In this document: piece by piece, positions 1 through 64,000 of the stretch
How positions within the stretch are numbered: position 1 is the stretch's first letter
Layout of the letters: the number at the start of each line of letters is the position of its first letter
Assembly (NCBI GenBank): GCA_046757965.1
Contig: JBHHZI010000002.1
Location: 2,253 to 66,252 of the forward strand
Reading direction: 5' to 3'
From: Acidobacteriota bacterium
GTDB taxonomy: Bacteria > Acidobacteriota > Polarisedimenticolia > SMYD01
DNA: 64,000 bases
Translations under genes and position numbers: made by a program
The notes under the pieces: generated by a model
What the model was told of the DNA's origin: nothing
Database searches by the model: none
Seen by the model: only the letters and a program-made list of their open reading frames with translations

Positions 1-71
1 GGCCGGCACCGCCGCGAGGATCCCGGCGAGAAACAGTCCGAGGAACAGCGTCCGCGGCCCGGACCATCGCA
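1..71 (-). CDS. Partial CDS (N-terminus only; continues beyond the window start) with a signal-peptide-like N-terminus. Possible further downstream member of the cytochrome/NHL operon.
   Basis: Reverse-complement of 1..71 reads ATG then MRWSGPRTLFLGLFLAGILAAVPA, a hydrophobic signal/anchor-like segment. It lies 18 bp downstream of the cytochrome stop on the same strand. Too short to classify. Confidence 0.3.
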
Positions 72-89
72 TGGTTCGCCCCCTCGTCG

Positions 90-1856
90 TCATGGGTACT
101 CCCTCGGCTTGTGCTGGTTGTTGTGGCACTTCAGGAAGCACGCCCCGGCAAGCGTGCCCCGATCCTCGAACATGAGCAAACCATCGCTGTTGGGCAGCAC
201 CACCGACGTGTCGAAGTTGATGAGGTGGGAGTTGTTCGTGCTGTTCCCCTGGACATGGCTCACGCCGTGAGGGTCGTGGCACACCATGCACGACGCGTTC
301 TCGCCGTCGATATGGCGCTTGTGATCCGTGAAGCTCTCGTCGTTGAGGATGCTCGCCTCACTGTGGCACTTGAAGCACAGGGCGTACATCCCGGCAAAGT
401 CCGTCCCGGTATTGCCGTCCCCGACATCGAGGTTGCGCTCGAGCAGATGGTTGTGGCTCGAGCCGTGAGGCCCGGCCGGTCCCGCCCCTCCGGCGCCTGG
501 GCTCGTGTCGCTGTTGTGGCAGTCGGTGCAGTACAAGACGCTCGCGGTCGTCCAGGGCGCGAGCAAGCTGGGCACGTCGGGGTTCGGCCCCGGAGCCTCC
601 ACGGCGTGGTGTGAAGGGCTCAGCGGGTCGAACTCCAGCCGCGTGTTGAACTGCACGATCTGCCGCTGCGTGTACGGCGGGTAGGGCAGGCCGGAGTCCT
701 GCGGTCTGTTGGCGCTGTCGGCGTGGCACTTGTAGCAGAGCTCGTACTCGGAGAGCGCCGGATCGCGGAGGGCGCCGGATGTGTCGATGCCCCAGGTTCC
801 GGCGAGCGCCCCGGATACATCCGGAGCGCTGGCCGCCTGGGAGTAGGCGGCATGGGGGTTGTGACAGTCGGGGCACTCCGCGTGGCGCGCATCGCCGGGG
901 TTGATCTCCGGCAGCGTGGCCGAGGGGTTGGTGGGCGACTCGGCGGCGTCGTGAACCGAGGGGGTGACCGAGAACGTCGGGTGGACGACCAGCTTGGAGA
1001 ACTCGGCCACGACGTCTTTCGTGGCGACAGAGCCGTCATGGCAGGCGCCGCACGTCGACTCCTCGATGAACTTCAGGTTGCGCTGTGGCGCGTTGCCCGA
1101 GTGGGGCCGATGGCAGCTCTCGCAGCCATTGTCCTCGACGGTCGTGTAGCCGGTGTGCGCACCCTGGGTGCTCGTGTAGGTCGACTGCGAGGACTGATGA
1201 CTCGAGGGGTTGGAGTTCCAATGCTCGACCTGGTGGCAGGTCACGCACAACGCCGACGCCCGGTTGCTCTTGACCAGGAACCGCAGGCTCACCGGGTCCG
1301 TGTCCTCCGTGTGCGCGTCGTGGCACGACGTGCACTGGACCTTGCCACCCTGATCCAGTTTCACGGGATCGCCGGGAGGCGGGTTCAGGATCTCGGGGTC
1401 GGTGAGATTCGGCACGAACGAGATTGGATGGTCGTCCGTGAGGTCCGTGCCCAGGTTGGCGGGGCCCGCCGGCATTCGCCCCCCCACGCCTGTGTTCTGG
1501 AGGGCAAGAAGCCCGTCGTTGACCGTCTGGCCCAGGGCGACGGTCCCATCGTGACAGCTCAGGCAGAGCTTGGACGCCCCGGTGGGCTGCTCCAGGGGCA
1601 GGGTGACGGTGAGGGTGGTGCTGGAGTACGTCGCGTAGCTCCCCGGCGTCGCCAGCTCGTGGTTCCACAGCGGTACGGCGGGGTTCGCATTGTGGGGCGT
1701 GTGACAGAAGATGCAGATCTGCGATTCCGTGCCGGCGGTGATGGTCCCCGGCCCGCTCACCGACAGGTTGTGCTTCGAGGTCTCCACGCCGCCCAGGGCG
1801 CCGCGCACCGCGAGCAGCAGCAGGAGGAGGGCGGCCGGCGCCGCGCGCCGCCTCAT
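90..1856 (-). CDS. Secreted multiheme c-type cytochrome (11 CxxCH plus 1 CxxxCH heme-binding motifs).
   Basis: The 588-aa ORF has a Sec signal peptide (MRRRAAPAALLLLLLAVRGALG). I count 11 CxxCH motifs (CIFCH, CLSCH, CTSCH, CVTCH, CESCH, CGACH, CPDCH, CYKCH, CTDCH, CFKCH, CMVCH) and a C-terminal CFLKCH (CX3CH). Its mature N-terminus TSKHNLS matches the paralog at 4755..5483. A 4-bp ATGA overlap with the upstream NHL gene indicates translational coupling. Confidence 0.85.
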   Translation of the reverse strand: MRRRAAPAALLLLLLAVRGALGGVETSKHNLSVSGPGTITAGTESQICIFCHTPHNANPAVPLWNHELATPGSYATYSSTTLTVTLPLEQPTGASKLCLSCHDGTVALGQTVNDGLLALQNTGVGGRMPAGPANLGTDLTDDHPISFVPNLTDPEILNPPPGDPVKLDQGGKVQCTSCHDAHTEDTDPVSLRFLVKSNRASALCVTCHQVEHWNSNPSSHQSSQSTYTSTQGAHTGYTTVEDNGCESCHRPHSGNAPQRNLKFIEESTCGACHDGSVATKDVVAEFSKLVVHPTFSVTPSVHDAAESPTNPSATLPEINPGDARHAECPDCHNPHAAYSQAASAPDVSGALAGTWGIDTSGALRDPALSEYELCYKCHADSANRPQDSGLPYPPYTQRQIVQFNTRLEFDPLSPSHHAVEAPGPNPDVPSLLAPWTTASVLYCTDCHNSDTSPGAGGAGPAGPHGSSHNHLLERNLDVGDGNTGTDFAGMYALCFKCHSEASILNDESFTDHKRHIDGENASCMVCHDPHGVSHVQGNSTNNSHLINFDTSVVLPNSDGLLMFEDRGTLAGACFLKCHNNQHKPREYP

Positions 1857-2941
1857 GACGCGCCCGCGGCTTCGCCCAGGTAGCGCAGGATCTGCACCCG
1901 GTGGTTGGCCGAGTCGGCGATGAAGATCCGCCCGGAGGCGTCGATGTGAATGCCCGTGGGGAGCCAGAACTGCCCCGGCCCCGTCCCCGTGCCGCCGATC
2001 ACCGTCAGCAGGCGCCCGCCGCCGTCATAGACCTGCACCACGTCGTGCAGCCCCTCGACCACGTAGACGTGGCCGTCCCGGTCGAGGGCGATTCCCTTCG
2101 CCTTGTCCAGGTCCCCCGGACCGGTGCCCGCCGAGCCGAACGATGCCACGAACCCACGCTCGGGGTCGAGGATCTGCACCCGGAAGTTCATCGAGTCCGT
2201 GACGTAGAGTCTGCCCCCGGGGCCCACCGTCACCGCCACCGGGTAGTTGAACCGGCCGTCTCCGGTGCCGCGCCCGCCGAGCACAGCCTTGCGCCTGCCC
2301 TCCTCGTCGAAGCCCACGACGCGGTGCCCCAGCGTGTCGACCACCCACAGGAGGCCGCGCCCGAGGTCGAACGCCAGGCCGGTGGGCCGCCTGAGCTCGC
2401 CCTCTCGCACGAACCGGTCGAGGTTCCGGGCCTGTTCCCCGGAGCGGAACACCGCCCCGCGGGCGGAGTCGGCGACGTAGAACCGTCCCTCCGGGTCGAA
2501 CGCCACGCCCACCGGGGACTCGAGGGGCCGGCCGCCCGCCCGGGTCAGGCGGTGATAGCGCTTGTGCCCGGGGTCGAACACGTGGAGGCTGCGGGCGTCG
2601 GGATCGGCGACAGCGATGCGACCGTCCGGGGCCACGGCGATGGCATAGGGCCGCGCCAGCGCGCGGGCCCGTCTTCCGCGGAACAGACGCGCCAGGAAGC
2701 GTGTCACCGCGCCGCGCCGGATGCCCAGGTCCCGGGGCACGCGGAAGGAGTCGAGGTACTCGATGCGCGCCGCGGCCGGCGGCGGCGGCCACACGGGGCC
2801 GGGCGGCGACGGCGCGCCCGAGGAGGGAGACCGGTGAGCGCACGACACCGTCACGAGGAGACTCAGCGCCGCCAGCGCCGGCGCGACGCCCGCGGCGCGG
2901 CGCGTCCTCGCTCTCCGTCTCCCCGCCATCGCGCTGCCCAC
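1853..2941 (-). CDS. NHL-repeat six-bladed beta-propeller protein, secreted.
   Basis: The 362-aa ORF carries a signal peptide and repeated NHL-type blades (YVTDSMNFRVQILD, IFIADSANHRVQIL, YVADSARGAVF). It is packed between the outer-membrane protein gene and the cytochrome gene with gaps of 0-4 bp. Confidence 0.8.
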   Translation of the reverse strand: MGSAMAGRRRARTRRAAGVAPALAALSLLVTVSCAHRSPSSGAPSPPGPVWPPPPAAARIEYLDSFRVPRDLGIRRGAVTRFLARLFRGRRARALARPYAIAVAPDGRIAVADPDARSLHVFDPGHKRYHRLTRAGGRPLESPVGVAFDPEGRFYVADSARGAVFRSGEQARNLDRFVREGELRRPTGLAFDLGRGLLWVVDTLGHRVVGFDEEGRRKAVLGGRGTGDGRFNYPVAVTVGPGGRLYVTDSMNFRVQILDPERGFVASFGSAGTGPGDLDKAKGIALDRDGHVYVVEGLHDVVQVYDGGGRLLTVIGGTGTGPGQFWLPTGIHIDASGRIFIADSANHRVQILRYLGEAAGAS

Positions 2942-2942
2942 G

Positions 2943-4685
2943 TCAGAAGAACCGCCGCGTGACCCGGATGATCAGGGTGTCATCGGTGAATGCGGTCTCG
3001 TTGCGACGTTCGTAGTGAGACAGGCCCGCGGAGAACGTCCAGTCGCCCCACACATAATCGATCTCCGGCCGATAGGACAGGACCTTCTCATCGCCGATGG
3101 TCGTGAACGTCCGATCCTCGATCCGCGCCTGGGCCGTCAGCCGCAGGCCGCGCCAGAGCCGCCAGTGAGCGCCGAATGTCCCCACGTCCGCTTCGCTCAC
3201 CAGGTCCGTCCCCTGGACGAACACCGATGAGCTCGCCGGGTCGGGCAGGAAGTCCGAGACGCCGTCCCGTGTCGAGAGCGTCAGGTTGAACCCGCCACGC
3301 GGGTGGCTCAGCGATCCCTCGACGCCGTACTCCTCGCTCGACTGCAGGCCGAAGTCGAAGGTGTCGCGACTGGTGTCGCGCCAGAAACCCGATGCGCGCA
3401 TCTTCCACCCGCCCTGGAACCTTCCCTCCCAGCCCACGGTGACGCGCGCCTCGTCGAAGGTGAACCCGACGCCGGTGGTGTCGTTGTCGTCGCGTGTGTA
3501 CGACACGGTGGCGAAGATCTCGTCGTCCCCGTTGAGGTCATAGGACCCGCCCACCTCGCCGCGGTGGCCCAGGGCGCGCCGGTCCGGGCCGGAGTTGAAA
3601 CCCGCCCGATCGTAGTCGATGGAGTAGGCAGTAGCCAGGTGGGCCCGGGCCCAGTCCCTTCGGTAGTGCACCCCGGCCTCGACCCCCAAGAGGTTGTGGT
3701 TCGCCGGGCCGGCCGACGATTCCGTGTCGATGGCCCCGACCTTCAGGCTGGCGTCTGTCTCCCAGGAGCGGCCCAGCGACACGTGGGCCTGGGTCCGGAG
3801 CAGGTGGCTCGTGGAGTCCACGAACCGCCCGTCGTTGTCCTGGAAGTCGTAGCTCCACCCCATGCGGGATCGATCCCTGCGCGGAAGATCGAAGCGCGCC
3901 GAGACGCGGCTCGCCGTCAGGTCGTCCTGCTCGCGGGTGGAGAACGTGGCGTCGGACAGCGTGTAGTGGGCGGTCACGTTGAGGTTGGCGCCGCCGGCGA
4001 ACCTCGTCCGGTCGGTGAGGACGAGGCTCCGGCGCCGGAAATCCGTGCCGTTGACGCTCTCCTTCTGCCGGTGGAGCCCGTAGCGGAACGACAGGTCGCT
4101 GCCGCCGAGCCGCGTGTCCAACTCGACGAGCCCGTTCTTGCTGCGCTCCTCCAGCGCGACCGGCGAGAGGAGCTCGAAGCGCCCGCGGTCGAAGACCAGC
4201 CGCAGCTTGGGGATCCTCTGCGTGGCCAGATTCCACTCGGCACCCCAGACAGCGGTCTCCCGGTCACTCTGCGCCAGGGAGACGCCGGAAGAGTCGGTGT
4301 TCGATCGCCGGCCGTAGAAGGTGAGGGGAAACGGCCGGCCGGGGAAGAACGTCGTCGTGCCGCGGTAGCCCAGGGTCGACGTGTCGATGGCGTCGCCGTC
4401 CGAGTCCGAGTCGGTGCGGTAGAGATCCAGCCCCAGGGAGAAACGGTTGAAGCGCGGATCCCACAGGAAGCCGCTGGTGTCCAGGGCGTACTTCTGCCGG
4501 AACGAGTTGAACCGGTTGTCCACGCTGCCCGAGTCGGCGTCACTGCGGTAGTACTCCCAGTCGCCGGAGGCGGTCCAGCGGATCGGCCCCCCCAGGGAGA
4601 ACCCCTCACCCTGCCCGGCGGCGGCCGCCGGCAGGGCCAGAACCGCTCCCAGCGCCACCCACCCGAACCGCCGGAGTCCCCGCAT
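2943..4685 (-). CDS. Outer-membrane beta-barrel protein (porin-like), family not assigned.
   Basis: The 580-aa ORF has a signal peptide (ALPAAAAGQGEG). It shows alternating aromatic/hydrophilic beta-strand patterns throughout, acidic Asp/Ser-rich loops (DSDSDGD), and a C-terminal ...RVTRRFF ending in Phe, the classic outer-membrane-protein C-terminal signature. It sits between the cytochrome and NHL genes. Confidence 0.55.
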   Translation of the reverse strand: MRGLRRFGWVALGAVLALPAAAAGQGEGFSLGGPIRWTASGDWEYYRSDADSGSVDNRFNSFRQKYALDTSGFLWDPRFNRFSLGLDLYRTDSDSDGDAIDTSTLGYRGTTTFFPGRPFPLTFYGRRSNTDSSGVSLAQSDRETAVWGAEWNLATQRIPKLRLVFDRGRFELLSPVALEERSKNGLVELDTRLGGSDLSFRYGLHRQKESVNGTDFRRRSLVLTDRTRFAGGANLNVTAHYTLSDATFSTREQDDLTASRVSARFDLPRRDRSRMGWSYDFQDNDGRFVDSTSHLLRTQAHVSLGRSWETDASLKVGAIDTESSAGPANHNLLGVEAGVHYRRDWARAHLATAYSIDYDRAGFNSGPDRRALGHRGEVGGSYDLNGDDEIFATVSYTRDDNDTTGVGFTFDEARVTVGWEGRFQGGWKMRASGFWRDTSRDTFDFGLQSSEEYGVEGSLSHPRGGFNLTLSTRDGVSDFLPDPASSSVFVQGTDLVSEADVGTFGAHWRLWRGLRLTAQARIEDRTFTTIGDEKVLSYRPEIDYVWGDWTFSAGLSHYERRNETAFTDDTLIIRVTRRFF

Positions 4686-4754
4686 GGCGCAGCTCCCCTG
4701 GCCCCTGGGGGCCAGGCGGCGCTCGGTGCGCCCGCCCGCCCCCCCTGTGGAGCC

Positions 4755-5483
4755 CTACTTCTGGTGACAGCTCAGGCAAAGCCCGCTCCCGGAGTTGCTC
4801 CTGACCAGAAACGGGTCGTTGGTGTTGTCGTGGGGGTCGTGGCAACTGGCGCACTGCACCTTGCTGCCGAACAGCGGGATGAGGTTCGCCGCATCCACGA
4901 AGCTGGCGGAGATGGGCGGGGCCAGTTCACCGTCTGCGGTCGCCAGCGCCGTGTCGTAGGTGAAGTTGACGGGATGGTCGTTGCTCAGGTCACTGCCCAG
5001 GTTCGTGGGCCGGGTGCCGACGATCTTCCCGTTGATATCGAGCTCGTTCCCGGAGCCCATGGTGGGGTTGACGCCCAGGGCGTTCGACGGGTTCCCCAGG
5101 TCGTTCACGCCGACGGTCCCGTCGTGGCAGCTCATGCAGAGATTCGAGATGTCCGTCCCGCCCCCGATGTCGCTGATGTCGGTCGCGTCGAGAGTTGCCG
5201 ACGTGTAGACGCCGTAGGACGCCTGCTGGGACAGCGTGTGGTTCCACAGAGGCGCGGCGGGCGCCGCCTGATGCGGCGTGTGGCAGAAGACACAGATCTG
5301 ATCCTCGTCCGTCGAGATGTCCGTGATCTGATCCGTGCCGGCCGTCGAGGACAGGTTGTGCTTCGTGTCGATGATGTTCGCCTGGCCGAAGGCGACCAGG
5401 GTGTTGACCGCCAGGAGGATGAGACCGCCCAGCAACCAGTTATTTCGTCTTCTCATGACAACCCCCTTCGTTCCTTCACTCAT
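4755..5483 (-). CDS. Secreted tetraheme c-type cytochrome (4 CxxCH).
   Basis: Motifs are CVFCH, CMSCH, CASCH and CLSCH. The signal peptide probably starts at the internal Met (MRRRNNWLLGGLILLA, alternative start about 5456). The mature N-terminus DTKHNLS matches the large cytochrome's TSKHNLS. Confidence 0.85.
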   Translation of the reverse strand: MSEGTKGVVMRRRNNWLLGGLILLAVNTLVAFGQANIIDTKHNLSSTAGTDQITDISTDEDQICVFCHTPHQAAPAAPLWNHTLSQQASYGVYTSATLDATDISDIGGGTDISNLCMSCHDGTVGVNDLGNPSNALGVNPTMGSGNELDINGKIVGTRPTNLGSDLSNDHPVNFTYDTALATADGELAPPISASFVDAANLIPLFGSKVQCASCHDPHDNTNDPFLVRSNSGSGLCLSCHQK

Positions 5484-5507
5484 GGTTCCAGAGAAACTGG
5501 ATCGTTC

Positions 5508-6695
5508 TCAGGACTGCGTGTCGTGGTTCGATTCACCTCCTTTTTCGTCGGGGGAAACCGTTCGGCCCGAGGAGGGCGCCCGCCGGTTCTCCTTCCTGTT
5601 GATCTTCGAGCGGGCCCTTGCCGCCGCCTCGGTCAGGTACTGGAAGACCTGGACCCGGGCGTTGACCTGGTCCACGACGAAGATGCGATCTTGCTCGTCG
5701 ATATGGACTCCCGCCGGGAGCCAGAAGGCACCGGGTTTCTGCCCCAGAGCCCCGACGAAGAGAAGAAGCTGTCCCTGGCGGTCGAAGATCTGGACGTTGT
5801 TGAACGCCGCGTCGGCCACGTAGATGTGTCCCTCACTGTCGAGGGCGATCCCCTTGGGCCGGTGGAAATCCCCGAAGCCGTCGCCCGCCTCGCCGAAGGT
5901 CGAGACGAATTCGCCGTCGGGCGAGAAGACCTGTACGCGGAAGTTTCCGGTGTCCACCACGTAGAGGTTGCCCTCCGGGTCAAGGGCGACGTTCGTCGGG
6001 AAGTTGAACTGTCCCTCGCCGGGACCGCGGGAGCCCAAGGTGGCGATGTGCGCCCCGTCGGCCGTCGAGTAGAGGACAATCTGGTGCAGATGGCTGTCGG
6101 CGACGTAGAGCCGCTGCCGCTCGCGGTCGATGGCGATGCCGGTGGGGTTGGTCAGGCCCTCTCCCTGGCCCACCGCCAGGATCACCTCCCCCTCGGGGCT
6201 GAAGCAGAAGACATGGTCGAGATCGGCGTCGGAGACCCAGATCCTCTCCTGGGCGTCGATGGCGATCCCGATGGGCGTGTGCAGGGCCGCACGGCCTCCC
6301 CCCCCGAGCAGGCGCACCTGCCGGGCTTCAGGGTCGAAGACAACGACCGCGCCGAAGCCCGTGTCCGTGACGTAGACGGTGCCATCGGAGCCCGTCGTGA
6401 CTCCGTACGGCTTGCGGAGGGAGATGCTCGCCTCCTCCTCGTGCCCCAGGAGGAAGCGCCGCCAGCGGCTGGGCTTCTTCCGGAAGTCCCGGCTCCCGTG
6501 GTAGGCCTGGAGGTAGCGCACCCGCGGGAGCTCAGGCTGCAGCGGCCACACGAGTTCGGGCCCGGCGGCCGGCGGGTCGGTCTTCGGACTTCCCCTGGCG
6601 ACCGCCGGGTTGGCCGACGCCAACCCCAAGAGGGCCGCAGCGGTGATCGCCATGGCGGTGCCGCGAGGGAACAACGTCATCGAGCTGATTCGCAT
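5508..6695 (-). CDS. NHL-repeat beta-propeller protein, secreted (second paralog).
   Basis: NHL blades are present (VYVTDTGFGAVVVFD, IWVSDADLDHVFCF, LYVVDTGNFRVQVF, IYVADAAFNNVQIF). The start was chosen at MRISSMTLFPRGTAMAITAAALLGLASA (signal peptide) with a GGAG ribosome-binding site upstream. The listed ORF extends to 6785. Confidence 0.75.
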   Translation of the reverse strand: MRISSMTLFPRGTAMAITAAALLGLASANPAVARGSPKTDPPAAGPELVWPLQPELPRVRYLQAYHGSRDFRKKPSRWRRFLLGHEEEASISLRKPYGVTTGSDGTVYVTDTGFGAVVVFDPEARQVRLLGGGGRAALHTPIGIAIDAQERIWVSDADLDHVFCFSPEGEVILAVGQGEGLTNPTGIAIDRERQRLYVADSHLHQIVLYSTADGAHIATLGSRGPGEGQFNFPTNVALDPEGNLYVVDTGNFRVQVFSPDGEFVSTFGEAGDGFGDFHRPKGIALDSEGHIYVADAAFNNVQIFDRQGQLLLFVGALGQKPGAFWLPAGVHIDEQDRIFVVDQVNARVQVFQYLTEAAARARSKINRKENRRAPSSGRTVSPDEKGGESNHDTQS

Positions 6696-6785
6696 GGTCC
6701 GGTCTCCTCGGGGGACGTGGTGGCCGCGCCACCTCCCTCTGTCTCGGGGTGTGGCGCAAGAATCATTCCATGGGGAAGCGTTCAC

Positions 6786-6850
6786 AAGTAGTCCATAACA
6801 TATTGTTTAATATGGCTTTACCTTGTTGTCATGGGTGCGGTTCCGGGACT
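6786..6850 (-). promoter_or_regulatory. AT-rich putative promoter region for the minus-strand NHL/cytochrome/outer-membrane-protein operon.
   Basis: The roughly 60-bp segment (ccataacatattgtttaatatggctttaccttgttgtc) is far more AT-rich than the ~70% GC surroundings. It lies immediately upstream of the first operon gene. No -10/-35 assignment was made. Confidence 0.35.
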
Positions 6851-7259
6851 TTGTGAGGAAAATCACAAAAATCTGGGGCATTTCACACAGGCGGCCGCCG
6901 GAGCCCCGCGTCGGCGTTTGCGCTGGCGCTGGGTCCTGCCGGTGCGACCCGGCCGGTTCGTGGACAGGGCGGCGCCGGCATGGGGTGCCTTCCACCGCCC
7001 GGCGGAAGGAACTGAACCGCCCTGGGCTGGCCGGAGACTCCCGAGTGTGAGACGACGGGGTTCGTGACGAGACAAACGGGGTCTTCCCCGGAGGTACGGG
7101 GACCGGGCGGTGCGGCTGGTCCTGGAGCACCAGGACCAGCATGATGCGCACCGGGCGGCGATGGAGTCGATGGACGACAAGCACAAGGCTCGTCCGGACG
7201 ATCCCGAGCGGCTGCCGGCGCCGACGGTCATGTAGAATACCGCTCCCACGCCAGACCGT

Positions 7260-7336
7260 GCGCCGGTAGCTCAGCTGGATAGAGCATCAGACTTCGAATC
7301 TGAGGGTCGGGGGTTCGAATCCCTCCCGGCGTACCA
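7260..7336 (+). tRNA. tRNA-Arg (anticodon TCG).
   Basis: Cloverleaf folds by eye. The acceptor stem GCGCCGG pairs with CCGGCGT. The D-arm is GCTCAGCTGGATAGAGC. The anticodon stem TCAGA/TCTGA has loop CTTCGAA (U33, anticodon TCG, A37). The T-arm is GGGGGTTCGAATCCCTC, followed by a discriminator A and an encoded CCA. Confidence 0.9.
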
Positions 7337-7537
7337 TGCAGAAGGGGCCCATGCCGGTGACTCCGGTGTCGCCGGCACGGGACAGGGCGCTGGCGAGCGA
7401 TGGTGGCCCGGGGCGTTGCCTTGGCGGGGACACTTTCCTATCATGGGGTGCTCTTGCTTGCGGCGCCGGGGGTGAGGAGTCTGAACCCTTCTACCTCTCC
7501 CGGCGACTCGGGCCACGTCCTTCATCAAGATTTCCAA

Positions 7538-8272
7538 GTGACCGATCGAGCCTTCGAAGCCGAGAAGCGAGCCAATATTGCACGGCTTGCGGAACGCACC
7601 GATCTCGTGGACCTGTCGAACGAGTGGCTGGCAAAGGTCTCGGAGCTGGGATACAGCTACCACTTCACCTGGATGGGACAGCCGATCATCCAGTTCCCCC
7701 AGGACATGGTCGCCATGCAGGAGATCATCTGGGCGGTCAAGCCCGACCTGATCGTCGAGACGGGCATTGCCCGCGGCGGGTCTCTGATCTACTACGCATC
7801 GCTTCTGGAACTGATCGGCGGAGACGGCCGTGTCCTGGGCATCGATATCGACGTCCGGGAGCACAACCGCGTGGCGATCGAAGCACACCGCATGTTCAAG
7901 CGCATCGATATGATCCATGGGTCGTCCGTGGCTCCGGAGGTGGTGGCGCAGGTCTCCTCACGCTGCGCGGGGGCGAAATCCGTGATCGTGATTCTCGACA
8001 GCAACCACACTCACGATCATGTCCTGGCGGAACTGCAGGCGTACTCGCCCCTCGTGACGAAGGGGGGCTACCTTGTTGTGTTCGACACGGTGATCGAGGA
8101 GATGCCTGCCGATTCCTTTCCCGATCGGCCGTGGGGTATCGGTGACAATCCCGCCACGGCTGTGCGGGCTTTCCTGAAGACCACCGACCGCTTCGAGATC
8201 GACCGTGCGATTCCCGGCAAGTTGCAGGTCACCGTTGCCCGGAGTGGCTACCTCAGGTGCATCGCGGACTGA
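7538..8272 (+). CDS. CmcI / cephalosporin-hydroxylase-family class I SAM-dependent (sugar O-)methyltransferase.
   Basis: The sequence QPIIQFPQDMVAMQEIIWAVKPDLIVETGIARGGSLIYYASLL...GRVLGIDIDV fits the CmcI/Methyltransf_24 pattern as recalled. The listed ORF starts at 7400. I chose the in-frame GTG at 7538 to give a protein of about 245 aa, which is typical for the family. The start is uncertain. Confidence 0.55.
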   Translation: MTDRAFEAEKRANIARLAERTDLVDLSNEWLAKVSELGYSYHFTWMGQPIIQFPQDMVAMQEIIWAVKPDLIVETGIARGGSLIYYASLLELIGGDGRVLGIDIDVREHNRVAIEAHRMFKRIDMIHGSSVAPEVVAQVSSRCAGAKSVIVILDSNHTHDHVLAELQAYSPLVTKGGYLVVFDTVIEEMPADSFPDRPWGIGDNPATAVRAFLKTTDRFEIDRAIPGKLQVTVARSGYLRCIAD

Positions 8273-9426
8273 TGAAGGACCGCATTCCCATCTCGGGTCC
8301 GTGGATCACCGACCGGGAGGTCGAGTACGCGGCAGATGCTGCGCGCACGGCGTGGTACTCCGGAGCCGGCGAGTATTCGCGCCGGTTCGAGCAGGCAGTC
8401 GCGGCCTACGTCGGCACCAAGCACGCGGTCTCCCTGCCGCACTGCACAGCGGGCGTTCACCTGGCTCTTGTGGCGCTGGGCGTCGGGGCGGGGGACGAGG
8501 TCATCGTTCCGGATGCGACCTGGATCGCGTCCGCTGCGCCGATCACGTACGTGGGAGCCACCCCGGTCTTCGCAGATGTGGACCCGGATACCTGGTGTCT
8601 CGACGTGGGTGCGTTCGAGGCGTGTGTGACGTCCCGGACGAAGGCCGTCATCGCCGTGGACCTCTACGGGGGAATGCCCGATATGGATGCCCTGCTCGCG
8701 GCTGCCGGGCGCCTGGGCATCGTGGTCATCGAAGACGCCGCGGAGGCGATCGGCGCGGAATACCGGGGGCGCCGGGCAGGCAGTCTCGGTGCTGTGGGAG
8801 TGTTCAGCTTCCACGGCTCGAAGACCATTGTCACCGGCGAGGGCGGGGCGCTTGTCACGGACAGTGACGAACTGCACGACAGGGTCCGCGTGCTGTGTGA
8901 CCATGGGCGTCCACCTCACGATCGATTCTTCCGGAACACCGAGGTGGCCTTCAAGTATCGCATGAGTGATCTCCAGGCAGCCGTCGGTCTGGCTCAGATC
9001 GAGCGTGTCGAGGAGATCGTGGCTCGGAAGCGAGAGATCTTCTCATGGTACGCCTCGCACCTCGCTTCCGTGGACGGGGTGTGCCTGAATATCGAGCCCG
9101 CCGGGACGCGGAACAGCTACTGGATGGTCACGGCGATCATCGATGCACGATTCGGCCTGGACAACCGCACGCTCATGGCGGCCTTTGCCGAGCACGGGAT
9201 CGATACCCGTCCATTCTTCCACCCGCTGAGTTCGATTCCCGCCTACGCCGATCATGAGCAGGCGGTGGCAGCTCGCGAGCGCAATGCGGTGAGTCATGAC
9301 ATTCCGCGCCGCGGCATCAATCTGCCTTCGGCCCTGAACCTGACCGGCGAACAGGTGCAGAGGGTCTGCGACGTGTTGCGGCAGATCCTCGCGAGGAGCT
9401 CGAGCCGGCCGAATGCTCCGGCGTGA
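8272..9426 (+). CDS. DegT/DnrJ/EryC1/StrS-family PLP-dependent sugar aminotransferase.
   Basis: The N-terminus MKDRIPISGPWITDREVEYA is typical of the family. A PLP-lysine region is present (SFHGSKTIVTGEGGALVTD). The start codon overlaps the upstream stop (TGATG). Confidence 0.8.
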   Translation: MKDRIPISGPWITDREVEYAADAARTAWYSGAGEYSRRFEQAVAAYVGTKHAVSLPHCTAGVHLALVALGVGAGDEVIVPDATWIASAAPITYVGATPVFADVDPDTWCLDVGAFEACVTSRTKAVIAVDLYGGMPDMDALLAAAGRLGIVVIEDAAEAIGAEYRGRRAGSLGAVGVFSFHGSKTIVTGEGGALVTDSDELHDRVRVLCDHGRPPHDRFFRNTEVAFKYRMSDLQAAVGLAQIERVEEIVARKREIFSWYASHLASVDGVCLNIEPAGTRNSYWMVTAIIDARFGLDNRTLMAAFAEHGIDTRPFFHPLSSIPAYADHEQAVAARERNAVSHDIPRRGINLPSALNLTGEQVQRVCDVLRQILARSSSRPNAPA

Positions 9427-9529
9427 GCGGCGCCGGCCTGGCCGTCCGGGCCACCGGACCGGTGAGTCAGGGAGCGAACGCATCGCGCCAGCGAAGTTCT
9501 TCTCGTGGGCGATGGAGGCCTGATCCGGG

Positions 9530-10177
9530 ATGGCCAAGAGACTGGTGATCTGGGGAGCGAGTGGTCACGCCAGGGTCCTCTGGGAATTCCTGGCCGGCGA
9601 CCATGAACTCGTCGGACTGTTCGACAACGACCCGAACGCGGTCAGTCCCTTCCCGGGAGTTCCGATCTTCCACGGGCGAAAGGGATTTACGCGGTGGAGC
9701 GAGAGTCGCGGCGAAGGGGAGTTCTTCGGCCTGGTTGCGATCGGCGGTTCTCGAGGCCGTGATCGTTGCGAGATTCACGACTGGTTCGTGAAGCATGAAC
9801 TGACGCTGTGTACGGCGATTCATCCGAGCGCGTATGTCGCTGGCGACGCGATCGTCGGCATGGGTTCGCACGTGCTGGCCAACGCGACGGTGTGCACATC
9901 GGTGCGGATGGGAAGGCAGTGCATCGTCAACACAGCGAGCAGCGTCGACCACGAGTCGATTCTCGGAGATGGGGTGCACCTGGCGCCCGGCGTGATCCTC
10001 ACCGGCCGGGTCAACGTGGGCGCCCACACCCTGATCGGCGCGGGCTCCACCGTGCTCCCCGACGTGCGGATCGGGGCCGACGCGACCGTGGGCGCCGGGT
10101 CGCTCGTGACCCGGGACGTCCCGGACGGGGTCGTCGTCTGGGGGAGCCCGGCCCGCATCCGACGTCATCATGGCTGA
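9530..10177 (+). CDS. Hexapeptide-repeat sugar N-acetyltransferase (PglD/NeuD-like).
   Basis: It has an N-terminal Rossmann-like region followed by a left-handed beta-helix (hexapeptide repeats IGAGSTVLPDVRIGADATVGAGSLV). The overall layout, MAKRLVIWGASGHARV...GLFDND, matches the PglD/NeuD family. Confidence 0.7.
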   Translation: MAKRLVIWGASGHARVLWEFLAGDHELVGLFDNDPNAVSPFPGVPIFHGRKGFTRWSESRGEGEFFGLVAIGGSRGRDRCEIHDWFVKHELTLCTAIHPSAYVAGDAIVGMGSHVLANATVCTSVRMGRQCIVNTASSVDHESILGDGVHLAPGVILTGRVNVGAHTLIGAGSTVLPDVRIGADATVGAGSLVTRDVPDGVVVWGSPARIRRHHG

Positions 10178-10316
10178 GCCCGGCGGGAATGAGCTCGGGT
10201 GCTGACGCGCAGTGTGATGTGTCGATCAATGACTCCAGCCTGCGGATAGGTGTTAGGATGGCGACACCGAGGGTGACGGTGGCAGACCTGTCCCTTTTCC
10301 CGTAGGATTCGAGCCG

Positions 10317-10979
10317 ATGTCCGGACGTACCTCACTCGGTCTGTTTCTCGTTCTGCTGGGCGGCCTGTTCCTGCTCGACCAGACGGGCCTGGCGAACTTC
10401 GGCCATGTCGTCGGGAGCTGGTGGCCTGCGATCCTGATCCTCCTCGGTGTGTCCCAGTGGGCCCGCTCGCCGGGACGGCGGACCGGGCCGCTGGTGATGA
10501 CCGTCATCGGCATCGTGTTCCTGCTGGACACCCTGGACATCATCTCCGTATGGAACCTGCTCTGGCCCCTCGCCATCATCGGCGTCGGCGTCTGGTTGAT
10601 CCTGAACCGGGGCTCGGCGCCGCACGTCAACGACGCCGACACGGTCAACCTCAGCGCGGCGTTCGCCGGCGTGGAATCCGTCTCCCGCTCGCAGAACTTT
10701 CGCGGCGGTTCCCTGTCCGCCTTCTTCGGCGGCGTCGGCCTGGATCTGCGCGACGCGGCCGTGGCGCCGGGCGGCGCACGGCTGGATGTGACCACCTTCT
10801 GCGGTGGAGCCGAGATCACCGTGCCCCCCACGTGGCGGGTCATCATCGAGGGCACGCCGCTGTTCGGCGGCCTGGAGAACTCCGCGGCGGGGGCCGGGGC
10901 ACTGCCCGATCAGGCCCCCGAGTTGATCGTGATGGGCACCATCTTCTTCGGTGGCGTGGAGATCAACAACAAGACGTGA
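10317..10979 (+). CDS. LiaF-like membrane protein (N-terminal transmembrane helices plus C-terminal DUF2154-like beta domain).
   Basis: It has three to four N-terminal hydrophobic helices, then a Gly-rich beta-strand domain (TTFCGGAEITVPPTWRVIIEGTPLFGG) resembling the LiaF C-terminal domain. No liaRS partners are adjacent. Confidence 0.4.
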   Translation: MSGRTSLGLFLVLLGGLFLLDQTGLANFGHVVGSWWPAILILLGVSQWARSPGRRTGPLVMTVIGIVFLLDTLDIISVWNLLWPLAIIGVGVWLILNRGSAPHVNDADTVNLSAAFAGVESVSRSQNFRGGSLSAFFGGVGLDLRDAAVAPGGARLDVTTFCGGAEITVPPTWRVIIEGTPLFGGLENSAAGAGALPDQAPELIVMGTIFFGGVEINNKT

Positions 10980-11034
10980 CGCCCGGTGCCGGTCCCGGCT
11001 GCGCGTGGCACTCCAGACGTGTGAGGTGTGGACG

Positions 11035-12054
11035 TCAGGCGCCTGGAGGGACCAGGCCGAGACGATTCTTGACCTCCTCGACCTTCGGCTCGGCAACCGC
11101 ACGGGCGCGGCAGGCGCCGTCGGCCAGGAGTCGATCCAGTTCGGCCGGGTCGTCCATGAAGCGCACAAACTGCTCGCGAATCGGCCGCACCGTCTCGATG
11201 GCGGCCTCGCCGACCGCCTTCTTCAGATCCGCATAGCCGCGTGCACCGGCGAAATCCGCCTCCGCCTGCTGGCGCGTGCGTCCCCGGAGAAGCTGGTAGA
11301 TGGTGAGCAGGTTGTTCACCCCGGCCTTCTCGGGGTCGTCGCTGAAGCGGATCTCCCGGCCGGAGTCGGTGGTGGCCCGCTTGACGGCGGAGAGGATCTC
11401 GTCATCGCCATCGGTCAGGAGGATGGCATGGCCCTTCGCCGTGCTCTCGCTCTTGCTCATCTTGGTGGCGGGATCGTCCAGGCCCATGATGCGGGCGCCC
11501 GACCTGCGGATGACCGGCTCGGGAAGGACGAACGTCTTGCCGTACTGATGATTGAAGCGCTGGGCGATGTCCCGGGTCAGCTCGATATGCTGCTTCTGGT
11601 CCTCGCCGACCGGGACCTCGCCGGCGTCATAAAGAAGGATGTCGGCGGCCTGGAGCACCGGGTAGGTGAGCAGGCCGGTCAGGACGCTGCTCTGGCGGGC
11701 CGACTTGTCCTTGTACTGGGTCATCCTCTCCAGCCAGCCGAGCGGGGTGACGCAGCTCAGCAGCCAGGACGCTTCCGCGTGCGCCCGCACGTGTCCCTGG
11801 ACGAAGAGTGTCGTGCGCGACGGATCGATCCCGGCGGCCAGCAACAGGGCGGCCAGCTCCCTCGTCTGGACCGACAGCTTCGCCGCATCCTGATGCACGG
11901 TGATGGCGTGCAGATCGACGATGCAGATGAAGCTGGTCCTGTCATCCTGCAGGGCGACCCACTGCTGGATGGCTCCGAGGTAGTTGCCGATGTGGAGATG
12001 CCCGGACGGCTGGATGCCGGAGAACACCACGGGCCTGTGCGATCCGGCAGCCAT
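11035..12054 (-). CDS. trpS: Tryptophanyl-tRNA synthetase.
   Basis: Class I aminoacyl-tRNA synthetase motifs are present: HIGN (SGHLHIGNYLG) and KMSKS. The length and overall sequence are typical of TrpRS. Confidence 0.9.
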   Translation of the reverse strand: MAAGSHRPVVFSGIQPSGHLHIGNYLGAIQQWVALQDDRTSFICIVDLHAITVHQDAAKLSVQTRELAALLLAAGIDPSRTTLFVQGHVRAHAEASWLLSCVTPLGWLERMTQYKDKSARQSSVLTGLLTYPVLQAADILLYDAGEVPVGEDQKQHIELTRDIAQRFNHQYGKTFVLPEPVIRRSGARIMGLDDPATKMSKSESTAKGHAILLTDGDDEILSAVKRATTDSGREIRFSDDPEKAGVNNLLTIYQLLRGRTRQQAEADFAGARGYADLKKAVGEAAIETVRPIREQFVRFMDDPAELDRLLADGACRARAVAEPKVEEVKNRLGLVPPGA

Positions 12055-12172
12055 CGGAAGAGTGCGCTCCTTCTCTCGCGCGGCGACAACGCCGGGAGGG
12101 CGTCCAGCTTAACGGCTGGGATGCGGCGGCGCAAACCGCCCGGAGACGCCTCGGGAGTTATGATGCGCCGCG

Positions 12173-15088
12173 ATGGATTCTCTGTTCCAGGCCGTGCGCG
12201 AGGCCTGCTCGACGGCCACCTGGTCGCGGGGCGTGGAGTTCACGCGCCGGGACGCCGTCCTGGCACTGTCCGCGGAGGACGGCGAGGCGATGTTTCAGGT
12301 GCTTCCCGCCGGCCGCGGGTCCGCCTCCACGGTCACCCTCTACGCCGATGACGACGACTGGGCGTGTGACTGTGGGGGGTCGGAGGACCCCTGTGTGCAT
12401 GTGGCCGCGGCCACCATCGCCTGGCGACGGGCACGACGGGAGCGCACACCGCTCCCCGATGCCGGCAGCCGTCTCGGCCGGATCGAGTACCGGCTGGCGG
12501 TGCAGGCGGCCGGCCTGTCGATCGCCCGCTGGCTGGTGCGGGGTGAGACGTCACACCCGCTGGACGGGCCCCTGGCACGGCGTGCGGCGAAGGACGCCGA
12601 CCTGGCGGCTGTGGTGTCGGATGCCGACCGTCGTGTCGAGCGGGCCCTGGGCCGGGAGGTGTCGGGCCAGGTGCCGGACCGCTTGCTGCCGGACCTGTTT
12701 CGCGCCCTGGCGCGCTGCGCCTCGGTGTGGCTGGACGGCGTGCCGGTGCGTGTCGACGCGCGGCCGCTGACCCCGCGTGTCTGCGTCACCGATCAGGGCG
12801 ACGGGTTCCTCCTCTTCCTGGCTCCTCCGCCCGACGTGACCCGCCAGATCGGCGACCACGTCGCGCTGTGTGGCGAGGTGCTGCGGCTGGTGGTGCCGCC
12901 GCCGCTGACGGCGCGCGAGCGCGACGACCTGACCCGGGGCCTGGCGATCGATGCCGAGCGGGTGGGCGAGCTGGTGGCCGACCGGCTACCCGGTCTGCGC
13001 CGCCGGCTGCCCGTCGACGTGCAGACCACGCGCCTCCCGGGCCGCACGGCACTGCCGCCACGTCTGGTGGCCGAGGTCGGCGAGGAAGATCGGTCCCTGA
13101 CGGTGCGCGCCGGGCTGGTCTACGGGCGACCGCCGGTGGCGCGTGTCGAGGACGGAGCGCTGGTCCATGTCGACGGGGCGATTCCGGTGCGCGATGTCGC
13201 GGCCGAGAAGCGCTTGCTCCGTGAGCTGCGCGCCGACCTGGGGATCGTGCCGGGGGAGGTCGCCAGGTTTGATGGCGAGGCGGCGGTGGCCATGGCGACC
13301 CGGCTTGCCGCCTGGCCGGGCGAGGTACGTGGCGCGGTGCTCCCGCACTTCGCCCTCGCCTCGCCGCTGGCGCCCCGCAGTGACCCGGCGGCCGCCGGCT
13401 GGGCCATCGACTTCGTCTGCGAGAACGAGGCGGGGCGGGCGGCGCCGCGCCGGGCGGCCGGCGCCGCGGTCCTGCGTGCCTGGACGGCGGGGGAGCCCCT
13501 GGTGCGCCTGGAAGCGGGGGGGTATGCCCCCCTGCCGGCGGACTGGCTGGCGCGGTTCGGCGCCCAGCTTGCGGACCTGCTCGCCGCGCGCGACGCCCAC
13601 CACGGAGAGTTGCCTGCAGCCGCGCAGATCGATCTGCTGCGCTTCTGCGAGGCGGCCGAGCTGCCGGTGCCCGACGGCCTGGACCGGGATCGCCTGCATG
13701 CTCTGCTGGCCGGCGCCGACCGGTTGCCGGCCGCGGTGCTGCCGGCCGATTTTCGCGGCGTGCTGCGCGACTACCAGCGCATCGGCGTCGACTGGCTGGC
13801 GCGGCTGGCCGCGGCCGGCTTCGGGGCGCTGCTCGCCGATGACATGGGGCTGGGCAAGACGGTGCAGGCGCTGTGCGTGCTGCGCCCGCCGGCTCTGGTG
13901 GTGGCGCCCACGTCGGTGCTGTTCAACTGGAGCGACGAGATCCGCCGGTTCCGGCCGGGCCTGTCGGTCTGTCTATACCACGGCGCCGGCCGGCAACTCG
14001 ACGCCGATGCCGACGTCACCTTGACGACCTACGCCCTGCTGCGCCTGGATGTGGAACGCCTGACGGCCCGGCGGTGGGGAAGTGTGGTCGTCGATGAGGC
14101 CCAGAACATCAAGAACCCGGACAGCCAGGTGGCCCGCGCGGCCTGTTGTCTCGACGCGCCGGTGAAGATCGCCCTGACCGGCACGCCGGTGGAGAATCGT
14201 CTCGAGGAACTGTGGAGCCTGTTCCGTCTGCTCAACCCGGGGCTGCTCGGCACGCGCGATGATTTTCGCCGCCGCTCGGCATCCCCGATCGCCGCCGGCG
14301 ATGCCGCGGCGCTGGACCGCCTGCGCCGTCGCCTCGGTCCGTTCGTCCTGCGCCGTCGCAAGAAAGAGGTGGCGCCCGAGTTGCCGGCCCGCACCGACGT
14401 GGTGCGCCATTGCGAGCTGAACGAGACCGAACGGCGGGTCTACGAGGCCGTGGCGGCGTCCGCCCGCCAGGACGTGGTGGCCCGGCTGGAGGCCGGCGGC
14501 AGTGTCGTCGAGGCGCTCGAACTGCTGCTGCGCCTTCGGCAGGCCTGCTGCCACGCCGGGCTGGTGCCCGGGCAGGAGGCCGCATCCTCCGCCAAGCTCG
14601 ACCTCCTTCTCGACTGTCTCGCGGAGGTGGTGGCCGACGGCCACAAGGCGCTGGTGTTCTCGCAGTGGACCTCTCTGCTGGACCGGGTCGAACCATACCT
14701 CGCGGCGGCCGCCATCCCGTTCATCCGCCTCGACGGCTCGACGAAGGATCGCGGCGGCGTGGTGGCCCGTTTCCAGGCGTCGGGCGGGCCGCCGGTGATG
14801 CTCATCTCGTTGCGCGCCGGGGGCACCGGGTTGAACCTGACCGCCGCCGACCATGTCTTCCTGCTCGATCCGTGGTGGAACCCGGCGGTCGAGGAGCAGG
14901 CGGCCGACCGGGCGCACCGCATCGGCCAGGACCGGCCGGTGCTGGTGACCCGCCTCGTGGCCCGCGAGACGGTGGAGGAGCGCATCCTCCTCCTGCAGGA
15001 GAGCAAGCGCGCCCTGGCGGCCAGCCTGGAAGGCGGCGCGGCTCCCGTGTCGCTCACCCGCGACGACCTGCTCGCCCTGCTGGCATGA
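12173..15088 (+). CDS. SNF2-family DNA-dependent ATPase/helicase with an N-terminal SWIM zinc finger.
   Basis: A SWIM-type CxC...CxH motif is present (WACDCGGSEDPCVHVAAATIAW). SNF2 ATPase motifs are LADDMGLGKT (Walker A) and DEAQNIKN (DExx box). A helicase-C region is also present (SLRAGGTGLNLTAADHVFLLDPWWNPAVEEQAADRAHRIGQ). Confidence 0.8.
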   Translation: MDSLFQAVREACSTATWSRGVEFTRRDAVLALSAEDGEAMFQVLPAGRGSASTVTLYADDDDWACDCGGSEDPCVHVAAATIAWRRARRERTPLPDAGSRLGRIEYRLAVQAAGLSIARWLVRGETSHPLDGPLARRAAKDADLAAVVSDADRRVERALGREVSGQVPDRLLPDLFRALARCASVWLDGVPVRVDARPLTPRVCVTDQGDGFLLFLAPPPDVTRQIGDHVALCGEVLRLVVPPPLTARERDDLTRGLAIDAERVGELVADRLPGLRRRLPVDVQTTRLPGRTALPPRLVAEVGEEDRSLTVRAGLVYGRPPVARVEDGALVHVDGAIPVRDVAAEKRLLRELRADLGIVPGEVARFDGEAAVAMATRLAAWPGEVRGAVLPHFALASPLAPRSDPAAAGWAIDFVCENEAGRAAPRRAAGAAVLRAWTAGEPLVRLEAGGYAPLPADWLARFGAQLADLLAARDAHHGELPAAAQIDLLRFCEAAELPVPDGLDRDRLHALLAGADRLPAAVLPADFRGVLRDYQRIGVDWLARLAAAGFGALLADDMGLGKTVQALCVLRPPALVVAPTSVLFNWSDEIRRFRPGLSVCLYHGAGRQLDADADVTLTTYALLRLDVERLTARRWGSVVVDEAQNIKNPDSQVARAACCLDAPVKIALTGTPVENRLEELWSLFRLLNPGLLGTRDDFRRRSASPIAAGDAAALDRLRRRLGPFVLRRRKKEVAPELPARTDVVRHCELNETERRVYEAVAASARQDVVARLEAGGSVVEALELLLRLRQACCHAGLVPGQEAASSAKLDLLLDCLAEVVADGHKALVFSQWTSLLDRVEPYLAAAAIPFIRLDGSTKDRGGVVARFQASGGPPVMLISLRAGGTGLNLTAADHVFLLDPWWNPAVEEQAADRAHRIGQDRPVLVTRLVARETVEERILLLQESKRALAASLEGGAAPVSLTRDDLLALLA

Positions 15089-15113
15089 GGGTGCCGGTGT
15101 GTTGCGCGGCAGA

Positions 15114-15146
15114 CGCCGATCTGTTCAGAATCTGAACAGATCGGCG
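15114..15146. other. 33-bp near-perfect palindrome (cgccgatctgttcagaATCtgaacagatcggcg) downstream of the helicase stop; hairpin/terminator or protein-binding site.
   Basis: The 15-bp arms are exact reverse complements. It starts 26 bp after the stop at 15088. No T-tract follows. Confidence 0.4.
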
Positions 15147-15251
15147 CTCCAGGACAGGATCTGAAGCCCGCAACCGGCCCCGAACCGTCACGATTGTTCT
15201 TGCGCCGGCCCGGTCAGCCCCTAAGTTCTCCCCGAGGTACGGAGAATCGGT

Positions 15252-15812
15252 ATGCCTGTCATCACTCATTCGAGCACTGTCGAGGAGGCCGCAACGCGCA
15301 TCGCGTTGGAGAACGATGCCCGTGAGGCGGTGAGCCGCGCCGTCTGGTTGACCCGGCGCAAGAAGTACATTCCCGCGCTGGAGATCTTCGAGGAGAATCT
15401 CGGCCGCTGTGGTCACGACAGCGACAGCCCGGTCCGGGCCCGGGCCCTGTCGTTCTACGGCCTCTGCCTGGCGATGGTGTGGGGGCACGTCGACCGCGCC
15501 CGGTACCTGTGTGAGGCGGCGATTGCCGGCTGTCCTCCAGACGCCGACCTGCTGTTCAATCTCGGCATGGTGCGCCTGCGCCAGCGGCGCCGGGGCGACG
15601 CCCTGGAGGCCTTCCGCCGCGGGCTGGCGGTTGACGAGTCCCATGTCGAACTCCAGGCGACCCTCGACCGCCTGCGTCCACGTCGCCAGCCGTTGTTTCC
15701 GTTCCTGGAACGCCGGCACGCGCTCAACAAGTACGCCGGCCTGCTGCGCCACCGCGTCACCCACCTCTGGTCCGCCGGCGATCCCATCGCCAGCATCCCC
15801 ACGCACATCTAG
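15252..15812 (+). CDS. Hypothetical protein, TPR-like helical repeats.
   Basis: The 186-aa ORF has helical-repeat patterns (ALSFYGLCLAM..., LLFNLGMVRLRQRRRGDALEAFRRGLAVDE). I do not recognise a specific family. Confidence 0.3.
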   Translation: MPVITHSSTVEEAATRIALENDAREAVSRAVWLTRRKKYIPALEIFEENLGRCGHDSDSPVRARALSFYGLCLAMVWGHVDRARYLCEAAIAGCPPDADLLFNLGMVRLRQRRRGDALEAFRRGLAVDESHVELQATLDRLRPRRQPLFPFLERRHALNKYAGLLRHRVTHLWSAGDPIASIPTHI

Positions 15813-15858
15813 CCCGCGTCCCTCGCTGCACTCGCCCTCGGACGGCGGGTCGGTCCGG

Positions 15859-16986
15859 TCAGGTGAAGGCGCTGACCACGGCGGCGATGCCGAAGCCCAG
15901 GTAGGTGCCGACGGCATAGCCCAGCAGGCCGACGATGATGCCGGGCAGGACGAGTCCTTGCCAGCCGCGCCCGGCGGCCACCGCGATGGCCGACGACGGG
16001 CCGCCGATGGCGGCCTGCGAGGCGATGGTCAGCGTGCCCAGGTCGAGGCGGAGAAGTCGCCCGACGCCGTAGACCACCACCCCGTGCACGGCGACCACCA
16101 GCAGTGTGTAGAAGAACACGGACAGACCCACGGCGAGGATCCGGTCGACGCGCGAGTGGATGCCGACACCCACGAAGAACAGGTTCAGCGCCAGGTTGCC
16201 CATCTGCATCGACCCGCGCAGTCGCGCCACCGGGGGCAGATGACCGACGGCCAGGGCCAGGGTGGTCAGCCACACGACCGGCTGGACGATCGGCCACGCC
16301 CGTCCCAGGGCGGCTGCCGCCGTCACCAGGGTCAGGCCGATGGCCAGCAGCAGCGCCAGGTGGCTGGCCGACAGCGGCGCGGCGTCGAAGAACGGGTGGT
16401 GCGCCTCGTGCGTCTTGCCGGTGACGCCGCGCGGCACGGGCCAGGGAAACCAGCGGGCCAGCGCCACCGGCAGCACGATGTTGGCGGCCAGCCACAACGC
16501 GGTGGTGACGTTGTCCGCCGCGGTGGCGGCGGCGAACAGCCGCGGGCCGAGATCCAGGCCGCGGCCGACCGAGATGAAGTTGACCGAGCCGCCCGAATAC
16601 GTGCCCATCAGGGTGCCGGCCAGCGCCGGGTTCTGTGAGCCGAAGCGCGCGGCGAACGCCGCCGCCGCCACGCCCACCCCGGCGGCCGTGCCGGTGACCG
16701 CCAGGGCGAAGGCGCCGAGCATGCGGCCGCCGGCCCGCCGCAGGTCCTTCAGGTTCACCGCCAGCAGCAGCCAGACGATGGCCAGCGACGTCAGGGGCCC
16801 GGCGACGATGTCATAGACCGGGGAACTCTCCGGGACGATGCCGAGGTTGGCCAGCACCGCGCCCATTCCGATGGCCAGCAGCGAGGCGCCGATTCTCGAC
16901 AGGGCCACAAAACGCCGGTCCAGCCAGAACGACACGGCGCACACGACAGCGATGAGCGCGGTCAGATGCAGGGGGGACGTGATCAC
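15859..16986 (-). CDS. Polytopic membrane protein (DUF819-like).
   Basis: The 375-aa ORF has about 10 hydrophobic segments and Gly/Ala-rich helices. The family assignment is from recall only. Confidence 0.45.
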   Translation of the reverse strand: MITSPLHLTALIAVVCAVSFWLDRRFVALSRIGASLLAIGMGAVLANLGIVPESSPVYDIVAGPLTSLAIVWLLLAVNLKDLRRAGGRMLGAFALAVTGTAAGVGVAAAAFAARFGSQNPALAGTLMGTYSGGSVNFISVGRGLDLGPRLFAAATAADNVTTALWLAANIVLPVALARWFPWPVPRGVTGKTHEAHHPFFDAAPLSASHLALLLAIGLTLVTAAAALGRAWPIVQPVVWLTTLALAVGHLPPVARLRGSMQMGNLALNLFFVGVGIHSRVDRILAVGLSVFFYTLLVVAVHGVVVYGVGRLLRLDLGTLTIASQAAIGGPSSAIAVAAGRGWQGLVLPGIIVGLLGYAVGTYLGFGIAAVVSAFT

Positions 16987-17117
16987 GGTGGGTGCGACCG
17001 TCTCACAGGTGGGGACGGAAGCGCAACTTTCCGGCCCCTGCGGCCATCCTTCGTTCTTGTCGAGCCCATGACGAGGGGATACGGTAGGAGCGCCCGTTCA
17101 TTCACCGGAGGCTGAAC

Positions 17118-18554
17118 ATGACGTCCCAGGGCACGCCCAGCGCGCAGTATGCCATCACCATGCGTCTCGAGTATCCCCACGAGCCGGGATGGATCGCCAG
17201 GATCGCGGCGCTCATCGCCGGCGAGGGCGGCTCCATCGCCGCCATCGACCTGGTACACATCCAGCGCAAGAAGAGCCTGCGGGACTACACCATCGAGTGC
17301 ATCTCACCGGAGCAGGCGAACCGCATCCTGGTGGCCATCCGGGGGCTCGAGTCGGTGGAGGTGAAGTCCGTCTCGGACAACACCTTTCTCATGCACCTGG
17401 GCGGCAAGCTCGAGATCGCGTCGAAGGTGTCCCTGAAGACCCGTGCCGACCTCTCCATGGCCTACACGCCGGGTGTTGCTCGGGTCTGTTCGGCCATCGA
17501 GGCAGACCCGAGGGTGTCGTTCAACCTGACCATCCGCAAGAACTGCGTCGCGGTGATCTCGGACGGCAGTGCGGTGCTGGGGCTGGGCAACATCGGGCCC
17601 GAGGCCGCCATGCCCGTCATGGAGGGCAAGGCGATCCTCTTCAAGGAGTTCGGCGGCGTCGATGCCTTTCCCCTCTGTGTGGCGTCGCAGGATCCCGAGG
17701 AGATCATCCGGTTCTGCGAGATGGTGGCGCCGAGCTTCGGGGCGATCAACCTGGAGGACATCGCCGCGCCGCGCTGCGTCCAGATCGAGCAGGCGCTGAA
17801 GACGAAGCTCTCCATCCCGGCGTTTCACGACGACCAGCACGGCACGGCGGTCGTGGTGCTCGCCGGGGCGATCAATGCCTTCCGGTTCACCGGCAAGAAG
17901 CCGGAGGACGTCAAGCTGGTGGTGTCGGGGGCGGGAGCGGCCGGGATCGCCTGCACGAAGATGCTCGCGCAGCTCGGCGTGGCGGAGATCATCGTCTGCG
18001 ACCGCCACGGTGCCATCCATGCCGGCCGGGACGTCGGCGACAACCCGCTGAAGCAGTGGCTGGCCGCGGAGACCAACCCGAACCGGCTCACCGGGTCCCT
18101 GTCGGACGTCATCAGTGGGGCGGATATGTTCCTGGGCCTGTCGGCGCCGGGCCTGCTGGGACGCGAGGATGTGGCGAAGATGGCGCCTGATGCCATCGTC
18201 TTCGCCATGGCCAACCCGACGCCCGAGATCATGCCGGAAGAGGTCGAGGGGCTGTGTGCCGTGATGGCCACCGGCCGCAGTGACTATCCGAACCAGATCA
18301 ACAACGTGCTCGCCTTTCCCGGCATCTTCCGCGGCGCGCTCGATGCCCGGGCCAGCGACATCAACGAGACCATGAACCATGCCGCTGCCGAGGCGATCGC
18401 CGGTGTCATCTCCGAGGAGGAGCTGTGCGCCGAATACATCATCCCCGGCGTCTTCAACCGGAACGTGGCCAAGCGGGTGGCCCGCGCCGTCTTCCACGCC
18501 GCCCACACCAGCCACGTGGGGCACCGCACGCCGAAGGTGACCAGCCTGGGGTGA
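17118..18554 (+). CDS. NAD(P)-dependent malic enzyme with an N-terminal ACT-like regulatory domain.
   Basis: Malic-enzyme core motifs are present: LSMAYTPGVARVC, AVISDGSAVLGLGNIGP, the NAD-binding VVSGAGAAGIA, and NNVLAFPGIFRGALD. Confidence 0.8.
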   Translation: MTSQGTPSAQYAITMRLEYPHEPGWIARIAALIAGEGGSIAAIDLVHIQRKKSLRDYTIECISPEQANRILVAIRGLESVEVKSVSDNTFLMHLGGKLEIASKVSLKTRADLSMAYTPGVARVCSAIEADPRVSFNLTIRKNCVAVISDGSAVLGLGNIGPEAAMPVMEGKAILFKEFGGVDAFPLCVASQDPEEIIRFCEMVAPSFGAINLEDIAAPRCVQIEQALKTKLSIPAFHDDQHGTAVVVLAGAINAFRFTGKKPEDVKLVVSGAGAAGIACTKMLAQLGVAEIIVCDRHGAIHAGRDVGDNPLKQWLAAETNPNRLTGSLSDVISGADMFLGLSAPGLLGREDVAKMAPDAIVFAMANPTPEIMPEEVEGLCAVMATGRSDYPNQINNVLAFPGIFRGALDARASDINETMNHAAAEAIAGVISEEELCAEYIIPGVFNRNVAKRVARAVFHAAHTSHVGHRTPKVTSLG

Positions 18555-18575
18555 AACGGTCCCACGGTGCGGGGC

Positions 18576-20570
18576 TCACCTGGTGCGCACCTCGCCTGCC
18601 GTGGGGCCGGGATCCGGCTTCGGTCGACGCGAGACATTCAGCGCGATGATGGCCGCCAGCAGGAGGCCGCCGCCGAGCGCGAGGAGTGGCACGTCGACTC
18701 GACCGGCCGACCAGGTCGGCCCAGGAAAGAGGAGCAGGGCCGAGGCGAGGAAACAGCCGGCCCGTTCCATCGGACGCAGGGGCGCGATCAGGAAGCCCGC
18801 GATGCCGGCCGCGAACGGAACGATCCCCGCCACGGCCAGACCGACGGCGGCCACGACCGGCCCCGCCCCGGGCGGGCCCGCGCTGGCGTGGCCGGCCGCT
18901 TCGGGCGCGAGGAGAAGCAGCGCCGGGCGGAAGACGAACATGTACGGCAGGGTGAAGCCGACCAGGGCGAACCGGAACGCCGACAGCGAGGTGCGCACGA
19001 TGTTGGTGCCGGCGATCGACCCGGCCGTGTAGGCGGCCAGCGCCACGGGCGGTGTGACCATCGACATCATGCCGAAGTAGAAGATGAACAGGTGGGCCGC
19101 CAGGGGCACGATGCCGAGTCGACCGATCACCGGGCCGATGAGTGTGGCCATCAACAGGTAGCAGACCGCCGACGGCAGGCCCATCCCCAGGACGATGGAC
19201 GAGATCATGATGGCCACCAGGGCGAAGACGATGTTCTGCTGTGCCAGGGGGAGGAGCAGGGCGGGCAACCGTGTGCCGATGCCGGTGAGGGTCACCATGC
19301 CGAGCACGATGCCCACACAGGCGGCCGCGGCCACCAGCGGCACGGCGTCCGTCACCGTCTTGCGGACGACGGCGAGCAGATCGGCGGCGCCGAGGCGTGT
19401 GCGGGCATGCAGCAGGCTGATCCCGTACGCCACCGCCAGCGACAGGCTGACGGCGCGAAACGCCGAGTAGCCCAGCAGCAGAAAGAGGAGCAGGCCGGCG
19501 AAGGCGGCTGCGAACACCACGCCCTCGAAGCGGCGCACGGCGCCGGCCGGGACGGCGCCCGCCTGGCGGGGGCCGGCGGCGGCGCCGAAGCGGCGCGAGG
19601 TGAAGTGCACGATGAGCAGCAGAGAGAGGTAGTAGAGAGCGGCCGGCAGGATCGCCGCCTTGATGATCTGCAGGAAGGTCACCGGCGGGTCGATGATCTC
19701 CAGCATCATGTAGGCCCCGGCCCCCATGACCGGGGGCACGAGCGCGCCTCCGGAACTGGCGGCGGCCTCGATGCCCGCCGCCGTCTGGGCGCTGAAGCCG
19801 GCGCTGCGCATCATCGGGATCGTGAAGGTCCCGGTGGTTGCCGTGTTGGCGACGGCGCTTCCGGACAGCGATCCCATCAGGCCGCTGCTGAGCACCGCCA
19901 CCTTGGCCGGGCCTCCCGGACTCCGCGCGAATACCCGCCGGGCCACGTCGATGATGTAGCTAGTGGCGCCGGTGCGCGACAGGAAGACTCCCAGCAGTAC
20001 GAAGAGGAACACGTAGGTGAACATCACGCGCAGGGCGACGCTGAAGACACCCTGGCTGTGCAGAAAGGCCTGGGACACGATGCGCTCGACGGAATAGCCC
20101 CGGTGGGGGAGAAGCCACCCGGGCAACAGAGGTCCCGAGGCCGCGTAGAGGAGAAAGGCGCCGGCCAGGACGGGCAAGGCGAGTCCCAGGGTCCGCCGGG
20201 CGGCCTCCAGGACGAGCACCAGACCCACGATGCCGACCGCGATGTCTGCGCCGGTCTCCATCCCCGCCCGGTTCCCGAGGGAGGTGCTGCCGATCCAGAG
20301 GCGCGAGAACACCGGCTCGTTCTGCACGGCCACGAAACCACAGCAGCCGACCGCGAGCGTCACCAGCACGCCGTCGAGGCGGCGTGTCCAGCGGGAGGGA
20401 TCGCCGCGGCGAGCGGGAACCGTCAGGAAGCACAGGGTCAGGCCCAGCAAGGCGAAGAGGGCGAGCTGGGTCTGCGGCGTCAGGGTCGGGTGGTTCACCT
20501 CGACCAGAACCAGCCCCGCCAGGCCGATCGACAGGGCGGAGATCCCCACCCTCCGCACGGATCCGGCCAT
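18576..20570 (-). CDS. TRAP transporter fused permease (TAXI-type 4TM/12TM fusion).
   Basis: The 664-aa ORF has more than 16 hydrophobic helices and DctM-like segments. It is coupled to the upstream TAXI substrate-binding protein gene by a 1-bp overlap. Confidence 0.7.
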   Translation of the reverse strand: MAGSVRRVGISALSIGLAGLVLVEVNHPTLTPQTQLALFALLGLTLCFLTVPARRGDPSRWTRRLDGVLVTLAVGCCGFVAVQNEPVFSRLWIGSTSLGNRAGMETGADIAVGIVGLVLVLEAARRTLGLALPVLAGAFLLYAASGPLLPGWLLPHRGYSVERIVSQAFLHSQGVFSVALRVMFTYVFLFVLLGVFLSRTGATSYIIDVARRVFARSPGGPAKVAVLSSGLMGSLSGSAVANTATTGTFTIPMMRSAGFSAQTAAGIEAAASSGGALVPPVMGAGAYMMLEIIDPPVTFLQIIKAAILPAALYYLSLLLIVHFTSRRFGAAAGPRQAGAVPAGAVRRFEGVVFAAAFAGLLLFLLLGYSAFRAVSLSLAVAYGISLLHARTRLGAADLLAVVRKTVTDAVPLVAAAACVGIVLGMVTLTGIGTRLPALLLPLAQQNIVFALVAIMISSIVLGMGLPSAVCYLLMATLIGPVIGRLGIVPLAAHLFIFYFGMMSMVTPPVALAAYTAGSIAGTNIVRTSLSAFRFALVGFTLPYMFVFRPALLLLAPEAAGHASAGPPGAGPVVAAVGLAVAGIVPFAAGIAGFLIAPLRPMERAGCFLASALLLFPGPTWSAGRVDVPLLALGGGLLLAAIIALNVSRRPKPDPGPTAGEVRTR

Positions 20571-21577
20571 CAGGAGTCCGTCGCCGCTGCCTCCGGCCAG
20601 ACGCCGATCTCCCGGTAGTAACGCTCGGCGCCCGGATGGAACGGGATGCCGGTGTTGCGCGCGGCGTTCCTCGCGTTGATGGCCCGGCCCGCCGGATGCT
20701 TCTCCACCACCTGTGCCCGGTTCTCGTACAGCGCGCGCGTCAGCGCATAGATCAGGTTCTCGTCGGCGTCGGCCGACGTGATCAGGTGCATCGAGCCGAC
20801 GTCCAGCCCGCTGAACGGTTCATCCTGTCCTCTGTACGTTCCCGCCGGTACGGTCGCCGGGCGGAAGAAGACGTAGCGGGCGGTGAGCTGGTCGATGGCA
20901 TCGCGGTCGAAGGGGACGAAGCGCACGTCCTGCCCGGCGGTCGCCTGCGTGATGGATGCGGTGGGGATGGCCCCGCCGAGGAACGCCGCGGCGGCCGAGC
21001 CGTCCGCGAGCATGTCCACGGCGCCGGCCTGCGTGTTGTGGAGCGGCGTGAAGTCATCGTAGGTCAGGCCGTGGGCCGCGAGGAGCGGGCCGAGAAACGC
21101 CTCGAAGCCGGCGCCCGCCGGTCCGACGACCACCCGGCGCCCGGCGAGGTCGCGGATGGTGTGCACGTCCCCGCCGGCCGGGGCGATGAACAGGGCCACG
21201 TTCGGGGCCAGCGTCATGACCGCACGCACCGGATGCTTCTTCTTCCATGGCGCGTCGCCGCGGACCGCGAAGTAGCTGATGGCGGAGTTGGCGAGGGCGA
21301 GATCCAGCTCGCCGGCAACCAGACGCCGGATGTTCTCCTGCGATCCCTTGGTCGCCTCGGCTGTCACCGACCACCCGGCGCCGGGCGTGGCATCCAGCAC
21401 CTCGCTGATGGCGCCGCCGACGACGAAGAACGCCCCTCCCGGTGGGGCCGTGCCCACGCTGAGGAACCGTCGTCCGGCATCCTCTCCGCCCTGCTGCGAG
21501 GCCGGGCCGCAGGCCGGCAGCATCAACACCGCCAGTGCGATGCCGGCCAGCCAGAAGTGACGGGTGGTGCGAGACAT
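20570..21577 (-). CDS. TAXI-family TRAP transporter solute-binding protein, lipoprotein.
   Basis: It has a signal plus lipobox (LMLPACGP). The fold is TAXI-like (RFLSVGTAPPGGAFFVVGGAISEVL ... IPFHPGAERYYRE). Confidence 0.75.
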   Translation of the reverse strand: MSRTTRHFWLAGIALAVLMLPACGPASQQGGEDAGRRFLSVGTAPPGGAFFVVGGAISEVLDATPGAGWSVTAEATKGSQENIRRLVAGELDLALANSAISYFAVRGDAPWKKKHPVRAVMTLAPNVALFIAPAGGDVHTIRDLAGRRVVVGPAGAGFEAFLGPLLAAHGLTYDDFTPLHNTQAGAVDMLADGSAAAAFLGGAIPTASITQATAGQDVRFVPFDRDAIDQLTARYVFFRPATVPAGTYRGQDEPFSGLDVGSMHLITSADADENLIYALTRALYENRAQVVEKHPAGRAINARNAARNTGIPFHPGAERYYREIGVWPEAAATDS

Positions 21578-21664
21578 GTTCTCTCCGGACGATCGTGCGG
21601 GACGGATAAGAGGCCATCAGGCTAGAGGCCGGGGTGGGTGCTGTCAACGGCACCTCCTTGGACC

Positions 21665-21700
21665 GGTTACGGCGTTTTACCCGGTTTACAAGACTTTACA
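21665..21700. promoter_or_regulatory. Four helically phased TTAC/TTTAC direct repeats in the divergent TRAP/PQQ-cluster intergenic region.
   Basis: The sequence ggTTACggcgtTTTACccggTTTACaagacTTTACagg has 9-10-bp spacing, reminiscent of OmpR/PhoB-type direct-repeat operators. Confidence 0.3.
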
Positions 21701-21910
21701 GGCACGAGGGACGCGCTGGCCGGACGCTGTTGTAACGTTCGCCGGCACCGACCCGGTCCGACCTGGGCTGTAGTAAAGTGTTGCGCTGAAATGGCGTTAG
21801 TCCGTCGTTGCGCGCCCGTGGGTCGGGTGGGCGTCTGACGTGCCGGTCACGCGCGCCCGCGCAGGCGCGACCGGCGGGGTCCGGAGATCCGAGACGGAGA
21901 GGTGAGAGGA

Positions 21911-24124
21911 ATGAAGAGAGTGTCTTGCGTGGCAACGGCAGTCCGCTGCGTTGTCGTGGCCGGTCTTCTTCTGGTGTCCGGGGCCATCACGCCCGCGTCC
22001 GACTGGCCGAACTGGAGAGGGCCGCACCTGGATGGCGTTTCTGACGAGACCGGTCTGATCTCGTCCTGGTCACCCGAGGGCGAGCATGTGCTGTGGCACG
22101 CTGATTTCGTCGGGCGTTCCACACCTGTGGTCGTCGATGGACGGGCCTGCGTCATCGGGCGCACGGGCGAGGGCATCACTCGACAGGAGATCGTCGCCTG
22201 CTACGACGCCGCGGACGGCACGCTGCTCTGGGAGTACCGGTTCGACGTCTATCACACGACGGTGCCCTTCAATCGGGTCGGCTGGGCCTCGCTGGTGGCC
22301 GACCCCGACACGGGCAATGTCTACGCCCACGGGGTGGCCGGCCAGCTCATCGCATTCGCGCCGGACGGCGCGGTGGTCTGGTCGCACTTTCTGGCCGAGG
22401 AATTCGGACATCTCTCCGGCTACGGCGGCCGGACCCAGACGCCGATCATCGTCCATGACCAGGTGCTGATCAGCTTCATCAGTGCGGGCTGGGGCGACCA
22501 GGCGGCCCCACGCCACCGGTACTTCAGCTTCGACAAGCGCACCGGCGATCTGGTCTGGTCCGCCACGCCGGGGACCATGCCCTTCGACTTCAATACCCAG
22601 TCGATGCCGGTCCTGGCGACCATCAAGGGACGGGAGATGATCGTCACCGGCAACGGCGATGGCAGGATCTACGCCCTGGATGCCGTCACCGGCGACAAGA
22701 TCTGGGAGTTTGCCCTCGGCAAGCGCGGGCTCAACAGCACGGTGCTGGTGCACGGCGACCGGGTCTATGCCGGGCACAGCGAGGAGAACATCGACGATTC
22801 CGTCATGGGCCGGCTGGTCTGCATCGATGCGACCGGCCACGGTGACGTGACGCGCAGCCACGAGGTCTGGCGCATCGACGAGCTGATGGAAGGATTTCCG
22901 TCTCCGATCTACAAGAACGGGCGCCTCTACGTCGTGGACAACTCGGCCAACCTGCACAGCATCGACGCGGCCACCGGGAAGGAGTTCTGGACCACCAGTC
23001 TGGGCACGGTGGGCAAGGGGTCGCCGGTGTGGGCCGATGGCAAGATCTACGTGACAGAGGTGAACGGCCGCTTCCACATCCTGCGGCCCGGACCCGATGG
23101 CGTCGAGAAACTCGATGACGATTTCATCGGCGTGCCCGGCGGCAGGCACGCCGAGATCTACGGATCCCCCGCCATCGCCCATGGCCGCATCTACTTCGCC
23201 ACCGAGAACGGTGTGTACTGTCTGGGCACCCAGAATCATCCCGTTGAGAACTCTCCCCGGCGCACCGCGCGCGTGGCCCGGTTTGCCGGAACCGGTGACC
23301 CGGCGGTGGTCCAGGTGGTGCCGGCCGAGATCCTGATCCATCCGGGGGAGACCATCGACCTGGGGGTTCGCGTGCTGGACAGGGCGGGCCATCCGCTGCC
23401 GGCCGGCAAGGTGAACTGGAGTCTCGACGGTGTCAAGGGGCGCGTCGGTGCCGACGGCCGGTTCACGGCCGATGCCGGCGTGAAGACCCAGACGGGAGCC
23501 GTCGCCGCCCGGGTGGGAGAGATCTCCGGCAAGAGCCGGGTCCGTGTGATCAGTCCCTTGCCCTGGCAGATCGATTTCGACACCCTGGATGTGGGAGTCA
23601 CACCGGCCACCTGGATCGGCGCGAAGGGCAAGTTCGTGGTCTTCGACCTCGACGGGAACAAGGTGCTGCGCAAGGCGCCGCGGGCTCGCGGGCTCAACCG
23701 CAGCGCTCTGTACATGGGGCCGACCGAGCTGACCGGCTACACGATCGCCGCCGATGTGAGGGGCAGCCGGCAAGGCCGGCGGTTTGCCGATGTCGGGGTC
23801 ATCAACGCCGGCTACACACTGGATCTGCAGGGGGCCCACCAGAAGATCCAGGTCCGCTCGTGGGCGTCGGTCCTGCGCATGGCGAAGGAGGTGAAGTTCT
23901 CCTGGCAACCGGACACGTGGTACCGGATGAAGCTGCGTGTCGACAGGCACGACGGCAAGGCGCTGGTGCGGGGCAAGGTCTGGCCCCGGGACGCGGCCGA
24001 GCCGGCCGAATGGACGATCTCTGTGGATGACCCGGTACCGGTGGAGAGTGGCAGTCCGGGCCTTGTGGCCTACACGCCGGTGGATGCGTACTACGACAAC
24101 ATTTCCGTGACGGTGAACCCTTGA
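21911..24124 (+). CDS. Secreted PQQ-like (BamB-type) beta-propeller repeat protein with a C-terminal Ig-like plus LamG/DUF1080-like extension.
   Basis: It has a signal peptide. The motif DWPNWRGPHLDGVS followed by repeated blades (..G.LLWEY.., ..GDLVWSA.., ..GDKIWEF..) is typical of the PQQ-like repeat family (PF13360). The C-terminal region of about 300 aa is a jellyroll-like extension. The GGAGAGG ribosome-binding site precedes ATG 21911. The listed ORF starts at GTG 21902. Confidence 0.65.
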   Translation: MKRVSCVATAVRCVVVAGLLLVSGAITPASDWPNWRGPHLDGVSDETGLISSWSPEGEHVLWHADFVGRSTPVVVDGRACVIGRTGEGITRQEIVACYDAADGTLLWEYRFDVYHTTVPFNRVGWASLVADPDTGNVYAHGVAGQLIAFAPDGAVVWSHFLAEEFGHLSGYGGRTQTPIIVHDQVLISFISAGWGDQAAPRHRYFSFDKRTGDLVWSATPGTMPFDFNTQSMPVLATIKGREMIVTGNGDGRIYALDAVTGDKIWEFALGKRGLNSTVLVHGDRVYAGHSEENIDDSVMGRLVCIDATGHGDVTRSHEVWRIDELMEGFPSPIYKNGRLYVVDNSANLHSIDAATGKEFWTTSLGTVGKGSPVWADGKIYVTEVNGRFHILRPGPDGVEKLDDDFIGVPGGRHAEIYGSPAIAHGRIYFATENGVYCLGTQNHPVENSPRRTARVARFAGTGDPAVVQVVPAEILIHPGETIDLGVRVLDRAGHPLPAGKVNWSLDGVKGRVGADGRFTADAGVKTQTGAVAARVGEISGKSRVRVISPLPWQIDFDTLDVGVTPATWIGAKGKFVVFDLDGNKVLRKAPRARGLNRSALYMGPTELTGYTIAADVRGSRQGRRFADVGVINAGYTLDLQGAHQKIQVRSWASVLRMAKEVKFSWQPDTWYRMKLRVDRHDGKALVRGKVWPRDAAEPAEWTISVDDPVPVESGSPGLVAYTPVDAYYDNISVTVNP

Positions 24125-25596
24125 AGACAACGCAGATCGCACTGGCGGCGGTGACCATCGTGATGGCGGGCGGCATCCTGGCGCCCGCGGGGCAGGCCGG
24201 AGAGACGGCCGTGATGTTCGGCAACACGCCACAGCGCAACATGGTCTCAGCGGAGACCGGTCTCCCCGATCACTGGAACGTCGAATCCGGCGCCAACATC
24301 CTGTGGTCGGCGGAACTCGGCTCCCAGACCTACGCCGGGCCGGTGGTCTCCGACGGCCGGGTCTATGTCGGGACCAACAACCAGCGGCTGTACAATCCGA
24401 AGCTGAAGGGCGATCGGGGCAACATCATCGCCTTCGATGCGGCCACCGGGAAACTCATCTGGCAGGCGGCCCATGCCAAGCTCGGGGCCGGGCGCGTCAA
24501 TGACTGGCCCCTGCAGGGCATCTGTTCCACGCCGGCGGTCGATGGCAACCGCATCTACTATGTCTCCAATCGCGCCGAGGTGGTCTGCGCCGACACCGAG
24601 GGGTTTCGCGATGGTGAGAACGACGGACCGTTCACGTCCGAGACGGCGAAGGACGACATCGATGAGGATGTTGTCTGGAAGCTGGACATGATCGGTGAGC
24701 TGGATGTCTTCCCCCACAACCTGGCCGCCGGCAGCCCGCTGATCGTCGGGGACATGCTCTACACCATCACCGGCCAGGGGGTCGACGAGGGGCACGTGAA
24801 CATCCCGTTCCCCACAGCGCCCAGTTTTCTGGCCATCAACCGGAACACCGGCAAGGTCGTGTGGGAAAGCTCCGCCCCCGGCGACGAGGTGCTGCACGGC
24901 AGCTGGTCGAACCCGTCGTATGCGGTGGTCAACGGCAAGCCCCAGGTGCTGTTTCCCGGTGGCAACGGCTGGCTGTACGCGTTCGAGCCTTCGACCGGCA
25001 AGCTCATCTGGAAGTTCGATCTCAACCCGAAGGACTCGGTCTGGGAACTGGGCGGCTCGGGCACGCGCAACAACGTCATCTCCACCGCGGTCGTCGTGGA
25101 CGGTGTGGCCTACATCGGTGTCGGTCAGGATCCGGAACATGGCGAGGCTCCGGGCAACTTCTGGGCCATCGATGCCACCCAGGAGGGCGATGTCACCGGG
25201 AAGGGGATGGTCTGGCACCGGGGCGGCGAGGACTTCCACCGGACCCTGTCGACCGCCTCGGTATCCGATGGCCTTCTCTACATCGCCGATCTGAGTGGGT
25301 TCGTCTACTGCCTGGATGCGAAGACGGGTGAGCTCTACTGGAAGTACGACGCGTTCGCCGCCATCTGGGGCTCGACGTTCGTCGCTGACGGCAAGGTCTA
25401 CATCGGGGACGAGGATGGCGACATCGCGGTCTTGAAGGCGGGCAAGAAACTCGAGCTGATCAACGAGATGAACATGGGCACGGCGGTCTACACGACGCCG
25501 GTGGCTCACGACGGTGTCCTCTACGTGGCGAGCCGCAACCGGCTGTTCGCCATTGCCGCCGGCCACGATGCAGAGAAGGGTGCCGGCGGCTCGTGA
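24121..25596 (+). CDS. Secreted PQQ-like beta-propeller repeat protein (second).
   Basis: It has a signal peptide and blade repeats (GKLIWQA, GKVVWES, GKLIWKF, GELYWKY). The TTG start overlaps the upstream stop. Confidence 0.65.
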   Translation: MKTTQIALAAVTIVMAGGILAPAGQAGETAVMFGNTPQRNMVSAETGLPDHWNVESGANILWSAELGSQTYAGPVVSDGRVYVGTNNQRLYNPKLKGDRGNIIAFDAATGKLIWQAAHAKLGAGRVNDWPLQGICSTPAVDGNRIYYVSNRAEVVCADTEGFRDGENDGPFTSETAKDDIDEDVVWKLDMIGELDVFPHNLAAGSPLIVGDMLYTITGQGVDEGHVNIPFPTAPSFLAINRNTGKVVWESSAPGDEVLHGSWSNPSYAVVNGKPQVLFPGGNGWLYAFEPSTGKLIWKFDLNPKDSVWELGGSGTRNNVISTAVVVDGVAYIGVGQDPEHGEAPGNFWAIDATQEGDVTGKGMVWHRGGEDFHRTLSTASVSDGLLYIADLSGFVYCLDAKTGELYWKYDAFAAIWGSTFVADGKVYIGDEDGDIAVLKAGKKLELINEMNMGTAVYTTPVAHDGVLYVASRNRLFAIAAGHDAEKGAGGS

Positions 25597-26711
25597 CCAT
25601 GACGCCAGACGGCGGCACACGGAACGCAGGCCGCGATTCCGGCATGGCGGCCCGGGTCGCGGAGGCGCGGGCGCGCGTCGACGCTCATGTGCGGGACATC
25701 GTGCAGTGGCATTTCGATCCGGCGACCGGCTGTCCGTTCTGGCTCGAGCGCGCGAAGAGTCTGGACTTCGATCCCCGCGAGCAGGTGAAGGGCTACGCGG
25801 ACCTCGCACTGTTCGGTCATTTTCAGGACGAATGGCTGCGCGGTGGTCCGGTGCGGCGCTGGGTCCCGCAGGGGCTGGCCGACCGTCCGGTTTACGTGTT
25901 CGAGACCGGCGGCTCCACCGGCGTGCCGAAATCACGCATCAACATCGAGGACTTCAACAGGGACTACGAGATCTTCGGCGATGCCCTCTCCGACGACGGT
26001 TTCCCGCCGGGCAGCGACTGGCTGATGCTCGGGCCCACCGGCCCCCGCCGCCTGCGGCTGGCGGTGGAGCACCTGGCCCACCACCGGGGAGGGATCTGCT
26101 TCTTCGTCGATCTCGATCCCCGCTGGGTGAGCAAGCTGGTCCGCGCCCGCCGGTTCGCGGAGATGGAGGCGTACAGGAACCACGTCATCGATCAGGCTCT
26201 CACGGTGCTCAGGGCGCACGATTCCATCCGGTGTCTGTTCACCACGCCGAAGCTGCTGTCGGCCCTGTGCGAGAAGATCTCCATCGAGAAGGCGGGTATC
26301 ACGGGTGTGTTCTGCGGCGGCACCGAGATGACCGCCCAGTTCAACCGGCTGGTGCGGGAGGAGCTGGCGCCGGGCGTCGATTTCGTGCCGACCTACGGCA
26401 ACACCCTCATGGGCCTGGCGATGCCGGGGCCGTTCGACCCCGCCGATGACTACGCCATCACCTACTACCCGCCCGTGCCACGAGCGGTGTTCGAGCTGGT
26501 CGATCCCGACAACCCGGCCGTGTCGGTCGACTACGGGGAGACGGGCCGCGTGATGCTGACGACCTTGACCCGCGAGTTCTTCATGCCGCGCTTTCTCGAG
26601 CGGGATGAGGGGGTCCGTGCCCGCCCGTGCGAGAGATTCCCGTGGGACGGGGTCACCAATCTCGGCCTCCTGTCGTCCCTGCAGGCGTCGGTGGCGGTCG
26701 GGGTGTACTGA
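25593..26711 (+). CDS. LuxE-like acyl-protein synthetase / adenylate-forming enzyme (PaaK-like fold).
   Basis: The 372-aa length is LuxE-like. A P-loop FETGGSTGVPK is present. A Cys near the C-terminus (RPCERFPW) sits where LuxE carries its acylated Cys. The gene is coupled to a LuxC-like reductase gene. Confidence 0.5.
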   Translation: MTMTPDGGTRNAGRDSGMAARVAEARARVDAHVRDIVQWHFDPATGCPFWLERAKSLDFDPREQVKGYADLALFGHFQDEWLRGGPVRRWVPQGLADRPVYVFETGGSTGVPKSRINIEDFNRDYEIFGDALSDDGFPPGSDWLMLGPTGPRRLRLAVEHLAHHRGGICFFVDLDPRWVSKLVRARRFAEMEAYRNHVIDQALTVLRAHDSIRCLFTTPKLLSALCEKISIEKAGITGVFCGGTEMTAQFNRLVREELAPGVDFVPTYGNTLMGLAMPGPFDPADDYAITYYPPVPRAVFELVDPDNPAVSVDYGETGRVMLTTLTREFFMPRFLERDEGVRARPCERFPWDGVTNLGLLSSLQASVAVGVY

Positions 26712-28162
26712 TGCTCCACCTGCCGGTGCTGCGGGCCGGCCGCCCATACCGCAGTCTTGACACCATCACCCTGACGGACGTGCGCAGCGGGGAGCCGGTC
26801 GCCACGGTCAGCCAGGCCGGCGCCGCCATGATCGCCCATGACATGGCGGGCGGACACGCACGGCGCCGTCGGCTCCAGGAGATCGGCAGCGCCGCCCGGC
26901 TGGACATCTGCAGGAAAGCCGCGGGCCTGTTCATCGGCGAGTCTCTGCCCGCCGGCGACCGTGTCCAGTCTCCCGCAGACTACGTCGCCTGCCTGTCGGC
27001 AACCACCGGCATGCCGGAGGCGCTGTGCCGGGCCAACATGAAGAAGATCCATTTCGTCCTGGACCGCATGGATGTGGTGCTGGCCGGCCTGACCCGCGGT
27101 CTGGATCTGGACATCGTCGATGCCGGGCACGGCGTGATGGCCGGCCGGCCGGTCGCATACGTCTGTGAGGCGGACCGCCTCGGGGCCGTCCTGCCGAGCA
27201 ACTCGCCCGGGGTGCATTCTCTCTGGATCCCGGCCGTCGCGCTGGGCGTGCCGGTCGTCCTGCGCCCGGGGAGTCGCGAACCCTGGACACCCGTTCGCAT
27301 TGCACAGGCGCTGATCGCTGCGGGGCTGCCCCCGGAGGCCATCAGCTTCTACCCCGGCGGCCATGACGGCGCCACCGAGATCGTGCTGAGAAGTGAGCGG
27401 TCCATGGTCTTCGGGGACGAATCGACGGTTCTTCCGTGGGTCTCGGATCCGCGCGTACAGATTCACGGGCCCGGCTGGAGCAAGGTCCTCCTCGCCGATG
27501 CCGCCGCCTCCTCCTCGCGCGACCATCTCGACCTGATGGTCACCAGCATCGCCGCCAACGGGGGTCGCTCGTGCATCAACGCCTCCGGCGTCTGGACGAC
27601 CTCCGGAGGGGAGGCTCTGGCCGACGCCCTGGCCGGGCGATTGGCCAGGATGAGCGCCCGACCGCTCGACGATCCCGAGGCGAGCCTGGCCGCGTTCTCC
27701 GACCCGGACGTGGCGTCACGCATCGATCAGTTCATCGAGCAGCGCCTGGCGGTGCCGGGGGCCCGGGACATCACGGCGGAGGTGCGCGGCACACCGCGCC
27801 GGGCCCGGGTCGACGGGTGCACGTTCCTGCTGCCGACGATCATTCACGTCACCGAGCCGGATCACCCGCTGGCGGCGGCGGAGTTCCTGTTCCCGTTCGC
27901 GGCGGTGGTGGAGCGACCCCGGGAGTCGATGCTGAGCGCCCTCGGGCCCACCCTGGTCTGCACGGCGATCACGGGCGACCCAGCTCTTGCGCGCGAGCTG
28001 ATGGACTGCGGCTCGATCGAGCGTCTCAACCTGGGGCCGATCCCGACGACCCAGGTGTCGTGGGACCAGCCTCACGAGGGCAACCTGTTCGAGCATCTGT
28101 TCCGGCAGCGGGCGTTCTGCGCGGCGAGAAACGGGCGGCCGGCGGGGACCGGGGCGGCCTGA
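26711..28162 (+). CDS. LuxC-like acyl-CoA reductase (ALDH superfamily, aldehyde-forming).
   Basis: The ATG overlaps the upstream TGA. It has an ALDH-type catalytic Cys context (IAANGGRSCINASGVWT). Its length (about 483 aa) and position after the LuxE-like gene match the luxC/luxE pairing. Confidence 0.55.
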   Translation: MLHLPVLRAGRPYRSLDTITLTDVRSGEPVATVSQAGAAMIAHDMAGGHARRRRLQEIGSAARLDICRKAAGLFIGESLPAGDRVQSPADYVACLSATTGMPEALCRANMKKIHFVLDRMDVVLAGLTRGLDLDIVDAGHGVMAGRPVAYVCEADRLGAVLPSNSPGVHSLWIPAVALGVPVVLRPGSREPWTPVRIAQALIAAGLPPEAISFYPGGHDGATEIVLRSERSMVFGDESTVLPWVSDPRVQIHGPGWSKVLLADAAASSSRDHLDLMVTSIAANGGRSCINASGVWTTSGGEALADALAGRLARMSARPLDDPEASLAAFSDPDVASRIDQFIEQRLAVPGARDITAEVRGTPRRARVDGCTFLLPTIIHVTEPDHPLAAAEFLFPFAAVVERPRESMLSALGPTLVCTAITGDPALARELMDCGSIERLNLGPIPTTQVSWDQPHEGNLFEHLFRQRAFCAARNGRPAGTGAA

Positions 28163-28163
28163 C

Positions 28164-29360
28164 ATGGGCCATGATCCTCGCCTACCGGTCGTGTCCCGAC
28201 CGGGGCCGGATGGAATCTTTCCGGTGCCGGCCGGCGTCTCCTGGGAGGCCCATGTCGGTCCGACGCGCGTCCTGGCCGGATGTGGTGCCCTCGAGCGGCT
28301 GGGGAGTCTGGCGCGGGATCTCGGGGGCAAGCGCGTCCTCGTGGTGACCGATGCCGGTCTGCGGCGGGCCGGACACGTGGAGCGCGGCGTGGCGTCGCTG
28401 AGGGCGGCCCGGGTCACGCCCGTGGTGTTCGATGGGGTGCAGGAGAACCCGACCTCGACGCAGGTGGACGCCGGCACGGCGTTCGCGCGCGATCACGACA
28501 TCGATCTGATCGTCGGGCTCGGAGGCGGCAGTTCGATGGACACGGCCAAGGGCATCAACTTCATCCTCACCAACGGCGGCACCATGGCCGACTACCGGGG
28601 ACGCGGAAAGGCGAGCCAGGCCATGCTCGGCTCCATCGGTGTGCCGACCACTGCCGGCACGGGAAGCGATGCCCAGTCGTATGCGCTGATCTCTGATCCG
28701 GTGACCCGTGTGAAGATGGCGTGCGGGGATCCCAAGGCCCGCTTCACGGCGGTGATTCTCGATCCGGCGCTCTCGCTCACCCAGCCGGAGCACACCACGG
28801 CGGTCACGGCCCTGGATGCCATCGGCCACGCCGTGGAGACGTTCGTGACCAGGAGTCGAACTCCCGTGTCGAGTCTCTACGCGCGGGAATCCTGGCGTCT
28901 GCTGTCGAGCCACCTGCCGCGGGTGCTCGCCACCCCTGCCGATCTCGACGCCCGTGCGGCCATGTTGTGGGGTGCCCACCTGGCCGGGGCCGCCATCGAG
29001 GCCTCAATGCTCGGCGCCGCGCACGCCTGCGCCAACCCGCTGACCTCCCGGTGCCGGCTGGAGCACGGCGTGGCCGTGGCCCTGATGCTGCCGCACGTCG
29101 TCTCGTTCAACCGGCCGGCCGTTGGCGCCGAGTACGGCGAATTGATGTCGATCATCGGTGCGGTCGGAGACGACTTGGCGGAGCGCATCGTGCTCCTGCG
29201 CGGCGCGGCAGGCCTGCCGGGTCGGCTGCGAGATTGCGGGGTGACCGAGGCGGACCTGCAGCCGATGGCCGGCGAGGCGGCCGCGCAATGGACGGGTCAG
29301 CACAACCCGGTGGAATTGACCGTGGACGCGGCGCGGAAGCTCTATGACGCCGCGTACTGA
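28164..29360 (+). CDS. Iron-containing (group III) alcohol dehydrogenase.
   Basis: Motifs include GKRVLVVTDAGL, the Gly-rich LIVGLGGGSSMDTAKG, and His-rich metal-site regions (LDAIGHAVE, AHACANPL). Confidence 0.75.
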   Translation: MGHDPRLPVVSRPGPDGIFPVPAGVSWEAHVGPTRVLAGCGALERLGSLARDLGGKRVLVVTDAGLRRAGHVERGVASLRAARVTPVVFDGVQENPTSTQVDAGTAFARDHDIDLIVGLGGGSSMDTAKGINFILTNGGTMADYRGRGKASQAMLGSIGVPTTAGTGSDAQSYALISDPVTRVKMACGDPKARFTAVILDPALSLTQPEHTTAVTALDAIGHAVETFVTRSRTPVSSLYARESWRLLSSHLPRVLATPADLDARAAMLWGAHLAGAAIEASMLGAAHACANPLTSRCRLEHGVAVALMLPHVVSFNRPAVGAEYGELMSIIGAVGDDLAERIVLLRGAAGLPGRLRDCGVTEADLQPMAGEAAAQWTGQHNPVELTVDAARKLYDAAY

Positions 29361-30519
29361 ACCGGACCGCCGGGGTGTGGTCGCCGCCGCGTGTGGCCTG
29401 CTGGCGTGCGGCCTCGCCGGACCGGCGCCGGCAGGGGACTGGACGACCTTCCGGGGGAACGCCCGCCTGACCGGGCAGGCCAGCGGGATGCTTCCCGAGG
29501 ACCCCGCGGTGCTGTGGACGTTCGAGAGCGAGGACGGCTTCGCCTCCACCGCCGCCATCGAGAAGGATGTGGTGTACGCGGCCTCTCTCGACGGCCGGCT
29601 CCGGGCCCTGCGCCTCGCCACCGGCAAGGTTCTCTGGACCCACGATGTGGGCACGGAGATCAAGTCGTCGCCGGCCGTGCGGGACGGCACGGTCTACTTC
29701 GGTGACGAGGACGGTGTGGTGCACGCCCTCTCGGCGGCCGACGGCCGTTCGCTCTGGACCTACACCACCGGCTCGGCGGTCAGCTCCTCACCGAATTTTT
29801 CCGGCGAGGCGCTGCTCATCGGCTCGCAGGATAATTCCCTCTACAGCCTGGATCGCCGTGACGGAACTCTACGGTGGAAGCTCACGACCGGTTCGTATGT
29901 CTACGCGACGCCGGCGGTGGTCGCCGGGAACGATGCCGTGGCGATCCTGGCCGGGTGCGACGGGTTGCTGCGGTCGGTCCGCGTGCGTGACGGGGAGGAA
30001 CTGGCCAGCGTCGAGGTCGGCGGATACGTCGGGGCCAGTCCGGCGGTCGACGGCTCGGTTGCCTTCGTCGGCACGTTCGAGAACCAGTTCGTGGCGGTGG
30101 ATCTTTCCGCCTGGGCAGTGCTGTGGCGGTTCGAGGATCCCGAACGCAAGTTCCCGTTCTACTCGTCGGCGGCTGTCGCGAAGGACGTCGTCGTGGTTGG
30201 CGGCCGGGACAAGAAGATCCACGCGCTCGACCCGCTCACCGGAAAACCGCTCTGGGAGTACATGTCGAAGGCCCGGGTCGATTCCTCGCCCGTCATCCTG
30301 GGCCCGCGGGTCTTCGTCGGCACCATGGCCGGCGAGATCCTGGCCCTCGACCTGCACACGGGAAAGGTAAGGTGGCGATTCGACACGGGATCCGCTGTGC
30401 TCGCCTCGCCCAGTATTGCCTCCGACCGGCTTGTCATCGGCACGCTGGACGGCGTGCTGTACTGCTTCGGTGCGCCGCCACCGGCGCCGGATGTTCCACC
30501 CACCTCGAGGACACCATGA
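29344..30519 (+). CDS. Secreted PQQ-like beta-propeller repeat protein (third).
   Basis: It has a signal peptide and the DWTTFRGNARLTGQ motif. Blades include GKVLWTH, GRSLWTY, GTLRWKL, AVLWRF, GKPLWEY and GKVRWRF. Confidence 0.65.
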   Translation: MTPRTEPDRRGVVAAACGLLACGLAGPAPAGDWTTFRGNARLTGQASGMLPEDPAVLWTFESEDGFASTAAIEKDVVYAASLDGRLRALRLATGKVLWTHDVGTEIKSSPAVRDGTVYFGDEDGVVHALSAADGRSLWTYTTGSAVSSSPNFSGEALLIGSQDNSLYSLDRRDGTLRWKLTTGSYVYATPAVVAGNDAVAILAGCDGLLRSVRVRDGEELASVEVGGYVGASPAVDGSVAFVGTFENQFVAVDLSAWAVLWRFEDPERKFPFYSSAAVAKDVVVVGGRDKKIHALDPLTGKPLWEYMSKARVDSSPVILGPRVFVGTMAGEILALDLHTGKVRWRFDTGSAVLASPSIASDRLVIGTLDGVLYCFGAPPPAPDVPPTSRTP

Positions 30520-31847
30520 GCGAAACCTCGTCGAGGACGCCGCCGCCCCCGGCCGGTGAGACCGAGGTGGGCAGCGTCTTCGTTTCCAACTATCCGCCGT
30601 ACTCGTTCTGGCGCGACGAGGCCCTTTCCGACCTGGACCGCCGGCTGGCGTCACCGCCGGAAGCCGGCGCGACGTTCGGTCTGTATCTGCATGTGCCGTT
30701 CTGCCGGAAGCGATGCAAGTTCTGCTACTTCCGGGTCTACACCGACCGTGACAGCAAGCAGATCGCGCGCTACCTGTCGGGCCTCGCCGGCGAGGTGGAA
30801 CGGTGTCTGCAGCACCCGGCATTTGCCGCCCGGGCGCCGGAGTTCATCTACTTCGGCGGCGGCACGCCGTCGTTCCTGAGCGTTCGCCAGATCGAGGCGC
30901 TGGTGGGGCGGCTGCGTGGCGCCGTGGAATGGGACGCGGCGCAGGAAATCACCTTCGAATGCGAGCCGGGAACCCTCAGCGCGCCGAAGCTCGAGGCGCT
31001 GCGCGGCATCGGTGTGAATCGCCTGAGCCTGGGGGTGGAGAGCTTCAACGACGAGATCCTCGCGGAGAACGGGCGCGCCCATCTGTCGGCCGAGATCGAG
31101 CGGGTCGTGCCCTGGATCGCGGCGCTGGACTTCGACCAGCTCAACATCGACCTGATCGCCGGCATGGTGGGCGAGACGTGGGAGAGCTGGCGCGAGTCGG
31201 TGCACCGCACCCTGGAGATCGAGCCGGAGAGCATCACCATCTATCAGATGGAGCTGCCGTTCAACACCGTCTACTCATCGGAGGTCATCGGCGGCACGCG
31301 GCCGATGCCCGTGGCGGGCTGGGACCTGAAGCGGGACTGGCACACATGGGCCTTCGAGCAGATGGAGGCGGCTGGATACGAGGTGTCCAGCTCCTATACG
31401 ATGGTCCGCAGGGAGCGGCCCGGTCGGTTCGTCTACCGGGACGCGGTCTGGCACGGCTGCGACATGCTCGGGGCCGGCGTGGCCTCGTTCTCCCACCTCG
31501 GGGGCATTCACTTCCAGAACCTGGCCTCCTGGGAGCCGTACCTCACGCGGGTCGAGGCCGGCCGGATGCCGGTCGAGCGGGCGTTTGCGACCAGCGCCGA
31601 GGACCGACTCGTGAGGGAGACGATCCTGCAGCTCAAGCTGGGCCATCTGTCACCGGACTATTTTCTGGAAAAGTTCGGCGTGGACATCCGGGACCGGTTC
31701 AGCGCCTCGTTTGATGAGCTGCGCGCGGAGGGCTGGATGGCCGACGAGATGGACTCTCTCAGGTTGACCCGGCGTGGGCTCATCCAGGTCGATCAGCTTC
31801 TGCCACGTTTCTATGCCCCGGAGTATCGCAACGCGCGCTACACCTGA
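30516..31847 (+). CDS. Radical SAM enzyme, HemN/HemW-like (oxygen-independent coproporphyrinogen-III-oxidase-like family).
   Basis: The CX3CX2C motif CRKRCKFCYF is present. HemN-like features follow (GGGTPSFLS, LSLGVESFNDEIL, the HemN C-terminal domain). The ATG at 30516 overlaps the PQQ-3 stop. The listed ORF is extended upstream. Confidence 0.75.
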   Translation: MSETSSRTPPPPAGETEVGSVFVSNYPPYSFWRDEALSDLDRRLASPPEAGATFGLYLHVPFCRKRCKFCYFRVYTDRDSKQIARYLSGLAGEVERCLQHPAFAARAPEFIYFGGGTPSFLSVRQIEALVGRLRGAVEWDAAQEITFECEPGTLSAPKLEALRGIGVNRLSLGVESFNDEILAENGRAHLSAEIERVVPWIAALDFDQLNIDLIAGMVGETWESWRESVHRTLEIEPESITIYQMELPFNTVYSSEVIGGTRPMPVAGWDLKRDWHTWAFEQMEAAGYEVSSSYTMVRRERPGRFVYRDAVWHGCDMLGAGVASFSHLGGIHFQNLASWEPYLTRVEAGRMPVERAFATSAEDRLVRETILQLKLGHLSPDYFLEKFGVDIRDRFSASFDELRAEGWMADEMDSLRLTRRGLIQVDQLLPRFYAPEYRNARYT

Positions 31848-31865
31848 GACGGGAGAGCCAGACTC

Positions 31866-33125
31866 ATGAGCAGCCATCACGACGTGATCATCATCGGCGG
31901 GGGACCCGCCGGCGCGACGGTGGCGGCCCTGGAGGCCGAGGCCGGTCGCGACGTGATGGTCCTCGAGCGGGACACCTTCCCGCGCTTCCACATCGGCGAA
32001 TCTCTCATGCCGGCCACCTACTGGACCTTCGAGCGGCTCGGCGTGCTCGACAAGCTGGCGGCGGCAGGATTCGTGCGCAAGCAGAGCGTCCAGTTCTTCT
32101 CGTCCGGCGGCAAGGGGGCGCTGCCGTTCTACTTCTCCGATTTCGATCCTCATCCCAGCTCCGTCAGCTTCCAGGTGGAACGCAGCACATTCGATACGAT
32201 CCTGCTGGAGCATGCGAAGGAGAACGGAGCGCAGGTGTCACACGGCGTCAACGTGACCGGTGTGCTGCTCGAGGGGAAGCGCGTGACCGGTGTGCGAACC
32301 GCCGGCGGCACGGGAGGCGCCCGTGAGCTGACGGCGCCCGTGGTCGTCGATGCCAGCGGGCAGCATGCTCTCCTGTCCCGTCGTTTCGGCCTGATGCGCA
32401 CGGACCCGCGTCTTCGGCACTGCGCCTACTTCACCCGCTTTGCCGGCGCGGCTCGCGCCGCAGGGCGGGACGAGGGGGCCACGCTGATCCTTCACGTCGG
32501 CGGCGGGTCGTCGTGGTTCTGGTACATCCCGCTCCCCGGTGACCGGGTCAGCGTGGGTGTCGTCGGACACATCGACCGCCTGGTCCGGGGCCGGGCGCCC
32601 GATCCGCAGCAGGTGTTCGACGAGGAGGCGGCGCGCTGTCCGGCGCTGCAGGAGCGCCTCGCCGGCGCGACGCAGGAGGGGCGTGTGGAGGTCCAGCGAG
32701 ACTTCTCCTACGCCGCGAAGGCGATCGCCGGCGATGGCTGGGTGCTGGCCGGCGACGCGTTCGGCTTTCTCGACCCGATCTATTCCTCCGGCATCTTCCT
32801 GGCCCTGAAGGGCGCGGAATTCGCCGCGGATTCCATCGAAGCCGCATTCGACCACGATGACTTCTCGGCCACGAGGCTGGGTGCCCACGGCCCCGAGTTC
32901 ATCGCCGGCATGGAGGCGCTGCGGCGGCTCGCCTACGCCTACTACGACGAATCGTTCAACTTCCGGCATTTTCTGTCGCGCCACCCGGAGCATCGCACGG
33001 ACCTGATCCATCTTCTCATCGGTAACGTGTACCGGCGATCATGCACCGGCATCTTCGAGTCCATGAACCACGAATCTCCACAGGACGGATACGAACCGCT
33101 CCGCCTGCCCTCAGACGGATCGTGA
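31866..33125 (+). CDS. FAD-dependent flavin-halogenase-like oxidoreductase (tryptophan-halogenase family fold).
   Basis: It carries the GxGxxG FAD motif (IIGGGPAGA). The halogenase-family WxWxIP motif is present (SWFWYIPLPGD). The second signature FxxPxxSxG is also present (FLDPIYSSGI). Whether the catalytic Lys is present is uncertain from reading by eye. Confidence 0.55.
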   Translation: MSSHHDVIIIGGGPAGATVAALEAEAGRDVMVLERDTFPRFHIGESLMPATYWTFERLGVLDKLAAAGFVRKQSVQFFSSGGKGALPFYFSDFDPHPSSVSFQVERSTFDTILLEHAKENGAQVSHGVNVTGVLLEGKRVTGVRTAGGTGGARELTAPVVVDASGQHALLSRRFGLMRTDPRLRHCAYFTRFAGAARAAGRDEGATLILHVGGGSSWFWYIPLPGDRVSVGVVGHIDRLVRGRAPDPQQVFDEEAARCPALQERLAGATQEGRVEVQRDFSYAAKAIAGDGWVLAGDAFGFLDPIYSSGIFLALKGAEFAADSIEAAFDHDDFSATRLGAHGPEFIAGMEALRRLAYAYYDESFNFRHFLSRHPEHRTDLIHLLIGNVYRRSCTGIFESMNHESPQDGYEPLRLPSDGS

Positions 33126-33349
33126 ACCGCCCGGTCCGGCTGCTGCTGGTCGTGGCGGCGGCGACGTTGTACGTGCTGCACAACGATGTCTGGCTGTGGA
33201 ACGACAGCCGCCGTGTCCTCGGGTTGCCCGCCAGCCTGGCGTATCACGTGGCGTACTGCCTGGCCGCGGCCGTGCTGATGGGGCTCTTCGTGGGCTTCGC
33301 CTGGCCCCATGAGGGGGATGACGACGCCGTCGAGGGTCCTCCCCGGTGA
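33122..33349 (+). CDS. Small membrane protein (DUF3311-like, typical partner of sodium:solute symporters).
   Basis: It is about 75 aa with two hydrophobic helices (LLLVVAAATLYVL, AYCLAAAVLMGLFVGF). It lies immediately 5' of the symporter gene with a 4-bp overlap. The GTG start is inferred. Confidence 0.35.
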   Translation: MNRPVRLLLVVAAATLYVLHNDVWLWNDSRRVLGLPASLAYHVAYCLAAAVLMGLFVGFAWPHEGDDDAVEGPPR

Positions 33350-34809
33350 CCCTGGCGGTCATCCTGATCTATCTCGCCGCCGTGCTGCTCGTCGGAGTGC
33401 TGGGCCACCGGCTGTTTCGCGGCACCGGCGAGGATTACTTCCTCGCCACCCGCACCATCGGACCGTTCGTCCTGCTGATGTCGCTGTTCGGCACCCACAT
33501 GACGGCGTTCTCCCTCCTGGGGGCGTCGGGAGAGGCGTATCATGAGGGCGTCGGTGTGTTCGGCCTGATGGCCAGCTCATCGGCCCTGGTGGTGCCGCTG
33601 GTGTTCCTCGGCGTGGGAACGCGCCTGTACCGGTGCGGCAAGCGACTCGGTCATGTCACCCAGGTGCAGTACTTCAGGGAGCGCTGGGAATCCGACGGGC
33701 TGGGACTCCTGCTGTTCATCGTCACGGTGGCGCTGGTCATCCCGTACCTGCTCATCGGTGTGATGGGCGGTGGGATCGCCCTGAACCAGATCACCGGCGG
33801 TGATGTGCCGGAGTGGGTGGGCGGGCTGATGATCTGCGGCGTGGTGCTGGGCTATGTGACCACCGGCGGTCTGCGCAGCACCGCCTGGGCCAACACCTTC
33901 CAGACCCTGGTGTTCATGATCCTCGGGGGAGTGGCCTTCGCGGTGGTCGTGCACGATCTCGGCGGGCTGGACGCCGCGCTGGATCGTGTGGCGGCCGTCT
34001 CGCCGTCTCTTCTCGTGCCCGGGCAGGCCATGCCGCTGGGCCGGATGGTCTCCTACACGCTCATCCCCCTGTCCGTCGGCATGTTTCCCCACATCTTCAT
34101 GCACTGGCTGACCGCCCGCCGTGTCGAGACGTTCCGGCTCACCGTCATCCTCTATCCGCTCTGCGTCGCGGTGGTGTGGCTGCCCAGCGTGCTGATGGGG
34201 CTGTTCGGCGCGGTGGAGTTCCCGGGGCTGGCGGGGCCTGCCGCCAACGCCGTGCTCGTCAAGCTGATTCACGCCCATGCGCCCGATCTGCTCGCCGGCC
34301 TGCTGGGCGCCGGGGTCTTCGCCGCCGTGATGTCGTCGCTGGATTCCCAGACGCTTTCCCTGGGCACCATGTTCGCCCGCGACATCGTCCTGCACCACGG
34401 CTTTCAGGACCACCTGAGCGAGCGGTATCAGGTCATTCTCGGGCGCCTGTTCGTGTCCGGTGTGCTGCTGGTCACCTTCCTGCTGTCGCTGGTGGCCGAC
34501 CGCAGCATCTTCCGCCTGGGTATCTGGTCGTTCACCGGCTTCGCCGCACTCTTCCCGCTGGTCGTCGCGGCGCTGTTCTGGCGACGCAGCACCGCGGCCG
34601 GAGCCATCGCCGCGGTGCTGACCATGGCCGTCCTGTGGGTCCGGGCCTTCGTGCGCAGCGGCGGCGGCGCCTCCTCCGGCCCGGGAGGGCTGATGCCGGT
34701 GGCCTCGATCCTGGCGGCCTCCGCCGCGGCGCTGGTGGTGGTGTCCCTCGTGACCCGGCCGCCCTCGCCCGCAGCCCTGGCGCGTTTCTTCCCCGAGGGC
34801 GACGGATGA
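33346..34809 (+). CDS. Sodium:solute symporter family (SSS) transporter.
   Basis: The 487-aa ORF has about 13 transmembrane helices. Its N-terminus (YFLATRTIGPFVLLMSLFGTHMTAFSLLGASGEAY) is typical of SSS/PutP/ActP-like transporters. Confidence 0.8.
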   Translation: MTLAVILIYLAAVLLVGVLGHRLFRGTGEDYFLATRTIGPFVLLMSLFGTHMTAFSLLGASGEAYHEGVGVFGLMASSSALVVPLVFLGVGTRLYRCGKRLGHVTQVQYFRERWESDGLGLLLFIVTVALVIPYLLIGVMGGGIALNQITGGDVPEWVGGLMICGVVLGYVTTGGLRSTAWANTFQTLVFMILGGVAFAVVVHDLGGLDAALDRVAAVSPSLLVPGQAMPLGRMVSYTLIPLSVGMFPHIFMHWLTARRVETFRLTVILYPLCVAVVWLPSVLMGLFGAVEFPGLAGPAANAVLVKLIHAHAPDLLAGLLGAGVFAAVMSSLDSQTLSLGTMFARDIVLHHGFQDHLSERYQVILGRLFVSGVLLVTFLLSLVADRSIFRLGIWSFTGFAALFPLVVAALFWRRSTAAGAIAAVLTMAVLWVRAFVRSGGGASSGPGGLMPVASILAASAAALVVVSLVTRPPSPAALARFFPEGDG

Positions 34810-36134
34810 GCCTGTCGCCCGGCCGTGCCCTGCGCATCGCCCACATCACGCCCGGTGCGGGCGGCATGGTCTGCGGGAGCTGTCTGCACGACAACACACT
34901 CGCGGCTGCCCTCGAGAGGGAGGGCCACCAGGTGGCCCTGGTGCCGATCTACACGCCGCTGCGCACCGACGAGGAGGACGTGAGTCTTTCCCGTGTGTTC
35001 TATGGCGCGGTCAATATCTATCTCCAGCAGCACAGCCGGCTGTTCCGCCACACCCCGTGGATGCTCGACCGCCTCCTGGATCGTCCGGGGTTGTTGGCGT
35101 GGGTCGGACGGCGGGCGGGGAGCGTGGACGCGCGCCAGCTCGGCGCCCTCACACGCTCGATGCTCGAGGGCGAGGAAGGCCACCAGGCGAAGGAACTCGA
35201 GAAACTCGTGCACTGGCTGGGGACCGGGTTCCGTCCCGACATCGTGCACCTGTCCAACTCGTTGCTGCTGGGACTGGCCCGTCGACTCCGGGAGGCGACC
35301 GGGGCGCCGGTCGTCTGCTCGGTGCAGGGAGAAGACCTGTTTGTCGATGAATTGCCGGCAGCCGACCGGACGGCGGTGACCGAACTGCTCTGCCGGCGTG
35401 CCCGGGACGTGGACGCGTTCATCGCTCCCGGTGAGGCGGTGGCCCGCCGGATGGGCGCGCGCCTGGGCGTGGAGGCGGAGCGGATGCATCGCGTCCCGCT
35501 GGGTATTCGACTCGACGGCCACGTCGGAACGCCGCGCGCCGTGGCGGTCGGAGCGCCGTTCACCATCGGCTACATGGCCCGCATCTGTCCCGAGAAGGGG
35601 TTGCACCTGCTGGTCGACGCCTTCCGGCGGCTGGCCGACCGCGGCGGCGAGCGGCGCATCCGCCTCGAGGTTGCCGGCAGCATCGGGCCTCGTGACGCGG
35701 CCTATCTCGAGGGCATCCGGCGGCAACTGGATGGGTGGCAGCTCGCCTCGTCGGTGGTCGTGCACGGTGAGGTGGACCGCGCGGCCAAGCTCGCGCTCCT
35801 GGCGCGCGCGGACGTGGTCTCGGTGCCGGCGACCTATCCGGAGGCGAAGGGGCTGTACGTGCTCGAGGCGCTGGCCAGCGGCACGCCGGTGGTGCAGCCG
35901 GAGGCGGGCGCCTTCCCGGAAATCCTCGCCGGAACCGGCGGTGGAATCCTGTACGATGCGGACCGGCCCGGCGCGCTGGCGCAGGCCCTGGAGAAGATGA
36001 TGACCGATGACGCCGAGAGGCTGGCGCTGGCCCGGGCCGGGCACGCGGCGGTGGTGGCCCGGTTCAGCGATACGACCATGGCGCGAACCACCGTGGCGGT
36101 CTACGAGCAGATCCTGAAAGGATACGGCCGATGA
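34806..36134 (+). CDS. Family 4 glycosyltransferase (GT-B fold).
   Basis: The C-terminal GT4 signature is present (ARADVVSVPATYPEAKGLYVLEALASGTPVV), along with EX7E-like motifs. The ATG overlaps the symporter stop. Confidence 0.75.
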   Translation: MSLSPGRALRIAHITPGAGGMVCGSCLHDNTLAAALEREGHQVALVPIYTPLRTDEEDVSLSRVFYGAVNIYLQQHSRLFRHTPWMLDRLLDRPGLLAWVGRRAGSVDARQLGALTRSMLEGEEGHQAKELEKLVHWLGTGFRPDIVHLSNSLLLGLARRLREATGAPVVCSVQGEDLFVDELPAADRTAVTELLCRRARDVDAFIAPGEAVARRMGARLGVEAERMHRVPLGIRLDGHVGTPRAVAVGAPFTIGYMARICPEKGLHLLVDAFRRLADRGGERRIRLEVAGSIGPRDAAYLEGIRRQLDGWQLASSVVVHGEVDRAAKLALLARADVVSVPATYPEAKGLYVLEALASGTPVVQPEAGAFPEILAGTGGGILYDADRPGALAQALEKMMTDDAERLALARAGHAAVVARFSDTTMARTTVAVYEQILKGYGR

Positions 36135-36571
36135 AGTCGAGCGTCCCGTTCGTGGCCCGTCGCACCGTGGAGTTCTCCGATTCGGACATGGGTGGCGTGG
36201 TGCATTTCTCCCGTTACCTGGTGTACATGGAGACGGCGGAGCACCAGTTCCTGAGGTCCCGGGGCATCGAGGTGCATGCCGAGTTCGAGGGCCGGTTGCT
36301 GAGCTGGCCGCGCGTGGCGATCCGCTGCGAATACCGGCAGGCCGCGCGGTTTCGCGATGCCATCGACATCGAGGTGCGCGTTCTGCGCCGGGGAACACGG
36401 TCGGTGACCTACGGGTTCCGGCTGCGCCGGGCCGATGAGGACCTGGCGACCGGTGAGATGACCGCGGTCTGCTGCGTCGTGGATCCGGGCACGGGAACGT
36501 TGCAGTCGGTGGAGATTCCTGCCGCCATCGCTGCGGCCATCGGTGAGGGCGAGCGAGACGGAACGAGCTGA
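36131..36571 (+). CDS. Hotdog-fold acyl-CoA thioesterase (YbgC/FadM / 4HBT family).
   Basis: The 146-aa length and the motif DSDMGGVVHFSRYLVYMETAEHQFL (catalytic Asp near the N-terminus) fit 4HBT-type thioesterases. Confidence 0.65.
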   Translation: MKSSVPFVARRTVEFSDSDMGGVVHFSRYLVYMETAEHQFLRSRGIEVHAEFEGRLLSWPRVAIRCEYRQAARFRDAIDIEVRVLRRGTRSVTYGFRLRRADEDLATGEMTAVCCVVDPGTGTLQSVEIPAAIAAAIGEGERDGTS

Positions 36572-36624
36572 CGGCGCGGTCGGCGACGCCACGAGGACGT
36601 CGTCAGCGATGAGGACGGAGGGCG

Positions 36625-37323
36625 ATGATGACGGAGGCAGGCCACGACGCGGTGCTCAGGGTCGAAGAGGTCACCCGCAGCTACCCGGCCGGACGCACGA
36701 CACTGGAGGTGCTGCGTGGCGTGACGTTCACCATGGGTGCCGCCTCGGCGCTGGCCATCACCGGCCCGTCCGGATCGGGCAAGAGCACGCTGCTTCATCT
36801 CATCGGTGGTCTCGACCGGCCGACGTCGGGCCGCATCGAATACGATGGCACCTCGCCTCAGGACCTTCCCGAACCGCAGCTCGCGGCATTCCGCAACCGC
36901 CGGGTCGGGTTCGTCTTCCAGGACCATCATCTGCTGCCGCAGTACTCGGTGCTCGAGAACGTCCTGCTGCCGACGCGGGCGCTGGGTGGCGGCGGTGGCC
37001 CGGAATCGGTGGCCCGTGCCCGGCACCTGCTCGAGCGCGTCGGACTGGACCGGCGTCTGACCCATCACCCGGATGAACTGTCCGGCGGTGAGCGGCAACG
37101 CACGGCGGTGGCGCGGGCGCTGATCAATCGCCCCGGCATGCTGCTGTGCGACGAGCCGACCGGCAGCCTCGACCGCGCATCGGCCAAGGCCGTGGCCGGG
37201 CTCCTCTTCGATCTCCACGCCGCGGAGCAGAATCTGCTCATCATCGTGACCCACAATCTCGATCTGGCCCGCAGATTCGACCGGCGTCTCGAGCTAGTGG
37301 ATGGCCGATGCTCCGCAGTCTGA
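36625..37323 (+). CDS. ABC transporter ATP-binding protein (MacB/LolD type).
   Basis: Walker A is GPSGSGKST, the signature is LSGGERQR, and Walker B is LLCDEPTGSLD. Confidence 0.85.
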   Translation: MMTEAGHDAVLRVEEVTRSYPAGRTTLEVLRGVTFTMGAASALAITGPSGSGKSTLLHLIGGLDRPTSGRIEYDGTSPQDLPEPQLAAFRNRRVGFVFQDHHLLPQYSVLENVLLPTRALGGGGGPESVARARHLLERVGLDRRLTHHPDELSGGERQRTAVARALINRPGMLLCDEPTGSLDRASAKAVAGLLFDLHAAEQNLLIIVTHNLDLARRFDRRLELVDGRCSAV

Positions 37324-40300
37324 TCCACCATCGCCGTGTGAGCACCGCGGTGGTGCTGGCGGGAGCAGTCGCGACCGCGGTGTTGACCGGTGCGCTGCTG
37401 GTCGGTGATTCGGTGCGCGGGAGCCTGGCGGACCTGACCCGGGAGCGCCTCGGACGGATCGACGAGGTCCTCGTCGGCCCCCGCTTCTTCCGGGAACATC
37501 TCGCCGACGAGCTGACGGCACCGCCGGATCGGGTGTGCGAGACGGTGGTGCCCGCCATCTTCATGACGGGGAGCGCCGTGCACGGTACGACCGGCGCGCG
37601 AACCTCGGGTGTCTCGGTGCGCGGTGTCGATGGCCGGTTCCTCGACCTGCTGGACTGGCCGGACGGCGGCGTGCCGGACCTCGCGACAGCAGAGGGGGCG
37701 TCGTTTCCGCCCGTGGTGGTGAACGAGTCGCTGGCGCGCGACCTCGATGCCCACCCGGGTGACCCGATTCTCCTGTCGTTTCCGCGGGCCTCGGACGTGC
37801 CGAGGGACACGGTCCTGGGGGAGAAGGATCCGGCGAGCGTGGTCAAGCGCTTGCGGCTGACGGTGGTGGGCGTCGTCTCAGACCGGGGCGGGGGTCGCTT
37901 CGGACTGGCGGCCAACCAGGTGGCGCCGCGCAATGCCTTCGTGCCCCTGAGCCGCCTGCAGCGGACGCTGGATCTGGCGGGGCGGGCGAACGTGCTGCTG
38001 GCGGCGTGCGCGGAGGCGTCCCCGACGGAAGAGCTGGACCGGAGCGTCGGCGCGGTCCTGTCTCTGGCGGACCTCGGGTTGAGTGTGACGGACGCGGGCG
38101 ACCGCCTGGACCTGCAGAGCCGGCGTCTCGTTCTGGCGCCGTCCACCGTCAAGGTCATCGATGAGGTGGCGGCGGCGGAGGGTCTTCCCGTGCGACACGT
38201 GGTGACCTACCTGGCCAACCGCATCGAGGTGGGCCGTCGCGCCGTGCCGTACTCGACGGTGAGCGGACTGGATCTCGGTCCGGCGCCGCCGTTCGAGACG
38301 CTGCGCCCCATTGCGGGCCATCTCGACGGCGGACTCGGGGACCGTGAGATCGTGCTGAACGAGTGGGCGGCGACCGACCTTTCGGCCTCTCCCGGGGATG
38401 AGGTGCGACTGACCTACTTCGCCGTCGGCCCGCACGAGGAACTGCGCACGGCATCGGCGTCGTTCACGCTGCGGGCGGTGGTGGCCATGGAGGGGCTCGG
38501 TGCCGATGCCGGTCTCACCCCGGACTATCCCGGCATCCAGGATGCCGGCGACATGGCCGGCTGGAACCCGCCGTTTCCGGTGGACCTGAGCCAGGTGCGT
38601 CCGGAGGATGAGGCGTACTGGGACCGCTGGCGGGCCGTGCCGAAGGCCTTCGTGTCGCTGGCCACCGGCTCGGCACTGTGGGGCACGCGTCACGGCGCGG
38701 TGACGTCGGTGCGTGTGGCGGCGAGCACGGCCGCGGCCCGGAACGGTTTCCTGGAAGACGTGCGCACGAGGTTGCTGTCGGCGGCGCACCCGTTTCGATT
38801 CCAGCCGGTGAAGACCGCGGGGTTGAGCGCGGCGTCCGGGGCGACCGATTTCAGCATGCTGTTCGTCAGCTTCAGTTTCTTCCTCATCCTGGCGGCGGCG
38901 ATGCTGGTGACCCTGCTGTTCGGCCTGGGTGTCGAGCAGCGGGCCCGGGAGATCGGGTTGCGCCGGGCGATCGGCACGCCGATGGCCCGCGTCCGCAACC
39001 AGCTCCTCGGTGAGGGACTGCTGCTGGCGGTGGTGGGCGGGGGTCTCGGCGTGGCGGGTGGCTGGGCCTACGGCTGGCTGATGATGACCGGGCTACGCAC
39101 GGTCTGGGTCGGCGCCGTGGGCACGCCCGTCCTCTTCCTCCACGTGACCGCGACGAGCCTGCTCGGCGGCTGGATCGGTTCGGTCCTGGTGGTGGAGATC
39201 GCCGTCGGCCTGGCCGTGCGCCGCCTCCGCAAGGTGGCGCCCACCGCCCTGCTGGCCGGCGCCGGCAGCCTGGTCCGCCGGGCGCCGGCGGGGCGGGTGA
39301 CGACCGCTCTGGCGCTCGGTGGCTGGCTGACCGGAGCTGGACTGCTGGCCACCATGATCCTCACCGGCGCGGGGGAGTCTCCCGGGCTGGCCTTCGGCGT
39401 GGGCGGGGCGCTGCTGGTGGGTTGCCTGGCCACGTTTGCACGCTGGTGCCGCCGCCGGCCGCCTTCGACCCTGGCGCGGGCACCGGGGCCCATCGCGATG
39501 GCAGCGCGCAACAGCGCCGAGAACCCGGGACGCAGTCTGCTCTCGATGGCGCTGGTGGCGTCGACGAGCTTCATCATCATCCTGGTCGCCGCCAATCGCC
39601 ACGAGTTCGGCGACGAGGAGACCGATCGCCGGTCGGGAACCGGCGGTTTTGCGCTGCTGGCCGAGGCGACGGTTCCCGTGGTGGCGGACCTCTCTTCGGA
39701 GACGGGACGCGCGGCAGTGGGGTTGAGCGCCGATGCCTCCCTGGGACCCGATGTCGAGATCTTTCCGCTGCGCCTGCTGCCGGGCAATGACGCCAGTTGC
39801 CTGAATCTCTACCGGCCGTCGGCGCCGCGGGTGCTGGGAGTGCCGCCGGAGTTCGTCGCGCGGGGCGGTTTCACCTTCCAGGCCCATGCCGCCGGCCCGA
39901 CCGCCGGGTGGAATGTTCTGACGTCTTCATTCGATGATGGCGCCATCCCGGCCATCGCCGACGCCAAGTCCGCCCAGTGGCTCTGGAAGCTCGGTCTCGG
40001 GGACGATGTCATCCTCCCGGACGAGGCCGGCCGCCTTCTTCATCTGCGCCTGGTCGGCCTGTTGCAGGCCAGCATCTTCCAGAGCGAGATCCTCATCCCG
40101 GAGGCGGCGTTTCTGGAGCATTTCCCGGGGCGCGCGGGTTATTCGGTGTTTGCCGTGGATGCCCCGGCCGCGCGCTCGGCGAGCGTGGGCCTGGCCCTGG
40201 AGCGTGGGCTGGCGCCGTTCGGCGTCGATGCGGTCTCCACCCGGGAGCGGCTGGCCCGCTTCCAGGCGGTGGAGAACACCTATCTCTCCACCTTCCAGAT

Positions 40301-40661
40301 GCTCGGCGGGCTCGGGCTCCTGCTGGGGACGGTGGGCCTGGGCCTGGTGCTCCTGCGCAACGTGAGCGAGCGACGGGGCGAGCTGGCGACGCTACGGGCC
40401 TGCGGGTTCGCACGTCGCCGGCTCACCTGGATGATTGCCGCCGAGACCGGCTTCCTGCTGGCGACCGGGCTGGCGGCCGGCAGCATCGCCGCGCTCGCCT
40501 CGGCCGTGCCCCGACTGGTGACAGGCTCGCTGCACCTGCCGTGGGCCTTCCTCGGGGGCACGCTGGCGATTGTCCTGGTCACCGGCATGCTCTCCTGCGT
40601 GGCGGCGGTGGCCGGCGCCCTTCGACAGCCGCTCCTGCCGTCGCTCAAGGCGGAACGGTAG
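37308..40661 (+). CDS. Large FtsX/MacB-type ABC transporter permease (two FtsX 4-transmembrane modules with large periplasmic domains).
   Basis: The start MLRSLIHH overlaps the ATPase gene. There are two sets of four transmembrane helices (around residues 560-700 and 1000-1117) separated by large extracytoplasmic domains. Confidence 0.7.
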   Translation: MLRSLIHHRRVSTAVVLAGAVATAVLTGALLVGDSVRGSLADLTRERLGRIDEVLVGPRFFREHLADELTAPPDRVCETVVPAIFMTGSAVHGTTGARTSGVSVRGVDGRFLDLLDWPDGGVPDLATAEGASFPPVVVNESLARDLDAHPGDPILLSFPRASDVPRDTVLGEKDPASVVKRLRLTVVGVVSDRGGGRFGLAANQVAPRNAFVPLSRLQRTLDLAGRANVLLAACAEASPTEELDRSVGAVLSLADLGLSVTDAGDRLDLQSRRLVLAPSTVKVIDEVAAAEGLPVRHVVTYLANRIEVGRRAVPYSTVSGLDLGPAPPFETLRPIAGHLDGGLGDREIVLNEWAATDLSASPGDEVRLTYFAVGPHEELRTASASFTLRAVVAMEGLGADAGLTPDYPGIQDAGDMAGWNPPFPVDLSQVRPEDEAYWDRWRAVPKAFVSLATGSALWGTRHGAVTSVRVAASTAAARNGFLEDVRTRLLSAAHPFRFQPVKTAGLSAASGATDFSMLFVSFSFFLILAAAMLVTLLFGLGVEQRAREIGLRRAIGTPMARVRNQLLGEGLLLAVVGGGLGVAGGWAYGWLMMTGLRTVWVGAVGTPVLFLHVTATSLLGGWIGSVLVVEIAVGLAVRRLRKVAPTALLAGAGSLVRRAPAGRVTTALALGGWLTGAGLLATMILTGAGESPGLAFGVGGALLVGCLATFARWCRRRPPSTLARAPGPIAMAARNSAENPGRSLLSMALVASTSFIIILVAANRHEFGDEETDRRSGTGGFALLAEATVPVVADLSSETGRAAVGLSADASLGPDVEIFPLRLLPGNDASCLNLYRPSAPRVLGVPPEFVARGGFTFQAHAAGPTAGWNVLTSSFDDGAIPAIADAKSAQWLWKLGLGDDVILPDEAGRLLHLRLVGLLQASIFQSEILIPEAAFLEHFPGRAGYSVFAVDAPAARSASVGLALERGLAPFGVDAVSTRERLARFQAVENTYLSTFQMLGGLGLLLGTVGLGLVLLRNVSERRGELATLRACGFARRRLTWMIAAETGFLLATGLAAGSIAALASAVPRLVTGSLHLPWAFLGGTLAIVLVTGMLSCVAAVAGALRQPLLPSLKAER

Positions 40662-40693
40662 CCGGCGCGAGGTGGCGCCGGTGGCGTCGCCGG

Positions 40694-41269
40694 TCAGCGG
40701 GCAGGCGGCGTGCTGTCGAGGGTTCGCTCGATCTCGGCGAGGAGGTCCTCGACGGAGCCGGGCTCCTCGCTGACGACGATGGCGCCGTCGGCGTCGGTGG
40801 CGACATGGGAGATACCGGGATTGTCGCGCTCCAGGTCGTCGATCACGTGGGCCTGCGCCTGAAAGCGGCGCAGGAGCTCGCGGCTCTGCCGTGTCAGGTC
40901 CCGGTGCTCGAGGGCCTGTCGCAACGTCACCTTCAGTTCCTGAACATTGCACGGTTTGGTGAGAAACCGGTAGACGGCACCCTCGTTGATGGCGCGGATC
41001 GCCGCGTCCATGCTGGCCTGGCCGGTGAGGATGATGCGGACGGTGTCGGGGTAGTCGCGGTGCACGATGGCAAGGAACTGCGAGCCGGACAGGCCCGGCA
41101 TGCGCTCATCGGAGACCACGACGTCGATCGCCTCACGGGCCAGAAACTCCATTGCGGCGTCGGCCGAGGCGGCGCTGAACAGCTCGTATCGATCGCCCCG
41201 CAGGCTGCGCATCAGTGCCTCGGTCACGTTCGGTTCGTCATCCACGAACAGGATCTTGTGTTGAGCCAT
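40694..41269 (-). CDS. Single-domain response regulator (CheY-like receiver plus short C-terminal tail).
   Basis: The REC motifs are present: KILFVDDE, the phospho-acceptor D in VVVSDERMPG, and the conserved T/K in ILTGQAS...KP. Confidence 0.8.
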   Translation of the reverse strand: MAQHKILFVDDEPNVTEALMRSLRGDRYELFSAASADAAMEFLAREAIDVVVSDERMPGLSGSQFLAIVHRDYPDTVRIILTGQASMDAAIRAINEGAVYRFLTKPCNVQELKVTLRQALEHRDLTRQSRELLRRFQAQAHVIDDLERDNPGISHVATDADGAIVVSEEPGSVEDLLAEIERTLDSTPPAR

Positions 41270-41284
41270 GAAACATCTCCCGGG

Positions 41285-42462
41285 TCAAGGGGCGGGGGTG
41301 AGAAGGGGGCCGGTTCGCGCGTCCTGGGGCATGCGGACCCGGATCGGTTCGACGACGCCGACACCCTCGGCGAAGCTGCGCAGCCTCTCGAGTGTCTTCT
41401 GCGTCAGTTCTTGCCCTCGCTGCATCAGTCGCAGTCCGGTGGCGCTCTGCACGTCCTCATCAAGAATCATGAACAATCGCATCTCCTCCACGTTCAGGGC
41501 TCGCACCTCCATGGCGGTCTGAGCCGGACGGAGCGCCTCGACTGCCGCCAGGATCGCCGGGTGATGAGCCGCGTCCGGTTCTGCCAGGGCGCGTGCGGCG
41601 GCCGCCGGTGTGGAGCCGGTGGACACGAGCGCATCGAAGGTCGCGGCGGCGCGCAGGATCTGCGCCCCGATCTGTGTGAGGTCCCACGAGTCGAGGCTTG
41701 TGGCGCGGGCGTCCGGTTCGGGAAGGGTGTTCTGCCCGGCCACCATGGCCGCGACTGATTCGAGCCGCGGAATACTCCCCAGCAGCCTACCGGCCACCTG
41801 CGGGTGCGAGGCGATCATGCGCAGCTCCGCCTCGCGAAGTTCCTGTCCGGCCGCCAGACGGGCCAGCGTGTCTCCCGGGAGGGAGACACAGCCGATCTGG
41901 GAGAGCATGGCCGCCAGCCGGATCTGCCAGTCGCTGCTGACGCCGAGCATCTCGGCGATCTGCGTGGCGTACTGCTGCACCCGGGTGGCCCGGCTGAACG
42001 CGTCGGGGCTGACCAGGCCGAGGATCTGGGTCAGGACCTCCACGGCACCGTGGAGGGTCTGACCCAGAAGTTCCCGTTCCGCCATGACGAGCCGGTGCTG
42101 TTCGAGGGCCGACTCCACACAGCCGATGAGGACGTCCCGGGGGCACGGCTTGGTCATGAACCGGAACAGCCGGCCGGCGTTGACGGCCTCGATGGTCGCC
42201 TGCAGTTCGGCCTGGCCGCTGAGGATCATCTGCACGCTGTCCGGACTGATCTCACGGGCCTTGGCCAGGAACTCGGGTCCGCTCATCATCGGCATCCGCA
42301 TGTCCGACACGATGACGGCAAACGGGTCCGAGGTGGCCATGGCGTCCAGGCCTGCCTCGCCTCCCACCGCGGTCTCCATATCGAAGCGCCGCGAGAGCTG
42401 ACGCCGGAGGGCGTCGAGCACGTTCGGCTCGTCATCGACGAACAGGACCCGTCCGGTCACGT
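41285..42462 (-). CDS. Response regulator with a C-terminal HDOD domain (REC-HDOD).
   Basis: The REC domain (VLFVDDEPNV, IVSDMRMP, FMTKPC) is followed by an HD-related HDOD region (LAAMLSQIGCVSL...). The GTG start is inferred. The listed ORF is extended upstream. Confidence 0.65.
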
Positions 42463-43665
42463 CGGCTCCCTCTCCGTGTCGACGGCGGCGCAGGCCGCCT
42501 GCCAGGCTCCCCAGCGAGCATCCAGCCCGAGAGCCTCCAGGTACGCGCAGTCCGCCGTCGGTGCTGCGGCCGGCATGACGGCCTCGGGGTGAGCGGCCAG
42601 GGCGCAGGCGGCATGGACGATGGTCAGGGAGCCGAATTCGCTGGTCGGGCAGGATGAGGGCGCATGGTGATAGGCGATCGCCTCCACGACACTGTCCGGC
42701 AGACCCCAGAGACCGATCAGGTAGGCGCCGATGGCTGCATGATGAGTTCCCAGCCGTTGCTCCTCGATCTTCCAGACCGCGTTGGTTCGCGAGGACACTG
42801 CCTCCATCACATCCGCGTACGGACCGGGCATGTTCACGGCGAGAATGATCTTGCCGATGTCGTGCAGCAGGGCCGCCAGAAAGGCATCGTCCGCCGTCTG
42901 CTTGTCCAGATCCTCGCTGCCGCAGATCGCCCGGGCGAAGGCAGCTGTCTTCATGCTGCGATGCCAGAGCGCCTCGAGATCGAGCCCTCCGGGCCTCGGC
43001 TCGTCGGACTCCAGGAAGATGCTGGTACCCAGAACCAGCGCGCTGATGGTCTCCAGACCGAGATAGGTCACCGCCCGCTCGACACTGGAGATGCGCTGGG
43101 CCAGGCCGAAATAGGCGGAATTGACCAGCTTGAGGATCTTGGCGCTCATGCCCATGTCGCTCTGGATCACCCGGCCGATTGTCGGCAGCGACGCGCCCGG
43201 CTTCTGGAGTTCGGCCACGACCTGCTGGTACAGGGCGGGCAGGCTGGGGACCGAATCGAGCCCTGACGTGATCTTCTTCAGTGCCGGGCTTTCCAGCAGT
43301 GCCCGCAGGCCGTACGCGCGGTCGATGGTCGTCTTCAGGACGTCGGGATCGCACGGCTTGTTCAGGTACTGGTGGGTCGGTCCGACGGCCTTCATCACCA
43401 GTTCCTTCTCCGAGTGCCCCGAGAGAATGATGCGAATGGTTCCGGGCTGTCGGCGCTTGACCTCCTGCAGGAGCGTCGCGCCGTCCATGCCCGGCATCTT
43501 CATGTCAGCGACGACGATGTCGAACGGGTGCTTCTCCATCACCTCCAGCGCCGCCGCACCGCTCGCCGCGAATTCCATCGCCCATTCCTCGCGCATGCTC
43601 CGCATCATGCGCCGGATGCCGTCGAGAACCCGCTCCTCGTCGTCGACAAACAGCACGCGTTTCAT
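42457..43665 (-). CDS. Response regulator with a C-terminal HDOD domain (REC-HDOD), paralog of the adjacent gene.
   Basis: The REC domain has [27 protein letters not shown] and YLNKPC. The HDOD domain has LLHDIGKIIL and AIGAYLIGLWGLPD. Confidence 0.7.
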   Translation of the reverse strand: MKRVLFVDDEERVLDGIRRMMRSMREEWAMEFAASGAAALEVMEKHPFDIVVADMKMPGMDGATLLQEVKRRQPGTIRIILSGHSEKELVMKAVGPTHQYLNKPCDPDVLKTTIDRAYGLRALLESPALKKITSGLDSVPSLPALYQQVVAELQKPGASLPTIGRVIQSDMGMSAKILKLVNSAYFGLAQRISSVERAVTYLGLETISALVLGTSIFLESDEPRPGGLDLEALWHRSMKTAAFARAICGSEDLDKQTADDAFLAALLHDIGKIILAVNMPGPYADVMEAVSSRTNAVWKIEEQRLGTHHAAIGAYLIGLWGLPDSVVEAIAYHHAPSSCPTSEFGSLTIVHAACALAAHPEAVMPAAAPTADCAYLEALGLDARWGAWQAACAAVDTEREPT

Positions 43666-45308
43666 GAAGACTCTCCGGACGTCCCCGATGTCGTGTCTTC
43701 TTCCGCGGGATGGAGCGGCAGGCTGAGGGTGAAACAGGTTCCCTTGCCCACCTCGGACTCGACCTCGATGCTGCCGCCATGCTTTTCCACGATCACGTCG
43801 TGGGCGATGCTCAGCCCCTGGCCGGTGCCCTTGCCGATCTCCTTCGTCGTGAAAAACGGATCGAAGATGTGCTCGCGGACATCGTCCGGCATGCCGGATC
43901 CAGTGTCGGAGATCTTCACCTGCGCGAAGTCGTCGCAGATGCCGGTCTCCACCGTGATCGTGCCCTTCTCCTGGCCGCTGCCGTCGAGCACGTCAGCGAT
44001 GGCATGGGTGGCATTGACCACCAGGTTGAGGATCACCTGGTTGAATTCATCTGCCAGGCAGGGCACCAGGGGCAGGTCCGGGTCGAGCTTCTTCACGACA
44101 TCTGCCACGTACTTCCACTCGTTGGTTGCCACCGTGAGCGTGTTCTCGATGTTTCGATTGAGATCGGCTGGCTGCTTGTCCGTCGAGAGGTGGGAGAAGT
44201 CCTTCATGGCGCGGACGATCTTGGTGACGCGGGCGATCCCCTCGAGGGATTGACCGATGGCCTTCGGGATCTCCTCCCGCAGGAAGTCGAGGTCGGCCTT
44301 CTCCATGGCGCTCTTCACCACTGAGACGAAATCGGCCGGAAGATCGTCCGTGGTCCTGGCGGCAGCGATGGCCCCCAGAGCATCGAACAGGGGGAACAGA
44401 TCGTGGCAGGCGTCATCGAGGAAGCGCGTGTTGTCGCCGATGTACTGGGTGGGCGTGTTGATCTCGTGGGCGATGCCTGCGGCAAGCTGTCCCACGGACT
44501 GCATCTTCTGGGAGTGGCGGAGTTGCCGCTCGTTGGACTCTCTCGTGGTGACGTCTTCCTTGATGGCGACGAAGTGTGTGATGTTGCCGGTCTCGTCTCG
44601 CACGGCAGAGATCGACGTCTCGTCCAGGTACAGGTCCCCGGTCTTCGTCCGGTTCGCGAAGATACCGGTCCAGCGCTGTCCCTTCGTGATCTTGTTCCAC
44701 AGATTCTCGTAGAATCCTCTCGTCTGATTGCCGCTGCGCAGGACCCGGGGATTGGCCCCGACGATCTCCTTCCGGGTCCAGCCGGTGACCTGTTCGAAGG
44801 CGGTGTTGACGTACTGGATCCGGCCGGCGATGTCGGTGATCATGATCATCTCGTCCGCCTGCTCCAGGGCGGCCACCAGGAGGTGGACCCGTCTTTCCGT
44901 GTCCTTTCTGGTGGTGATGTCTCGAAGGAAGGCCGTGAACAGACGATGGGTGCCGAGGTTGACCTCGGAGACGTGCATCTCCGCGGGGAAGGTGCTGCCG
45001 TCCTTGCGGCGTGGTTCCACCTCGATGGTCCGGCCGATGATGTGCGGATCCCCGGTCGCCTGGTAGCGCGCCAGGTAGTCGCCATGCCGGTCCGCATGTG
45101 GCGCGGGCATCAGGGTGGCCACGCTCTCGCCGATGATTTCGTAATACGCGTAGCCGAACAGGCGACAGGCGGCGTTGTTGAAGGCGACGATGGTGCCGTG
45201 GGGATCGATGGTGATGATGGCGTCTGCGGCCGAGTCGAGAATCGCCTCGGTGAGGGCCTGCTGCTCCCGGAGGATATCCGCGAGACGGCCGCACTCATCC
45301 GATGACAT
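43662..45308 (-). CDS. Cytoplasmic PAS-domain sensor histidine kinase.
   Basis: It has two PAS S-box regions ([34 protein letters not shown]; [23 protein letters not shown]). The HisKA H-box is [11 protein letters not shown]. The HATPase G-box is [13 protein letters not shown]. There are no transmembrane segments. The start was chosen at MSSDECGR. The listed ORF extends to 45530 with a low-complexity N-terminus. Confidence 0.8.
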
Positions 45309-45879
45309 GGGCTCGGGGCTGTCGGTCGATCTCCGGTCGAATGGAACCGCCGTGGCGCCTATCCTGGCTGACACTGCGGGGGGCGGTGCCGCCGGCGCGT
45401 CCGGTGACGGAGTTCGTTCGCCGCCGGTGACGTCATCCGGTGACGGCCCGGCGGTCTGCACCACGTCGCGGTGTCCTGGTGACTTCCCCCGGGTCATGGG
45501 AGACGTGTTCCTGACCCGTGGAAAGTCCAAGGTGTGGGGCCGGTTCGGCCCTCGTCAGACGAATGCTGCATCCTCGTCACCCCGCCCCCGGACTGTTGTT
45601 CAGGTAGCCGCAACCTCTTTTATCGACCCGGCCCGGCCGTTCTTGAGACCCGAGGGTCGATTCGTCGGTCGAGGCGAGGCCTTGGCTCCGGCACCGGGTG
45701 TCCGGGCACCGCCCCCCTCGTGGGAAGGGGGACGTGCGTCGACCCGACGATGGTTGGAACCGCCCGCCGGGTCCGCTGTTTCCGCCGCGCCACACTTTTG
45801 TGGCGGTGCAGGTCAGGTGATATCGTCGGGTCTTCCGGCGGCCATCCCGCCGTCCATTCACGCATCACGAAGGTTCACG

Positions 45880-48777
<2,898 letters not shown>

Positions 48778-48815
48778 GAGCCGGGTGTGCTCCTGGCTCC
48801 CGGTGAAGGAGCCGG

Positions 48816-50252
<1,437 letters not shown>

Positions 50253-50284
50253 GAACGCTTCTCCCGCTCTGGAATTTACAGCAT

Positions 50285-50325
50285 TGACAGGTTTACGTCA
50301 AGAATGTGTACATCGCGGTACATGT
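50285..50325. promoter_or_regulatory. AT-rich divergent promoter/operator region with inverted repeats between the regulator gene and aceB.
   Basis: The inverted repeat TTGACaggtttacGTCAA lies at 50285-50301. The palindromes TGTACA (50307-12) and ACATGT (50320-25) sit in tgtgTGTACAtcgcggtACATGTt. The local GC content is far below the window average. Confidence 0.4.
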
Positions 50326-50401
50326 TAACTGATTGAAACTAAATTAGTTATTGCAAATAAGGCGAGTTCGTGGCATATTGACTGCCACACTGGAGGCACG
50401 A

Positions 50402-52015
<1,614 letters not shown>

Positions 52016-52069
52016 AACGGATCCACGGCGCCGCCGGCGGATGAGCGGCGCGAGACGAAAGGGGGGGAG

Positions 52070-53350
52070 ATGGCGACCGCGGTGAAGACGAGACCGGACA
52101 TCGGAGGAGAAGAGAAGGTGGCTGCCGGCCGCTTCGACGGCATATCCCGGCCGTACTCGGCGGAAGAGGTCGCGTCCCTGCGGGGCTCCGTCCCCATCGC
52201 CCATACACTCGCGGACCGCGGTGCGCGCCGTCTCTGGAAGTTGTTGACCACCCGGGACCACGTGAAGGCCCTGGGCGCCGTCACCGGCAACCAGGCGATG
52301 CAGATGGTGCGGGCCGGTCTGCCTGCGATCTACTGCAGCGGCTGGCAGGTGGCCGCCGACGCCAACTCGGCCGGCCAGATGTACCCCGACCAGAGCCTGT
52401 ATCCCGTCGACAGCGTGCCGCGACTGGTGCGCCAGATCAACCGGGCGCTGGAGCGGGCCGACCAGATCGGCCGGCAGGACGAGGATGCCGGCCGGGAGTG
52501 GTACGCGCCCATCGTGGCCGATGCCGAGGCCGGTTTCGGCGGGCCGCTCAATGCCTTCGAGCTGATGAAATCGATGATCGAGGCCGGCGCCGCCGGCGTG
52601 CATTTCGAGGACCAGCTCAGCTCGGAGAAGAAGTGTGGTCACCTTGGCGGCAAGGTCCTGGTGCCCACGGCCCACTTCATTCGCACCCTGACGGCGGCCC
52701 GCCTGGCCGCGGACGTGCTGGACGTCCCCACGATTCTCATCGCCCGCACGGACGCCAACAGCGCGCAACTGCTGACCTCCGACATCGACCCGCGCGACCA
52801 CCGCTTCCTCACCGGCGAGCGCACTCCCGAGGGGTTTCATCGCATCAGCGGCGGTCTGGATGTCGCCATCGCCCGGGGCCTGGCGTACGCACCGTACGCC
52901 GACCTCCTCTGGTGCGAGACCGCGCGCCCCGACCTGGCCGAGGCGCGGCGTTTCGCCGAGGCGATTCATGCCGAGTTTCCGGACAAGATGCTGGCCTACA
53001 ACTGCTCGCCGTCGTTCAACTGGCGCCGCAACCTCGACGATGGCACCATCGCCGGCTTCCAGCGGGAGCTGGGGGCCATGGGGTATCGATTCCAGTTCGT
53101 CACGCTGGCGGGCTTCCACGCCCTGAACATGAGCATGTTCGACCTGGCGTGCCGCTATCGCGAGGCCGGGATGACGGCCTACGCCGGCCTGCAGGAGCAG
53201 GAATTCGCGGCCGAGGCGGCGGGATACTCGGCGACACGCCATCAGCGCGAGGTCGGGACCGGCTACTTCGACCGTGTGCGAGATGTCATCTCGGGCGGCA
53301 CCGCCTCGACCTCGGCCCTGGAGTCATCCACCGAATCCGACCAGTTCTGA
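52070..53350 (+). CDS. aceA: Isocitrate lyase.
   Basis: The isocitrate lyase signature KKCGHLGGK is present, with the SGWQ region upstream. The length is 426 aa. Confidence 0.9.
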
Positions 53351-53536
53351 AGCAGCGGACGCCCGGCGATGTCGCGGGCCGGTGTGGGAGTCAGTCTGTA
53401 CGACCGCGCCTGCAGCGTCGAAGGGTTCCGGCGTTCCGCCGGATCCCCGGTCCCGGATCCCGGGGCCTAGGACATTGGCGCGTCGATCGATGGTGTAGAA
53501 TCGCCCGGATCCCGCCAAGGAGAATCCACGCCGGCC

Positions 53537-54472
53537 ATGCGCGAGCGCACCTGGAGCCAGAGTTCCACCGCCTCGGTCCGCGTGCGTCATCGTCCGTGGC
53601 GGGCCTGCCTTCTGGCGCTGGCGGTGGCGGCCGCTGTGATCGGCACCGGTTGCTCGGCGGAAGATGCCGGGCAGTCCGTCCCACCTCCGGCCGCGTCCAC
53701 GCAGGAGACGCCGCCGCCTGCATCGTCTGCCGGACCGGGCGTGACGTCGCCGCCGGAGAATCCGCGACTGGCCGCCCTGTTCGCTGCGGTGAAGGCCAGG
53801 CCGGAGGATGCGGCGGCCCACCACGCACTGGGTCGCATGCTGCACGAGGCCCATCGCCGCGATGAGGGGCTCGTTCACTTCCAGCGGGCCGTCGAGTTGG
53901 ACCCCAGCCTGACGAATCTCTTCGATCTGGCGGTGGCGCAGACCGCCATGTCCCGCCTGCGTGAGGCCGAGGCGACCTATCGGCGCGTGCTGACGCTGAT
54001 TCCCGATGAGCCCCGGGCCCTGCAGAATCTGGGCAACGTGCTGCTCAACCAGGGGCGCAAGGACGAGGCGATCGCGGCGCTGACGCGAGCGTTGCGCGTG
54101 AAGCCCGACCTCCTTCTCGCTCGCTACCAGCTCGCGGGCATCTACAAGTTCTATGGCCAGTTCGAGGAGGCCTACGGCATGTACCAGGGCGTCCTGGACA
54201 CGACGCCCCATGACGCCCAGGAACAGCAGGCCGTGGCCGACAGTCTCTACCAGATCGCCTCCATCGATGTCTCCCGGGGGGCCTACAGCCAGGCCGAGCA
54301 GAACCTCGCCCGTCTGCTGCAGCTCGTGCCCGATCACAAGTCAGCGCACTACATGCGTGGCCAGGCCCTGCTGCACCTCGGGCGCGACGACGAGGCCGAG
54401 CAGGAGTTCGACACACACGTGCGCCTCCTGGCCAGTCGCCCTGCCAACTCGCCGATGGCGTCTTCCCGGTGA
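53537..54472 (+). CDS. Tetratricopeptide-repeat lipoprotein.
   Basis: It has a signal plus lipobox (AVIGTGCSAE) and multiple 34-residue TPR units (AHHALGRMLHEAHRRDEGLVHFQRAVELDP etc.). Confidence 0.6.
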   Translation: MRERTWSQSSTASVRVRHRPWRACLLALAVAAAVIGTGCSAEDAGQSVPPPAASTQETPPPASSAGPGVTSPPENPRLAALFAAVKARPEDAAAHHALGRMLHEAHRRDEGLVHFQRAVELDPSLTNLFDLAVAQTAMSRLREAEATYRRVLTLIPDEPRALQNLGNVLLNQGRKDEAIAALTRALRVKPDLLLARYQLAGIYKFYGQFEEAYGMYQGVLDTTPHDAQEQQAVADSLYQIASIDVSRGAYSQAEQNLARLLQLVPDHKSAHYMRGQALLHLGRDDEAEQEFDTHVRLLASRPANSPMASSR

Positions 54473-56187
54473 GGCCGCCCCGGGTCGTTGCCGCCGCCGT
54501 CCTGGCGGCGGTGCTGCCGGTGGTGGGGATCCTGATGGGTCCGGGATCCCGGCTGGCGTTTGCTGCCCCGCAGGCGACCACGTTGAACTTCGTGGATGTG
54601 GCGGCGGCGTCGGGAATCGACGACCGCAACGTCTGCGGGGCCGCCGGGGCCGGCAAGGGCTGGATCACGGAGACCATCGGCACCGGGCTGGGGTGGCTGG
54701 ACTTCGATGGGGACGGCGATCTGGACCTGTATCTTCTCAACGGGTCCACCCACGAGCGCGGCAGTGGTCAGGGCGAGCCGAACCGACTCTTTCGTAACGT
54801 CGGCGAGGGCCGTTTCGTGGATGTGACGGCGACGGCCGGCGTGGGGGATCGCGGCTGGGGATATGGCCTGGCGGTGGGGGACATCGACAACGATGGCGAC
54901 CCGGACCTGTATGTCACCAACCTCGGCGCCGATCGCTTCTTCCTCAACAACGGCGATGGCACGTTCAGCGACCACACGCAGCAGGCCGGCCTCGGGCAGA
55001 CCGGCTGGGGAGCCTCCGCGGCGTTCTTCGACATGGACGCCGACGGCGACCTCGACCTCTACGTCGGCAACTACGTCGCCTTCGACACGACGACCGTGCC
55101 CCGGCGCGGCACGCCCGAGGCGGACCAGCCCTGGTGCATCTGGCTGGGAGTGCCTTCCGTCTGCGGACCGCGGGGCCTCGTCCCGGAACCGGATCTGCTC
55201 TACCGGAACAACGGAGACGGCACCTTCACCGATGTCAGCGAGGCCGCGGGCATCCGCCTGAATAAGGCCCGCTACGCCCTCGGGGTGGTGACGGCGGACT
55301 ACGACAACGATGGCGACCAGGATGTCTACGTCGCCAACGACAGCGTGCAGAACTCCTTGTGGCGCAACGACGGGCATGGCGTCTTCACCGACGTGGGCAT
55401 CATCTCCCTCAGCGCGCTCAGTGCCGACGGCAATCCGCAGGCCGGCATGGGCGTGGACTTCGGTGATTTCGACGGCGATGGCTGGCTGGACCTGGTGGTG
55501 ACGAACTTCTCCCATGACCTGAACTCGATCTATCGGAACGGCAAGGGGAGGTTCTTCACCGATGAATCCAGCACCATCGGCATGGGCGCGACGGCCATGG
55601 AGCTGTCCTGGGGAACCGGCTTTCGTGACTTCGACCAGGATGGCGACCTGGACCTGTTCATCGCCAACGGCCACGTCTATCCATGGGTGGACGATTCGGA
55701 CATGGGAACCCGCTATCGCCAGCGCAACCACCTGTTCATCAACACGGGCAAGCGCTTCGTCGAGGAATCGAAGACGGCCGGCGATGGCATGCAGATCACC
55801 CGCTCGTTCCGGGCGGCGGCCTTCGCCGACTACGACAACGATGGCGACCTGGACGTGGCGCTGACCGCTCTCGACGAGGCGGCGGTGCTGCTCAGAAACG
55901 ACAGCGCCGGCCTGGGCCACTTCCTCGCCATCCGTCTGGTCGGCGGGATCTCGAACCGGGACGGCGTCGGTGCCCGTGTCACCGCAACCGTGGGGAAGCA
56001 AAGCCTGACCCGCGAGCGCAAGGGAGGCGGCTCGTTTCTCTCCGCCTCCGACCCACGCCTCCACTTCGGCCTGGGCGCCGCCACCCGCGTCGACCACCTC
56101 GAGATCCGCTGGCCCTCCGGTACCGTCCAGACCCTCGACAGCGTCGCCGCCGACCAGATCCTGACGATCAGCGAACCCACACCATGA
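54469..56187 (+). CDS. CRTAC1-family protein (FG-GAP/VCBS beta-propeller repeats plus an ASPIC/UnbV C-terminal domain).
   Basis: There are many repeats of the DxDxDGDxDLY type (DFDGDGDLDLYL, DIDNDGDPDLYV, DMDADGDLDLYV, DYDNDGDQDVYV, DFDGDGWLDLVV, DFDQDGDLDLFI, DYDNDGDLDVAL). The C-terminal region is UnbV/ASPIC-like. It is coupled to the upstream TPR gene with a 4-bp overlap. Confidence 0.7.
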   Translation: MRPPRVVAAAVLAAVLPVVGILMGPGSRLAFAAPQATTLNFVDVAAASGIDDRNVCGAAGAGKGWITETIGTGLGWLDFDGDGDLDLYLLNGSTHERGSGQGEPNRLFRNVGEGRFVDVTATAGVGDRGWGYGLAVGDIDNDGDPDLYVTNLGADRFFLNNGDGTFSDHTQQAGLGQTGWGASAAFFDMDADGDLDLYVGNYVAFDTTTVPRRGTPEADQPWCIWLGVPSVCGPRGLVPEPDLLYRNNGDGTFTDVSEAAGIRLNKARYALGVVTADYDNDGDQDVYVANDSVQNSLWRNDGHGVFTDVGIISLSALSADGNPQAGMGVDFGDFDGDGWLDLVVTNFSHDLNSIYRNGKGRFFTDESSTIGMGATAMELSWGTGFRDFDQDGDLDLFIANGHVYPWVDDSDMGTRYRQRNHLFINTGKRFVEESKTAGDGMQITRSFRAAAFADYDNDGDLDVALTALDEAAVLLRNDSAGLGHFLAIRLVGGISNRDGVGARVTATVGKQSLTRERKGGGSFLSASDPRLHFGLGAATRVDHLEIRWPSGTVQTLDSVAADQILTISEPTP

Positions 56188-56324
56188 GCCGCGCCTTCGC
56201 CCTGCGTCGTCCCTCGGCGCCTGCGGGCGCGGCGGTTCAGCGCCGCCGAATACGCGCCTGATTGTGACGCTGACTCCCGCCGGCGGTCGTCCACGGAGAA
56301 TCCGGTCAGCCTCCGGGGCAACAG

Positions 56325-58034
56325 TCAGGGACCGCTGTCGAGGCGCTGGCGCAGCCAGGTGGCGGCCTGGTGCACGGTGTACTTGTCCTGATCGCGGTCG
56401 ACGAGGTTGTTGGCCTGTCGCATGGTGGCGACATCGATGTTTCCGAGCAACGGCTGGAGGGCCGCGGCCACACCCCTGCGTGCGGCGGCGGCTGCGGAGA
56501 GCAGGAGCACGGCGTCGTAGGGTGGGATGATGCCGAGGGGGTCGGCGAGAACCTGCAGGTCGAACGCCGCGATGCGCCCGTCGCTGCTGAAGGCGGCGAT
56601 GATATCCACAGCGCCACGGCGGACGGCATCGTACATGAAGGTGGAATCGAAGCTGACCTGCGCGGCGAACTTCAGGCCGTAGGCGGCGGCGAGCTGCCGC
56701 CATTCCGGACGCCCGAAGAACTCGTAGTCTCCTCCCAGCCGCATGTCCGGCGCGTGTGGCGCCAGGTCCTCGATGGTGCGCAGATGCCCTGCCGCGGCGC
56801 GGGATCTGGGCAGCGCCAGGGCGTAGGCGTTCTCGAAGCCGAGAGAGCCGAGGCAGACGATGCCGCGCTCGGTGCGCAACCATGCCGTCATCTCATCCAG
56901 AACCTGCTGTCGTGATGGGCTGCTGCCGCGGTGCATGTGGTTGGCCCAGATGGTGCCCGAGTAGTCGACGTAGATGTCGAGGTCACCGGTGGCGAGGGCA
57001 TCGAAGATGATGGTGGACCCCAGCGAGTCGACCCGCCGGGTGGAGAAACCGGCAGCGGTCAGGGTCTGATCGATCAGATCGGCGAGGATGTACTGCTCGG
57101 TGAACGTCTTGGCCCCGATGGCCAGCACCGCGTCACGGTCGCTGCGGTCGGCGGTCGGGCGGGGGGCTCCGAAAACCCGGCCGTGGGGTACGTCGGGCTG
57201 CGGTCCCACCGCCGGCCCGGTCGCTGGTGGTGCTGCGGTACGAGTCGCCGCCATCGACGGCGTCGCGCGCGGTGCGGCGGCTCGCTGCCGTGCGGCCAGG
57301 CGCGGTGCCGCCAGCCCGGCGCCGACGAGCAGCACCAGGCCGGCGACGCAGGCCAGGGCGAGCCGCCGGTTGCGCCGGCGGGCGGCGGTCTCCAGGCCGG
57401 CCGCCAGCCCGTCGAGGATCAGGGCGAGGGTGGCGGCGGCCACGCAGCCGAACAGCACGGCTGTCCAGTTGCGTGTCTGCAGCCCCATGAAGATGTGGTT
57501 GCCCAGGCAGACCTGCCCCACCGGTGTGGCCAGCGTGGCGGTGCCGACCACCCAGACCAGGGCCGTCCGCACACCGGCCAGAATGACCGGGGCGGCGACG
57601 GGCAGCTCCACGCGCCGCAGGATCTGCCACGGGGTCATGCCCAGGGCGCGCGCGGCCTCGGTGAGGTCGGGGTCGACGCCGGTCAGGCCGGCCACGGTGT
57701 TGCGCAGCATCGGCAGCATGCTGTAGAGGGTGAGAGCCAGCACCGTGGGCACAAAACCCAGCACCGGCAGGTCGAACCCGGCGAGTCGCCGGGTGAGTCC
57801 GCCGGCAGCTGCCAGCATGGGCACCATGAGGGCCAGCAGCGCCAGGCCGGGGATGGTCTGGATGATCGCGGCACCACCCAGCAGCGTGGCGCGCCAGCGC
57901 TTCCGGCGCGACACCACGACGGCCAGTGGGAGGCTGAGCAGCATGCCGAGCCCCATCGACACCACCGTCAGTTGCAGATGATTCCCCAGCGTGGTGGGGA
58001 GCAGCGCGAACTGCTCCTGCAGGTTGGGCGTCAT
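56325..58034 (-). CDS. Osmoprotectant (glycine-betaine/choline type) ABC transporter fused permease plus substrate-binding protein (BusAB/OpuABC-like).
   Basis: The N-terminal half is a permease with 5-6 transmembrane helices and an EAA-like loop. The C-terminal half has an OpuAC-type binding fold (DAVLAIGAKTFTEQYILADLI...GDLDIYVDYSGTIW). Confidence 0.65.
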   Translation of the reverse strand: MTPNLQEQFALLPTTLGNHLQLTVVSMGLGMLLSLPLAVVVSRRKRWRATLLGGAAIIQTIPGLALLALMVPMLAAAGGLTRRLAGFDLPVLGFVPTVLALTLYSMLPMLRNTVAGLTGVDPDLTEAARALGMTPWQILRRVELPVAAPVILAGVRTALVWVVGTATLATPVGQVCLGNHIFMGLQTRNWTAVLFGCVAAATLALILDGLAAGLETAARRRNRRLALACVAGLVLLVGAGLAAPRLAARQRAAAPRATPSMAATRTAAPPATGPAVGPQPDVPHGRVFGAPRPTADRSDRDAVLAIGAKTFTEQYILADLIDQTLTAAGFSTRRVDSLGSTIIFDALATGDLDIYVDYSGTIWANHMHRGSSPSRQQVLDEMTAWLRTERGIVCLGSLGFENAYALALPRSRAAAGHLRTIEDLAPHAPDMRLGGDYEFFGRPEWRQLAAAYGLKFAAQVSFDSTFMYDAVRRGAVDIIAAFSSDGRIAAFDLQVLADPLGIIPPYDAVLLLSAAAAARRGVAAALQPLLGNIDVATMRQANNLVDRDQDKYTVHQAATWLRQRLDSGP

Positions 58035-58810
58035 GACGGGGACGAACCGCCGCGAACCAGCGTCTCGACCCGGTCGGCCTGGCGTCGAGGCGTGTCCATG
58101 AGGCGCTGCACATACGGGTCGGGCGGCGAGGCCAGCAGTGTATGGGGCGTCCCGGTGGCGAGCAGCCGTCCGCTCCGCAACACCGCCACGCGGTCGGCCA
58201 GGAGCAGCGCCTCGGTCATGTCGTGAGTGACCAGCACCGTGGTGAGCTCCAGTCGTTCGTGGAGGGCACGAAGCTCATCCTGAAGAGATGCGCGGGTGAG
58301 CGGGTCGAGGGCACCGAACGGCTCGTCCATCAGCAGCAGCCGTGGGCGGGCCGCCAGGGCGCGCGCCACCCCGACCCGCTGGCGCTGTCCCCCGGACAGG
58401 TCGCGGGGCAGGCGGCCGGCGAACTCCGCCGGGTCCAGATGGACCATCTCCAGCAGTTCATCGACGCGAGATGCGACCTTGGTGGCCGGCCAGCCGAGCA
58501 GCTCGGGGACCACCCCGATGTTGCCCGTCACGGTGAGATGTGGAAAGAGGCCGATCCCCTGGAAGACATAACCGATGGAGCGGCGCAGTGTGATCGGGTC
58601 ATGGTCGCTCACATTCCGGCCGTCCACGGCGATGCGGCCGCTGGTCGGTTCGACCAGACGGTTGATCAGCTTCAGTGTGGTGGTCTTGCCGCAGCCGGAC
58701 TCGCCCAGGAGCACCAGCAGTTCACCGGCCGCCACGTCGAGGTCCAGACCGCAGAGAGCCTCCTGGGTGGCGCCTGGGAAGCGCTTGCGCACCTGCTCGA
58801 AGCGGATCAT
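58031..58810 (-). CDS. ABC transporter ATP-binding protein (OpuAA/ProV-like).
   Basis: Walker A is GESGCGKTT, the signature is LSGGQRQR, and Walker B is LLMDEPFGALD. It is coupled to the permease gene with a 4-bp overlap. Confidence 0.85.
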   Translation of the reverse strand: MIRFEQVRKRFPGATQEALCGLDLDVAAGELLVLLGESGCGKTTTLKLINRLVEPTSGRIAVDGRNVSDHDPITLRRSIGYVFQGIGLFPHLTVTGNIGVVPELLGWPATKVASRVDELLEMVHLDPAEFAGRLPRDLSGGQRQRVGVARALAARPRLLLMDEPFGALDPLTRASLQDELRALHERLELTTVLVTHDMTEALLLADRVAVLRSGRLLATGTPHTLLASPPDPYVQRLMDTPRRQADRVETLVRGGSSPS

Positions 58811-58898
58811 CGCAGCCGTTGGACCCCTCGCCCCGAAAGGGGAACCACGGTCGCCATCGAGCCAGTGGCCCGGGGTCTGGCCGGCTCACACGTCGTGA

Positions 58899-60995
58899 TC
58901 ACCGGGAAGGTGATGACGACCGCCAGGTGATGAGCTTCAGGCGCGACAGGAGCATGACGTGACGCCGGATGGCGTCACCGTCGATGGGTCCGAACTCGGC
59001 ACTGAGGGCATCGCGGATGGCGTCGAGATCGGTCTGCCCATCGATGAAGTTGTGCAGCTCGAAGCGCACGTTGCCTCGCACCGGGTTGGCCGGATCTTTG
59101 AGCCAGCCGCGCTCGTCGTCGGCGGCCTCGACCTCGAGATAGGTATCGGAGATCGGCCCGCGCGTGGTGCGCACCGGGATCCGGCTGGAGACGACCGGCA
59201 GGGGAGGCGGGCTGGAGCCGGCGGTGCCGCGCCGGTTCGCATCAACCTGCAGCGCCCTGGTGAAGGCTGCAAACTGCGCACCGAGGGCGGCGAGGCTGGC
59301 ATCGAGCACCGCATCTGCGCCGGTGCGAAAGTGACGGACATCGGTCACCGTGGCGCGCGCCACCGCGTGGGCGCGAGCCAGGCGATTCTGTGCCTCGGCC
59401 CAGGCCCGACCCACCTCTTGCTCACCGGCTGCCGCCAGGGTCCGCACCGACTGACGGGCGGCCTGCCCCAGGCGGTGGGCCGCTCCAGCACCGGCGAGCG
59501 CGGCCAGATCCCCGGTGTCGGCCCCGTCCAGGCGGGCCAGGGTGAGGAGCGTGCCGGTGGCGATGATCTCCTCGCGCTCCAGCTCCACCGGGTCGACCTT
59601 GCCCGGCGTGTCCTCCGAGGTGTGGTGGGTGTAGTCCGGCTCGTGGCCGAACATCATGCCGGGGATGCGGCGGTCGATGAACACCTGATGGTCGCTGCCC
59701 GGCGCGAACGGCGTCACCACGGCGTTGAAGGTGGACAGCGAGCCGCGGGGCGTGCGGATGTTCATCTGCGACACCATCTCGACCATGTTGGCCACCACGT
59801 CGTTGAGGACCGATGGGATGGAGTCGGGTGTGCGCGAGAAGGTGGCCCGGGAATGGAGCAGCTCCTCGTTCTCCCCGACCATGTCCATGTTCAGGTTGGC
59901 GAGATAGGTGCCGCCGAAGTCCGGACCGGCCACCTCGGGGTGATGGTCGAGATAGGCCATGGTGCCGAAGAACTCCGGCACCCAGATGAACTGGAGGGTG
60001 CGCTGCGGCCGTGGCAGGCGGCCGCTCTTCACCAGCGCGAGGAGCGTCTGCGCCATGTCCAGGGTGGCGCCGGAGCCGCTGGCGTTGTCATTGGCCGATT
60101 CCTTCGGGTGATCGAGGTGGGCGCTGACCAGCAACACCTCCTCCGGTTTCGTCGAGCCGCGGATGAACGCCACCGGCACGTCCATGAAGAACGGTTCCAG
60201 ACCGATGCCCTCCGCCACGGCGTGGACGACGACATGCTCGCCGGCGGCCAGCAGGTCGCGCAGCATCCGTCCCTGGCGATTGGTGAGATTGAAGCCGAAG
60301 GTGACCCGGTCGAGTTCGCTCGTGCGCGGCCAGATGCCGGTGTACTGCAGCATGTCGGGGTACTCCCGGGCCCGGTCATCGTCGAGGAAGCAGACCACCG
60401 CCGCCGCCCCGTGCGCGAGCACCGCGAGGCGGTGAACGTCGCCGCCGTAGCCGGTGGCGAGGGCGATCTTGCCGCCCACATCCTTGCCGGCATAATCGGC
60501 CTCGGAGGTCCCCGCACCGACCCAGACCAGCTCCGCCGTGACATCGCCCGGGTTGGAGTAGGTCATCAGGCTCATCGCCACGTCGGCGTAGCCGACCAGG
60601 CGTTCCCGGCGGGGCTCGACCAGGGTCAGCTCCGCCCGGGTCATGTCGAAGCCCGGCGGCGATTGCCAGGTGCCGTACTGCACGTGACCGTCCGACGGGA
60701 ACGATTCGATGAAGGCATCGGTCTCGTCGAAGCCGTGGTCTCGAAGCTGCGACAGCACGTATTGGGCCGCTTCGCGGTACTGGCGCGAGCCCTGCACGCG
60801 ACTCCAGCGGGTCAGGCGGATGACATGTTCCTTGGCCCTCTCCCCGCTGAGTGATTCGTGGAGCAGGTCGCGGAGGTCCGGCGCCAGCAGTGGCTGGAAC
60901 TCCTGCGCGGCCACGGGCGCCGGTCCTGCGGTGAGAAGGCACAGCATGGCCGCCAGCACGGCCCCGCGTCGCCACCGACATCGGCTCATGGTCAT
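58899..60995 (-). CDS. Secreted M28-family zinc metallopeptidase (aminopeptidase-like) with a PA domain and a C-terminal extension.
   Basis: It has a signal peptide. M28 metal-ligand contexts are present (SAHLDHPKESANDNASGSGATLDMA; NMDMVGE; HHTSEDT). The start was chosen at MTMSRCRW. The listed ORF extends to 61034. Confidence 0.6.
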   Translation of the reverse strand: MTMSRCRWRRGAVLAAMLCLLTAGPAPVAAQEFQPLLAPDLRDLLHESLSGERAKEHVIRLTRWSRVQGSRQYREAAQYVLSQLRDHGFDETDAFIESFPSDGHVQYGTWQSPPGFDMTRAELTLVEPRRERLVGYADVAMSLMTYSNPGDVTAELVWVGAGTSEADYAGKDVGGKIALATGYGGDVHRLAVLAHGAAAVVCFLDDDRAREYPDMLQYTGIWPRTSELDRVTFGFNLTNRQGRMLRDLLAAGEHVVVHAVAEGIGLEPFFMDVPVAFIRGSTKPEEVLLVSAHLDHPKESANDNASGSGATLDMAQTLLALVKSGRLPRPQRTLQFIWVPEFFGTMAYLDHHPEVAGPDFGGTYLANLNMDMVGENEELLHSRATFSRTPDSIPSVLNDVVANMVEMVSQMNIRTPRGSLSTFNAVVTPFAPGSDHQVFIDRRIPGMMFGHEPDYTHHTSEDTPGKVDPVELEREEIIATGTLLTLARLDGADTGDLAALAGAGAAHRLGQAARQSVRTLAAAGEQEVGRAWAEAQNRLARAHAVARATVTDVRHFRTGADAVLDASLAALGAQFAAFTRALQVDANRRGTAGSSPPPLPVVSSRIPVRTTRGPISDTYLEVEAADDERGWLKDPANPVRGNVRFELHNFIDGQTDLDAIRDALSAEFGPIDGDAIRRHVMLLSRLKLITWRSSSPSR

Positions 60996-61247
60996 CTCCC
61001 GCTCCCGGTCCGGCCCGGCTCCGGTCCGGCCCATCGTAACATTCGCGACGGCGGCACGGGACCATGACCCGGCGCCGGACAGACCGCAGGGGAGACACCC
61101 TGTCGGGTGCCTCCCCGGTGCGGGAAGGTCAGGTCGTGGTGTCGCCGGCAGGTGTTGCCGGCACGCATCCCTGCACGTTGCCGCGCCGGCGTCGAGCCGG
61201 TGGCTCCTGGGGGCGTGCGGTCGGCCGGGTACGGCCGGGACGTCGAC

Positions 61248-62606
61248 TCAGCGGCTGGCCGCTGCTTGCGGCATGCTCGGGAGAGCCGCCTGCCGCGACG
61301 TGGCGGAGGCCGGGGCGAGCAGGCCCTGGATGGCGGCGTCGAGTGTGTTCTCGTCCTTGTAGCCGATGAGCTTCTTCGTGACGTGCCCCGAGGAGTCAAT
61401 CAGGAGGGTGCTCGGCACGAGAAAACTCCGGTACTCGTCGGCCAGGGCCGCGTTGTCCGCCACGGCGAGCGGCAGATCGAGGTCCATGAAGTCGCTCCAG
61501 GAGCGCACGTCGTCCACCGAGCCACTGTTGATGTAGACCGGCAGGAACGTCAGGTCGGTGTCCGCGTACTTGCGGCGCAGGTCGTCCAGCAGCGGCAGGG
61601 TGTTGAGACTGTGGCTGCAATGTCCGGCCAGGAAGGTGACGACCACCGGGTGGCCGGTGTGGGCGGAGAGCGACTCCTCGGTGCCGGCGGTGGTCGGCAG
61701 CGTGAAGTTCGTGGCGACCCAGTCGGTGTAGGTGGCGCCGTCCTGTTCCTTCTCTTTCTGGTAGCGCGCCAGCAACTCGCCACTGGCGCCGGCCAGATTG
61801 CTGTTGATGGAGCAGGCGTTGAGCACGGCGCAGTTCGACGCGCCCCCGAGGGCGCAGGCATCGACGCCGCGATTCCCCAGCTCGGCAAACACGGCGGTCT
61901 TCAGCACCGCCAGGTCGAGCTCGCCACTGGCGCGGAGCTGCTCGAAGGTCTCGCGCGAGATCTCCGCGGCGGCGATGATCTCATCCTCTGAGAACGCCGG
62001 TGAGCCACCGGCCATGAGGTGGTCGCTCATGTACGTGGCGATCTTTCGCATCGGCTCGGAGAGGGTCATGATCAGAGGATGCGCCGACGGGGTGGCGGTC
62101 GAGGCAGAGGCCGGCTTGCAGACCGGGGAATCGGCTGCGGTATTGCCTGGCGCCGGGTGGCAGGTGGGAGCGGCGGCGGTCGCTGGTGCACTGGCGGCTT
62201 CCTCCGGCTCCTCCGGCGGCAGACAGAGAGGCGTGGCGGACTGAGGACTCGTCGCCGCCTCGGCCTGGCCGGCTGGCCGGCAGATGGGCGATGCGGCCTC
62301 GACCGCGTTCGCGACCCCGGAGGTCGTCGCCGAGGCGTCTGTCGCTTCCGAGGGCCGGCAGATCGGGGCCGAGGCTTCGGTGGCGGCCGCCTCCGACGGC
62401 CGGCAGATCGGCGCGGATGCGTCCGTGGCCTCCGGCTCGGCGGTCGGGGCGCAGCAGGGTGCCGGCGTGTGTGCTGACCCCGTCGCTGTGGCGGCCTCAT
62501 CCGGGATGGGCCGCACGGCGGCACGCAGCCCTCCGAGAAGGGCCAGACTGGCGATTGCGGCGATCGCGAGGGGAAGAATCGGTACGGAGCGCTTCTGTCT
62601 TGCCAT
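61248..62606 (-). CDS. Membrane-anchored periplasmic thioredoxin-fold (TlpA/redoxin-like) protein with six N-terminal single-Cys Pro-rich repeats and a CxxS active-site variant.
   Basis: The start was chosen at MARQKRSVPILPLAIAAIASLALLGG (signal anchor) with a GGAGG ribosome-binding site. The listed ORF extends to 62732. The repeats are APICRPSE, APICRPSE, SPICRPAG, TPLCLPPE, APTCHPAP and SPVCKPAS. The C-terminal TlpA-like fold has FLAGHCSHS where WCxxC is expected. Confidence 0.5.
   Translation of the reverse strand: MARQKRSVPILPLAIAAIASLALLGGLRAAVRPIPDEAATATGSAHTPAPCCAPTAEPEATDASAPICRPSEAAATEASAPICRPSEATDASATTSGVANAVEAASPICRPAGQAEAATSPQSATPLCLPPEEPEEAASAPATAAAPTCHPAPGNTAADSPVCKPASASTATPSAHPLIMTLSEPMRKIATYMSDHLMAGGSPAFSEDEIIAAAEISRETFEQLRASGELDLAVLKTAVFAELGNRGVDACALGGASNCAVLNACSINSNLAGASGELLARYQKEKEQDGATYTDWVATNFTLPTTAGTEESLSAHTGHPVVVTFLAGHCSHSLNTLPLLDDLRRKYADTDLTFLPVYINSGSVDDVRSWSDFMDLDLPLAVADNAALADEYRSFLVPSTLLIDSSGHVTKKLIGYKDENTLDAAIQGLLAPASATSRQAALPSMPQAAASR
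62270..62440. repeat. Three or more degenerate tandem repeats of about 45 bp within the redoxin gene, encoding the Cys-Pro repeats.
   Basis: Copy A is gagggccggcagatcggggccgaggcttcggtggcggccgcctcc and copy B is gacggccggcagatcggcgcggatgcgtccgtggcctccggctcg. A more diverged copy lies upstream (gccggcagatgggcgatgcggcctcg). Confidence 0.6.
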
Positions 62607-62925
62607 CTGTCGTCCTCCAGTCTCGATGAAGATAATCCCTGCATCCCGGTGCAGGGTCAAGGGGGGCGCCGGACTGGCCTGGAGGTTCTCGATCCCCGAG
62701 GTGCCGGAGGGCGAATTCTCCGGCACCGGCACGGCGATCTCGCCGCTGCGGCCTTCCCGGCAGACTGTTCAGCCCCGCGCCGGCGTACGGAGTGGGCTCC
62801 TGGCTGGCTGATGAGCAAGGTCCGTCGGCGACGCCTTATAATGCCGCTCTCACCATTCCCCGGGGTCGCCACTGGTTGCCCGTCGGTGCCACCGGGATGG
62901 AGACCCGAGGGAGGACCGTCCGCCG

Positions 62926-64000
62926 ATGCGACCCATCCAGCCAGTCAGCCTGCTCCCCGGCGTCGACCCGGAAACGTTGCCTGCGCCGGGGGTGACGCGC
63001 GACCCATCGTCCGCCGAGGGGCGCATCCTGTCGGGCCGGGCGCTGATCGTCTGGGATGAGGCGCGCCCGGGGCAGAAGCGGGACGCCATCGACACGGACC
63101 AGATCACGCCGGCGGCGGACTGTGTCTCGGAGAGCCTCGACACACTGGACGAGCGCTGGAAGGCCGGCGCCTTTCGCTTCCTGATCCCCGATTTCCGCGC
63201 CCGGGTTCATGCCGGCGAGACCTTTCTCATCGCCGGGGACCGCTTCGCCATCGGCTCGTCCCGGGAGATGTCGCCGGCCGGGCTCAAGGCCGTGGCCGAG
63301 GAGGTCGGTCTGGAGCTGGTCGTGGTGTGCGGGAAGAACATGGGAGACATCTTCCGGCGCAACGCCATCAATCTCGGTCTGCATGTGGTCCAGAGTCCGG
63401 AAGCGGTGGCCGACGCGGCCGATGGGGATGCGTTCCGCTTCGACACCGCCTCGCGACAGCTCGTCAATGTCACCCGGTCGAAGACCTACACGCCGCTGCC
63501 CCTCAGTGCCAAGGAGGAGGAGATCCGCCGGGATGGCGGGATCTTCGTGCTCGGCCGGCGGCACTTCGCCGGGTCGGTGCGGACCAAGCCGGAGGTCCAT
63601 TTCCCGGATCCTGATACGGCCCGCGGCCTGACCACCGCCGAGCAGATCGTCTGGGCCCATCGCGTCGATCGCACCACAAGGGTCCGTCCCGGCGAGACAC
63701 TGCGCGTCTACGCCGACCTGCTGCCCGCCTCGGACGGCACCGGCCCGTTCGCCATCTACACCTTCAACCAGATCACCGGCGGGTCGACGATCCATCCCCG
63801 CCAGGCGGCCTTCGCCAGCGACCACTTCGTCTTCACCGGCAAGCAGGCCGACGAGAACCAGACCGGCATCTCCCGCGACTTCGCGCGGCATCATGGCATC
63901 GGCGCGCCATACTTCGCCCGACCCGGGGACGGCATCTTCCACTTCTACTTTCCCGAGCAGGGGCTGATCGTCCCCGGCGGGTTCTATCCCGGCGCCGACT
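62926..64000 (+). CDS. Aconitase-family hydro-lyase with the swivel (LeuD-like) domain first, partial (runs off the window end).
   Basis: The ATG is at 62926 with a GAGGGAGG ribosome-binding site. LeuD/swivel motifs are present (DAIDTDQITPAADCV, FAIGSSRE). A large-subunit-like N-terminal segment follows (TTAEQIVWAHRV...). The 3' end is not in the window. Confidence 0.55.
   Translation, partial: MRPIQPVSLLPGVDPETLPAPGVTRDPSSAEGRILSGRALIVWDEARPGQKRDAIDTDQITPAADCVSESLDTLDERWKAGAFRFLIPDFRARVHAGETFLIAGDRFAIGSSREMSPAGLKAVAEEVGLELVVVCGKNMGDIFRRNAINLGLHVVQSPEAVADAADGDAFRFDTASRQLVNVTRSKTYTPLPLSAKEEEIRRDGGIFVLGRRHFAGSVRTKPEVHFPDPDTARGLTTAEQIVWAHRVDRTTRVRPGETLRVYADLLPASDGTGPFAIYTFNQITGGSTIHPRQAAFASDHFVFTGKQADENQTGISRDFARHHGIGAPYFARPGDGIFHFYFPEQGLIVPGGFYPGAD

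Follow-up and report, generated by a model that had tools for sequence, protein, structure and literature searches.

In this study, a tight minus-strand operon was found at positions 1..6870 of the window (the whole 64-kb stretch of Acidobacteriota DNA that was analysed), and we consider it likely, as a working model, that its products make up an outer-membrane multihaem cytochrome machine of the OmcE/Uet type. The genes run in the order NHL-A, tetrahaem cytochrome, barrel, NHL-B, large cytochrome and a truncated sixth gene (Table 1), and their sequences suggest a role in outer-membrane electron transfer as the sensible reading. The first-pass annotation had proposed a non-canonical porin–cytochrome conduit here; the single operon of secreted cytochromes, barrel and NHL proteins and the size of the barrel stood up, but a new kind of conduit, an MtrA-like tetrahaem and a haem-liganding outer-membrane protein did not.

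Table 1. Positions of the operon genes, their parts and the candidate operator in the window
Feature	Position	Strand	Remarks
NHL-A	5508..6695	minus	ORF open to 6785; probable start ATG 6695, preceded by GGAGA
OmcE-family tetrahaem cytochrome	4755..5456	minus	233 aa including signal peptide (NCBI start 5456); ORF open to 5483
Outer-membrane beta-barrel	2943..4685	minus	580 aa, C-terminus ...RRFF (C-terminal Phe)
NHL-B	1853..2941	minus	six-bladed propeller, probable lipoprotein
12-haem cytochrome, whole gene	90..1856	minus	588 aa
N-terminal OmcE module of 12-haem cytochrome	1230..1856	minus	residues 1-209
C-terminal 8-haem extension of 12-haem cytochrome	90..1229	minus	7 CxxCH + 1 CxxxCH
Sixth operon gene, 5' end only	1..72	minus	signal peptide MRWSGPRTLFLGLFLAGILAAVPA..., first 24 codons
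Candidate operator, CRP/FNR-family palindrome TGTGA-N6-TCACA	6852..6867		AT-rich gap upstream of operon

All five complete reading frames were present where they had been placed and were tightly spaced, and their products appear to be secreted, as judged from the N-terminal sequences alone. The NHL-B and large cytochrome genes overlap by 4 bp (ATGA), the stop codon of the barrel gene abuts the NHL-B start, and the remaining junctions among the five genes are gaps of 24–69 nt. An extra signal-peptide gene had been annotated at 1..71; the gene start does exist, but at 72 instead of 71, with its ATG 18 nt past the stop of the 12-haem gene. At the sixth-gene position, the close relative L083 encodes a 298-aa cytochrome with nine CxxCH motifs and a similar N-terminus, and the counterpart in L057 is homologous to cytochromes of the G. 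sulfurreducens omcE cluster. The sixth gene probably encodes a periplasmic 9-haem cytochrome of about 300 aa, and because synteny with L083 and L057 makes the edge gene the start of such a cytochrome, we count six genes in the operon. Apart from one unrelated single-motif frame, the 64-kb window held no other CxxCH reading frames, and no inner-membrane quinol oxidase partner was found in it. Three amino-sugar genes sit upstream of the operon.

The tetrahaem cytochrome is homologous over its full length to OmcE, which forms extracellular filaments. It was matched over its full length by the Geobacter OmcE nanowire (PDB 7TFS, chain 7tfs_A; E 3.6e-39, 45% identity) and by the D. soudanensis OmcE bundle (PDB 9YUQ, chain 9yuq_N; E 1.8e-28, 41% identity), and these two cryo-EM filament formers are themselves 41% identical to each other. 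All eight haem-ligand histidines of OmcE are retained, namely those of four CxxCH motifs together with H33, H62, H161 and H209, and they are invariant in alignments of 18 and 58 sequences, both of which include the two solved OmcEs. The four haem motifs annotated earlier were thus recovered, and Pfam Paired_CXXCH_1 matched both cytochromes, but the protein is a homologue of 7tfs and 9yuq and not an MtrA-like periplasmic partner. The AlphaFold2 monomer, modelled without haems, had low confidence (pLDDT 65.9), and its sole Foldseek match was 7tfs with a TM of about 0.3; because of this low confidence, the OmcE membership of the tetrahaem rests on sequence. Filament formation is not legible from the sequence, since these eight histidines would be just as necessary to a monomer. 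The need for OmcE filaments in physiology is also contested (PMC11077965; PMC13194489).

The large cytochrome contains 11 CxxCH motifs and one CxxxCH motif (C573-C577-H578). Across 51 family members none of the 12 sites varies, and we therefore call it a 12-haem protein, which corrects the earlier count of 11–12 haems. A second OmcE module takes up its N-terminal approximately 200 residues; this module matched 7tfs_A with an E-value of 3.4e-27 as a single sequence and 3.8e-51 as a family profile, and all eight OmcE haem ligands are invariant in it. The mature N-termini of the two cytochromes are alike (DTKHNLS and TSKHNLS), so the common N-terminus noted earlier was confirmed, and the duplicated module inferred from it proved to be the OmcE module. 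In the profile search, the C-terminal extension gave weak matches to 6i5b and to 6qvm (4.2e-8), the latter deposited as 'Multiheme cytochrome cf'. We take 6qvm to be OcwA of Thermincola potens. As a whole, the 12-haem protein is UetJ-like: it is collinear (E 2e-58) with an undecahaem cytochrome of about 800 aa from a uet-type locus of Ca. Thiodiazotropha (L027), and it has an NHL gene, NHL-B, directly upstream. The uet (undecahaem electron transfer) cluster, uetABCDEFGHIJ, is known from Ca. Tenderia electrophaga/Tenderiales and some Gallionella (10.1101/2022.05.06.490989).

The 580-aa outer-membrane barrel with C-terminal Phe was confirmed. It received no family assignment in the Pfam/NCBIfam searches, and its model has about 28 strands, short loops and no plug domain, with MtrB as the best global superposition (TMq 0.47). 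On this model, the barrel belongs to a size class able to hold a cytochrome. The idea that Asp/Ser-rich loops ligand a haem chain found no support, as there is no invariant His, Cys or Met across the barrel family. In the model, the Asp/Ser-rich stretches lie in short turns and a single disordered loop. The barrel subfamily of the window is small, with 16 representative clusters at E<=1e-30. Against the 752-aa barrel of the G. sulfurreducens omcE cluster, the match was marginal (23% probability and 16.8 bits in hhalign, and nothing from phmmer), so equivalence to that barrel rests on position and size. Barrels of OmcE-like clusters from Proteobacteria and Nitrospirae were clear homologues at 98.9% probability (E 1e-17), and that of the uet-type locus L024 matched at 68.5% (E 4.6e-5) over the N-terminal 138 columns only. 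An iterated barrel HMM may drift, and we relied on it since its hits adjoin OmcE-like genes; the first, non-iterated pass had already joined loci from Acidobacteriota, Nitrospirae, Proteobacteria, Poribacteria, Planctomycetota and Binatia.

MtrCAB, PioAB and the Geobacter Pcc systems likewise combine a large plug-less barrel with multihaem cytochromes on both sides, but their barrels have 26 strands compared with about 28 in our model, and they lack NHL propellers and OmcE modules. The Mtr profile check that had been suggested came out negative: the barrel had no NCBIfam match to TIGR03509 (MtrB/PioB), and the window cytochromes scored 27.0 and 37.1 bits against TIGR03508 (MtrA/DmsE family), whose cut-off is 192.2, so membership of the MtrA/MtrB/PioB families was rejected. 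In a static Mtr/Uet-style conduit without a polymer, which is the idea of the first-pass annotation, the barrel would permanently sheathe the 12-haem (or the 9-haem) protein, with a monomeric tetrahaem capping the surface and giving or taking electrons there; this is possible but in our opinion doubtful. In size the barrel falls with MtrB, its best global match, the haem count of the 12-haem protein would be enough to span the membrane, and such a conduit has been proposed for the homologous UetA/UetC/UetJ (10.1101/2022.05.06.490989), with the Gallionellaceae authors treating Uet as a porin–multihaem cytochrome complex. However, the operon has no sequence relation to MtrA/MtrB/PioB, and its tetrahaem, which sits in the same gene context, has two homologues that cryo-EM showed to polymerise. 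The conduit and filament models are compatible, as a conduit could carry a filament.

Both NHL proteins matched Pfam NHL (4.6e-33 for NHL-A and 1.9e-34 for NHL-B), as did both cytochromes the paired-CxxCH profile, so these profile assignments were borne out. Six NHL blades were counted by eye in each sequence. As read from the sequence, NHL-A has a plain signal peptide that contains no Cys, and no lipobox, and NHL-B is the only one of the two propellers with a lipobox-like leader (..LLVTVSC). NHL-A is 39% identical over its full length (E 3e-67) to the propeller adjoining G. sulfurreducens omcE. NHL genes adjacent to a tetrahaem gene scored nearer NHL-A than NHL-B in 47 of 49 cases, and the NHL partners of the 11/12-haem gene divided 33 to 26 in the same comparison; clean orthologue groups by partner were therefore half supported, on the tetrahaem side. 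We infer that NHL-A is the cognate partner of the OmcE-type tetrahaem and NHL-B that of the 12-haem cytochrome. It had been claimed that no conduit is described with NHL propellers, but they have been described in omcE clusters (10.1101/2025.10.22.684050), in uet as UetH/UetI (10.1101/2022.05.06.490989) and in D. ferrophilus IS5, whose outer-membrane cytochrome clusters contain NHL propellers proposed to stabilise the cytochrome complex (PMC5815863).

We also considered whether the NHL proteins are enzymes (PAL-like lyases or lactonase/SGL-like), the barrel a generic substrate porin and their adjacency incidental. Pfam SGL and Arylesterase exceed their cut-offs on NHL-A (62 and 33 bits, respectively), a lactonase-type Glu/Asn/Asp site may be present in the NHL proteins, and the barrel is without a family. 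The catalytic metal site of PAL is a three-His zinc site. No His is invariant in either NHL group or even reaches 85% conservation (51 and 60 sequences), and conservation falls instead on structural P/G/D/F residues of the NHL repeats; the PAL-type site, which the first-pass annotation had named among the findings that would count against its proposal, is thereby excluded. A plug-less barrel of about 28 strands also far exceeds the 14–18 strands of substrate porins. The adjacency itself recurs across many phyla: in 65 of 78 cases the 11/12-haem gene has an NHL gene directly upstream, in 57 of 72 the tetrahaem gene has one beside it, and the barrel was found in 55 of 80 independently fetched related loci. 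With these results, we regard the enzyme and porin explanation as very improbable indeed.

The full gene set was present in 40 of those 80 loci, from at least 12 phyla, and this recurrence puts the operon far beyond chance. Gene-neighbourhood conservation, proposed earlier as a check, was clear: the gene order is identical in the close relatives L057, L083 and L007, and the core order NHL–OmcE–barrel is the same as in the G. sulfurreducens omcE locus (L081). In the 2025 preprint of Petersen et al. (10.1101/2025.10.22.684050), a nanowire-capable OmcE homologue is recognised by an adjacent large barrel and beta-propeller protein, and the minimal omcE cluster adds two multihaem cytochromes and two propellers to OmcE and a large barrel. 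In the window, a tetrahaem with four CxxCH motifs and four ligand His stands beside a large barrel and propellers; of the two further multihaem cytochromes, the 12-haem protein is complete and the second is represented by its first 24 codons and the 9-haem orthologue in L083. The window's minimal set is thus equal in composition to the omcE cluster of Desulfuromonadia (G. sulfurreducens L081, D. soudanensis WTL), and in the close relatives of the window, 8/9-haem accessory cytochromes homologous to those of Geobacter follow the operon. The differences are that the G. sulfurreducens barrel has 752 aa and ours 580 aa, that the 12-haem fusion has its own OmcE module whereas no gene of the fetched G. 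sulfurreducens locus does, that NHL-A of the window is not a lipoprotein, and that the window lacks the downstream glycosyltransferase block, with the amino-sugar genes upstream instead. A Geoalkalibacter locus (L071) was rejected as a canonical omcE cluster; it encodes a different OmcE paralogue and a 989-aa NHL reading frame, and no barrel.

The concept is also common to other clusters, which were compared by description. In the osc (omcS-companion) cluster of G. sulfurreducens (Shen et al. 2025, as cited in PMC13194489 and 10.1101/2025.10.22.684050), the filament gene is flanked by the beta-propeller-like OscD and the channel-like outer-membrane proteins OscEFG. These are proposed to secrete or anchor the wire, and osc also has a PPIase chaperone, OscH; OmcS differs in being unrelated in sequence to OmcE. 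The EET1 cluster of Acidobacteriota from peat is a syntenic 'porin-scaffold-cytochrome' cluster with OmcE-like multihaem cytochromes (Fiorito et al. 2026, 10.64898/2026.05.27.727921), and it resembles the window in its phylum and in this three-part design.

Compared with uet, the operon has a UetA-like tetrahaem (here an OmcE homologue), an outer-membrane barrel that may be UetC-like, two UetH/I-like NHL proteins and a UetJ-like cytochrome with 11 CxxCH motifs; this comparison was made with the uet-type loci L024, L027, L032 and L069, not with Tenderia sequences. The gene order differs, the large cytochrome has 588 aa instead of about 800, and no PPIase (UetB), trihaem c7 (UetD/E/G) or cupredoxin (UetF) was found in the window operon. 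Multihaem wires can generally run either way, and electrons could flow inward, by uptake from Fe(II), reduced minerals, cathodes or partner cells, instead of being passed to extracellular acceptors. For this direction, the organism in which the homologous uet cluster was defined, Ca. Tenderia, oxidises cathodes, iron-oxidising Gallionella also has uet, and D. ferrophilus induces NHL–cytochrome clusters for the uptake of electrons (PMC5815863). The closest characterised tetrahaems, however, come from metal and electrode reducers, and no sign of autotrophy or of an oxidase partner was seen in the window, which was only lightly surveyed beyond the operon. We think that inward flow is unlikely here.

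In the OmcE/Uet-type model that we prefer, the 9-haem periplasmic cytochrome would pass electrons to the 12-haem cytochrome, whose 8-haem tail would sit inside the plug-less, roughly 28-strand barrel or at it. The surface-exposed part would consist of the N-terminal OmcE module of the 12-haem protein and the separate tetrahaem. This part probably polymerises as it does in Geobacter and Desulfuromonas, each subunit offering a His ligand to a haem of the one that follows, and the product would be an extracellular haem wire. The barrel would act as export pore and anchor, and the NHL propellers would be non-catalytic scaffolds or chaperones, one for each cytochrome with an OmcE module.

A more specific proposal, which we hold to be distinctly unlikely, makes the 12-haem protein the missing base, close to the membrane, of an OmcE-type wire. 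By giving or receiving the cross-subunit His, its OmcE module would enter the polymer together with the tetrahaem subunits, its 8-haem tail would thread the barrel to the periplasm, and each NHL protein would keep its OmcE module unpolymerised in the periplasm, in an assembly line like that of chaperone–usher systems. Petersen et al. stated that the initiation, anchoring and charging of the wire are open questions, and that the operons of Desulfuromonadia encode no OmcE-like candidate for a tip or base (10.1101/2025.10.22.684050). If true, the proposal would explain how wires start, anchor and get charged.

The cluster type, the NHL partners and the porin-like barrel are already in the literature, and the advance is incremental. 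Two points go beyond it: most OmcE-module genes have an NHL gene as neighbour, and the 12-haem protein could anchor the wire in the membrane. If the OmcE/Uet-type reading is right, uncultured Acidobacteriota share the OmcE-type machinery of Geobacter in a minimal six-gene form, a further sign that many bacteria use OmcE-family cytochromes for extracellular electron transfer. Five phyla, among which Acidobacteriota do not appear, were listed for omcE clusters (10.1101/2025.10.22.684050), compared with the at least 12 phyla in which we found the full gene set. The compact operon, and the regular pairing of an NHL gene with most OmcE-module cytochrome genes, offer a clean genetic system in which the functions of the barrel and the propellers could be studied.

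For the expression of the operon, a riboswitch in the leader of the c-di-GMP or cGAMP type, as associated with Geobacter cytochrome genes, was considered and set aside, as no Rfam riboswitch was found in 6400..7500. The operon is probably under the control of a CRP/FNR-family regulator, for which the palindrome in Table 1 would be the operator. This palindrome is the sole perfect match in the 64 kb, where 0.02 were expected, and the related Acidobacteriota locus L057 has a perfect copy at 6020..6035, directly upstream of its first operon gene.

The minus strand of window 1..6870 is a single tightly packed operon, in which the junctions are 0-69 nt or overlapping and an ATGA is common to NHL-B and the large cytochrome. 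The first-pass annotation had described five genes here, encoding NHL propellers, cytochromes and an outer-membrane barrel, and this observation was borne out by the ORFs and the Pfam and NCBIfam domains with small corrections. The operon is a real, well-formed, minimal six-gene Acidobacteriota representative of a cluster type that has already been described. Its barrel and its tetrahaem each have a 100% identical protein in NCBI records of an Acidobacteriota MAG.

Genes of the operon, in window positions
Gene product	Position	Strand	Remarks
NHL-A (first NHL propeller)	5508..6785	-	Gene 1; likely start ATG 6695, preceded by GGAGA
4-haem cytochrome (tetrahaem)	4755..5483	-	Gene 2; NCBI model 233 aa from 5456
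580-aa outer-membrane protein (barrel)	2943..4685	-	Gene 3; C-terminus ...RRFF
NHL-B (second NHL propeller)	1853..2941	-	Gene 4
588-aa cytochrome	90..1856	-	Gene 5
Further secreted protein, first 24 codons	72..1	-	Gene 6, cut at the window edge

Doubled-CXXCH domains were found by Pfam and NCBIfam in both complete cytochromes. The tetrahaem matched the OmcE nanowire subunit of G. sulfurreducens (PDB 7TFS) over its full length with E 3.6e-39, and the OmcE bundle of D. soudanensis WTL (PDB 9YUQ) with E 1.8e-28. The identities were 45% to 7TFS and 41% to 9YUQ, and the two solved proteins share 41% with one another. The four CxxCH motifs and four more His, which sit in KH[D/N]LS, CxxCHTPH, NDHP and CxxCHxxH, were invariant in two alignments, of 18 and 58 sequences, each containing both solved OmcEs. 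OmcE-like tetrahaems are very common, with more than 7,200 matches at E<=1e-5 among 8,000 candidates scored.

The large cytochrome carries 11 CxxCH and one CxxxCH, and all 12 motifs and 14 more His were invariant in 51 family members. Its residues 1 to about 200 form a complete second OmcE module (against 7TFS, the single sequence gave E 3.4e-27 and the family profile 3.8e-51). The two cytochromes had been said to share an identical mature N-terminus; the likeness is seen, and its real basis is the OmcE module in both, because the large cytochrome starts with a second one. End to end, this protein is collinear with the undecahaem cytochrome of about 800 aa from loci of the uet (undecahaem electron transfer) type (E 2e-58). 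A close Acidobacteriota relative is locus L083, whose barrel is 78% identical to that of the window. Its operon runs NHL, OmcE-like, barrel, NHL, 12-haem and ends with a nine-CxxCH cytochrome of 298 aa; unrelated genes on the opposite strand come next. The N-terminus of this 298-aa protein resembles that of the cut sixth gene, and the counterpart of the sixth gene in another related locus, L057, has homologues in the 8- and 9-haem cytochromes encoded at the omcE locus of G. sulfurreducens.

The OmcE alignment was scanned over GTDB species genomes, and the ORFs of the best 80 of at least 582 loci were searched with profiles built in this analysis. In these best 80 loci, which cover at least 12 phyla by record titles, a homologous large barrel was present in 55 and the full set (tetrahaem, 11/12-haem protein, barrel and at least two NHLs) in 40; many of the 40 loci without the full set were short contigs. 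The 11/12-haem gene had an NHL gene directly upstream in 65 of 78 cases, and the tetrahaem had an NHL neighbour in 57 of 72. Two gene orders recurred: that of the window (NHL, tetrahaem, barrel, NHL, 12-haem) in the Acidobacteriota loci L057, L007 and L083 and partly in Nitrospirae, Binatia and Proteobacteria, and a commoner one (tetrahaem, NHL, 5/9-haem, barrel, NHL, 11-haem) in Planctomycetota, Verrucomicrobiota, Bacteroidota, Calditrichota and others. The tetrahaem/NHL/barrel/NHL/11-haem set (e.g., scan loci L020 3791..11587, L024 and L027) was also seen in Gemmatimonadota, Zixibacteria, Binatia, Poribacteria and others.

NHL repeats were detected in the two propellers by Pfam and NCBIfam with E 4.6e-33 and 1.9e-34, and six blades can be read in the sequence of each. 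The propeller adjoining G. sulfurreducens omcE shares 39% identity (E 3e-67) and an N-terminal WP..P..PRI motif with NHL-A. In 51 NHLs beside tetrahaem genes and 60 beside 11/12-haem genes, the conserved positions were the structural P, G, D and F of the repeats, and no His was conserved in either group; a PAL-type zinc site is therefore excluded. The reading of the NHLs as enzymes and of the barrel as a generic porin is disfavoured, as both the conservation statistics and the lack of catalytic residues speak against it. A lipobox-like leader is present in NHL-B and absent from NHL-A, and a crude regex finds such leaders in roughly 55-65% of the family. For the barrel, Pfam and NCBIfam returned no family, and the sequence similarity to the Geobacter omcE-locus barrel was marginal. 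The suggested MtrB/PioB and MtrA memberships failed in NCBIfam.

Several related systems are known. The G. sulfurreducens omcE locus reads 9-haem, 8-haem, NHL, OmcE, 752-aa barrel and then glycosyltransferases, and an NHL-OmcE-barrel core is therefore common to the window and Geobacter. Petersen et al. (10.1101/2025.10.22.684050) took an OmcE homologue to be nanowire-capable when a barrel and a propeller accompany it, and reported such homologues in five phyla. The uet cluster of Ca. Tenderia, with tetrahaem UetA, barrel UetC, NHL proteins UetH/I and undecahaem UetJ, was proposed as a conduit of barrel and cytochrome, possibly with polymers (10.1101/2022.05.06.490989), and is present in Gallionella too (PMC10734462). 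In D. ferrophilus IS5, NHL propellers were proposed as stabilisers of outer-membrane cytochrome complexes (PMC5815863), and peat Acidobacteriota were reported in a 2026 preprint to express a 'porin-scaffold-cytochrome' cluster with OmcE-like cytochromes (10.64898/2026.05.27.727921). The osc cluster has an analogous role for OmcS, according to papers that cite Shen et al. (2025). Because such clusters with NHL partners were already published, the earlier claim that none had been described is wrong. The uet and omcE clusters look like two variants of one cluster superfamily. What the accessible literature seemingly does not spell out is that the UetJ-like 11/12-haem protein starts with a complete OmcE module, and that an NHL gene stands beside most OmcE-module genes.

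Taken whole, the system is quite probably an OmcE/Uet-type outer-membrane cytochrome machine, and we hold its individual steps less firmly. From the homologies and the conservation of the cluster, we infer the electron path and the roles of the parts as follows. The periplasmic 9-haem protein would pass electrons to the 12-haem protein, whose 8-haem tail may lie inside the barrel or abut it, and the external part would consist of the free-standing tetrahaem together with the OmcE module that the 12-haem protein carries. By analogy, this external part probably polymerises, since in the two solved OmcE filaments a His of the neighbouring subunit ligates one haem (PMC9473688). The barrel would act both as the pore for export and as the anchor, and the NHL propellers as non-catalytic scaffolds or chaperones, one for each OmcE module. 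The leading alternative is a static, non-polymerising conduit of the Mtr/Uet kind, with which most of the evidence is compatible and which may coexist with the OmcE/Uet-type machine. That the 12-haem protein has an OmcE module, and that most OmcE-module genes have an NHL neighbour, together also suggest a chaperone-usher-like assembly, with the 12-haem protein as membrane anchor of the wire, which we consider rather unlikely.

A perfect CRP/FNR-family palindrome, TGTGA-N6-TCACA, lies at window 6852..6867, upstream of the operon in an AT-rich gap. No other perfect copy occurs in the 64 kb (0.02 expected), and a perfect copy also occurs in the matching relative place at L057 6020..6035; this suggests that a CRP/FNR-type regulator may control the operon. 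Before the L057 operon, positions 1..5757 hold ORFs of 736, 447, 167, 171 and 411 aa, one of them monohaem. These sizes and the monohaem ORF recall a quinol oxidoreductase of the alternative complex III-like kind, which could be the inner-membrane partner missing from the window. More 4-, 9- and 8-haem cytochromes come after the L057 operon.

Divergent from the window operon, genes at 7400..10177 (+) for a rhamnosyl O-methyltransferase/CmcI-family protein, a DegT/DnrJ/EryC1 aminotransferase and a PglD-like hexapeptide acetyltransferase make up an amino-sugar (bacillosamine-like) pathway. Glycosylation of OmcE has been reported in G. sulfurreducens, where glycosyltransferase genes come after the omcE cluster, so that, with sugar genes near the operon, the window tetrahaem might be glycosylated too. 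A tRNA-Arg (anticodon TCG) at 7260..7336 (+) lies between the operon promoter region and the sugar genes. Further on, a LiaF-like membrane protein (10317..10979, +) and a tryptophanyl-tRNA synthetase (11035..12054, -) have no visible link to the operon, and GC reaches 0.76 around window 12.5-14 kb.

Follow-up and report, generated by a model that had tools for sequence, protein, structure and literature searches.

The 64-kb window, that is, the whole stretch of DNA analysed here, carries between positions 21911 and 40661 a block of 14 plus-strand genes (g1 to g14) that forms a real operon, kept nearly intact across several little-studied bacterial phyla. Its most likely task, in our view, is to convert an aromatic acid to an alcohol or aldehyde that bears halogen, methyl and sugar groups and is handled in the cell envelope. 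The wider reading, in which the block is one ancient operon that spread over several phyla and that builds and traffics a small halogenated aromatic metabolite, is put forward tentatively, with a probability of about 0.42. Ten of the 13 junctions between the genes are overlaps (seven of 4 bp, and one each of 1, 17 and 16 bp) and the remaining three are gaps of 1, 18 and 53 bp. The junction table thus agrees with a preliminary description of this DNA, which had counted 14 plus-strand genes and ten overlaps and all of whose listed start positions were recovered. Minus-strand genes flank the block on either side (20570-21577 and 40694-41269). The start of g1 is an ATG at 21911 with a GGAGAGG-type ribosome-binding site; an alternative GTG start is present at 21902, in a frame that is likewise open.

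Gene content was established by Pfam and NCBIfam profile searches, and the same gene order was found in most of the best 80 genome loci, which belong to Acidobacteriota, Latescibacterota, KSB1 and Gemmatimonadota. The whole block, g1 to g14, is conserved in genome loci of those four phyla and on three metagenome contigs. Because the same order recurs across phyla, the arrangement is far beyond chance. Among the Acidobacteriota loci, g5 to g7 were present in 24 of 24, g13, g14 and, downstream, g11 in 25 of 25, and g12 in 20 of 25; g11 to g14 were likewise kept in 17 (g12, g14) or 18 (g11, g13) of the 19 Latescibacterota loci. The shared order and the overlapping junctions support the earlier proposal of one conserved polycistronic unit, and conservation of the block in related genomes, on which that proposal had been made to depend, was strongly borne out. 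The record titles of the carriers name sponges, sediments and soils.

Genes g3 (25593..26711, 372 aa) and g4 (26711..28162, 483 aa) look like a two-protein carboxylate-to-aldehyde reductase, and they are followed by an iron-containing alcohol dehydrogenase, g5 (28164..29360, 398 aa). The g3 product is an EhpF-type ANL adenylating enzyme without a C-terminal domain: it is a full-length homologue of EhpF (PDB 3l2k and 3hgu; E 8e-44, residues 31-360), carries the P-loop TGGSTGVPK at residues 105-113, matches the AMP-binding Pfam model below threshold, and has orthologues that are 69-78% identical across phyla. The g4 product is an EhpG-type protein of the ALDH family (Pfam Aldedh, 46.3 bits against a cutoff of 23) in which Asn164 and Cys288 align with the oxyanion Asn and the catalytic Cys of ALDHs and His252 stands in place of the general-base (hydrolytic) Glu. 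A Streptomyces EhpF-like gene has an ALDH partner with which g4 shares 31% identity (E 1e-38); that pair has the same 1-nt gene overlap as g3/g4 and sits beside DAHP synthase and PabB genes, and other homologues, including some in Streptomyces, are annotated as 'arylcarboxylate reductase'. The g5 product matched Pfam Fe-ADH (159.8 bits) and ADH_Fe_C (112.5 bits) and reached no NCBIfam equivalog cutoff. On these sequence grounds, g3 is predicted to activate a carboxylate, g4 to form an aldehyde by reduction of the acyl-adenylate or acyl-enzyme, and g5 to convert the aldehyde to an alcohol, or to act in the reverse direction.

The module of the preliminary description that takes a carboxylate by way of an aldehyde to an alcohol is present, but its assignment of g3 and g4 to the LuxE and LuxC families had to be rejected, since neither protein matched PF04443 (LuxE) or PF05893 (LuxC) even at E<=1 and the pair is of EhpF/EhpG type. 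The likeness to LuxC/LuxD/LuxE, where an acid supplied by a thioesterase is activated with ATP, passed to a Cys of the reductase and reduced to an aldehyde with NADPH, is one of analogous chemistry only; the block has no luciferase genes, and a fatty-acyl substrate is unsupported. EhpF and EhpG are encoded by an adjacent AMP-binding/ALDH pair in phenazine clusters, and in the D-alanylgriseoluteic acid pathway of Pantoea agglomerans, as in the block, an ANL adenylase of about 360 aa without a C-terminal domain has an ALDH-family protein encoded directly after it. Bera et al. reportedly proposed in 2010 that the two, acting by way of an adenylate, turn phenazine-1,6-dicarboxylate into the 6-formyl compound. 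In contrast to that system, the block has no phenazine core genes, identity to the plasmid-borne homologues is only about 37%, and the pair lies in an entirely different setting, among propeller, halogenase, radical SAM and type VII ABC transporter genes.

Pfam also found four further enzymes that had been proposed, namely a HemN-like radical SAM enzyme, a flavin halogenase, a GT4 glycosyltransferase and a hotdog thioesterase. The g8 product (31866..33125, 419 aa; Trp_halogenase, 92.9 bits) bears every sequence mark of a flavin-dependent halogenase of the PltA/Bmp2 type. It matched 8zop, PltA (5dbj) and Mpy16 (5buk) in the PDB over its full length (E 1e-52 to 1e-55) and aligned likewise with Bmp2, CndH and CmlS. 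The GxGxxG and WxWxIP motifs of these enzymes are kept as GGGPAG at residue 11 and WFWYIP at 217-222, both invariant among orthologues, and K72 aligns with the catalytic lysine of PltA, although identity to the solved halogenases is low. The g7 product (30516..31847, 443 aa) is a HemN-like radical SAM enzyme of class C type (Radical_SAM 69.6 bits, HemN_C 25.1 bits) with a CxxxCxxC motif at residues 63-70; its top NCBIfam matches (STM4012 family, ChuW/HutW and HemN) were all under cutoff. The GT4 family glycosyltransferase is g11 (34806..36134, 442 aa; Glycos_transf_1 81.7 bits, Glyco_transf_4 56.5 bits), and g12 (36131..36571, 146 aa; 4HBT_2 50.6 bits, 4HBT 41.6 bits) encodes a YbgC/FadM-like thioesterase of the hotdog fold.

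We favour an aromatic over a fatty-acyl substrate because of the EhpF homology of g3, the type of halogenase encoded by g8, the class C radical SAM enzyme, the chorismate-pathway neighbours and the 'arylcarboxylate reductase' relatives. A chorismate pyruvate-lyase gene (PF01947) lies inside two variant clusters among 83 loci, L054 of Poribacteria and L083 of Latescibacterota. Its place beside a halogenase gene recalls the bmp pathway, with its chorismate lyase Bmp6 and brominases, but the block lacks the carrier protein, proline adenylase, acyl-CoA dehydrogenase-like oxidase and P450 of that pathway. The preliminary description had instead seen a modified envelope lipid, and on this model a thioesterase would free a fatty acid, which g3 to g5 would reduce first to the aldehyde and then to the alcohol. 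The halogenase and the radical SAM enzyme would tailor it, the GT4 enzyme would make a glycolipid, and the MacB-like transporter would lift this out of the inner membrane in the manner of DevBCA with heterocyst glycolipids or LolCDE with lipoproteins. Type VII ABC transporters typically pull lipidic cargo from the membrane, the nearest relatives of g12 are YbgC/FadM acyl-CoA thioesterases and those of g13 are LolD, YbbA and DevA, glycolipid synthases are found among the GT4 relatives, and the logic of g3 to g5 is that of LuxCDE. We nevertheless consider a lipid product unlikely: besides the unmatched LuxE and LuxC models, those relatives closest to g3 that are characterised or annotated use aromatic acids, the block has no fatty-acid synthase, PKS, desaturase or acyltransferase, and the variant loci show a chorismate lyase, not lipid genes. 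To our knowledge, moreover, flavin-dependent halogenases require activated aromatic, enol or alkyne carbons and do not act on saturated chains.

Several observations weigh against an aromatic metabolite as well. PltA-type halogenases usually take carrier-protein-bound substrates, and the block encodes neither a carrier protein nor a flavin reductase. There is no scaffold-forming enzyme in the window, the chorismate lyase being confined to the two variant loci, and the thioesterase, the LolD/DevA-like ATPase and the GT4 enzyme would equally suit lipid chemistry. A secondary-metabolite cluster would not usually be so highly conserved (about 75% for g3 and 70% for g2 across phyla). As for precedent, the claim that the composition has no match in any characterised system was upheld. 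A 2026 preprint by Loureiro et al. (bioRxiv 10.64898/2026.08.03.742642) describes a related 'Halo_AMP' pseudoclass from sponge microbiomes, with a flavin halogenase and an AMP-binding enzyme; it is an ad hoc search rule without assigned product or function, and the preprint is focused on a P450-containing family, CC A, rather than on the present cluster. The Halo_AMP clusters match the exporter cassette of the bartoloside glycolipids (bioRxiv 10.64898/2026.08.03.742642), which favours a lipid, but the preprint does not describe a reductase of EhpF/EhpG type, type VII ABC genes or occurrence outside sponges.

The envelope part of the block begins with three secreted PQQ-like propellers, g1, g2 and g6, as previously claimed; all three have PQQ_2 matches and, by inspection, signal-peptide-like N-termini (helix 7-22 in the AF2 model). 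The g1 product (21911..24124, 737 aa; PQQ_2, 111 bits) combines a BamB-like propeller with an Ig-like domain and, last, a ConA-like lectin-fold domain, and its orthologues are 51-69% identical. Its propeller was modelled with 8 blades (pLDDT 87.6; best PDB folds, BamB and tetrathionate hydrolase), and the model of its tail (pLDDT 92.3) matches lectins, the lectin domain of galactocerebrosidase and GH16 enzymes. The tail had been called DUF1080/LamG-like, which holds in so far as the ConA-like lectin fold belongs to the LamG/DUF1080 superfamily, whereas the Pfam DUF1080 model itself was unmatched. The g2 product (24121..25596, 491 aa; PQQ_2, 104.6 bits) scores far under the PQQ dehydrogenase and BamB cutoffs; with orthologues 65-72% identical, it ranks second in conservation within the block. 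The g6 product (29344..30519, 391 aa) is BamB-like and 8-bladed, possibly lipidated, with LLAC|G at its N-terminus (PQQ_2 152.8 bits; Beta-prop_ACSF4 188.5 bits; BamB TIGR03300 183.7, under the cutoff of 285.2). At the other end of the block, g13 (36625..37323, 232 aa) encodes an ABC ATPase of LolD/MacB/FtsE type (ABC_tran 120.5 bits; LolD TIGR02211 244.5, under the cutoff of 307.75) and g14 (37308..40661, 1117 aa) a duplicated FtsX permease (FtsX 87.4 bits in two stretches; MacB_PCD 57.4 bits), so that the MacB/FtsX-type transporter with very large periplasmic domains was confirmed. The latter has 10 predicted TM segments, in a duplicated layout like that of YbbP and the ADOP proteins, and two extracytoplasmic domains, one of about 490 aa (roughly 33-523) and one of about 235 aa (roughly 763-997), two or more times larger than those of MacB. 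The ATPase, the FtsX fold and the MacB-type periplasmic core domain are those of type VII ABC systems such as MacAB-TolC, LolCDE, DevBCA, PvdRT-OpmQ and YbbAP, but the block has no membrane-fusion or TolC-like partner, and BamB-like propellers as proposed partners are without precedent.

The propellers, whose matches are generic BamB-like folds only, invite two other explanations. The flavoprotein and the radical SAM enzyme might modify a residue of a periplasmic propeller subunit exported by the ABC transporter, as in the maturation of protein-derived cofactors of quinohemoprotein amine dehydrogenase or LodA/GoxA, and the presence of these four elements in one operon and sub-threshold matches of g8 to the maturases QhpG, LodB and GoxB are in keeping with this. 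We find it very improbable, since g8, with its WxWxIP motif and catalytic Lys, matches true halogenases far better, g7 is a HemN-like and not a SPASM radical SAM enzyme, a small subunit gene and a peptidase are absent, and g3 to g5, the GT4 enzyme and the thioesterase are left unexplained; nor are MacB-type transporters known to move folded subunits across the inner membrane. It is even harder to believe that g6, g13 and g12, whose best NCBIfam matches are BamB, LolD and YbgC, are housekeeping paralogues for outer-membrane biogenesis merely lying beside unrelated metabolic genes: their scores are all under the equivalog cutoffs, and the genes are interleaved, translationally coupled and co-inherited across phyla with the metabolic ones.

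Transport genes suggest a further possibility. Gene g9 (33122..33349, GTG start, 75 aa; DUF3311, 35 bits) encodes a small membrane protein, the partner of the PanF/PutP/MctP-like sodium:solute symporter encoded by g10 (33346..34809, 487 aa; SSF 144.3 bits; 12 predicted TM segments; orthologues 58-71% identical), and the two occur together in 20 of 25 Acidobacteriota but just 3 of 19 Latescibacterota loci. Upstream of the block, on the minus strand, 20570..21577 encodes a TAXI-TRAP solute-binding protein (NMT1_3, 219.6 bits) and 18576..20570 a fused DctQM-type membrane component (DctM, 248 bits). Orthologues of the former (63-69% identity) adjoin the cluster in 12 other loci (10 of Latescibacterota, 2 of Poribacteria), and those of the latter (59-62%) follow the halogenase gene directly in two loci of Poribacteria, L054 and L075. 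This divergently transcribed transporter (18576-21577), absent from the preliminary description, is thus probably an accessory member of the system. Three more proteins, none of which was found in the window, are encoded in most related loci: a TonB receptor of siderophore type, a fourth propeller and a small membrane protein. In relatives, the in-operon receptor scores 252.8 and 236.1 with the siderophore-receptor model TIGR01783 and so clears its cutoff of 223.5. The receptor, the symporter and the TRAP importers could equally mean uptake of a foreign compound: without de novo biosynthesis, the receptor, propeller binding proteins, symporter and TAXI-TRAP system would import an aromatic acid, possibly halogenated or metal-bound, cytoplasmic enzymes would transform or detoxify it and the ABC machine would expel the product. 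Three importer types are indeed associated with the cluster, TRAP and SSS transporters often carry carboxylates, no scaffold synthase is encoded, and the habitats of the carriers are rich in aromatic acids. ATP-dependent carboxylate reduction, glycosylation and halogenation, however, are anabolic or tailoring and not catabolic steps, ring-cleavage and beta-oxidation genes are absent, WxWxIP halogenases have no known dehalogenase role and the window's own copy lacks the receptor, so that we regard this explanation as quite unlikely. The relatives' receptor, the MacB-type transporter and the periplasmic proteins also recall siderophore systems such as that of pyoverdine, with its periplasmic maturation and TonB re-uptake; in contrast to these, there are no NRPS/NIS genes, no Fur box was found at the locus, the receptor is missing from the window and chelating chemistry is not evident. 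A metallophore or signalling role for the product would be conjectural.

Under the preferred reading of a halogenated aromatic metabolite, the steps might run as follows. An aryl carboxylic acid, plausibly of hydroxybenzoate type, would either be made from chorismate or enter the cell through the SSS/DUF3311 pair and the TAXI-TRAP system, and g12 may release it from a CoA ester. It would be adenylated by g3 and accepted as an acyl group by the Cys of g4, where NAD(P)H reduction would give an aldehyde that g5 could carry on to the benzylic alcohol. The electron-rich ring would be halogenated by g8, g7 might add a C-methyl or other alkyl group and g11 a sugar. The product or a precursor would then be handled in the envelope by the type VII ABC machine g13/g14, whose huge periplasmic domains on g14 probably cooperate with the secreted propellers g1, g2 and g6, and the lectin-fold module of g1 could bind the glycoside. 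In most genomes with the operon, though not here, the in-operon TonB-dependent receptor would re-import the compound or its metal complex.

The divergent intergenic region between the TRAP genes and g1 contains, at 21676..21699 of the plus strand, three phased direct repeats (TTTAC-N4-TTTAC-N5-TTTAC). The pattern TTTAC-N4-6-TTTAC had no other match in the 64-kb window, 0 being expected from 100 shuffles, and the motif also precedes gene 1 by 60-140 bp in L001, L002 and L003, which makes these repeats a candidate operator or promoter element.

The region 21911-40661 consists of 14 consecutive plus-strand genes (g1 to g14, numbered 5' to 3'), as seen in the ORF listing, the third-position GC and the junction table, and every start coordinate of the preliminary description was reproduced by the ORF listing. 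Overlaps occur at 10 of the 13 junctions (4 bp at seven; 1 bp, 17 bp and 16 bp at one junction each), and the other three are gaps of 1, 18 and 53 bp. With no gap between genes longer than 53 bp, a gene for a carrier protein or a precursor peptide cannot hide in the block. A ribosome-binding site, GGAGAGG, precedes the ATG of g1 at 21911, with the GTG at 21902 as another open start, and minus-strand genes at 20570-21577 and 40694-41269 border the block. Promoter and terminator scans within it were uninformative, as they returned sites no more numerous than in shuffled sequences. Pfam and NCBIfam profile searches bore out the gene inventory originally proposed, with the exception of the family names LuxE and LuxC.

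The order of these genes is kept well beyond this contig. Relatives of g3 numbered more than 8000 in a metagenome protein collection, the best 120 of these being 71-78% identical, and three long metagenome contigs keep the order g1-g10. When the GTDB species representatives were scanned with an alignment of g8, 460 relatives were obtained, and the best 80 of these 460 loci, which were examined, belonged to Acidobacteriota (Polarisedimenticolia, Thermoanaerobaculia and strain Mor1, the last being locus L049, CP011806), Latescibacterota, Poribacteria, KSB1 and Gemmatimonadota. By tblastn of all the window genes onto these best loci, the same order was found through g14. Among Acidobacteriota, g11, g13 and g14 were present in all 25 loci, g10 in 24 of 25 and g5-g7 in 24 of 24, while the figures for Latescibacterota were 18 of 19 (g11 and g13), 17 of 19 (g12 and g14) and 3 of 19 (the symporter pair g9 and g10). 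This synteny across phyla clearly identifies a set conserved as a block, a point on which the preliminary description had made its proposal depend, and the glycosyltransferase, thioesterase and ABC genes can be assigned by gene order to the conserved unit. The core enzymes of different phyla share about 70-75% identity, and conservation at this level implies strong selection on the function and not a sporadic antibiotic cluster. Poribacteria homologues of g8 are mostly in other contexts, many of them standing alone, and those in other contexts were excluded from the count of block carriers; at L064, for example, the halogenase homologue lies directly downstream of a type II secretion/pilus-like set (T2SS J and K, PilM-like protein and secretin; 844-9745). 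On the 897-kb contig of locus L001, the g4, g5 and g6 orthologues are broken up into several short called genes (11101-14976), probably through frameshift errors in a long-read assembly and not as real pseudogenes.

The genes g3 and g4 had been described as a LuxE-like and LuxC-like pair for fatty-acyl reduction. These family assignments did not hold: the LuxE family PF04443 gave no match to g3 at E<=0.01 or E<=1, and the LuxC family PF05893 none to g4 at E<=1. The sole Pfam match of g3 was AMP-binding, at 22.6 bits and under the 29.9 cutoff, and no NCBIfam model covers its family. The protein aligned instead with the structures 3l2k/3hgu of EhpF (E 8e-44; query 31-360 on chain 22-353), the adenylase that is paired with the aldehyde dehydrogenase (ALDH) family protein EhpG in the Pantoea agglomerans phenazine pathway. 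It carries the phosphate-binding P-loop of the ANL enzymes (TGGSTGVPK, residues 105-113), lacks the C-terminal ANL domain of about 120 aa and, with its 372 residues, is co-linear with EhpF (366 aa) to the end. By sequence, g3 is an EhpF-type ANL adenylating enzyme, predicted to act on an aromatic carboxylate. EhpF and EhpG are said to have been proposed by Bera and colleagues in 2010 to convert phenazine-1,6-dicarboxylate into the 6-formyl compound via an adenylate.

The partner g4 directly follows g3 with a 1-nt overlap, and an EhpF-type gene followed by the ALDH-family EhpG is also found in a Proteus phenazine cluster. Only the Aldedh family PF00171 matched g4 (46.3 bits, cutoff 23). Its Cys288 (GGRSC) falls on the catalytic Cys of NQGEVC and its Asn164 (PSNSP) on the oxyanion Asn of PWNFP in KauB, the conservation of both having been read off the conservation line of an alignment of 27 orthologues. 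At the position of the general-base Glu of hydrolytic ALDHs (ELGGKS motif) there is His252 (IHGPGWS), a loss of Glu that would fit a non-hydrolytic, thioester-reducing enzyme. On a plasmid of Streptomyces sp. ADI95-16 (L085, 8926-15011), an EhpF-like and an ALDH-like gene likewise overlap by 1 nt and lie directly upstream of genes for a DAHP synthase and an aminodeoxychorismate synthase (PabB), a further uncharacterised aromatic-acid setting for such a pair; g4 and the ALDH partner on this plasmid are 31% identical (E 1e-38). Further Streptomyces homologues of g3 are annotated as "arylcarboxylate reductase", a RefSeq name behind which we could trace no curated HMM or paper. The next gene, g5, encodes an iron-containing alcohol dehydrogenase. 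The conversion of a carboxylate to an aldehyde and then to an alcohol is a well supported part of the initial proposal, whereas the LuxE/LuxC families and the fatty-acyl substrate are not.

The product of g8, a flavoprotein of the Trp_halogenase family, aligned end to end with the flavin-dependent halogenases PltA, Mpy16, Bmp2, CndH and CmlS (E 1e-44 to 1e-55). It contains GGGPAG at residue 11 (GxGxxG), WFWYIP at 217-222 (WxWxIP) and K72, which aligns with the catalytic Lys of PltA; the two motifs and the Lys are invariant in four orthologues. These are the features by which flavin-dependent halogenases are recognised from sequence, and halogenation is the activity that we would predict for the protein. 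Flavin-dependent halogenases act on electron-rich aromatic, enol or alkyne carbons. In g7, the CxxxCxxC motif is CRKRCKFC (residues 63-70), and the matches to Radical_SAM (69.6 bits) and HemN_C (25.1 bits, cutoff 24) classify it, on profile evidence, as a HemN-like radical SAM enzyme of the class C type. Assignments as an equivalog of HemN, HemW, ChuW/HutW or STM4012 were rejected, every score being below its NCBIfam cutoff (183 vs 380, 170 vs 400, 169 vs 325 and 148 vs 205). A role of the block in protein-cofactor maturation seems to us very improbable.

Because of the halogenase chemistry, the EhpF homology of g3 and the class C type of g7, an aromatic substrate is favoured. Independent though sparse support comes from two variant clusters in two phyla, in which a chorismate pyruvate-lyase gene (Rv2949c/UbiC-like, PF01947) is next to the halogenase gene (L054 of Poribacteria, 5786-6418; L083 of Latescibacterota, 8050-8613). 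Chorismate pyruvate-lyase forms 4-hydroxybenzoate, and these neighbours hint at a precursor of the 4-hydroxybenzoate type; the bmp pathway is alike in having a 4-hydroxybenzoate-forming enzyme beside a halogenase. Besides the halogenase and lyase genes, L054 has a TAXI-TRAP transporter pair, LDL-B (LDL-receptor class B), PQQ-type and Kelch propellers, and two HemN-like genes, of which the first (27-1295) is the g7 orthologue, 60-73% identical to those of other loci, and the second (6499-7821) a paralogue.

Three genes, g1 (737 aa), g2 (491 aa) and g6 (391 aa), encode PQQ_2/BamB-like beta-propellers with signal-peptide-like N-termini. Sequence searches with them gave generic matches only (BamB, the designed propeller "Cake" and the PQQ repeat). 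They were rejected both as PQQ dehydrogenases (PQQ_enz_alc_DH scores of 47-80, cutoff 480) and as BamB (TIGR03300 scores of 54-184, cutoff 285), the generic PQQ_2 repeat family alone being matched. The AF2 model of g1, built from 36 sequences (pLDDT 87.6), shows a signal helix and an eight-bladed propeller, whose fold is nearest to those of BamB and tetrathionate hydrolase; after the propeller come an Ig-like domain and, at the C-terminus, an all-beta domain. For this tail, previously described as DUF1080/LamG-like, Pfam DUF1080 and LamG gave no match at E<=1, with only weak Ig hits, and a PDB profile search was empty. A separate AF2 model of the tail (pLDDT 92.3) retrieved legume lectins, the galactocerebrosidase lectin domain, GH16 glycanases and Emp47p with Foldseek (E 1e-6 to 1e-4). 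The tail is thus modelled as a ConA-like lectin/glucanase fold; LamG and DUF1080 belong to this superfamily, and it is at the level of the fold that the earlier call stands. A periplasmic carbohydrate-binding module in g1, as the model suggests, would agree with a glycosylated product.

The remaining genes encode a DUF3311 protein and an SSS symporter (g9 and g10), a GT4 glycosyltransferase (g11), a 4HBT hotdog thioesterase (g12), an ABC ATPase of the LolD/MacB type with best matches to LolD, YbbA and MacB (g13), and a 1117-aa double-FtsX permease (g14; FtsX in two stretches, MacB_PCD), for which 10 TM segments are predicted along with two extracytoplasmic domains, one of about 490 aa and one of about 235 aa. 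With an FtsX-fold permease, a periplasmic core domain and a MacB/LolD-type ATPase, g13 and g14 can be classified from their sequences as an ABC system of the MacB family (type VII). No membrane-fusion protein or TolC-like partner, a criterion that applies to tripartite MacB-family pumps only, was found in the 14 genes or in the recurrent families of 83 related loci. The general role of MacB-type systems, together with YbgC-, LolD- and DevA-like matches, speaks for the modified lipid that the preliminary description had envisaged as the product; set against the chemistry of the halogenase and the ties of g3 to aromatic acids, this product appears unlikely.

In most relatives, further envelope proteins accompany the cluster. 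Of the relatives, 22 of 24 in Acidobacteriota and 15 of 19 in Latescibacterota have a TonB-dependent receptor gene, which lies between g7 and g8 (e.g., L003 14203-16341, L049 7685-9868), and the receptors exceed the siderophore-receptor cutoff of TIGR01783 (252.8 and 236.1 vs 223.5). Most relatives also have a fourth propeller and a 185-aa membrane protein with about five TM segments, which is 63-74% identical between loci, across phyla, and had no Pfam or NCBIfam match. The gene of the latter (L003 3674-4228, L002 5617-6174 and about 30 more loci) varies in position (upstream of g1, between g11 and g12, or downstream of g14) and is thus a mobile member of the cluster; it could encode a flippase or permease subunit. 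The receptor, the fourth propeller and the 185-aa protein are all absent from the 64-kb window, and loci L006 and L007 likewise lack the receptor. Outside the block and divergent from it, a TAXI-type TRAP transporter (NMT1_3 binding protein and fused DctM) is encoded on the minus strand at 18576-21577. Its orthologues, 59-69% identical, adjoin the cluster in 12 other loci (10 of Latescibacterota and 2 of Poribacteria), which suggests that it is probably an accessory member of the system. That the whole serves the uptake and conversion of a compound we consider improbable.

We rate the block as a small-molecule gene cluster that is rich in tailoring enzymes and has envelope trafficking of its own. 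In the pathway that we propose, g3 would adenylate an aryl carboxylic acid, which g4 and g5 would reduce; g8 would halogenate, g7 alkylate and g11 glycosylate the compound; handling of the product outside the cytoplasm would fall to the propellers together with the type VII ABC machine, and in most lineages the siderophore-type receptor would recapture it. As a whole, this model is given a probability of about 0.42. What was observed directly is the identity of the genes, their catalytic motifs, the structure of the operon and how it is conserved and distributed, whereas the steps of the pathway are inferred. Counting against the model, carrier protein and flavin reductase genes that would serve a PltA-type halogenase are absent from the block's 14 genes and a scaffold enzyme from the window, and the level of conservation is more like core physiology than secondary metabolism. 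Housekeeping paralogues, as another reading of the block, are hardly credible to us. More specifically, the block could represent a new envelope system, common to several phyla, in which the cytoplasm makes a halogenated aromatic glycoside and hands it to three to five BamB-like propellers, assembled in the periplasm and driven by a giant double-FtsX type VII ABC motor, with recapture by the siderophore-type TonB receptor in most lineages, as a metallophore, cofactor or signal shuttle. This version is speculative and, taken in full, doubtful; if true, it would be a new architecture and a new kind of such shuttle, and Acidobacteriota, Latescibacterota and sponge symbionts would owe their flavin-halogenase chemistry mainly to it.

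In agreement with the preliminary description, a characterised system of such composition did not turn up in full-text searches. A 2026 preprint on sponge-microbiome gene clusters defines a "Halo_AMP" pseudoclass by a flavin halogenase plus an AMP-binding enzyme, often with PQQ-like domains, radical SAM enzymes, glycosyltransferases, thioesterases and ABC and TonB transporters, and originating from Acidobacteriota, Latescibacterota and Poribacteria (Loureiro et al., bioRxiv 10.64898/2026.08.03.742642). In its available text, the preprint gives no product for these clusters and centres on another family, "CC A" (bioRxiv 10.64898/2026.08.03.742642), which contains a P450 and is a different cluster from the block; that text also differs from our analysis in recognising neither the EhpF/EhpG reductase nor an occurrence beyond sponges. 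Under its antiSMASH rule (Trp_halogenase and AMP-binding in one neighbourhood), g8 is clear, the AMP-binding match of g3 is under the Pfam cutoff, and PF00501 is recorded for most g3 orthologues. The operon is real, strongly conserved and functionally uncharacterised, and had been noticed only in passing. Its carriers (Polarisedimenticolia, Thermoanaerobaculia, Latescibacterota, KSB1 and, with variants, Poribacteria-related lineages) are abundant and nearly uncultured in soils, sediments and marine sponges, and to our knowledge their chemistry is essentially unexplored. Which organisms make the brominated compounds of sponges is a long-standing question, on which the operon bears as a defined route to halogenated metabolites in these phyla. 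It also offers a second biological setting for the little-studied two-protein carboxylate reductases of the EhpF/EhpG type, which are of interest as biocatalysts, and a possible first role for the very common "PQQ-like" propellers of the BamB type in the periplasm and for giant duplicated FtsX permeases, a group expanded in Acidobacteria.

Upstream of g1, Rfam gave no riboswitch or leader RNA at the gathering threshold or at E<=1, and the best match to a Fur box was at background level (8/19). In the 330 bp that separate the TAXI-TRAP genes from g1, there are three phased TTTAC direct repeats spaced by 9-10 bp (21676-21699), an arrangement that occurs once in the 64-kb window (chance expectation, 0). 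The motif is also found 5' of g1 in L001 (6075-6090), L002 (6186-6200, opposite orientation) and L003 (4248-4262); matches in Latescibacterota loci were discarded as coincidence, as they lie within coding sequence (the TonB receptor plug and the start of g4). With support limited to four Acidobacteriota-type loci, the repeats look like either a candidate promoter element or a candidate site at which a winged-helix response regulator would bind. Directly 3' of the block, the minus strand encodes two response regulators, one of them HD-GYP-like (HD_5), and a PAS histidine kinase (40694-45530), genes that are not kept beside the cluster in other loci. Farther downstream, at 48816-53350, the glyoxylate-shunt pair of malate synthase and isocitrate lyase adjoins a divergent ScfR-type regulator (HTH plus M78 peptidase-like), an ordinary region with no relation to the block.

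Follow-up and report, generated by a model that had tools for sequence, protein, structure and literature searches.

Three consecutive genes, here called P1, P2 and P3, in the window (the whole 64,000-nucleotide stretch of an Acidobacteriota contig that was analysed) are best explained as a two-component carboxylate reductase followed by an alcohol dehydrogenase (ADH), that is, a carboxylate to aldehyde to alcohol module of the EhpF/EhpG type, with an aryl acid a likelier substrate than a fatty acid. We assign this reading a probability of about 0.6. Its basis is the structure of the genes, their homology, the conservation of residues and synteny; from these we infer in which direction the reaction runs, which cofactor it uses, the class of substrate and the fate of the product. 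The triad sits within a large operon whose conservation extends over many uncultured bacterial phyla. The preliminary description of this DNA had already proposed an acid to aldehyde to alcohol module, and its chemical logic is upheld by homology, whereas the attribution of the enzymes to the LuxE and LuxC families and the choice of a fatty acid as substrate are not.

The three open reading frames lie on the forward (+) strand where they had been placed, with tight coupling of starts and stops. P1 (25593-26711), an adenylating enzyme of the EhpF family with a truncated ANL architecture that lacks the C-terminal domain, comprises 372 aa if it starts at the GTG overlapping the TGA of the preceding gene, or 370 aa if it starts at the ATG at 25599, a start implied by the 370 aa of the deposited protein model (P0001). 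P2 (26711-28162, 483 aa), a non-hydrolysing protein of the aldehyde dehydrogenase (ALDH) superfamily and putative acyl-AMP/thioester reductase of the EhpG type, begins with an ATG that overlaps the P1 stop (TGATG). P3 (28164-29360, 398 aa), an iron-containing (group III) ADH that putatively carries out the aldehyde to alcohol step, starts one base past the P2 stop. All three genes have a coding-type composition (GC3 0.85-0.88).

Judged by their sequences, P1 is an EhpF-family protein and not a member of the LuxE family, P2 is a divergent ALDH of the EhpG type and not a member of the LuxC family, and P3 is an intact iron-containing ADH (Fe-ADH). The Pfam models that the preliminary description had named as a check, LuxE (PF04443) on P1 and LuxC (PF05893) on P2, yield no match even at E<=10, and the NCBIfam LuxC model yields none at E<=0.01. 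EhpF in the PDB matches P1 at 8e-44 across residues 31-360, the authentic Pantoea EhpF is 31% identical end to end (2e-46), and the P1 family profile finds EhpF over its full length at 7e-95. A grouping with the phenylacetate-CoA ligases (PaaK) for P1 and with generic ALDHs for P2 had been named as the outcome that would speak against the lux-type proposal, and it is found for one of the two enzymes: PaaK is a distant runner-up for P1 (4e-5), and generic ALDHs are indeed the best-scoring matches of P2, although P2 lacks their hydrolytic Glu.

The Pfam AMP-binding model reaches 22.6 bits on P1, which is under its cutoff, and the P-loop FETGGSTGVPK is invariant among the orthologues, as are E336, R337 and D338. 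The P1 clade is a separate subfamily that is very strongly conserved, with 55-78% identity across phyla. EhpF-like domains are naturally fused to a Zn-ADH (P0328) and to a class-III aminotransferase (P0300), and these fusions tie the EhpF family to aldehyde-consuming enzymes. The absence from P1 of the ANL C-terminal domain, the normal source of the adenylation Lys, counts against the proposed module.

In LuxE, a conserved C-terminal Cys forms the acyl-enzyme intermediate, and Cys346 of P1, in the motif RPCERFPW, had been taken to be positioned likewise. The motif is present as described; a Cys occupies this position in no more than 35 of 82 orthologues, on which ground Cys346 is rejected as an essential acyl acceptor. 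No Cys is invariant in P1 among the 82 orthologues, which argues for a direct hand-off of the adenylate.

P2 matches the Pfam Aldedh model at 3e-12 and the Pantoea EhpG over its full length (26% identity, 3e-39), and is 29-31% identical to the EhpG-like partners of EhpF-like genes on E. coli and Streptomyces plasmids. Its AF2 model (pLDDT 90) has the classical ALDH fold, with a TM of about 0.73. Cys288, which lies in the catalytic context GGRSCINASG that had been pointed out, is invariant, as are Asn164 and Glu391. The Glu of the ALDH motif ELGGKSP is replaced by His (H252-GPGWSK), and the position of the ALDH Glu268 is occupied by His in P2 and by Gln or Arg in the EhpG-like proteins. With this general-base Glu missing, a thioester would not be hydrolysed.

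The iron ADH that had been recognized as the third gene is borne out by the Pfam models Fe-ADH (5.8e-47) and ADH_Fe_C (2.7e-32). The GGGS motif of P3 is conserved in 44 orthologues, and so are several Asp and His positions in DAIGHAVE, GAAHACANP and HGVAV, presumed here to be the metal ligands.

The arrangement is not due to chance: of 83 related loci, which come from at least nine phyla, 76 have P1 next to P2, and of the 64 loci in which the gene after P2 can be determined, 46 have an Fe-ADH there. In the other 18 (Terriglobia, Vicinamibacterales and some Calditrichia) the Fe-ADH is missing, so that the alcohol step is not universal and the aldehyde may be the real hand-over point.

The operon consists of about 15 translationally coupled genes (21902-40661), and all those described here are on the + strand. 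Two secreted PQQ_2-type beta-propellers precede P1. The first gene (21902-24124, 740 aa; BamB-like, Pfam PQQ_2 7.5e-32) encodes a protein with a hydrophobic N-terminus and a C-terminal extension of about 300 aa, and its orthologues are found upstream of P1 in about 55 loci, some of these being weak paralogous cross-matches (23-28% identity). The second (24121-25596, 491 aa; PQQ_2 8.2e-30), the stop of which overlaps the P1 start, has orthologues with 60-74% identity directly upstream of P1 in most of the ~58 loci with a match, a few of the matches being weak paralogues. A third secreted PQQ_2-type propeller (29344-30519, 391 aa; Pfam Beta-prop_ACSF4 2.8e-55, PQQ_2 1.5e-44), possibly a lipoprotein, is kept after the Fe-ADH in 45 loci.

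Downstream lies a HemN-like (class C-type) radical SAM enzyme (30516-31847, 443 aa; Pfam Radical_SAM 7.9e-19 and HemN_C), with HemN (1.5e-33) and the methyltransferase NocN (1.1e-30) as the top PDB matches and a CxxxCxxC motif that is invariant in 39 orthologues. It is followed by an enzyme of the flavin-dependent halogenase family (31866-33125, 419 aa), the top PDB matches of which are halogenases: 8zop (2e-55), PltA (3e-53) and 5buk (1.1e-52), deposited as an FADH2-dependent halogenase and presumably Mpy16, and also CndH, Bmp2 and CmlS. All of 22 orthologues keep its WFWYIP (WxWxIP) motif and its Lys72. The closest solved halogenases, PltA, Bmp2 and Mpy16, act on substrates bound to a carrier protein, and the operon contains no carrier protein, which counts against the favored reading.

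The remaining genes encode a small DUF3311 membrane protein (33041-33349; Pfam 1.5e-8), a sodium:solute symporter that is a candidate carboxylate importer (33346-34809; Pfam SSF 6.5e-42, with PanF, PutP and MctP as the nearest NCBIfam models), a GT4 glycosyltransferase (34806-36134; Pfam Glycos_transf_1 5.8e-23) and a 4HBT-fold, YbgC/FadM-like thioesterase (36131-36571, 146 aa; Pfam 4HBT_2 3.2e-13; NCBIfam YbgC 2.8e-17, under its cutoff). The ATG of the GT4 gene overlaps the symporter stop (ATGA), the N-terminal CxxC of the protein is invariant in 18 orthologues, and in Terriglobia and Vicinamibacterales this gene directly follows P2. A LolD/MacB-type ABC ATPase (36625-37323; Pfam ABC_tran, NCBIfam LolD 8.4e-73 and DevA 3.5e-46) and a duplicated FtsX-type permease (37320-40661; Pfam FtsX and MacB_PCD) are proposed to form a putative exporter. 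A divergent TRAP-TAXI transporter, also present in two other loci (L019, from the cultured Acidobacteria bacterium Mor1, and L024), is linked to the cluster, and TonB-dependent receptors are encoded in about 20 sister loci.

In the module that we favor, P1, with its short ANL architecture and no conserved Cys, would use ATP to form an acyl-adenylate (R-CO-AMP), and Cys288 of the ALDH-fold P2 would accept the acyl group as a thioester. Spared from hydrolysis, the thioester would yield the aldehyde on reduction by NAD(P)H, and P3 would convert this aldehyde to a primary alcohol. The alcohol, or the aldehyde where the ADH is absent, would then receive a halogen or an alkyl group, be glycosylated and leave the cell as a secreted small molecule; a modified, exported product is suggested by the operon content, namely, the halogenase, radical SAM enzyme, GT4, thioesterase, exporter, symporter and propellers.

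The closest known system is EhpF/EhpG from the D-alanylgriseoluteic acid (phenazine) cluster of Pantoea agglomerans, with EhpF structures 3HGU, 3HGV and 3L2K. In 2010, Bera and colleagues reportedly observed that deletion of ehpF leads to accumulation of the dicarboxylate, and are said to have proposed reduction by EhpF/EhpG via an adenylate. P1 shares with EhpF the short ANL architecture without the C-terminal domain, P2 shares with EhpG the catalytic Cys, the loss of the general-base Glu and a C-terminal PH(D/E)G motif, and the two genes overlap in both systems. The downstream oxidoreductase of the ehp cluster, the product of which carries a hydroxymethyl group, is an SDR, whereas the alcohol-forming partner here is an Fe-ADH. 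Unlike ehp, the P1 clade belongs to a different operon, and no phenazine core genes are present: no Pantoea ehp protein other than EhpF and EhpG has a tblastn match anywhere in the window, and a Pfam scan of the open reading frames in most but not all of the window found neither phenazine core nor luxAB-like genes. Accordingly, the substrate differs from that of ehp, and the non-luminous context stands for the frames scanned. The enzymes EhpF-O convert phenazine-1,6-dicarboxylate to D-alanylgriseoluteic acid (PMC3175449).

According to an account of the work of Suzuki et al. 2007 (PMC10179220), the AMP-binding protein GriC activates 3-amino-4-hydroxybenzoate as its acyl-AMP, from which GriD produces the aldehyde by reduction. 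This biochemically characterised pair from the grixazone pathway of Streptomyces griseus has, going by that description, the same layout and chemistry as P1/P2; unlike the triad, gri as described there includes no dedicated ADH step, and its substrate and pathway context differ. The identity to the characterised relatives is only 26-37%, which counts against the favored reading. All relatives with a known or annotated substrate act on an aryl carboxylate. Together with the NCBI name 'arylcarboxylate reductase' of the actinobacterial clade and the co-conserved halogenase with its invariant Lys and WxWxIP, these substrates make an aromatic or heteroaromatic carboxylate the more likely substrate. 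Type I CAR (Nocardia/Mycobacterium, A-PCP-R) catalyzes the same net reaction, acid + ATP + NADPH to aldehyde, often with aryl acids, but combines in one polypeptide a phosphopantetheinyl carrier with a reductase domain of the SDR type, whereas here neither a carrier domain nor NAD_binding_4 is present, and the reductase has the ALDH fold.

The LuxE/LuxC-like alternative, with a fatty acid reduced to a fatty aldehyde and then by the Fe-ADH to a fatty alcohol for waxes, ether lipids or alkyl glycosides, appears unlikely, even though its overall chemistry is the same. LuxE/LuxC is a mechanistic analogue, in which ATP-dependent activation is followed by acyl transfer to the Cys of an ALDH-superfamily protein and reduction by NADPH, and its substrate, tetradecanoic acid, is delivered by LuxD, for which there is no counterpart here. 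A lipidic alcohol would fit the GT4 next to the Lol/Dev-like exporter, and together with the YbgC/FadM-like thioesterase these genes would suit an exported glycolipid, comparable to the heterocyst glycolipid exported by DevBCA; the reduced clusters consist of P1-P2-GT4-ABC-FtsX. However, the lux models remain unmatched, Cys346 is not conserved, P1 groups with EhpF and its aryl acid substrates, the co-conserved halogenase and HemN-like radical SAM enzyme are of kinds that usually modify electron-rich aromatics or heteroaromatics, and genes for fatty-acid synthesis or acyl carriers are missing from the operon. Nothing among the relatives points to the fatty acid or fatty alcohol originally suggested.

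A slim chance goes to P1 being a stand-alone adenylating ligase that directly forms an amide or ester bond, with P2 and P3 as unrelated redox tailoring enzymes. The comparison is with the 'Halo_AMP' clusters of sponge microbiomes (bioRxiv 10.64898/2026.08.03.742642, August 2026), in which an AMP-binding enzyme and a flavin-dependent halogenase are often accompanied by PQQ-like domains, radical SAM enzymes, TonB receptors, glycosyltransferases and thioesterases, in Acidobacteriota, Latescibacterota and Poribacteria; they match the operon in content and taxa, not at the level of confirmed orthology. In that preprint, AMP-binding and halogenase genes that lie together are treated as the core of clusters for small halogenated peptidic products; it reports PaaK-like best matches for the adenylating enzymes and reads the AMP-binding enzyme as a PaaK-like ligase, with zero mentions of aldehyde or alcohol dehydrogenases. 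P1 has no adjacent P2 in three long loci, and an ALDH neighbor is lacking for some actinobacterial homologues (L004, beside a type I PKS, and L087). Against this stand the adjacency and overlap of P1 and P2, seen also in the authentic ehp cluster, the lack in P2 of the Glu for ordinary ALDH turnover, and the lack in the operon of an enzyme forming an amine or alcohol donor and of a condensation enzyme. In a plasmid collection, moreover, 29 records contain a P1-like gene, and all 10 with a P2-like gene also contain a P1-like one, two haloarchaea included.

Least probable is an oxidative, catabolic direction, in which the Fe-ADH would turn an imported alcohol into the aldehyde, P2 would form the thioacyl-enzyme and P1 in reverse would convert acyl-AMP and PPi to free acid and ATP: the SSF symporter, TRAP-TAXI transporter and TonB-dependent receptors are as compatible with uptake and catabolism as with biosynthesis, P2 without a hydrolytic Glu would need an acyl acceptor if oxidising, and AMP-forming acyl-CoA synthetase chemistry is near equilibrium overall, but we know of no precedent for ATP synthesis by an EhpF-type enzyme, the described relatives GriC/GriD and EhpF/G run reductively, and the halogenase, glycosyltransferase and exporter point to biosynthesis.

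Three tandem genes on the forward strand of the window encode a putative adenylating enzyme (P1), an aldehyde dehydrogenase (ALDH)-like protein (P2) and an iron alcohol dehydrogenase (Fe-ADH; P3). The P1 gene (25593-26711) encodes 372 aa from a GTG start that overlaps the TGA of the gene upstream; the ATG at 25599 is the start implied by the 370-aa deposited model of P1 (P0001, from an Acidobacteriota MAG). The P2 gene (26711-28162) starts at an ATG overlapping the P1 stop codon (TGATG), and the P3 gene (28164-29360) begins one base past the P2 stop. All three have a coding-type composition, with GC3 of 0.85-0.88 in a window of ~69% G+C, and the motifs singled out in the preliminary description are present (RPCERFPW with Cys346 in P1, GGRSCINASG with Cys288 in P2), so that the three reading frames and the stop/start coupling of the first two, as reported there, are borne out. 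The genes belong to an operon (21902-40661, forward strand) with translational coupling throughout, the overlaps being mostly 1-4 nt; a scan for promoters and terminators across 21450-41400 yields nothing beyond the chance level.

Judging from their sequences, P1 and P2 form a very widespread, newly recognized member of the EhpF/EhpG, and apparently GriC/GriD, two-component carboxylate reductases. To our knowledge, the pathways in which such reductases have been described are few, all for antibiotics, in Pantoea, Xenorhabdus and Streptomyces. Over residues 31-360, P1 matches the sequence of the solved structure of EhpF, the phenazine-modifying adenylating enzyme of Pantoea agglomerans (8e-44). 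The P1-family profile aligns with EhpF over its full length (7e-95, positions 14-363), and EhpF from the ehp cluster on a P. agglomerans plasmid is 31% identical to P1 end to end (2e-46). The sole Pfam match of P1 is to AMP-binding, at 22.6 bits, under the cutoff. Position 372 of the 384 in this profile is reached by P1 residue 320, leaving ~50 of the 372 residues, and P1 is co-linear with the 366-aa EhpF up to the final residue. P1 is an ANL N-terminal domain that has the P-loop and lacks the C-terminal domain (A10 Lys, thioester-forming). The P-loop (FETGGSTGVPK) and E336, R337 and D338 are invariant in 82 orthologs.

The preliminary description had likened P1 to LuxE, with Cys346 as the acyl acceptor, and suggested a Pfam search; no match to LuxE (PF04443) is found even at E<=10. 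Position 346 is Cys in 35 of the 82 orthologs, Ile in 26 and Thr in 11; this Cys is missing from EhpF-like proteins, and no Cys is invariant across the 82 sequences. As a property of the family, an acyl-Cys intermediate of the LuxE kind on P1 is thus excluded, and both the label and the proposed acceptor fall. Membership in the PaaK family is likewise rejected: the PaaK model TIGR02155 gives no match to P1 at E<=0.01, and PaaK structures, the next family found with the P1-family profile, yield a weak, partial, second-best match (4e-5, ~80 residues only). The 'PaaK-like' label given to P1 by JGI is a COG-level name.

P2 is 26% identical to Pantoea EhpG end to end (3e-39), and the Pfam family that it matches is the general Aldedh. 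The LuxC label previously attached to P2 does not hold: there is no match to LuxC PF05893 at E<=10 or to the NCBIfam LuxC model NF052251 at E<=0.01, the best PDB matches, by sequence or by fold, include no LuxC, and an EhpG-like relative reaches just 1e-4 (21 bits) against NF052251. P2 does share with LuxC a Cys nucleophile in an ALDH-like fold, a feature that does not discriminate because it is common to the whole ALDH superfamily. The assignment of the third gene is sound, with P3 scoring 159.8 bits against Fe-ADH PF00465 (cutoff 31.3). Its GGGS nucleotide motif is intact and is kept in 44 orthologs, along with several Asp/His positions that we take to be the metal ligands of Fe-ADHs.

EhpF reportedly is without the ANL C-terminal domain; deletion of ehpF is said to cause accumulation of phenazine-1,6-dicarboxylate, and EhpF together with EhpG has reportedly been proposed to reduce this dicarboxylate to a 6-formyl compound via an adenylate. 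The ehpF/ehpG genes overlap on the P. agglomerans plasmid, as do those of P1 and P2, and the two pairs are end-to-end homologs, whereas the window has no phenazine context: tblastn searches of it with PhzA/B, D, E, F and G find nothing at E<=1e-3. A local phenazine pathway is thus rejected, and P1 is an EhpF-family protein that belongs to another pathway. For the grixazone pathway of Streptomyces griseus, PMC10179220 (citing Suzuki et al. [quoted passage not shown] Type I carboxylic acid reductases (A-PCP-R) differ from P1/P2 in relying on a carrier and an SDR-type terminal reductase, which are missing from P1-P3 and the operon: P1, P2, P3 and the operon neighbors contain no PP-binding or NAD_binding_4 domain. 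Carrier-free carboxylate reductases could serve as biocatalysts.

We infer that P1 would adenylate a carboxylate at the expense of ATP, that the acyl group would be handed directly to Cys288 of P2 and reduced with NAD(P)H to the aldehyde, and that P3 would reduce the aldehyde to the alcohol. The acid-to-aldehyde-to-alcohol logic of the preliminary description is thus probably right, even though its Lux labels and Cys argument are wrong. Its choice of a fatty acid as the substrate is the least unlikely of three alternatives, each of which meets specific counter-evidence. A lipid alcohol would also suit the GT4 glycosyltransferase, whose neighbors include a Lol/Dev-like exporter and a thioesterase of the YbgC/FadM type. 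By analogy, we weakly prefer an aryl or heteroaryl acid, because all relatives of known substrate use aryl acids and because electron-rich rings are the typical targets of enzymes like the co-conserved halogenase and class C-like radical SAM enzyme.

Operation of the module in the oxidative, catabolic direction is a second, unlikely alternative. The AlphaFold model of P2 (pLDDT 90.2) superposes on classical ALDHs (TM ~0.73, 14-18% identity); a Foldseek search with this model recovers the ALDH fold in a comparison that does not separate reductive from oxidative ALDHs. No variation is seen in P2 at Cys288 (catalytic), Asn164 (oxyanion) or Glu391, nor at P5, L7, R8, Y13 and S15 of the N-terminus, a candidate element for docking with P1. 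The position of the ALDH general base (Glu of ELGGKSP; Glu268 in ALDH numbering) is occupied by His252, within an invariant GPGWSK motif; EhpG-like proteins have Gln or Arg there. Without the general-base Glu, an ALDH cannot hydrolyze its own thioacyl intermediate, so P2 fits a receiver and reducer of an activated acyl group, a putative EhpG/GriD-type reductive ALDH-like protein that would act with NAD(P)H on an acyl-adenylate.

A third alternative, that P1 is a ligase acting independently of P2, could appeal to three loci that encode P1 without P2 (L043, L045 and L082) and to two genes named 'arylcarboxylate reductase' that have no adjoining ALDH (L004 and L087). This is the NCBI name for the actinobacterial clade of P1 relatives; it is carried by no NCBIfam HMM, and the term was not found in the literature. 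The partner genes speak against independence. When the window proteins are mapped onto 83 loci, P1 and P2 are neighbors in 76, and Fe-ADH follows P2 in 46 of the 64 loci where this is determinable. Adjacent EhpF-EhpG-type pairs also reside on plasmids of Pantoea, E. coli, Burkholderia, Streptomyces and haloarchaea, and in a collection of plasmids a P1-like gene accompanies the P2-like gene in all 10 records that have the latter, two haloarchaea among them. An EhpF-like domain is naturally fused to a Zn-dependent alcohol dehydrogenase in one library protein (P0328, 725 aa) and to a class-III aminotransferase in another (P0300, 824 aa). Both partners use aldehydes, which supports an aldehyde-producing role for the EhpF family, and the fusions may be single-chain acid-to-alcohol and acid-to-amine modules, respectively. 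In L004 (8905-18032, on a plasmid of Streptomyces sp. NBC_00316), the EhpF-like gene immediately precedes a type I PKS gene of 8 kb, and the enzyme may load an aryl starter unit as the adenylate.

The EhpF family is small in a representative library of 1.84 billion proteins (280 clusters at E<=1e-30). With clustering at 90%, the relatives of P1 exceed 8000, the closest 120 being 71-78% identical, and a scan of species-representative genomes yields 80 P1 loci (52-76% identity). The main interest of the P1-P2 subfamily is its context, a deeply conserved orphan operon in which it is always found and which is kept across at least nine mostly uncultured phyla, with P1 identity of 55-78%. The subfamily, whose sequences are very strongly conserved, is widespread in Acidobacteriota (Thermoanaerobaculia, Polarisedimenticolia, Vicinamibacterales, Terriglobia), Latescibacterota, Calditrichia, KSB1, Poribacteria, Gemmatimonadota, Planctomycetota and Verrucomicrobiota, and P1 loci occur in Kiritimatiellia as well. 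In most loci, two secreted PQQ_2-type propellers precede P1, P2, Fe-ADH, a third propeller and a HemN-like radical SAM enzyme. A fourth propeller and a TonB-dependent receptor often come next. A flavin-dependent halogenase follows and then, in some loci, DUF3311 and a symporter; the GT4 glycosyltransferase, in some loci a thioesterase, and a LolD-like ABC ATPase and duplicated FtsX permease complete the order. A reduced cluster, P1-P2-GT4-ABC-FtsX, without Fe-ADH, is found in Terriglobia and Vicinamibacterales.

'Halo_AMP' clusters have been described in sponge-associated Acidobacteriota, Latescibacterota and Poribacteria (bioRxiv 10.64898/2026.08.03.742642, August 2026), with PQQ-like domains, radical SAM enzymes, TonB receptors, glycosyltransferases and thioesterases frequent and the product not known. 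That preprint, an independent study, takes the adenylating enzyme to be a PaaK-like ligase, and the dehydrogenases go unmentioned. A reductase pair in place of a PaaK-like ligase and a generic dehydrogenase means that such clusters, 'Halo_AMP' included, are to be reread, and it provides a concrete biochemical route toward a product of possibly wide ecological occurrence.

The halogenase (31866-33125) is solidly assigned by sequence to the flavin-dependent type: its top solved relatives are halogenases, with E down to 2e-55, and Lys72 and the WFWYIP (WxWxIP) motif are invariant in 22 orthologs. Its conservation across phyla outside classical NRPS/PKS clusters is unusual. The CxxxCxxC motif of the radical SAM enzyme is invariant among orthologs, as is, in 18 orthologs, an N-terminal CxxC of the GT4 (34806-36134; C23 and C26 from the ATG at 34806, which overlaps the symporter stop as ATGA, or C21 and C24 numbered from 34812). 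All three enzymes look catalytically competent. The PQQ_2/BamB-like secreted propellers number three in the window (21902-25596 and 29344-30519) and four in sister loci (L002, 16237-17457, is another location), and they are co-conserved with the cytoplasmic enzymes. They match the NCBIfam 'acido-empty-quinoprotein' weakly and are candidates for periplasmic tailoring enzymes, binding proteins or cofactor-dependent enzymes.

A TonB-dependent receptor is encoded between the radical SAM and halogenase genes in ~20 related loci, for example, L019 of Acidobacteria bacterium Mor1 (16273-18411), L001 (17625-19808) and L002 (17519-19666); the window has no receptor of this type. Mor1 is a cultured carrier, with the operon at about 4.795-4.816 Mb of CP011806.1. 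Two of the three receptors tested reach the curated cutoff of a siderophore-receptor subfamily, a hint that the product is metallophore-like or that the receptor serves salvage uptake. A TAXI-type TRAP transporter, consisting of a solute-binding protein and a fused permease, is divergent from the operon (18576-21577, reverse strand). The TRAP pair is also located upstream of the cluster in L019 and L024, so that import of a carboxylate substrate by this transporter is possible.

From the remaining operon genes, the product may be a small molecule that is tailored, glycosylated and exported, and a metallophore is one possibility given the siderophore-type receptors of the sister loci. A more specific picture, to which we give little credence as a whole, is that of a secreted molecule made from a reduced aryl or heteroaryl carboxylate, halogenated or alkylated, with the benzylic alcohol produced by P1/P2/P3 being glycosylated. 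It would be either a metallophore, as the in-cluster siderophore-type TonB receptor of sister loci and the MacB/Lol-type exporter could indicate, or a periplasmic cofactor or ligand for the PQQ-like 'empty' propellers. Adenylation and reduction of a peptide C-terminus, as in a RiPP, is set aside, since a conserved precursor ORF would find no space among such closely packed genes, and a tetrapyrrole or PQQ substrate is dismissed as based on resemblances only (the HemN-like enzyme, weak PqqU-like receptor matches and the PQQ-like propellers).

Near P1-P2 clusters of different phyla, an FG-GAP/ASPIC-UnbV (CRTAC1-like) protein is encoded (window 53537-56187; L002, 5254-9925; L058, 16587-18317), accompanied by a TPR protein in the window and by a cytochrome-c-like TPR protein in L002, where it is directly upstream of P1. 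Elsewhere in the window, a multiheme cytochrome c with CXXCH motifs in pairs precedes beta-propeller proteins of the NHL-repeat type and a protein of 580 aa without a Pfam match (90-6785, reverse strand). An SNF2-family helicase gene with a SWIM zinc finger (12173-15088) is unusually G+C-rich at the first codon position (0.80) and is overlapped by long antisense ORFs. Beside the glyoxylate shunt genes for malate synthase (50351-52015) and isocitrate lyase (52070-53350), a divergent gene (48816-50252) encodes a regulator of the short-chain acyl-CoA type in which an HTH domain is combined with an M78 peptidase-like one. A signaling block (41285-45530, reverse strand) encodes a histidine kinase with two PAS domains, an HDOD-domain response regulator and, from 41285 to ~42440, an unannotated ORF of ~385 aa; also part of it is a stand-alone response regulator (40694-41269), which is convergent with the operon end.

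Follow-up and report, generated by a model that had tools for sequence, protein, structure and literature searches.

Organization of the operon

The window, that is, the whole 64-kb stretch of DNA analysed here, carries an operon of 14 co-directional genes (positions ~21911-40661) in which nine of the 13 junctions overlap, mostly by 4 nt. The gene for a predicted flavin-dependent halogenase (FDH) is the eighth of the 14; the genes, with the basis of each assignment, are as follows:

21911-24124, + strand: prop1, secreted BamB/PQQ-repeat beta-propeller, first gene of the operon (Pfam PQQ_2, 8.6e-32; NCBIfam BamB-like)
24121-25596, + strand: prop2, second BamB/PQQ-repeat beta-propeller (Pfam, NCBIfam; 62-70% identity in syntenic loci)
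25593-26711, + strand: EhpF-like atypical ANL adenylating enzyme (PDB EhpF, 3L2K/3HGU, E 8e-44)
26711-28162, + strand: ALDH-superfamily protein (Pfam Aldedh, 3.7e-12; PDB ALDHs, E 1e-9 or weaker)
28164-29360, + strand: iron-containing alcohol dehydrogenase (Pfam Fe-ADH, 7.8e-47, and ADH_Fe_C; NCBIfam)
29344-30519, + strand: prop3, third BamB/PQQ-repeat beta-propeller (Pfam Beta-prop_ACSF4, 3e-55, and PQQ_2, 1.7e-44)
30516-31847, + strand: HemN-like (class C) radical SAM enzyme (CxxxCxxC motif, FCRKRCKFC, in the translation; Pfam, NCBIfam)
31866-33125, + strand: predicted FDH of 419 aa, phenol/pyrrole (PltA/CndH/FasV-like) branch (motifs, family models, predicted fold)
33122-33349, + strand: small DUF3311-type membrane protein (by-eye comparison with a gene carrying PF11755 in locus L054)
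33346-34809, + strand: sodium:solute symporter (SSF; PanF/PutP/MctP-like; Pfam SSF, 6.5e-42; NCBIfam)
34806-36134, + strand: GT4-family glycosyltransferase (Pfam, NCBIfam)
36131-36571, + strand: 4HBT/YbgC-type hotdog acyl-CoA thioesterase (Pfam)
36625-37323, + strand: LolD/MacB/DevA-like ABC ATPase (NCBIfam)
37308-40661, + strand: large FtsX/MacB-type ABC permease, last gene of the operon (Pfam FtsX, MacB_PCD)

The most conserved protein of the operon is the EhpF-like adenylase, with 71-76% identity across phyla; it scores below threshold against Pfam AMP-binding (PF00501; 22.6 bits, gathering score 29.9) and is, by its match to EhpF in the PDB, a clear member of the ANL superfamily. The ALDH-like gene is placed relative to the adenylase gene as EhpG is to EhpF. 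LuxC and LuxE were considered for this pair and rejected: there was no Pfam match at E ≤ 0.01, and EhpF was the clear match instead. The radical SAM protein falls below the cut-offs of the STM4012, ChuW/HutW, HemN and HemW models. DUF3311 proteins are the usual partner of SSF symporters.

Neither a carrier protein nor a flavin reductase is encoded in the window, and the gaps in the operon, of at most 53 nt, leave no room for one; given that there is no carrier protein among the 14 genes, a CoA-bound or free substrate is more likely. A tblastn search of the window for a chorismate lyase, a PaaK-type ligase and a TonB receptor was likewise negative. The flanks of the window carry genes for malic enzyme, a TRAP transporter, response regulators, GcvP, the glyoxylate shunt, cytochromes and sugar tailoring.

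Motifs and conserved residues of the predicted halogenase

The open reading frame of the eighth gene runs on the + strand from an ATG at 31866 to a stop at 33125 and encodes 419 aa, with a Shine-Dalgarno-like GGGAGAG about 10 nt upstream of its start. Its third-position GC content of 0.84 is that expected in a window of ~68% GC, and we therefore take it to be a real gene; the NCBI record of the protein, MFQ5717995.1, is labelled only “NAD(P)/FAD-dependent oxidoreductase.” The following motifs and residues were located:

31896-31913, + strand: GxGxxG FAD-binding motif, G11-G-G-P-A-G16 (direct sequence reading)
31989-32003, + strand: H-I-G-E-S motif, residues 42-46, which holds the invariant E45 (orthologue alignment)
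32079-32081, + strand: K72, candidate catalytic (chloramine / HOX-directing) lysine (alignment and conservation)
32514-32531, + strand: WxWxIP motif, W217-F-W-Y-I-P222 (sequence and orthologue alignment)
32766-32792, + strand: Fx.Px.Sx.G motif, F301-L-D-P-I-Y-S-S-G309, within GDAFGFLDPIYSSG (orthologue alignment)

An earlier note on this DNA had read GxGxxG, WxWxIP and FxxPxxSxG motifs in the frame, and each was confirmed, at G11-G16, W217-P222 and F301-G309, respectively; the first has been defined for FDHs (PMC7336383, PMC8407142), as has Fx.Px.Sx.G (PMC7336383). Conservation was counted over 120 orthologues of 55-74% identity. In 119 of these, G11, G13 and G16 are kept, and the other has a gap at the site; G44, E45 and S46 are invariant (120/120), as is K72 (120/120). 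Both tryptophans of WxWxIP, W217 and W219, are found in all 120 orthologues, and I221 and P222 in 119. In the third motif and just before it, G296, D297, F301, D303, P304, S307 and G309 are invariant among the 120; the (S/T)-G dipeptide of the halide site falls within this motif, and at position 308 S is found in 87 orthologues and T in 32. Alignments show the xGES motif to be common to the window protein, FasV, PltA, Mpy16, ChlB4 and CndH.

The same alignments settle a point which the earlier note had left to be determined, having been unable to place the catalytic lysine (K79 in PrnA) by eye: in columns of high posterior probability K72 stands opposite K76 of CndH, reportedly the catalytic residue of that enzyme (Buedenbender et al. 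2009), and opposite the lysine of PltA, Mpy16, ChlB4 and FasV. With this lysine present, the protein is a candidate halogenase rather than a reductase. The near or full invariance of K72, E45, W217, W219, GDA..F.DP..S.G and (S/T)-G points to purifying selection on halogenase-specific residues.

Family placement

The protein matches Pfam Trp_halogenase (PF04820; gathering score 21) with 92.9 bits and an E-value of 2.7e-26, and its ten best sequence matches in the PDB (E 2e-55 to 6e-33) comprise nine halogenase chains, namely FasV (8ZOP), PltA, Mpy16, CndH, ChlB4, Bmp2 and its triple mutant, CmlS and RadH, together with the uncharacterised 3NIX. Halogenases score 118-192 bits, any non-halogenase chain at most 39 bits (best E 4e-9). 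From the PF04820 score and the matches to solved halogenases it follows that the motifs are present through homology and not by chance. An AlphaFold2 model of the protein (mean pLDDT 90.6) gave a consistent picture, the top 20 Foldseek matches in the PDB being halogenase entries and 3NIX (TM 0.75-0.87); it is on such rankings of bit scores and TM-scores that the placement against other families rests.

Within the halogenases the protein is not close to any characterised member. Among the NCBIfam models, that of the halogenase CmlS (NF033113) scores highest, at 190.3 bits against an equivalog cut-off of 900, and the match is confined to the 329 N-terminal positions of a 570-position profile; the protein reaches the curated cut-off of no NCBIfam equivalog, and the nearest characterised halogenases are ~26-32% identical to it. 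The 43 PDB sequences matched at E ≤ 1e-3 include no PrnA, RebH, PyrH or Thal chain, so that PrnA is not a close relative; at 419 aa the protein also differs from the PrnA/RebH/PyrH-type tryptophan halogenases, which are of ~510-530 aa. Its C-terminal helical region aligns with PltA to residue 400 and with Mpy16 to residue 390 (phmmer), the residues conserved with these two following the pattern YY....F..F....P..R.D...L..G.VY.

Membership in the family is thus directly evident in the sequence, the motifs and the predicted fold, and the proposal that this is an enzyme of the flavin-dependent-halogenase type is borne out, with PF04820 above threshold and halogenases as the top sequence and structure matches. 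On sequence and model, the gene at 31866-33125 very probably encodes a genuine FDH, with its catalytic lysine present, and this mends the annotation of a protein whose orthologues are labelled merely as generic oxidoreductases.

Distribution and sister loci

FDHs are well understood as a class, and a halogenase is in itself no surprise. The orthologous group to which this one belongs is, however, large: homologues at E ≤ 1e-10 number more than 7,600, orthologues come from at least five phyla, and the databases know it only under the generic oxidoreductase label. Orthologues at 50-74% identity are found in Acidobacteriota, Poribacteria, Latescibacterota, Gemmatimonadota and Planctomycetota; the rarity outside actinomycetes and cyanobacteria that had been claimed for such an enzyme is not supported by these numbers.

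The synteny of the operon was found conserved in about 20 of 53 retrieved loci, which were collected by peptide patterns and so are a biased sample, and in three further genomes, as judged by our own heuristic gene calling and clustering. These loci belong to Acidobacteriota, Latescibacterota, Gemmatimonadota and Planctomycetota, so that the halogenase sits in an operon whose gene order is preserved across phyla, and secreted BamB/PQQ-like propellers always accompany it. In 17 loci from Poribacteria, the FDH orthologue stands alone, adjoining pilus and secretin genes; the FDH is therefore not strictly dependent on the operon.

The sister loci contain further genes. A PaaK-type aryl-CoA ligase is encoded directly 5' of the FDH gene in eight loci and within 10 kb in 11; a chorismate pyruvate-lyase (PF01947) gene immediately precedes that of the ligase in two loci, and in one more it stands two genes ahead of the ligase gene. 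In nine loci the next gene upstream of that for the FDH encodes a TonB-dependent receptor, which passes the siderophore-receptor model (281 bits, cut-off 223.5) and scores 97 bits against the TonB-hemin model, whose cut-off is 317. Downstream, a 4HBT thioesterase is found in sister loci as well. Given the ligase, the lyase and the TonB receptor of these loci, their gene content suggests that the product of the operon would be a halogenated aryl-acid-derived compound. Because the window has no chorismate lyase, PaaK-type ligase or TonB receptor of its own, the case for an aryl acid comes in part from the orthologous loci.

Comparison with characterised systems

The pyrrolyl-S-carrier-protein halogenases PltA, Mpy16 and Bmp2 (5DBJ, 5BUK, 5BVA) have the fold of the window protein (TM 0.84-0.87) and share with it GxGxxG, xGES, the lysine column, WxWxIP and GDA..F.DP..S.G, although only 29-32% of residues are identical. 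Unlike in these systems, the window operon lacks the carrier protein, the proline adenylation enzyme and the dehydrogenase, a context which suggests that the substrate is not a pyrrolyl-S-PCP but an aryl acid or a CoA thioester. Set against the “variant B” FDHs, which act on carrier-tethered substrates, the protein matches the C-terminus of the PltA/Mpy16 type, whereas the carrier and its loading enzyme have no counterpart here.

FasV, presumably the fasamycin halogenase, is the best match both in sequence (E 2e-55) and in structure (8ZOP, “Structure of FasV in complex with FAD”; E 3.8e-39, TM 0.84, ~30% identity over the structural alignment); a literature search found no paper on 8ZOP. The sequence alignment with FasV stops near residue 328, indicating that the C-terminal region differs, and the polyketide synthase is absent here. 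The phenol-type, “variant B”-like CndH, CmlS and ChlB4 (3E1T, 3I3L, 7FCO) have the motifs in common with the window protein and are 27-31% identical to it, but the window offers no NRPS or PKS context. The structural genomics flavoprotein 3NIX from Cytophaga hutchinsonii is of similar size and fold (TM 0.82, E 3e-40, 27% identity, alignment reaching residue 391); its function is likewise uncharacterised, and it is thus of no help in the assignment.

At the level of gene clusters, a close description is that of the “Halo_AMP” clusters of sponge microbiomes, from Acidobacteriota, Latescibacterota and Poribacteria, which combine an FDH, an A domain of the phenylacetate-CoA-ligase type (PCL-type), frequent PQQ-like domains, a TonB transporter, rSAM, GT, TE and a BrtI-like ABC exporter, which have no MIBiG relative and for which peptidic products were proposed (bioRxiv 10.64898/2026.08.03.742642). 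Our synteny and sequence data neither support nor exclude peptidic products. By its parts list, the description fits loci L005, L007, L009, L013, L022-L024, L027, L031, L035 and L044; the window operon differs in that it has no PaaK-type ligase, the EhpF-like enzyme being its sole adenylase. As this adenylase is sub-threshold for Pfam AMP-binding, a search rule of FDH plus AMP-binding might miss the window operon.

Bmp5-type enzymes are single-component decarboxylating brominases from another flavoenzyme lineage, and the ambigol halogenase acts on a carrier-protein-bound substrate. The order of genes in sister loci (chorismate lyase, acid activation, FDH, thioesterase) nevertheless resembles that of the Bmp5/Bmp6-type bromophenol and ambigol Ab pathways; the window itself, unlike these, has no P450, carrier protein or chorismate lyase. 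The genes at 25593-26711 and 26711-28162 reproduce the adjacent EhpF/EhpG pair of the D-alanylgriseoluteic acid phenazine pathway, with an atypical adenylase of ~355 aa and an ALDH-family protein of ~460 aa, whereas phenazine core genes are absent from the window. EhpF and EhpG reduce an aryl carboxylate to the aldehyde. PMC11278526, which documents the adjacent ehpF-ehpG pair, classes the two only as phenazine-tricycle-modifying enzymes.

A proposed pathway

We consider it probable, from sequence and modelled structure, that the enzyme is a two-component FDH of the phenol/pyrrole branch, and that its pathway makes a halogenated metabolite derived from an aryl acid, which is exported and possibly glycosylated; glycosylation is plausible since a GT4 gene lies within the operon. 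Halogenating activity, substrate class, step order and product are what we infer here, while the structure of the operon and its cross-phylum synteny are observed.

By the mechanism established for FDHs, an unlinked flavin reductase would supply FADH2, which would bind at the GxGxxG site and react with O2 and chloride or bromide to yield HOX; the WxWxIP tryptophans would hold the substrate off the flavin, and K72 would capture HOX or direct it onto an electron-rich aromatic ring. In the pathway as we envisage it, an aromatic acid, probably of the 4-hydroxybenzoate or phenylacetate type and either made elsewhere or imported by the SSF symporter, would be activated by the EhpF-like adenylase here and by the PaaK-type CoA ligase in sister loci. 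Halogenation of the ring would come next, plausibly on the thioester-bound substrate, after which the 4HBT thioesterase may free the product, the ALDH-like protein and the Fe-ADH may reduce the carboxylate, the product may be tailored by the GT4 glycosyltransferase and the radical SAM enzyme of HemN type, and the MacB-type ABC system may export it. The order of these steps is conjecture, and so is what the radical SAM enzyme, the SSF symporter and the three propellers would each contribute. There is precedent for a chorismate lyase working with a flavin-dependent halogenase on 4-hydroxybenzoate (PMC10579414) and, in Kresna et al. 2021 as listed among the references of PMC10300848, for a 3-chloro-4-hydroxybenzoate building block in ambigol.

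Were the predicted halogenation true, organohalogens would have a so far overlooked source in common bacteria of soil, sediment and sponges; at ~19 kb, the operon is a tractable target for heterologous expression. A further-reaching and rather doubtful extension is that the exported, halogenated and glycosylated aryl metabolite is recaptured through a dedicated siderophore-type TonB receptor in most lineages and acts as a metallophore or extracellular redox shuttle in cooperation with the BamB/PQQ-like propellers. If so, halogenation would be a widespread, near-housekeeping part of physiology in Acidobacteriota, Latescibacterota, Gemmatimonadota and Planctomycetota, and not the strain-specific decoration of an antibiotic.

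Alternative explanations

It is unlikely that the protein has the FDH fold without halogenating, and that it instead modifies an aromatic ring or the side chain of a protein as a flavin monooxygenase or hydroxylase. Its likeness would then be to the tryptophylquinone maturases: QhpG is the second-best NCBIfam model (129.7 bits), followed by LodB (90.7) and GoxB (77.6), yet all three scores lie below the respective cut-offs (240, 400 and 400) and below that of the halogenase model. A radical SAM gene adjoins the halogenase gene, just as QhpD adjoins QhpG; it is, however, HemN-like and not a peptide cross-linker of the SPASM type, and a candidate precursor protein was not seen in the operon. While the databases' generic label for the clade would suit a non-halogenating enzyme, the top matches in sequence and structure are all halogenases, and the lysine, WxWxIP and the (S/T)-G of the halide site are all kept across the 120 orthologues. 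The diagnostic value of the lysine and WxWxIP rests on the general FDH literature, since our search found no paper on whether QhpG is without them.

Very unlikely is a role, together with the TonB receptor, in the uptake and modification of an imported tetrapyrrole or siderophore; the HemN-like enzyme would degrade haem anaerobically in the manner of ChuW/HutW, and a pyrrole-containing breakdown product or a metallophore would be the substrate of the FDH-like enzyme. Against ChuW/HutW the radical SAM protein does reach 170 bits (best model, 183), but it stays below every curated cut-off. The receptor 5' of the FDH gene in nine sister loci scores as the siderophore and not the haem type, and the window operon has none. 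The C-terminal region is common to the FDH and the pyrrole halogenases PltA and Mpy16; the adenylase, ALDH and ADH, the GT4 enzyme, the thioesterase and the exporter nevertheless suit biosynthesis over catabolism.

Less likely again, and in our view highly improbable, is the original suggestion that the gene sits in a lipid locus and that the lipid or glycolipid produced there is the substrate of the halogenase. Characterised FDHs carry out electrophilic substitution on electron-rich, mainly aromatic, carbons; it is enzymes of the non-haem-iron or CylC type that halogenate unactivated alkyl chains. The GT4 enzyme, the acyl-CoA-type hotdog thioesterase and the LolD/DevA-like ABC exporter would fit a lipid, as would the BrtI-like matches reported for Halo_AMP clusters, BrtI being part of the bartoloside glycolipid exporter (bioRxiv 10.64898/2026.08.03.742642). 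Nonetheless, Pfam and NCBIfam searches that covered essentially all credible ORFs of the 64 kb, and with them the operon, recovered no FAS, PKS, acyltransferase, ACP, lipid-assembly or chain-building gene. The adenylase, ALDH-like reductase and ADH are formally compatible with conversion of a fatty acid to a fatty alcohol, but the adenylase is no fatty-acyl ligase; it is a homologue of EhpF, which belongs to a phenazine carboxylate pathway, and in sister loci it is a chorismate lyase and a PaaK-type aryl ligase that adjoin the halogenase. The “lipid locus” is thereby set aside: the conserved partners suggest an aryl carboxylic acid, and the annotation of the neighbourhood is mended from lipid to aryl-acid chemistry.

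A geranylgeranyl-reductase-like or UbiH/UbiF-like enzyme acting on isoprenoid lipids or quinones is effectively refuted: the 121 bits against TIGR02032 are below its cut-off of 158.8 and the 36.9 bits against TIGR01988 (UbiH/UbiF/VisC/COQ6) below 224.65, the solved 3OZ2 is matched only at E 4.6e-8 and TM 0.65 where halogenases reach E 1e-55 and TM 0.84-0.87, and the halogenase lysine and WxWxIP are invariant. The earlier note had named absence of the lysine, together with grouping among geranylgeranyl-reductase-like or ubiquinone-hydroxylase-like enzymes, as what would speak against a halogenase, and the result was the opposite on both counts. Some orthologues carry “geranylgeranyl reductase family protein” as their source annotation.

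The fourteen-gene operon

Fourteen genes, all on the + strand, follow one another from about 21911 to 40661; at nine of the 13 junctions the neighbours overlap, in most cases by 4 nt (ATGA/GTGA type), and no intergenic gap exceeds 53 nt.

Genes of the operon, in order of transcription
Genes 1-2, +, two BamB/PQQ-repeat beta-propellers
Gene 3, 25593-26711, +, EhpF-like adenylase
Gene 4, +, ALDH-superfamily protein
Gene 5, +, Fe-ADH
Gene 6, +, third propeller
Gene 7, ATG start at 30516, +, HemN-like radical SAM enzyme
Gene 8, 31866-33125, +, putative halogenase (ORF listing: ATG start, 419 aa)
Genes 9-10, +, DUF3311 protein, then SSF symporter
Gene 11, +, GT4 glycosyltransferase
Gene 12, +, 4HBT/YbgC-type thioesterase
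Gene 13, +, LolD/MacB-like ABC ATPase
Gene 14, +, FtsX/MacB permease, 1,100 aa

For the HemN-like gene, the mechanical ORF begins at GTG 30123 and would encode 574 aa. Comparison with orthologues and an ATGA overlap with the preceding stop codon point to ATG 30516 as the true start (443 aa), and the Arg/Gly-rich stretch of ~130 aa at the N-terminus of the longer ORF probably goes untranslated.

The adenylase (25593-26711) scores above threshold for no Pfam or NCBIfam family, and only a PDB search, with a match to the solved EhpF structure at E 8e-44, revealed its identity. It is nonetheless the best-conserved of the operon's proteins (71-76% identity across phyla), and represents a family missed by current profile libraries. 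Acting as a pair, EhpF and EhpG turn an aryl carboxylate into the corresponding aldehyde. In phenazine-modification operons ehpG directly follows ehpF (PMC11278526), and the window adenylase is likewise followed by an ALDH-family gene and then by the Fe-ADH gene.

Placement of the putative halogenase

The third-position GC of 0.84 (the window overall has about 68% GC) marks the ORF of the eighth gene as a real gene, and a GGGAGAG element lies ~10 nt 5' of its ATG. Its translation contains the motifs GGGPAG (residues 11-16), WFWYIP (217-222) and FLDPIYSSG (301-309), just as an earlier note on this sequence had read them; judged by the score for Pfam Trp_halogenase (PF04820; 92.9 bits, gathering score 21), the three reflect homology rather than chance. 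In HMMER alignments the segment A-G-F-V-R-K72-Q pairs at high posterior probability with five halogenases: CndH (A-G-F-P-I-K-R), PltA (N-F-P-K-K-F), Mpy16 (G-F-P-K-K-F), ChlB4 (G-F-P-K-K-Y) and FasV (G-F-Q-R-K-Y). Counted along the CndH chain, the residue opposite K72 is K76, which we take to be the lysine reported as catalytic with the CndH structure.

Across 120 orthologues (55-74% identity), K72, E45 of xGES, W217, W219, I221, P222 and the GDA..F.DP..S.G block are invariant or nearly so; position 308 is always occupied by Ser or Thr, with an invariant G309 after it, a pattern that matches the published (S/T)-G halide site of flavin-dependent halogenases (FDHs; PMC7336383). The main alternative, a non-halogenating hydroxylase with the same fold, is made unlikely by this strict conservation of residues that are relevant only to HOX chemistry.

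The ten best PDB sequence matches (E 2e-55 to 6e-33) comprise nine halogenase chains, FasV (8ZOP), PltA, Mpy16, CndH, ChlB4, Bmp2, a Bmp2 triple mutant, CmlS and RadH, together with an uncharacterised structural-genomics protein (3NIX). Squalene monooxygenase is the first non-halogenase (E 4e-9), geranylgeranyl reductase is matched at E 5e-8, and no tryptophan halogenase of the PrnA/RebH type occurs among the 43 PDB sequences reaching E <= 1e-3, so the heptapeptide that the earlier note likened to PrnA's has no bearing here. Among NCBIfam models, halogenase CmlS ranks first (190 bits), ahead of QhpG (130 bits) and the broad geranylgeranyl-reductase superfamily model (121 bits), all three scores lying under the curated cut-offs. 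An AlphaFold2 model built on 44 orthologues (mean pLDDT 90.6, pTM 0.91) retrieved the same halogenases in the top 20 of a Foldseek search of the PDB (TM 0.75-0.87, identity 26-32%), followed by flavin monooxygenases, PqsL and geranylgeranyl reductase at TM 0.65-0.71.

Sequence alignments with FasV, CndH and CmlS end near residue 330, whereas those with PltA and Mpy16 reach residues 400 and 390 and take in a shared C-terminal helical region. Given this region, the length of 419 aa and the lack of tryptophan-halogenase relatives, we place the protein in the phenol/pyrrole branch, called "variant B" in the literature (PMC8407142, PMC7336383). The genomic feature that defines variant B enzymes, a co-encoded carrier protein, is however absent from this operon: none of its abutting or overlapping genes encodes an ACP or PCP. 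Nor does the window encode a flavin reductase, which is common for two-component FDHs (PMC8407142). The enzyme is a so far uncharacterised member of an already known FDH family and in itself runs against no expectation; its halogenating activity is predicted from these sequence and fold comparisons.

Distribution and conservation of the operon

An identical protein is deposited at NCBI from an Acidobacteriota MAG (MFQ5717995.1), named just "NAD(P)/FAD-dependent oxidoreductase". At E <= 1e-10 a homology search found over 7,600 proteins; the top 120 share 55-74% identity with the query and carry either no name or a generic one. A scan of one genome per species yielded 53 loci from Acidobacteriota (Thermoanaerobaculia, Polarisedimenticolia and others), Poribacteria, Latescibacterota, Gemmatimonadota and Planctomycetota, with one distant Verrucomicrobia match also among the scanned loci. 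One of the loci, L008, which carries an orthologue of the halogenase, belongs to "Acidobacteria bacterium Mor1" (CP011806.1). The protein is therefore part of a large orthologous group that spans phyla, and its enzyme type is common rather than rare in the phyla named.

When the window proteins were compared with the 53 loci by tblastn, the same gene order was found in about 20 loci outside Poribacteria, at 45-76% identity; our own gene calling and clustering, as well as independent gene calls with precomputed Pfam for three further genomes, gave the same picture of synteny. The operon's synteny thus extends across phyla. Most syntenic loci have additional genes downstream of the radical SAM gene and upstream of the halogenase, for a further secreted propeller, a TonB-dependent receptor and/or a PaaK-type ligase. 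The receptor exceeds the siderophore-receptor cut-off (TIGR01783, 281 vs 223.5 bits), and the ligase matches Pfam AMP-binding_C_2 and NCBIfam PaaK (259 bits), with FlxY and BagE/FevW weaker. A chorismate pyruvate-lyase gene (PF01947, 37 bits, gathering score 22) immediately precedes the ligase in two loci (L027, L044) and lies two genes upstream of it in a poribacterial one (L009).

The gene directly 5' of the halogenase encodes the TonB receptor in nine loci, the PaaK-type ligase in eight, and the radical SAM enzyme only in the window. Receptor, ligase and chorismate lyase are found nowhere in the window, which therefore carries a reduced version of the operon. It is the sole sampled syntenic locus in which the HemN-like gene abuts the halogenase (30516-31866); the loci compared, including L002, L004, L020, L044 and L054-L056, have one to three extra genes at this junction, encoding a propeller, a siderophore-type TonB receptor, a PaaK-type ligase or a chorismate lyase, which suggests a lineage-specific deletion in the window.

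In 17 Poribacteria loci (including L006, L012, L015, L028 and L050) the halogenase orthologue stands alone, 3' of pilus/secretin genes and 5' of a convergent TPR gene, with no obvious biosynthetic partners beside it. The usual upstream set there is of type IV pilus/secretin type (PilM-like; secretin of ~1,020 aa), and downstream the TPR protein is usually accompanied by a PhyH-family dioxygenase and a Gfo/Idh/MocA oxidoreductase. Three other Poribacteria loci (L009, L013, L023) have the halogenase after genes for a propeller, an NAD-dependent epimerase-like protein, a Gfo/Idh/MocA protein, an aldo-keto reductase, a Kelch-repeat protein and a PaaK-type ligase, labels which, the ligase excepted, were read by eye from the sequences; only the ligase-halogenase pair is common to this variant cluster and the acidobacterial operon. 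Loci L054 (1-1539) and L055 (959-1882), which come from two genomes of one sample, carry PhzF-family genes and a GNAT acetyltransferase gene divergently upstream of the operon.

A putative aryl carboxylic acid pathway

A pathway for an aryl carboxylic acid is the most parsimonious interpretation of the operon and its sister loci, in view of their EhpF-like/ALDH/Fe-ADH set, PaaK-type ligase, chorismate lyase and 4-hydroxybenzoyl-CoA-thioesterase-superfamily protein. The acid would be activated, halogenated on the ring, released and reduced at the carboxylate, then further tailored by the radical SAM enzyme and GT4 before export. The neighbouring genes are assigned at family level; we infer the substrate (the aryl acid or its thioester) and the order of the steps, and likewise the roles of the propellers, radical SAM enzyme, SSF symporter and TonB receptor. 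There is precedent for a chorismate lyase together with a flavin-dependent halogenase acting on 4-hydroxybenzoate (PMC10579414), and for the 3-chloro-4-hydroxybenzoate unit of ambigol, to which PMC10300848 points by way of a reference.

A role tied to imported haem or a siderophore would accord with the TonB receptor and with how the radical SAM enzyme scores against ChuW, but it fits poorly with the biosynthetic genes and the exporter, and we consider it very unlikely. The chances of a lipid halogenase are slimmer still, there being no chain-building enzyme: the "lipid locus" of the earlier note is not substantiated, since no fatty-acid, polyketide or lipid-assembly gene was found in the window. 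As K72 is aligned and conserved and halogenases group with the query, neither part of that note's contrary scenario (lysine absent, clustering with geranylgeranyl-reductase-like or Ubi-like enzymes) holds, and a reductase or Ubi-hydroxylase is effectively excluded.

The aryl carboxylic acid reading can be set beside the "Halo_AMP" clusters catalogued in sponge-associated Acidobacteriota, Latescibacterota and Poribacteria, which combine an FDH, a phenylacetate-CoA-ligase-type A domain and unusually frequent PQQ-like domains with TonB transporters, rSAM, GT, TE and BrtI-like exporters, and which have neither a MIBiG relative nor a known product (2026 preprint 10.64898/2026.08.03.742642). The sister loci correspond to this description, whereas the reduced operon of the window, whose adenylase stays under the PF00501 threshold, might for that reason be missed by the "Halo_AMP" rule. 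We regard the operon as a well-defined, experimentally tractable lead to an unrecognised class of bacterial organohalogen.

Other genes of the window

Outside the operon, multihaem cytochromes occur with NHL propellers at 93-6806 (-), where Paired_CXXCH cytochromes (93-2024, 4758-5507) alternate with NHL-repeat beta-propeller proteins (1856-2971, 5511-6806) around a 603-aa protein without a Pfam match (2946-4754, -); this region may be an extracellular electron-transfer module. Over 11 kb and a set of housekeeping genes separate the halogenase operon from a sugar-tailoring trio (7361-10177, +), which consists of a CmcI-type rhamnosyl O-methyltransferase, a DegT/DnrJ aminotransferase and a hexapeptide acyltransferase. 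The window also encodes a tRNA synthetase, SNF2 helicase, malic enzyme, TRAP transporter, response regulators, PAS kinase, GcvP, TPR and FG-GAP proteins, a betaine ABC transporter, a peptidase and a redoxin. A glyoxylate-shunt unit occupies 48819-53347, where the genes for malate synthase and isocitrate lyase diverge from that of an ScfR-type (short-chain fatty acyl-CoA) regulator.
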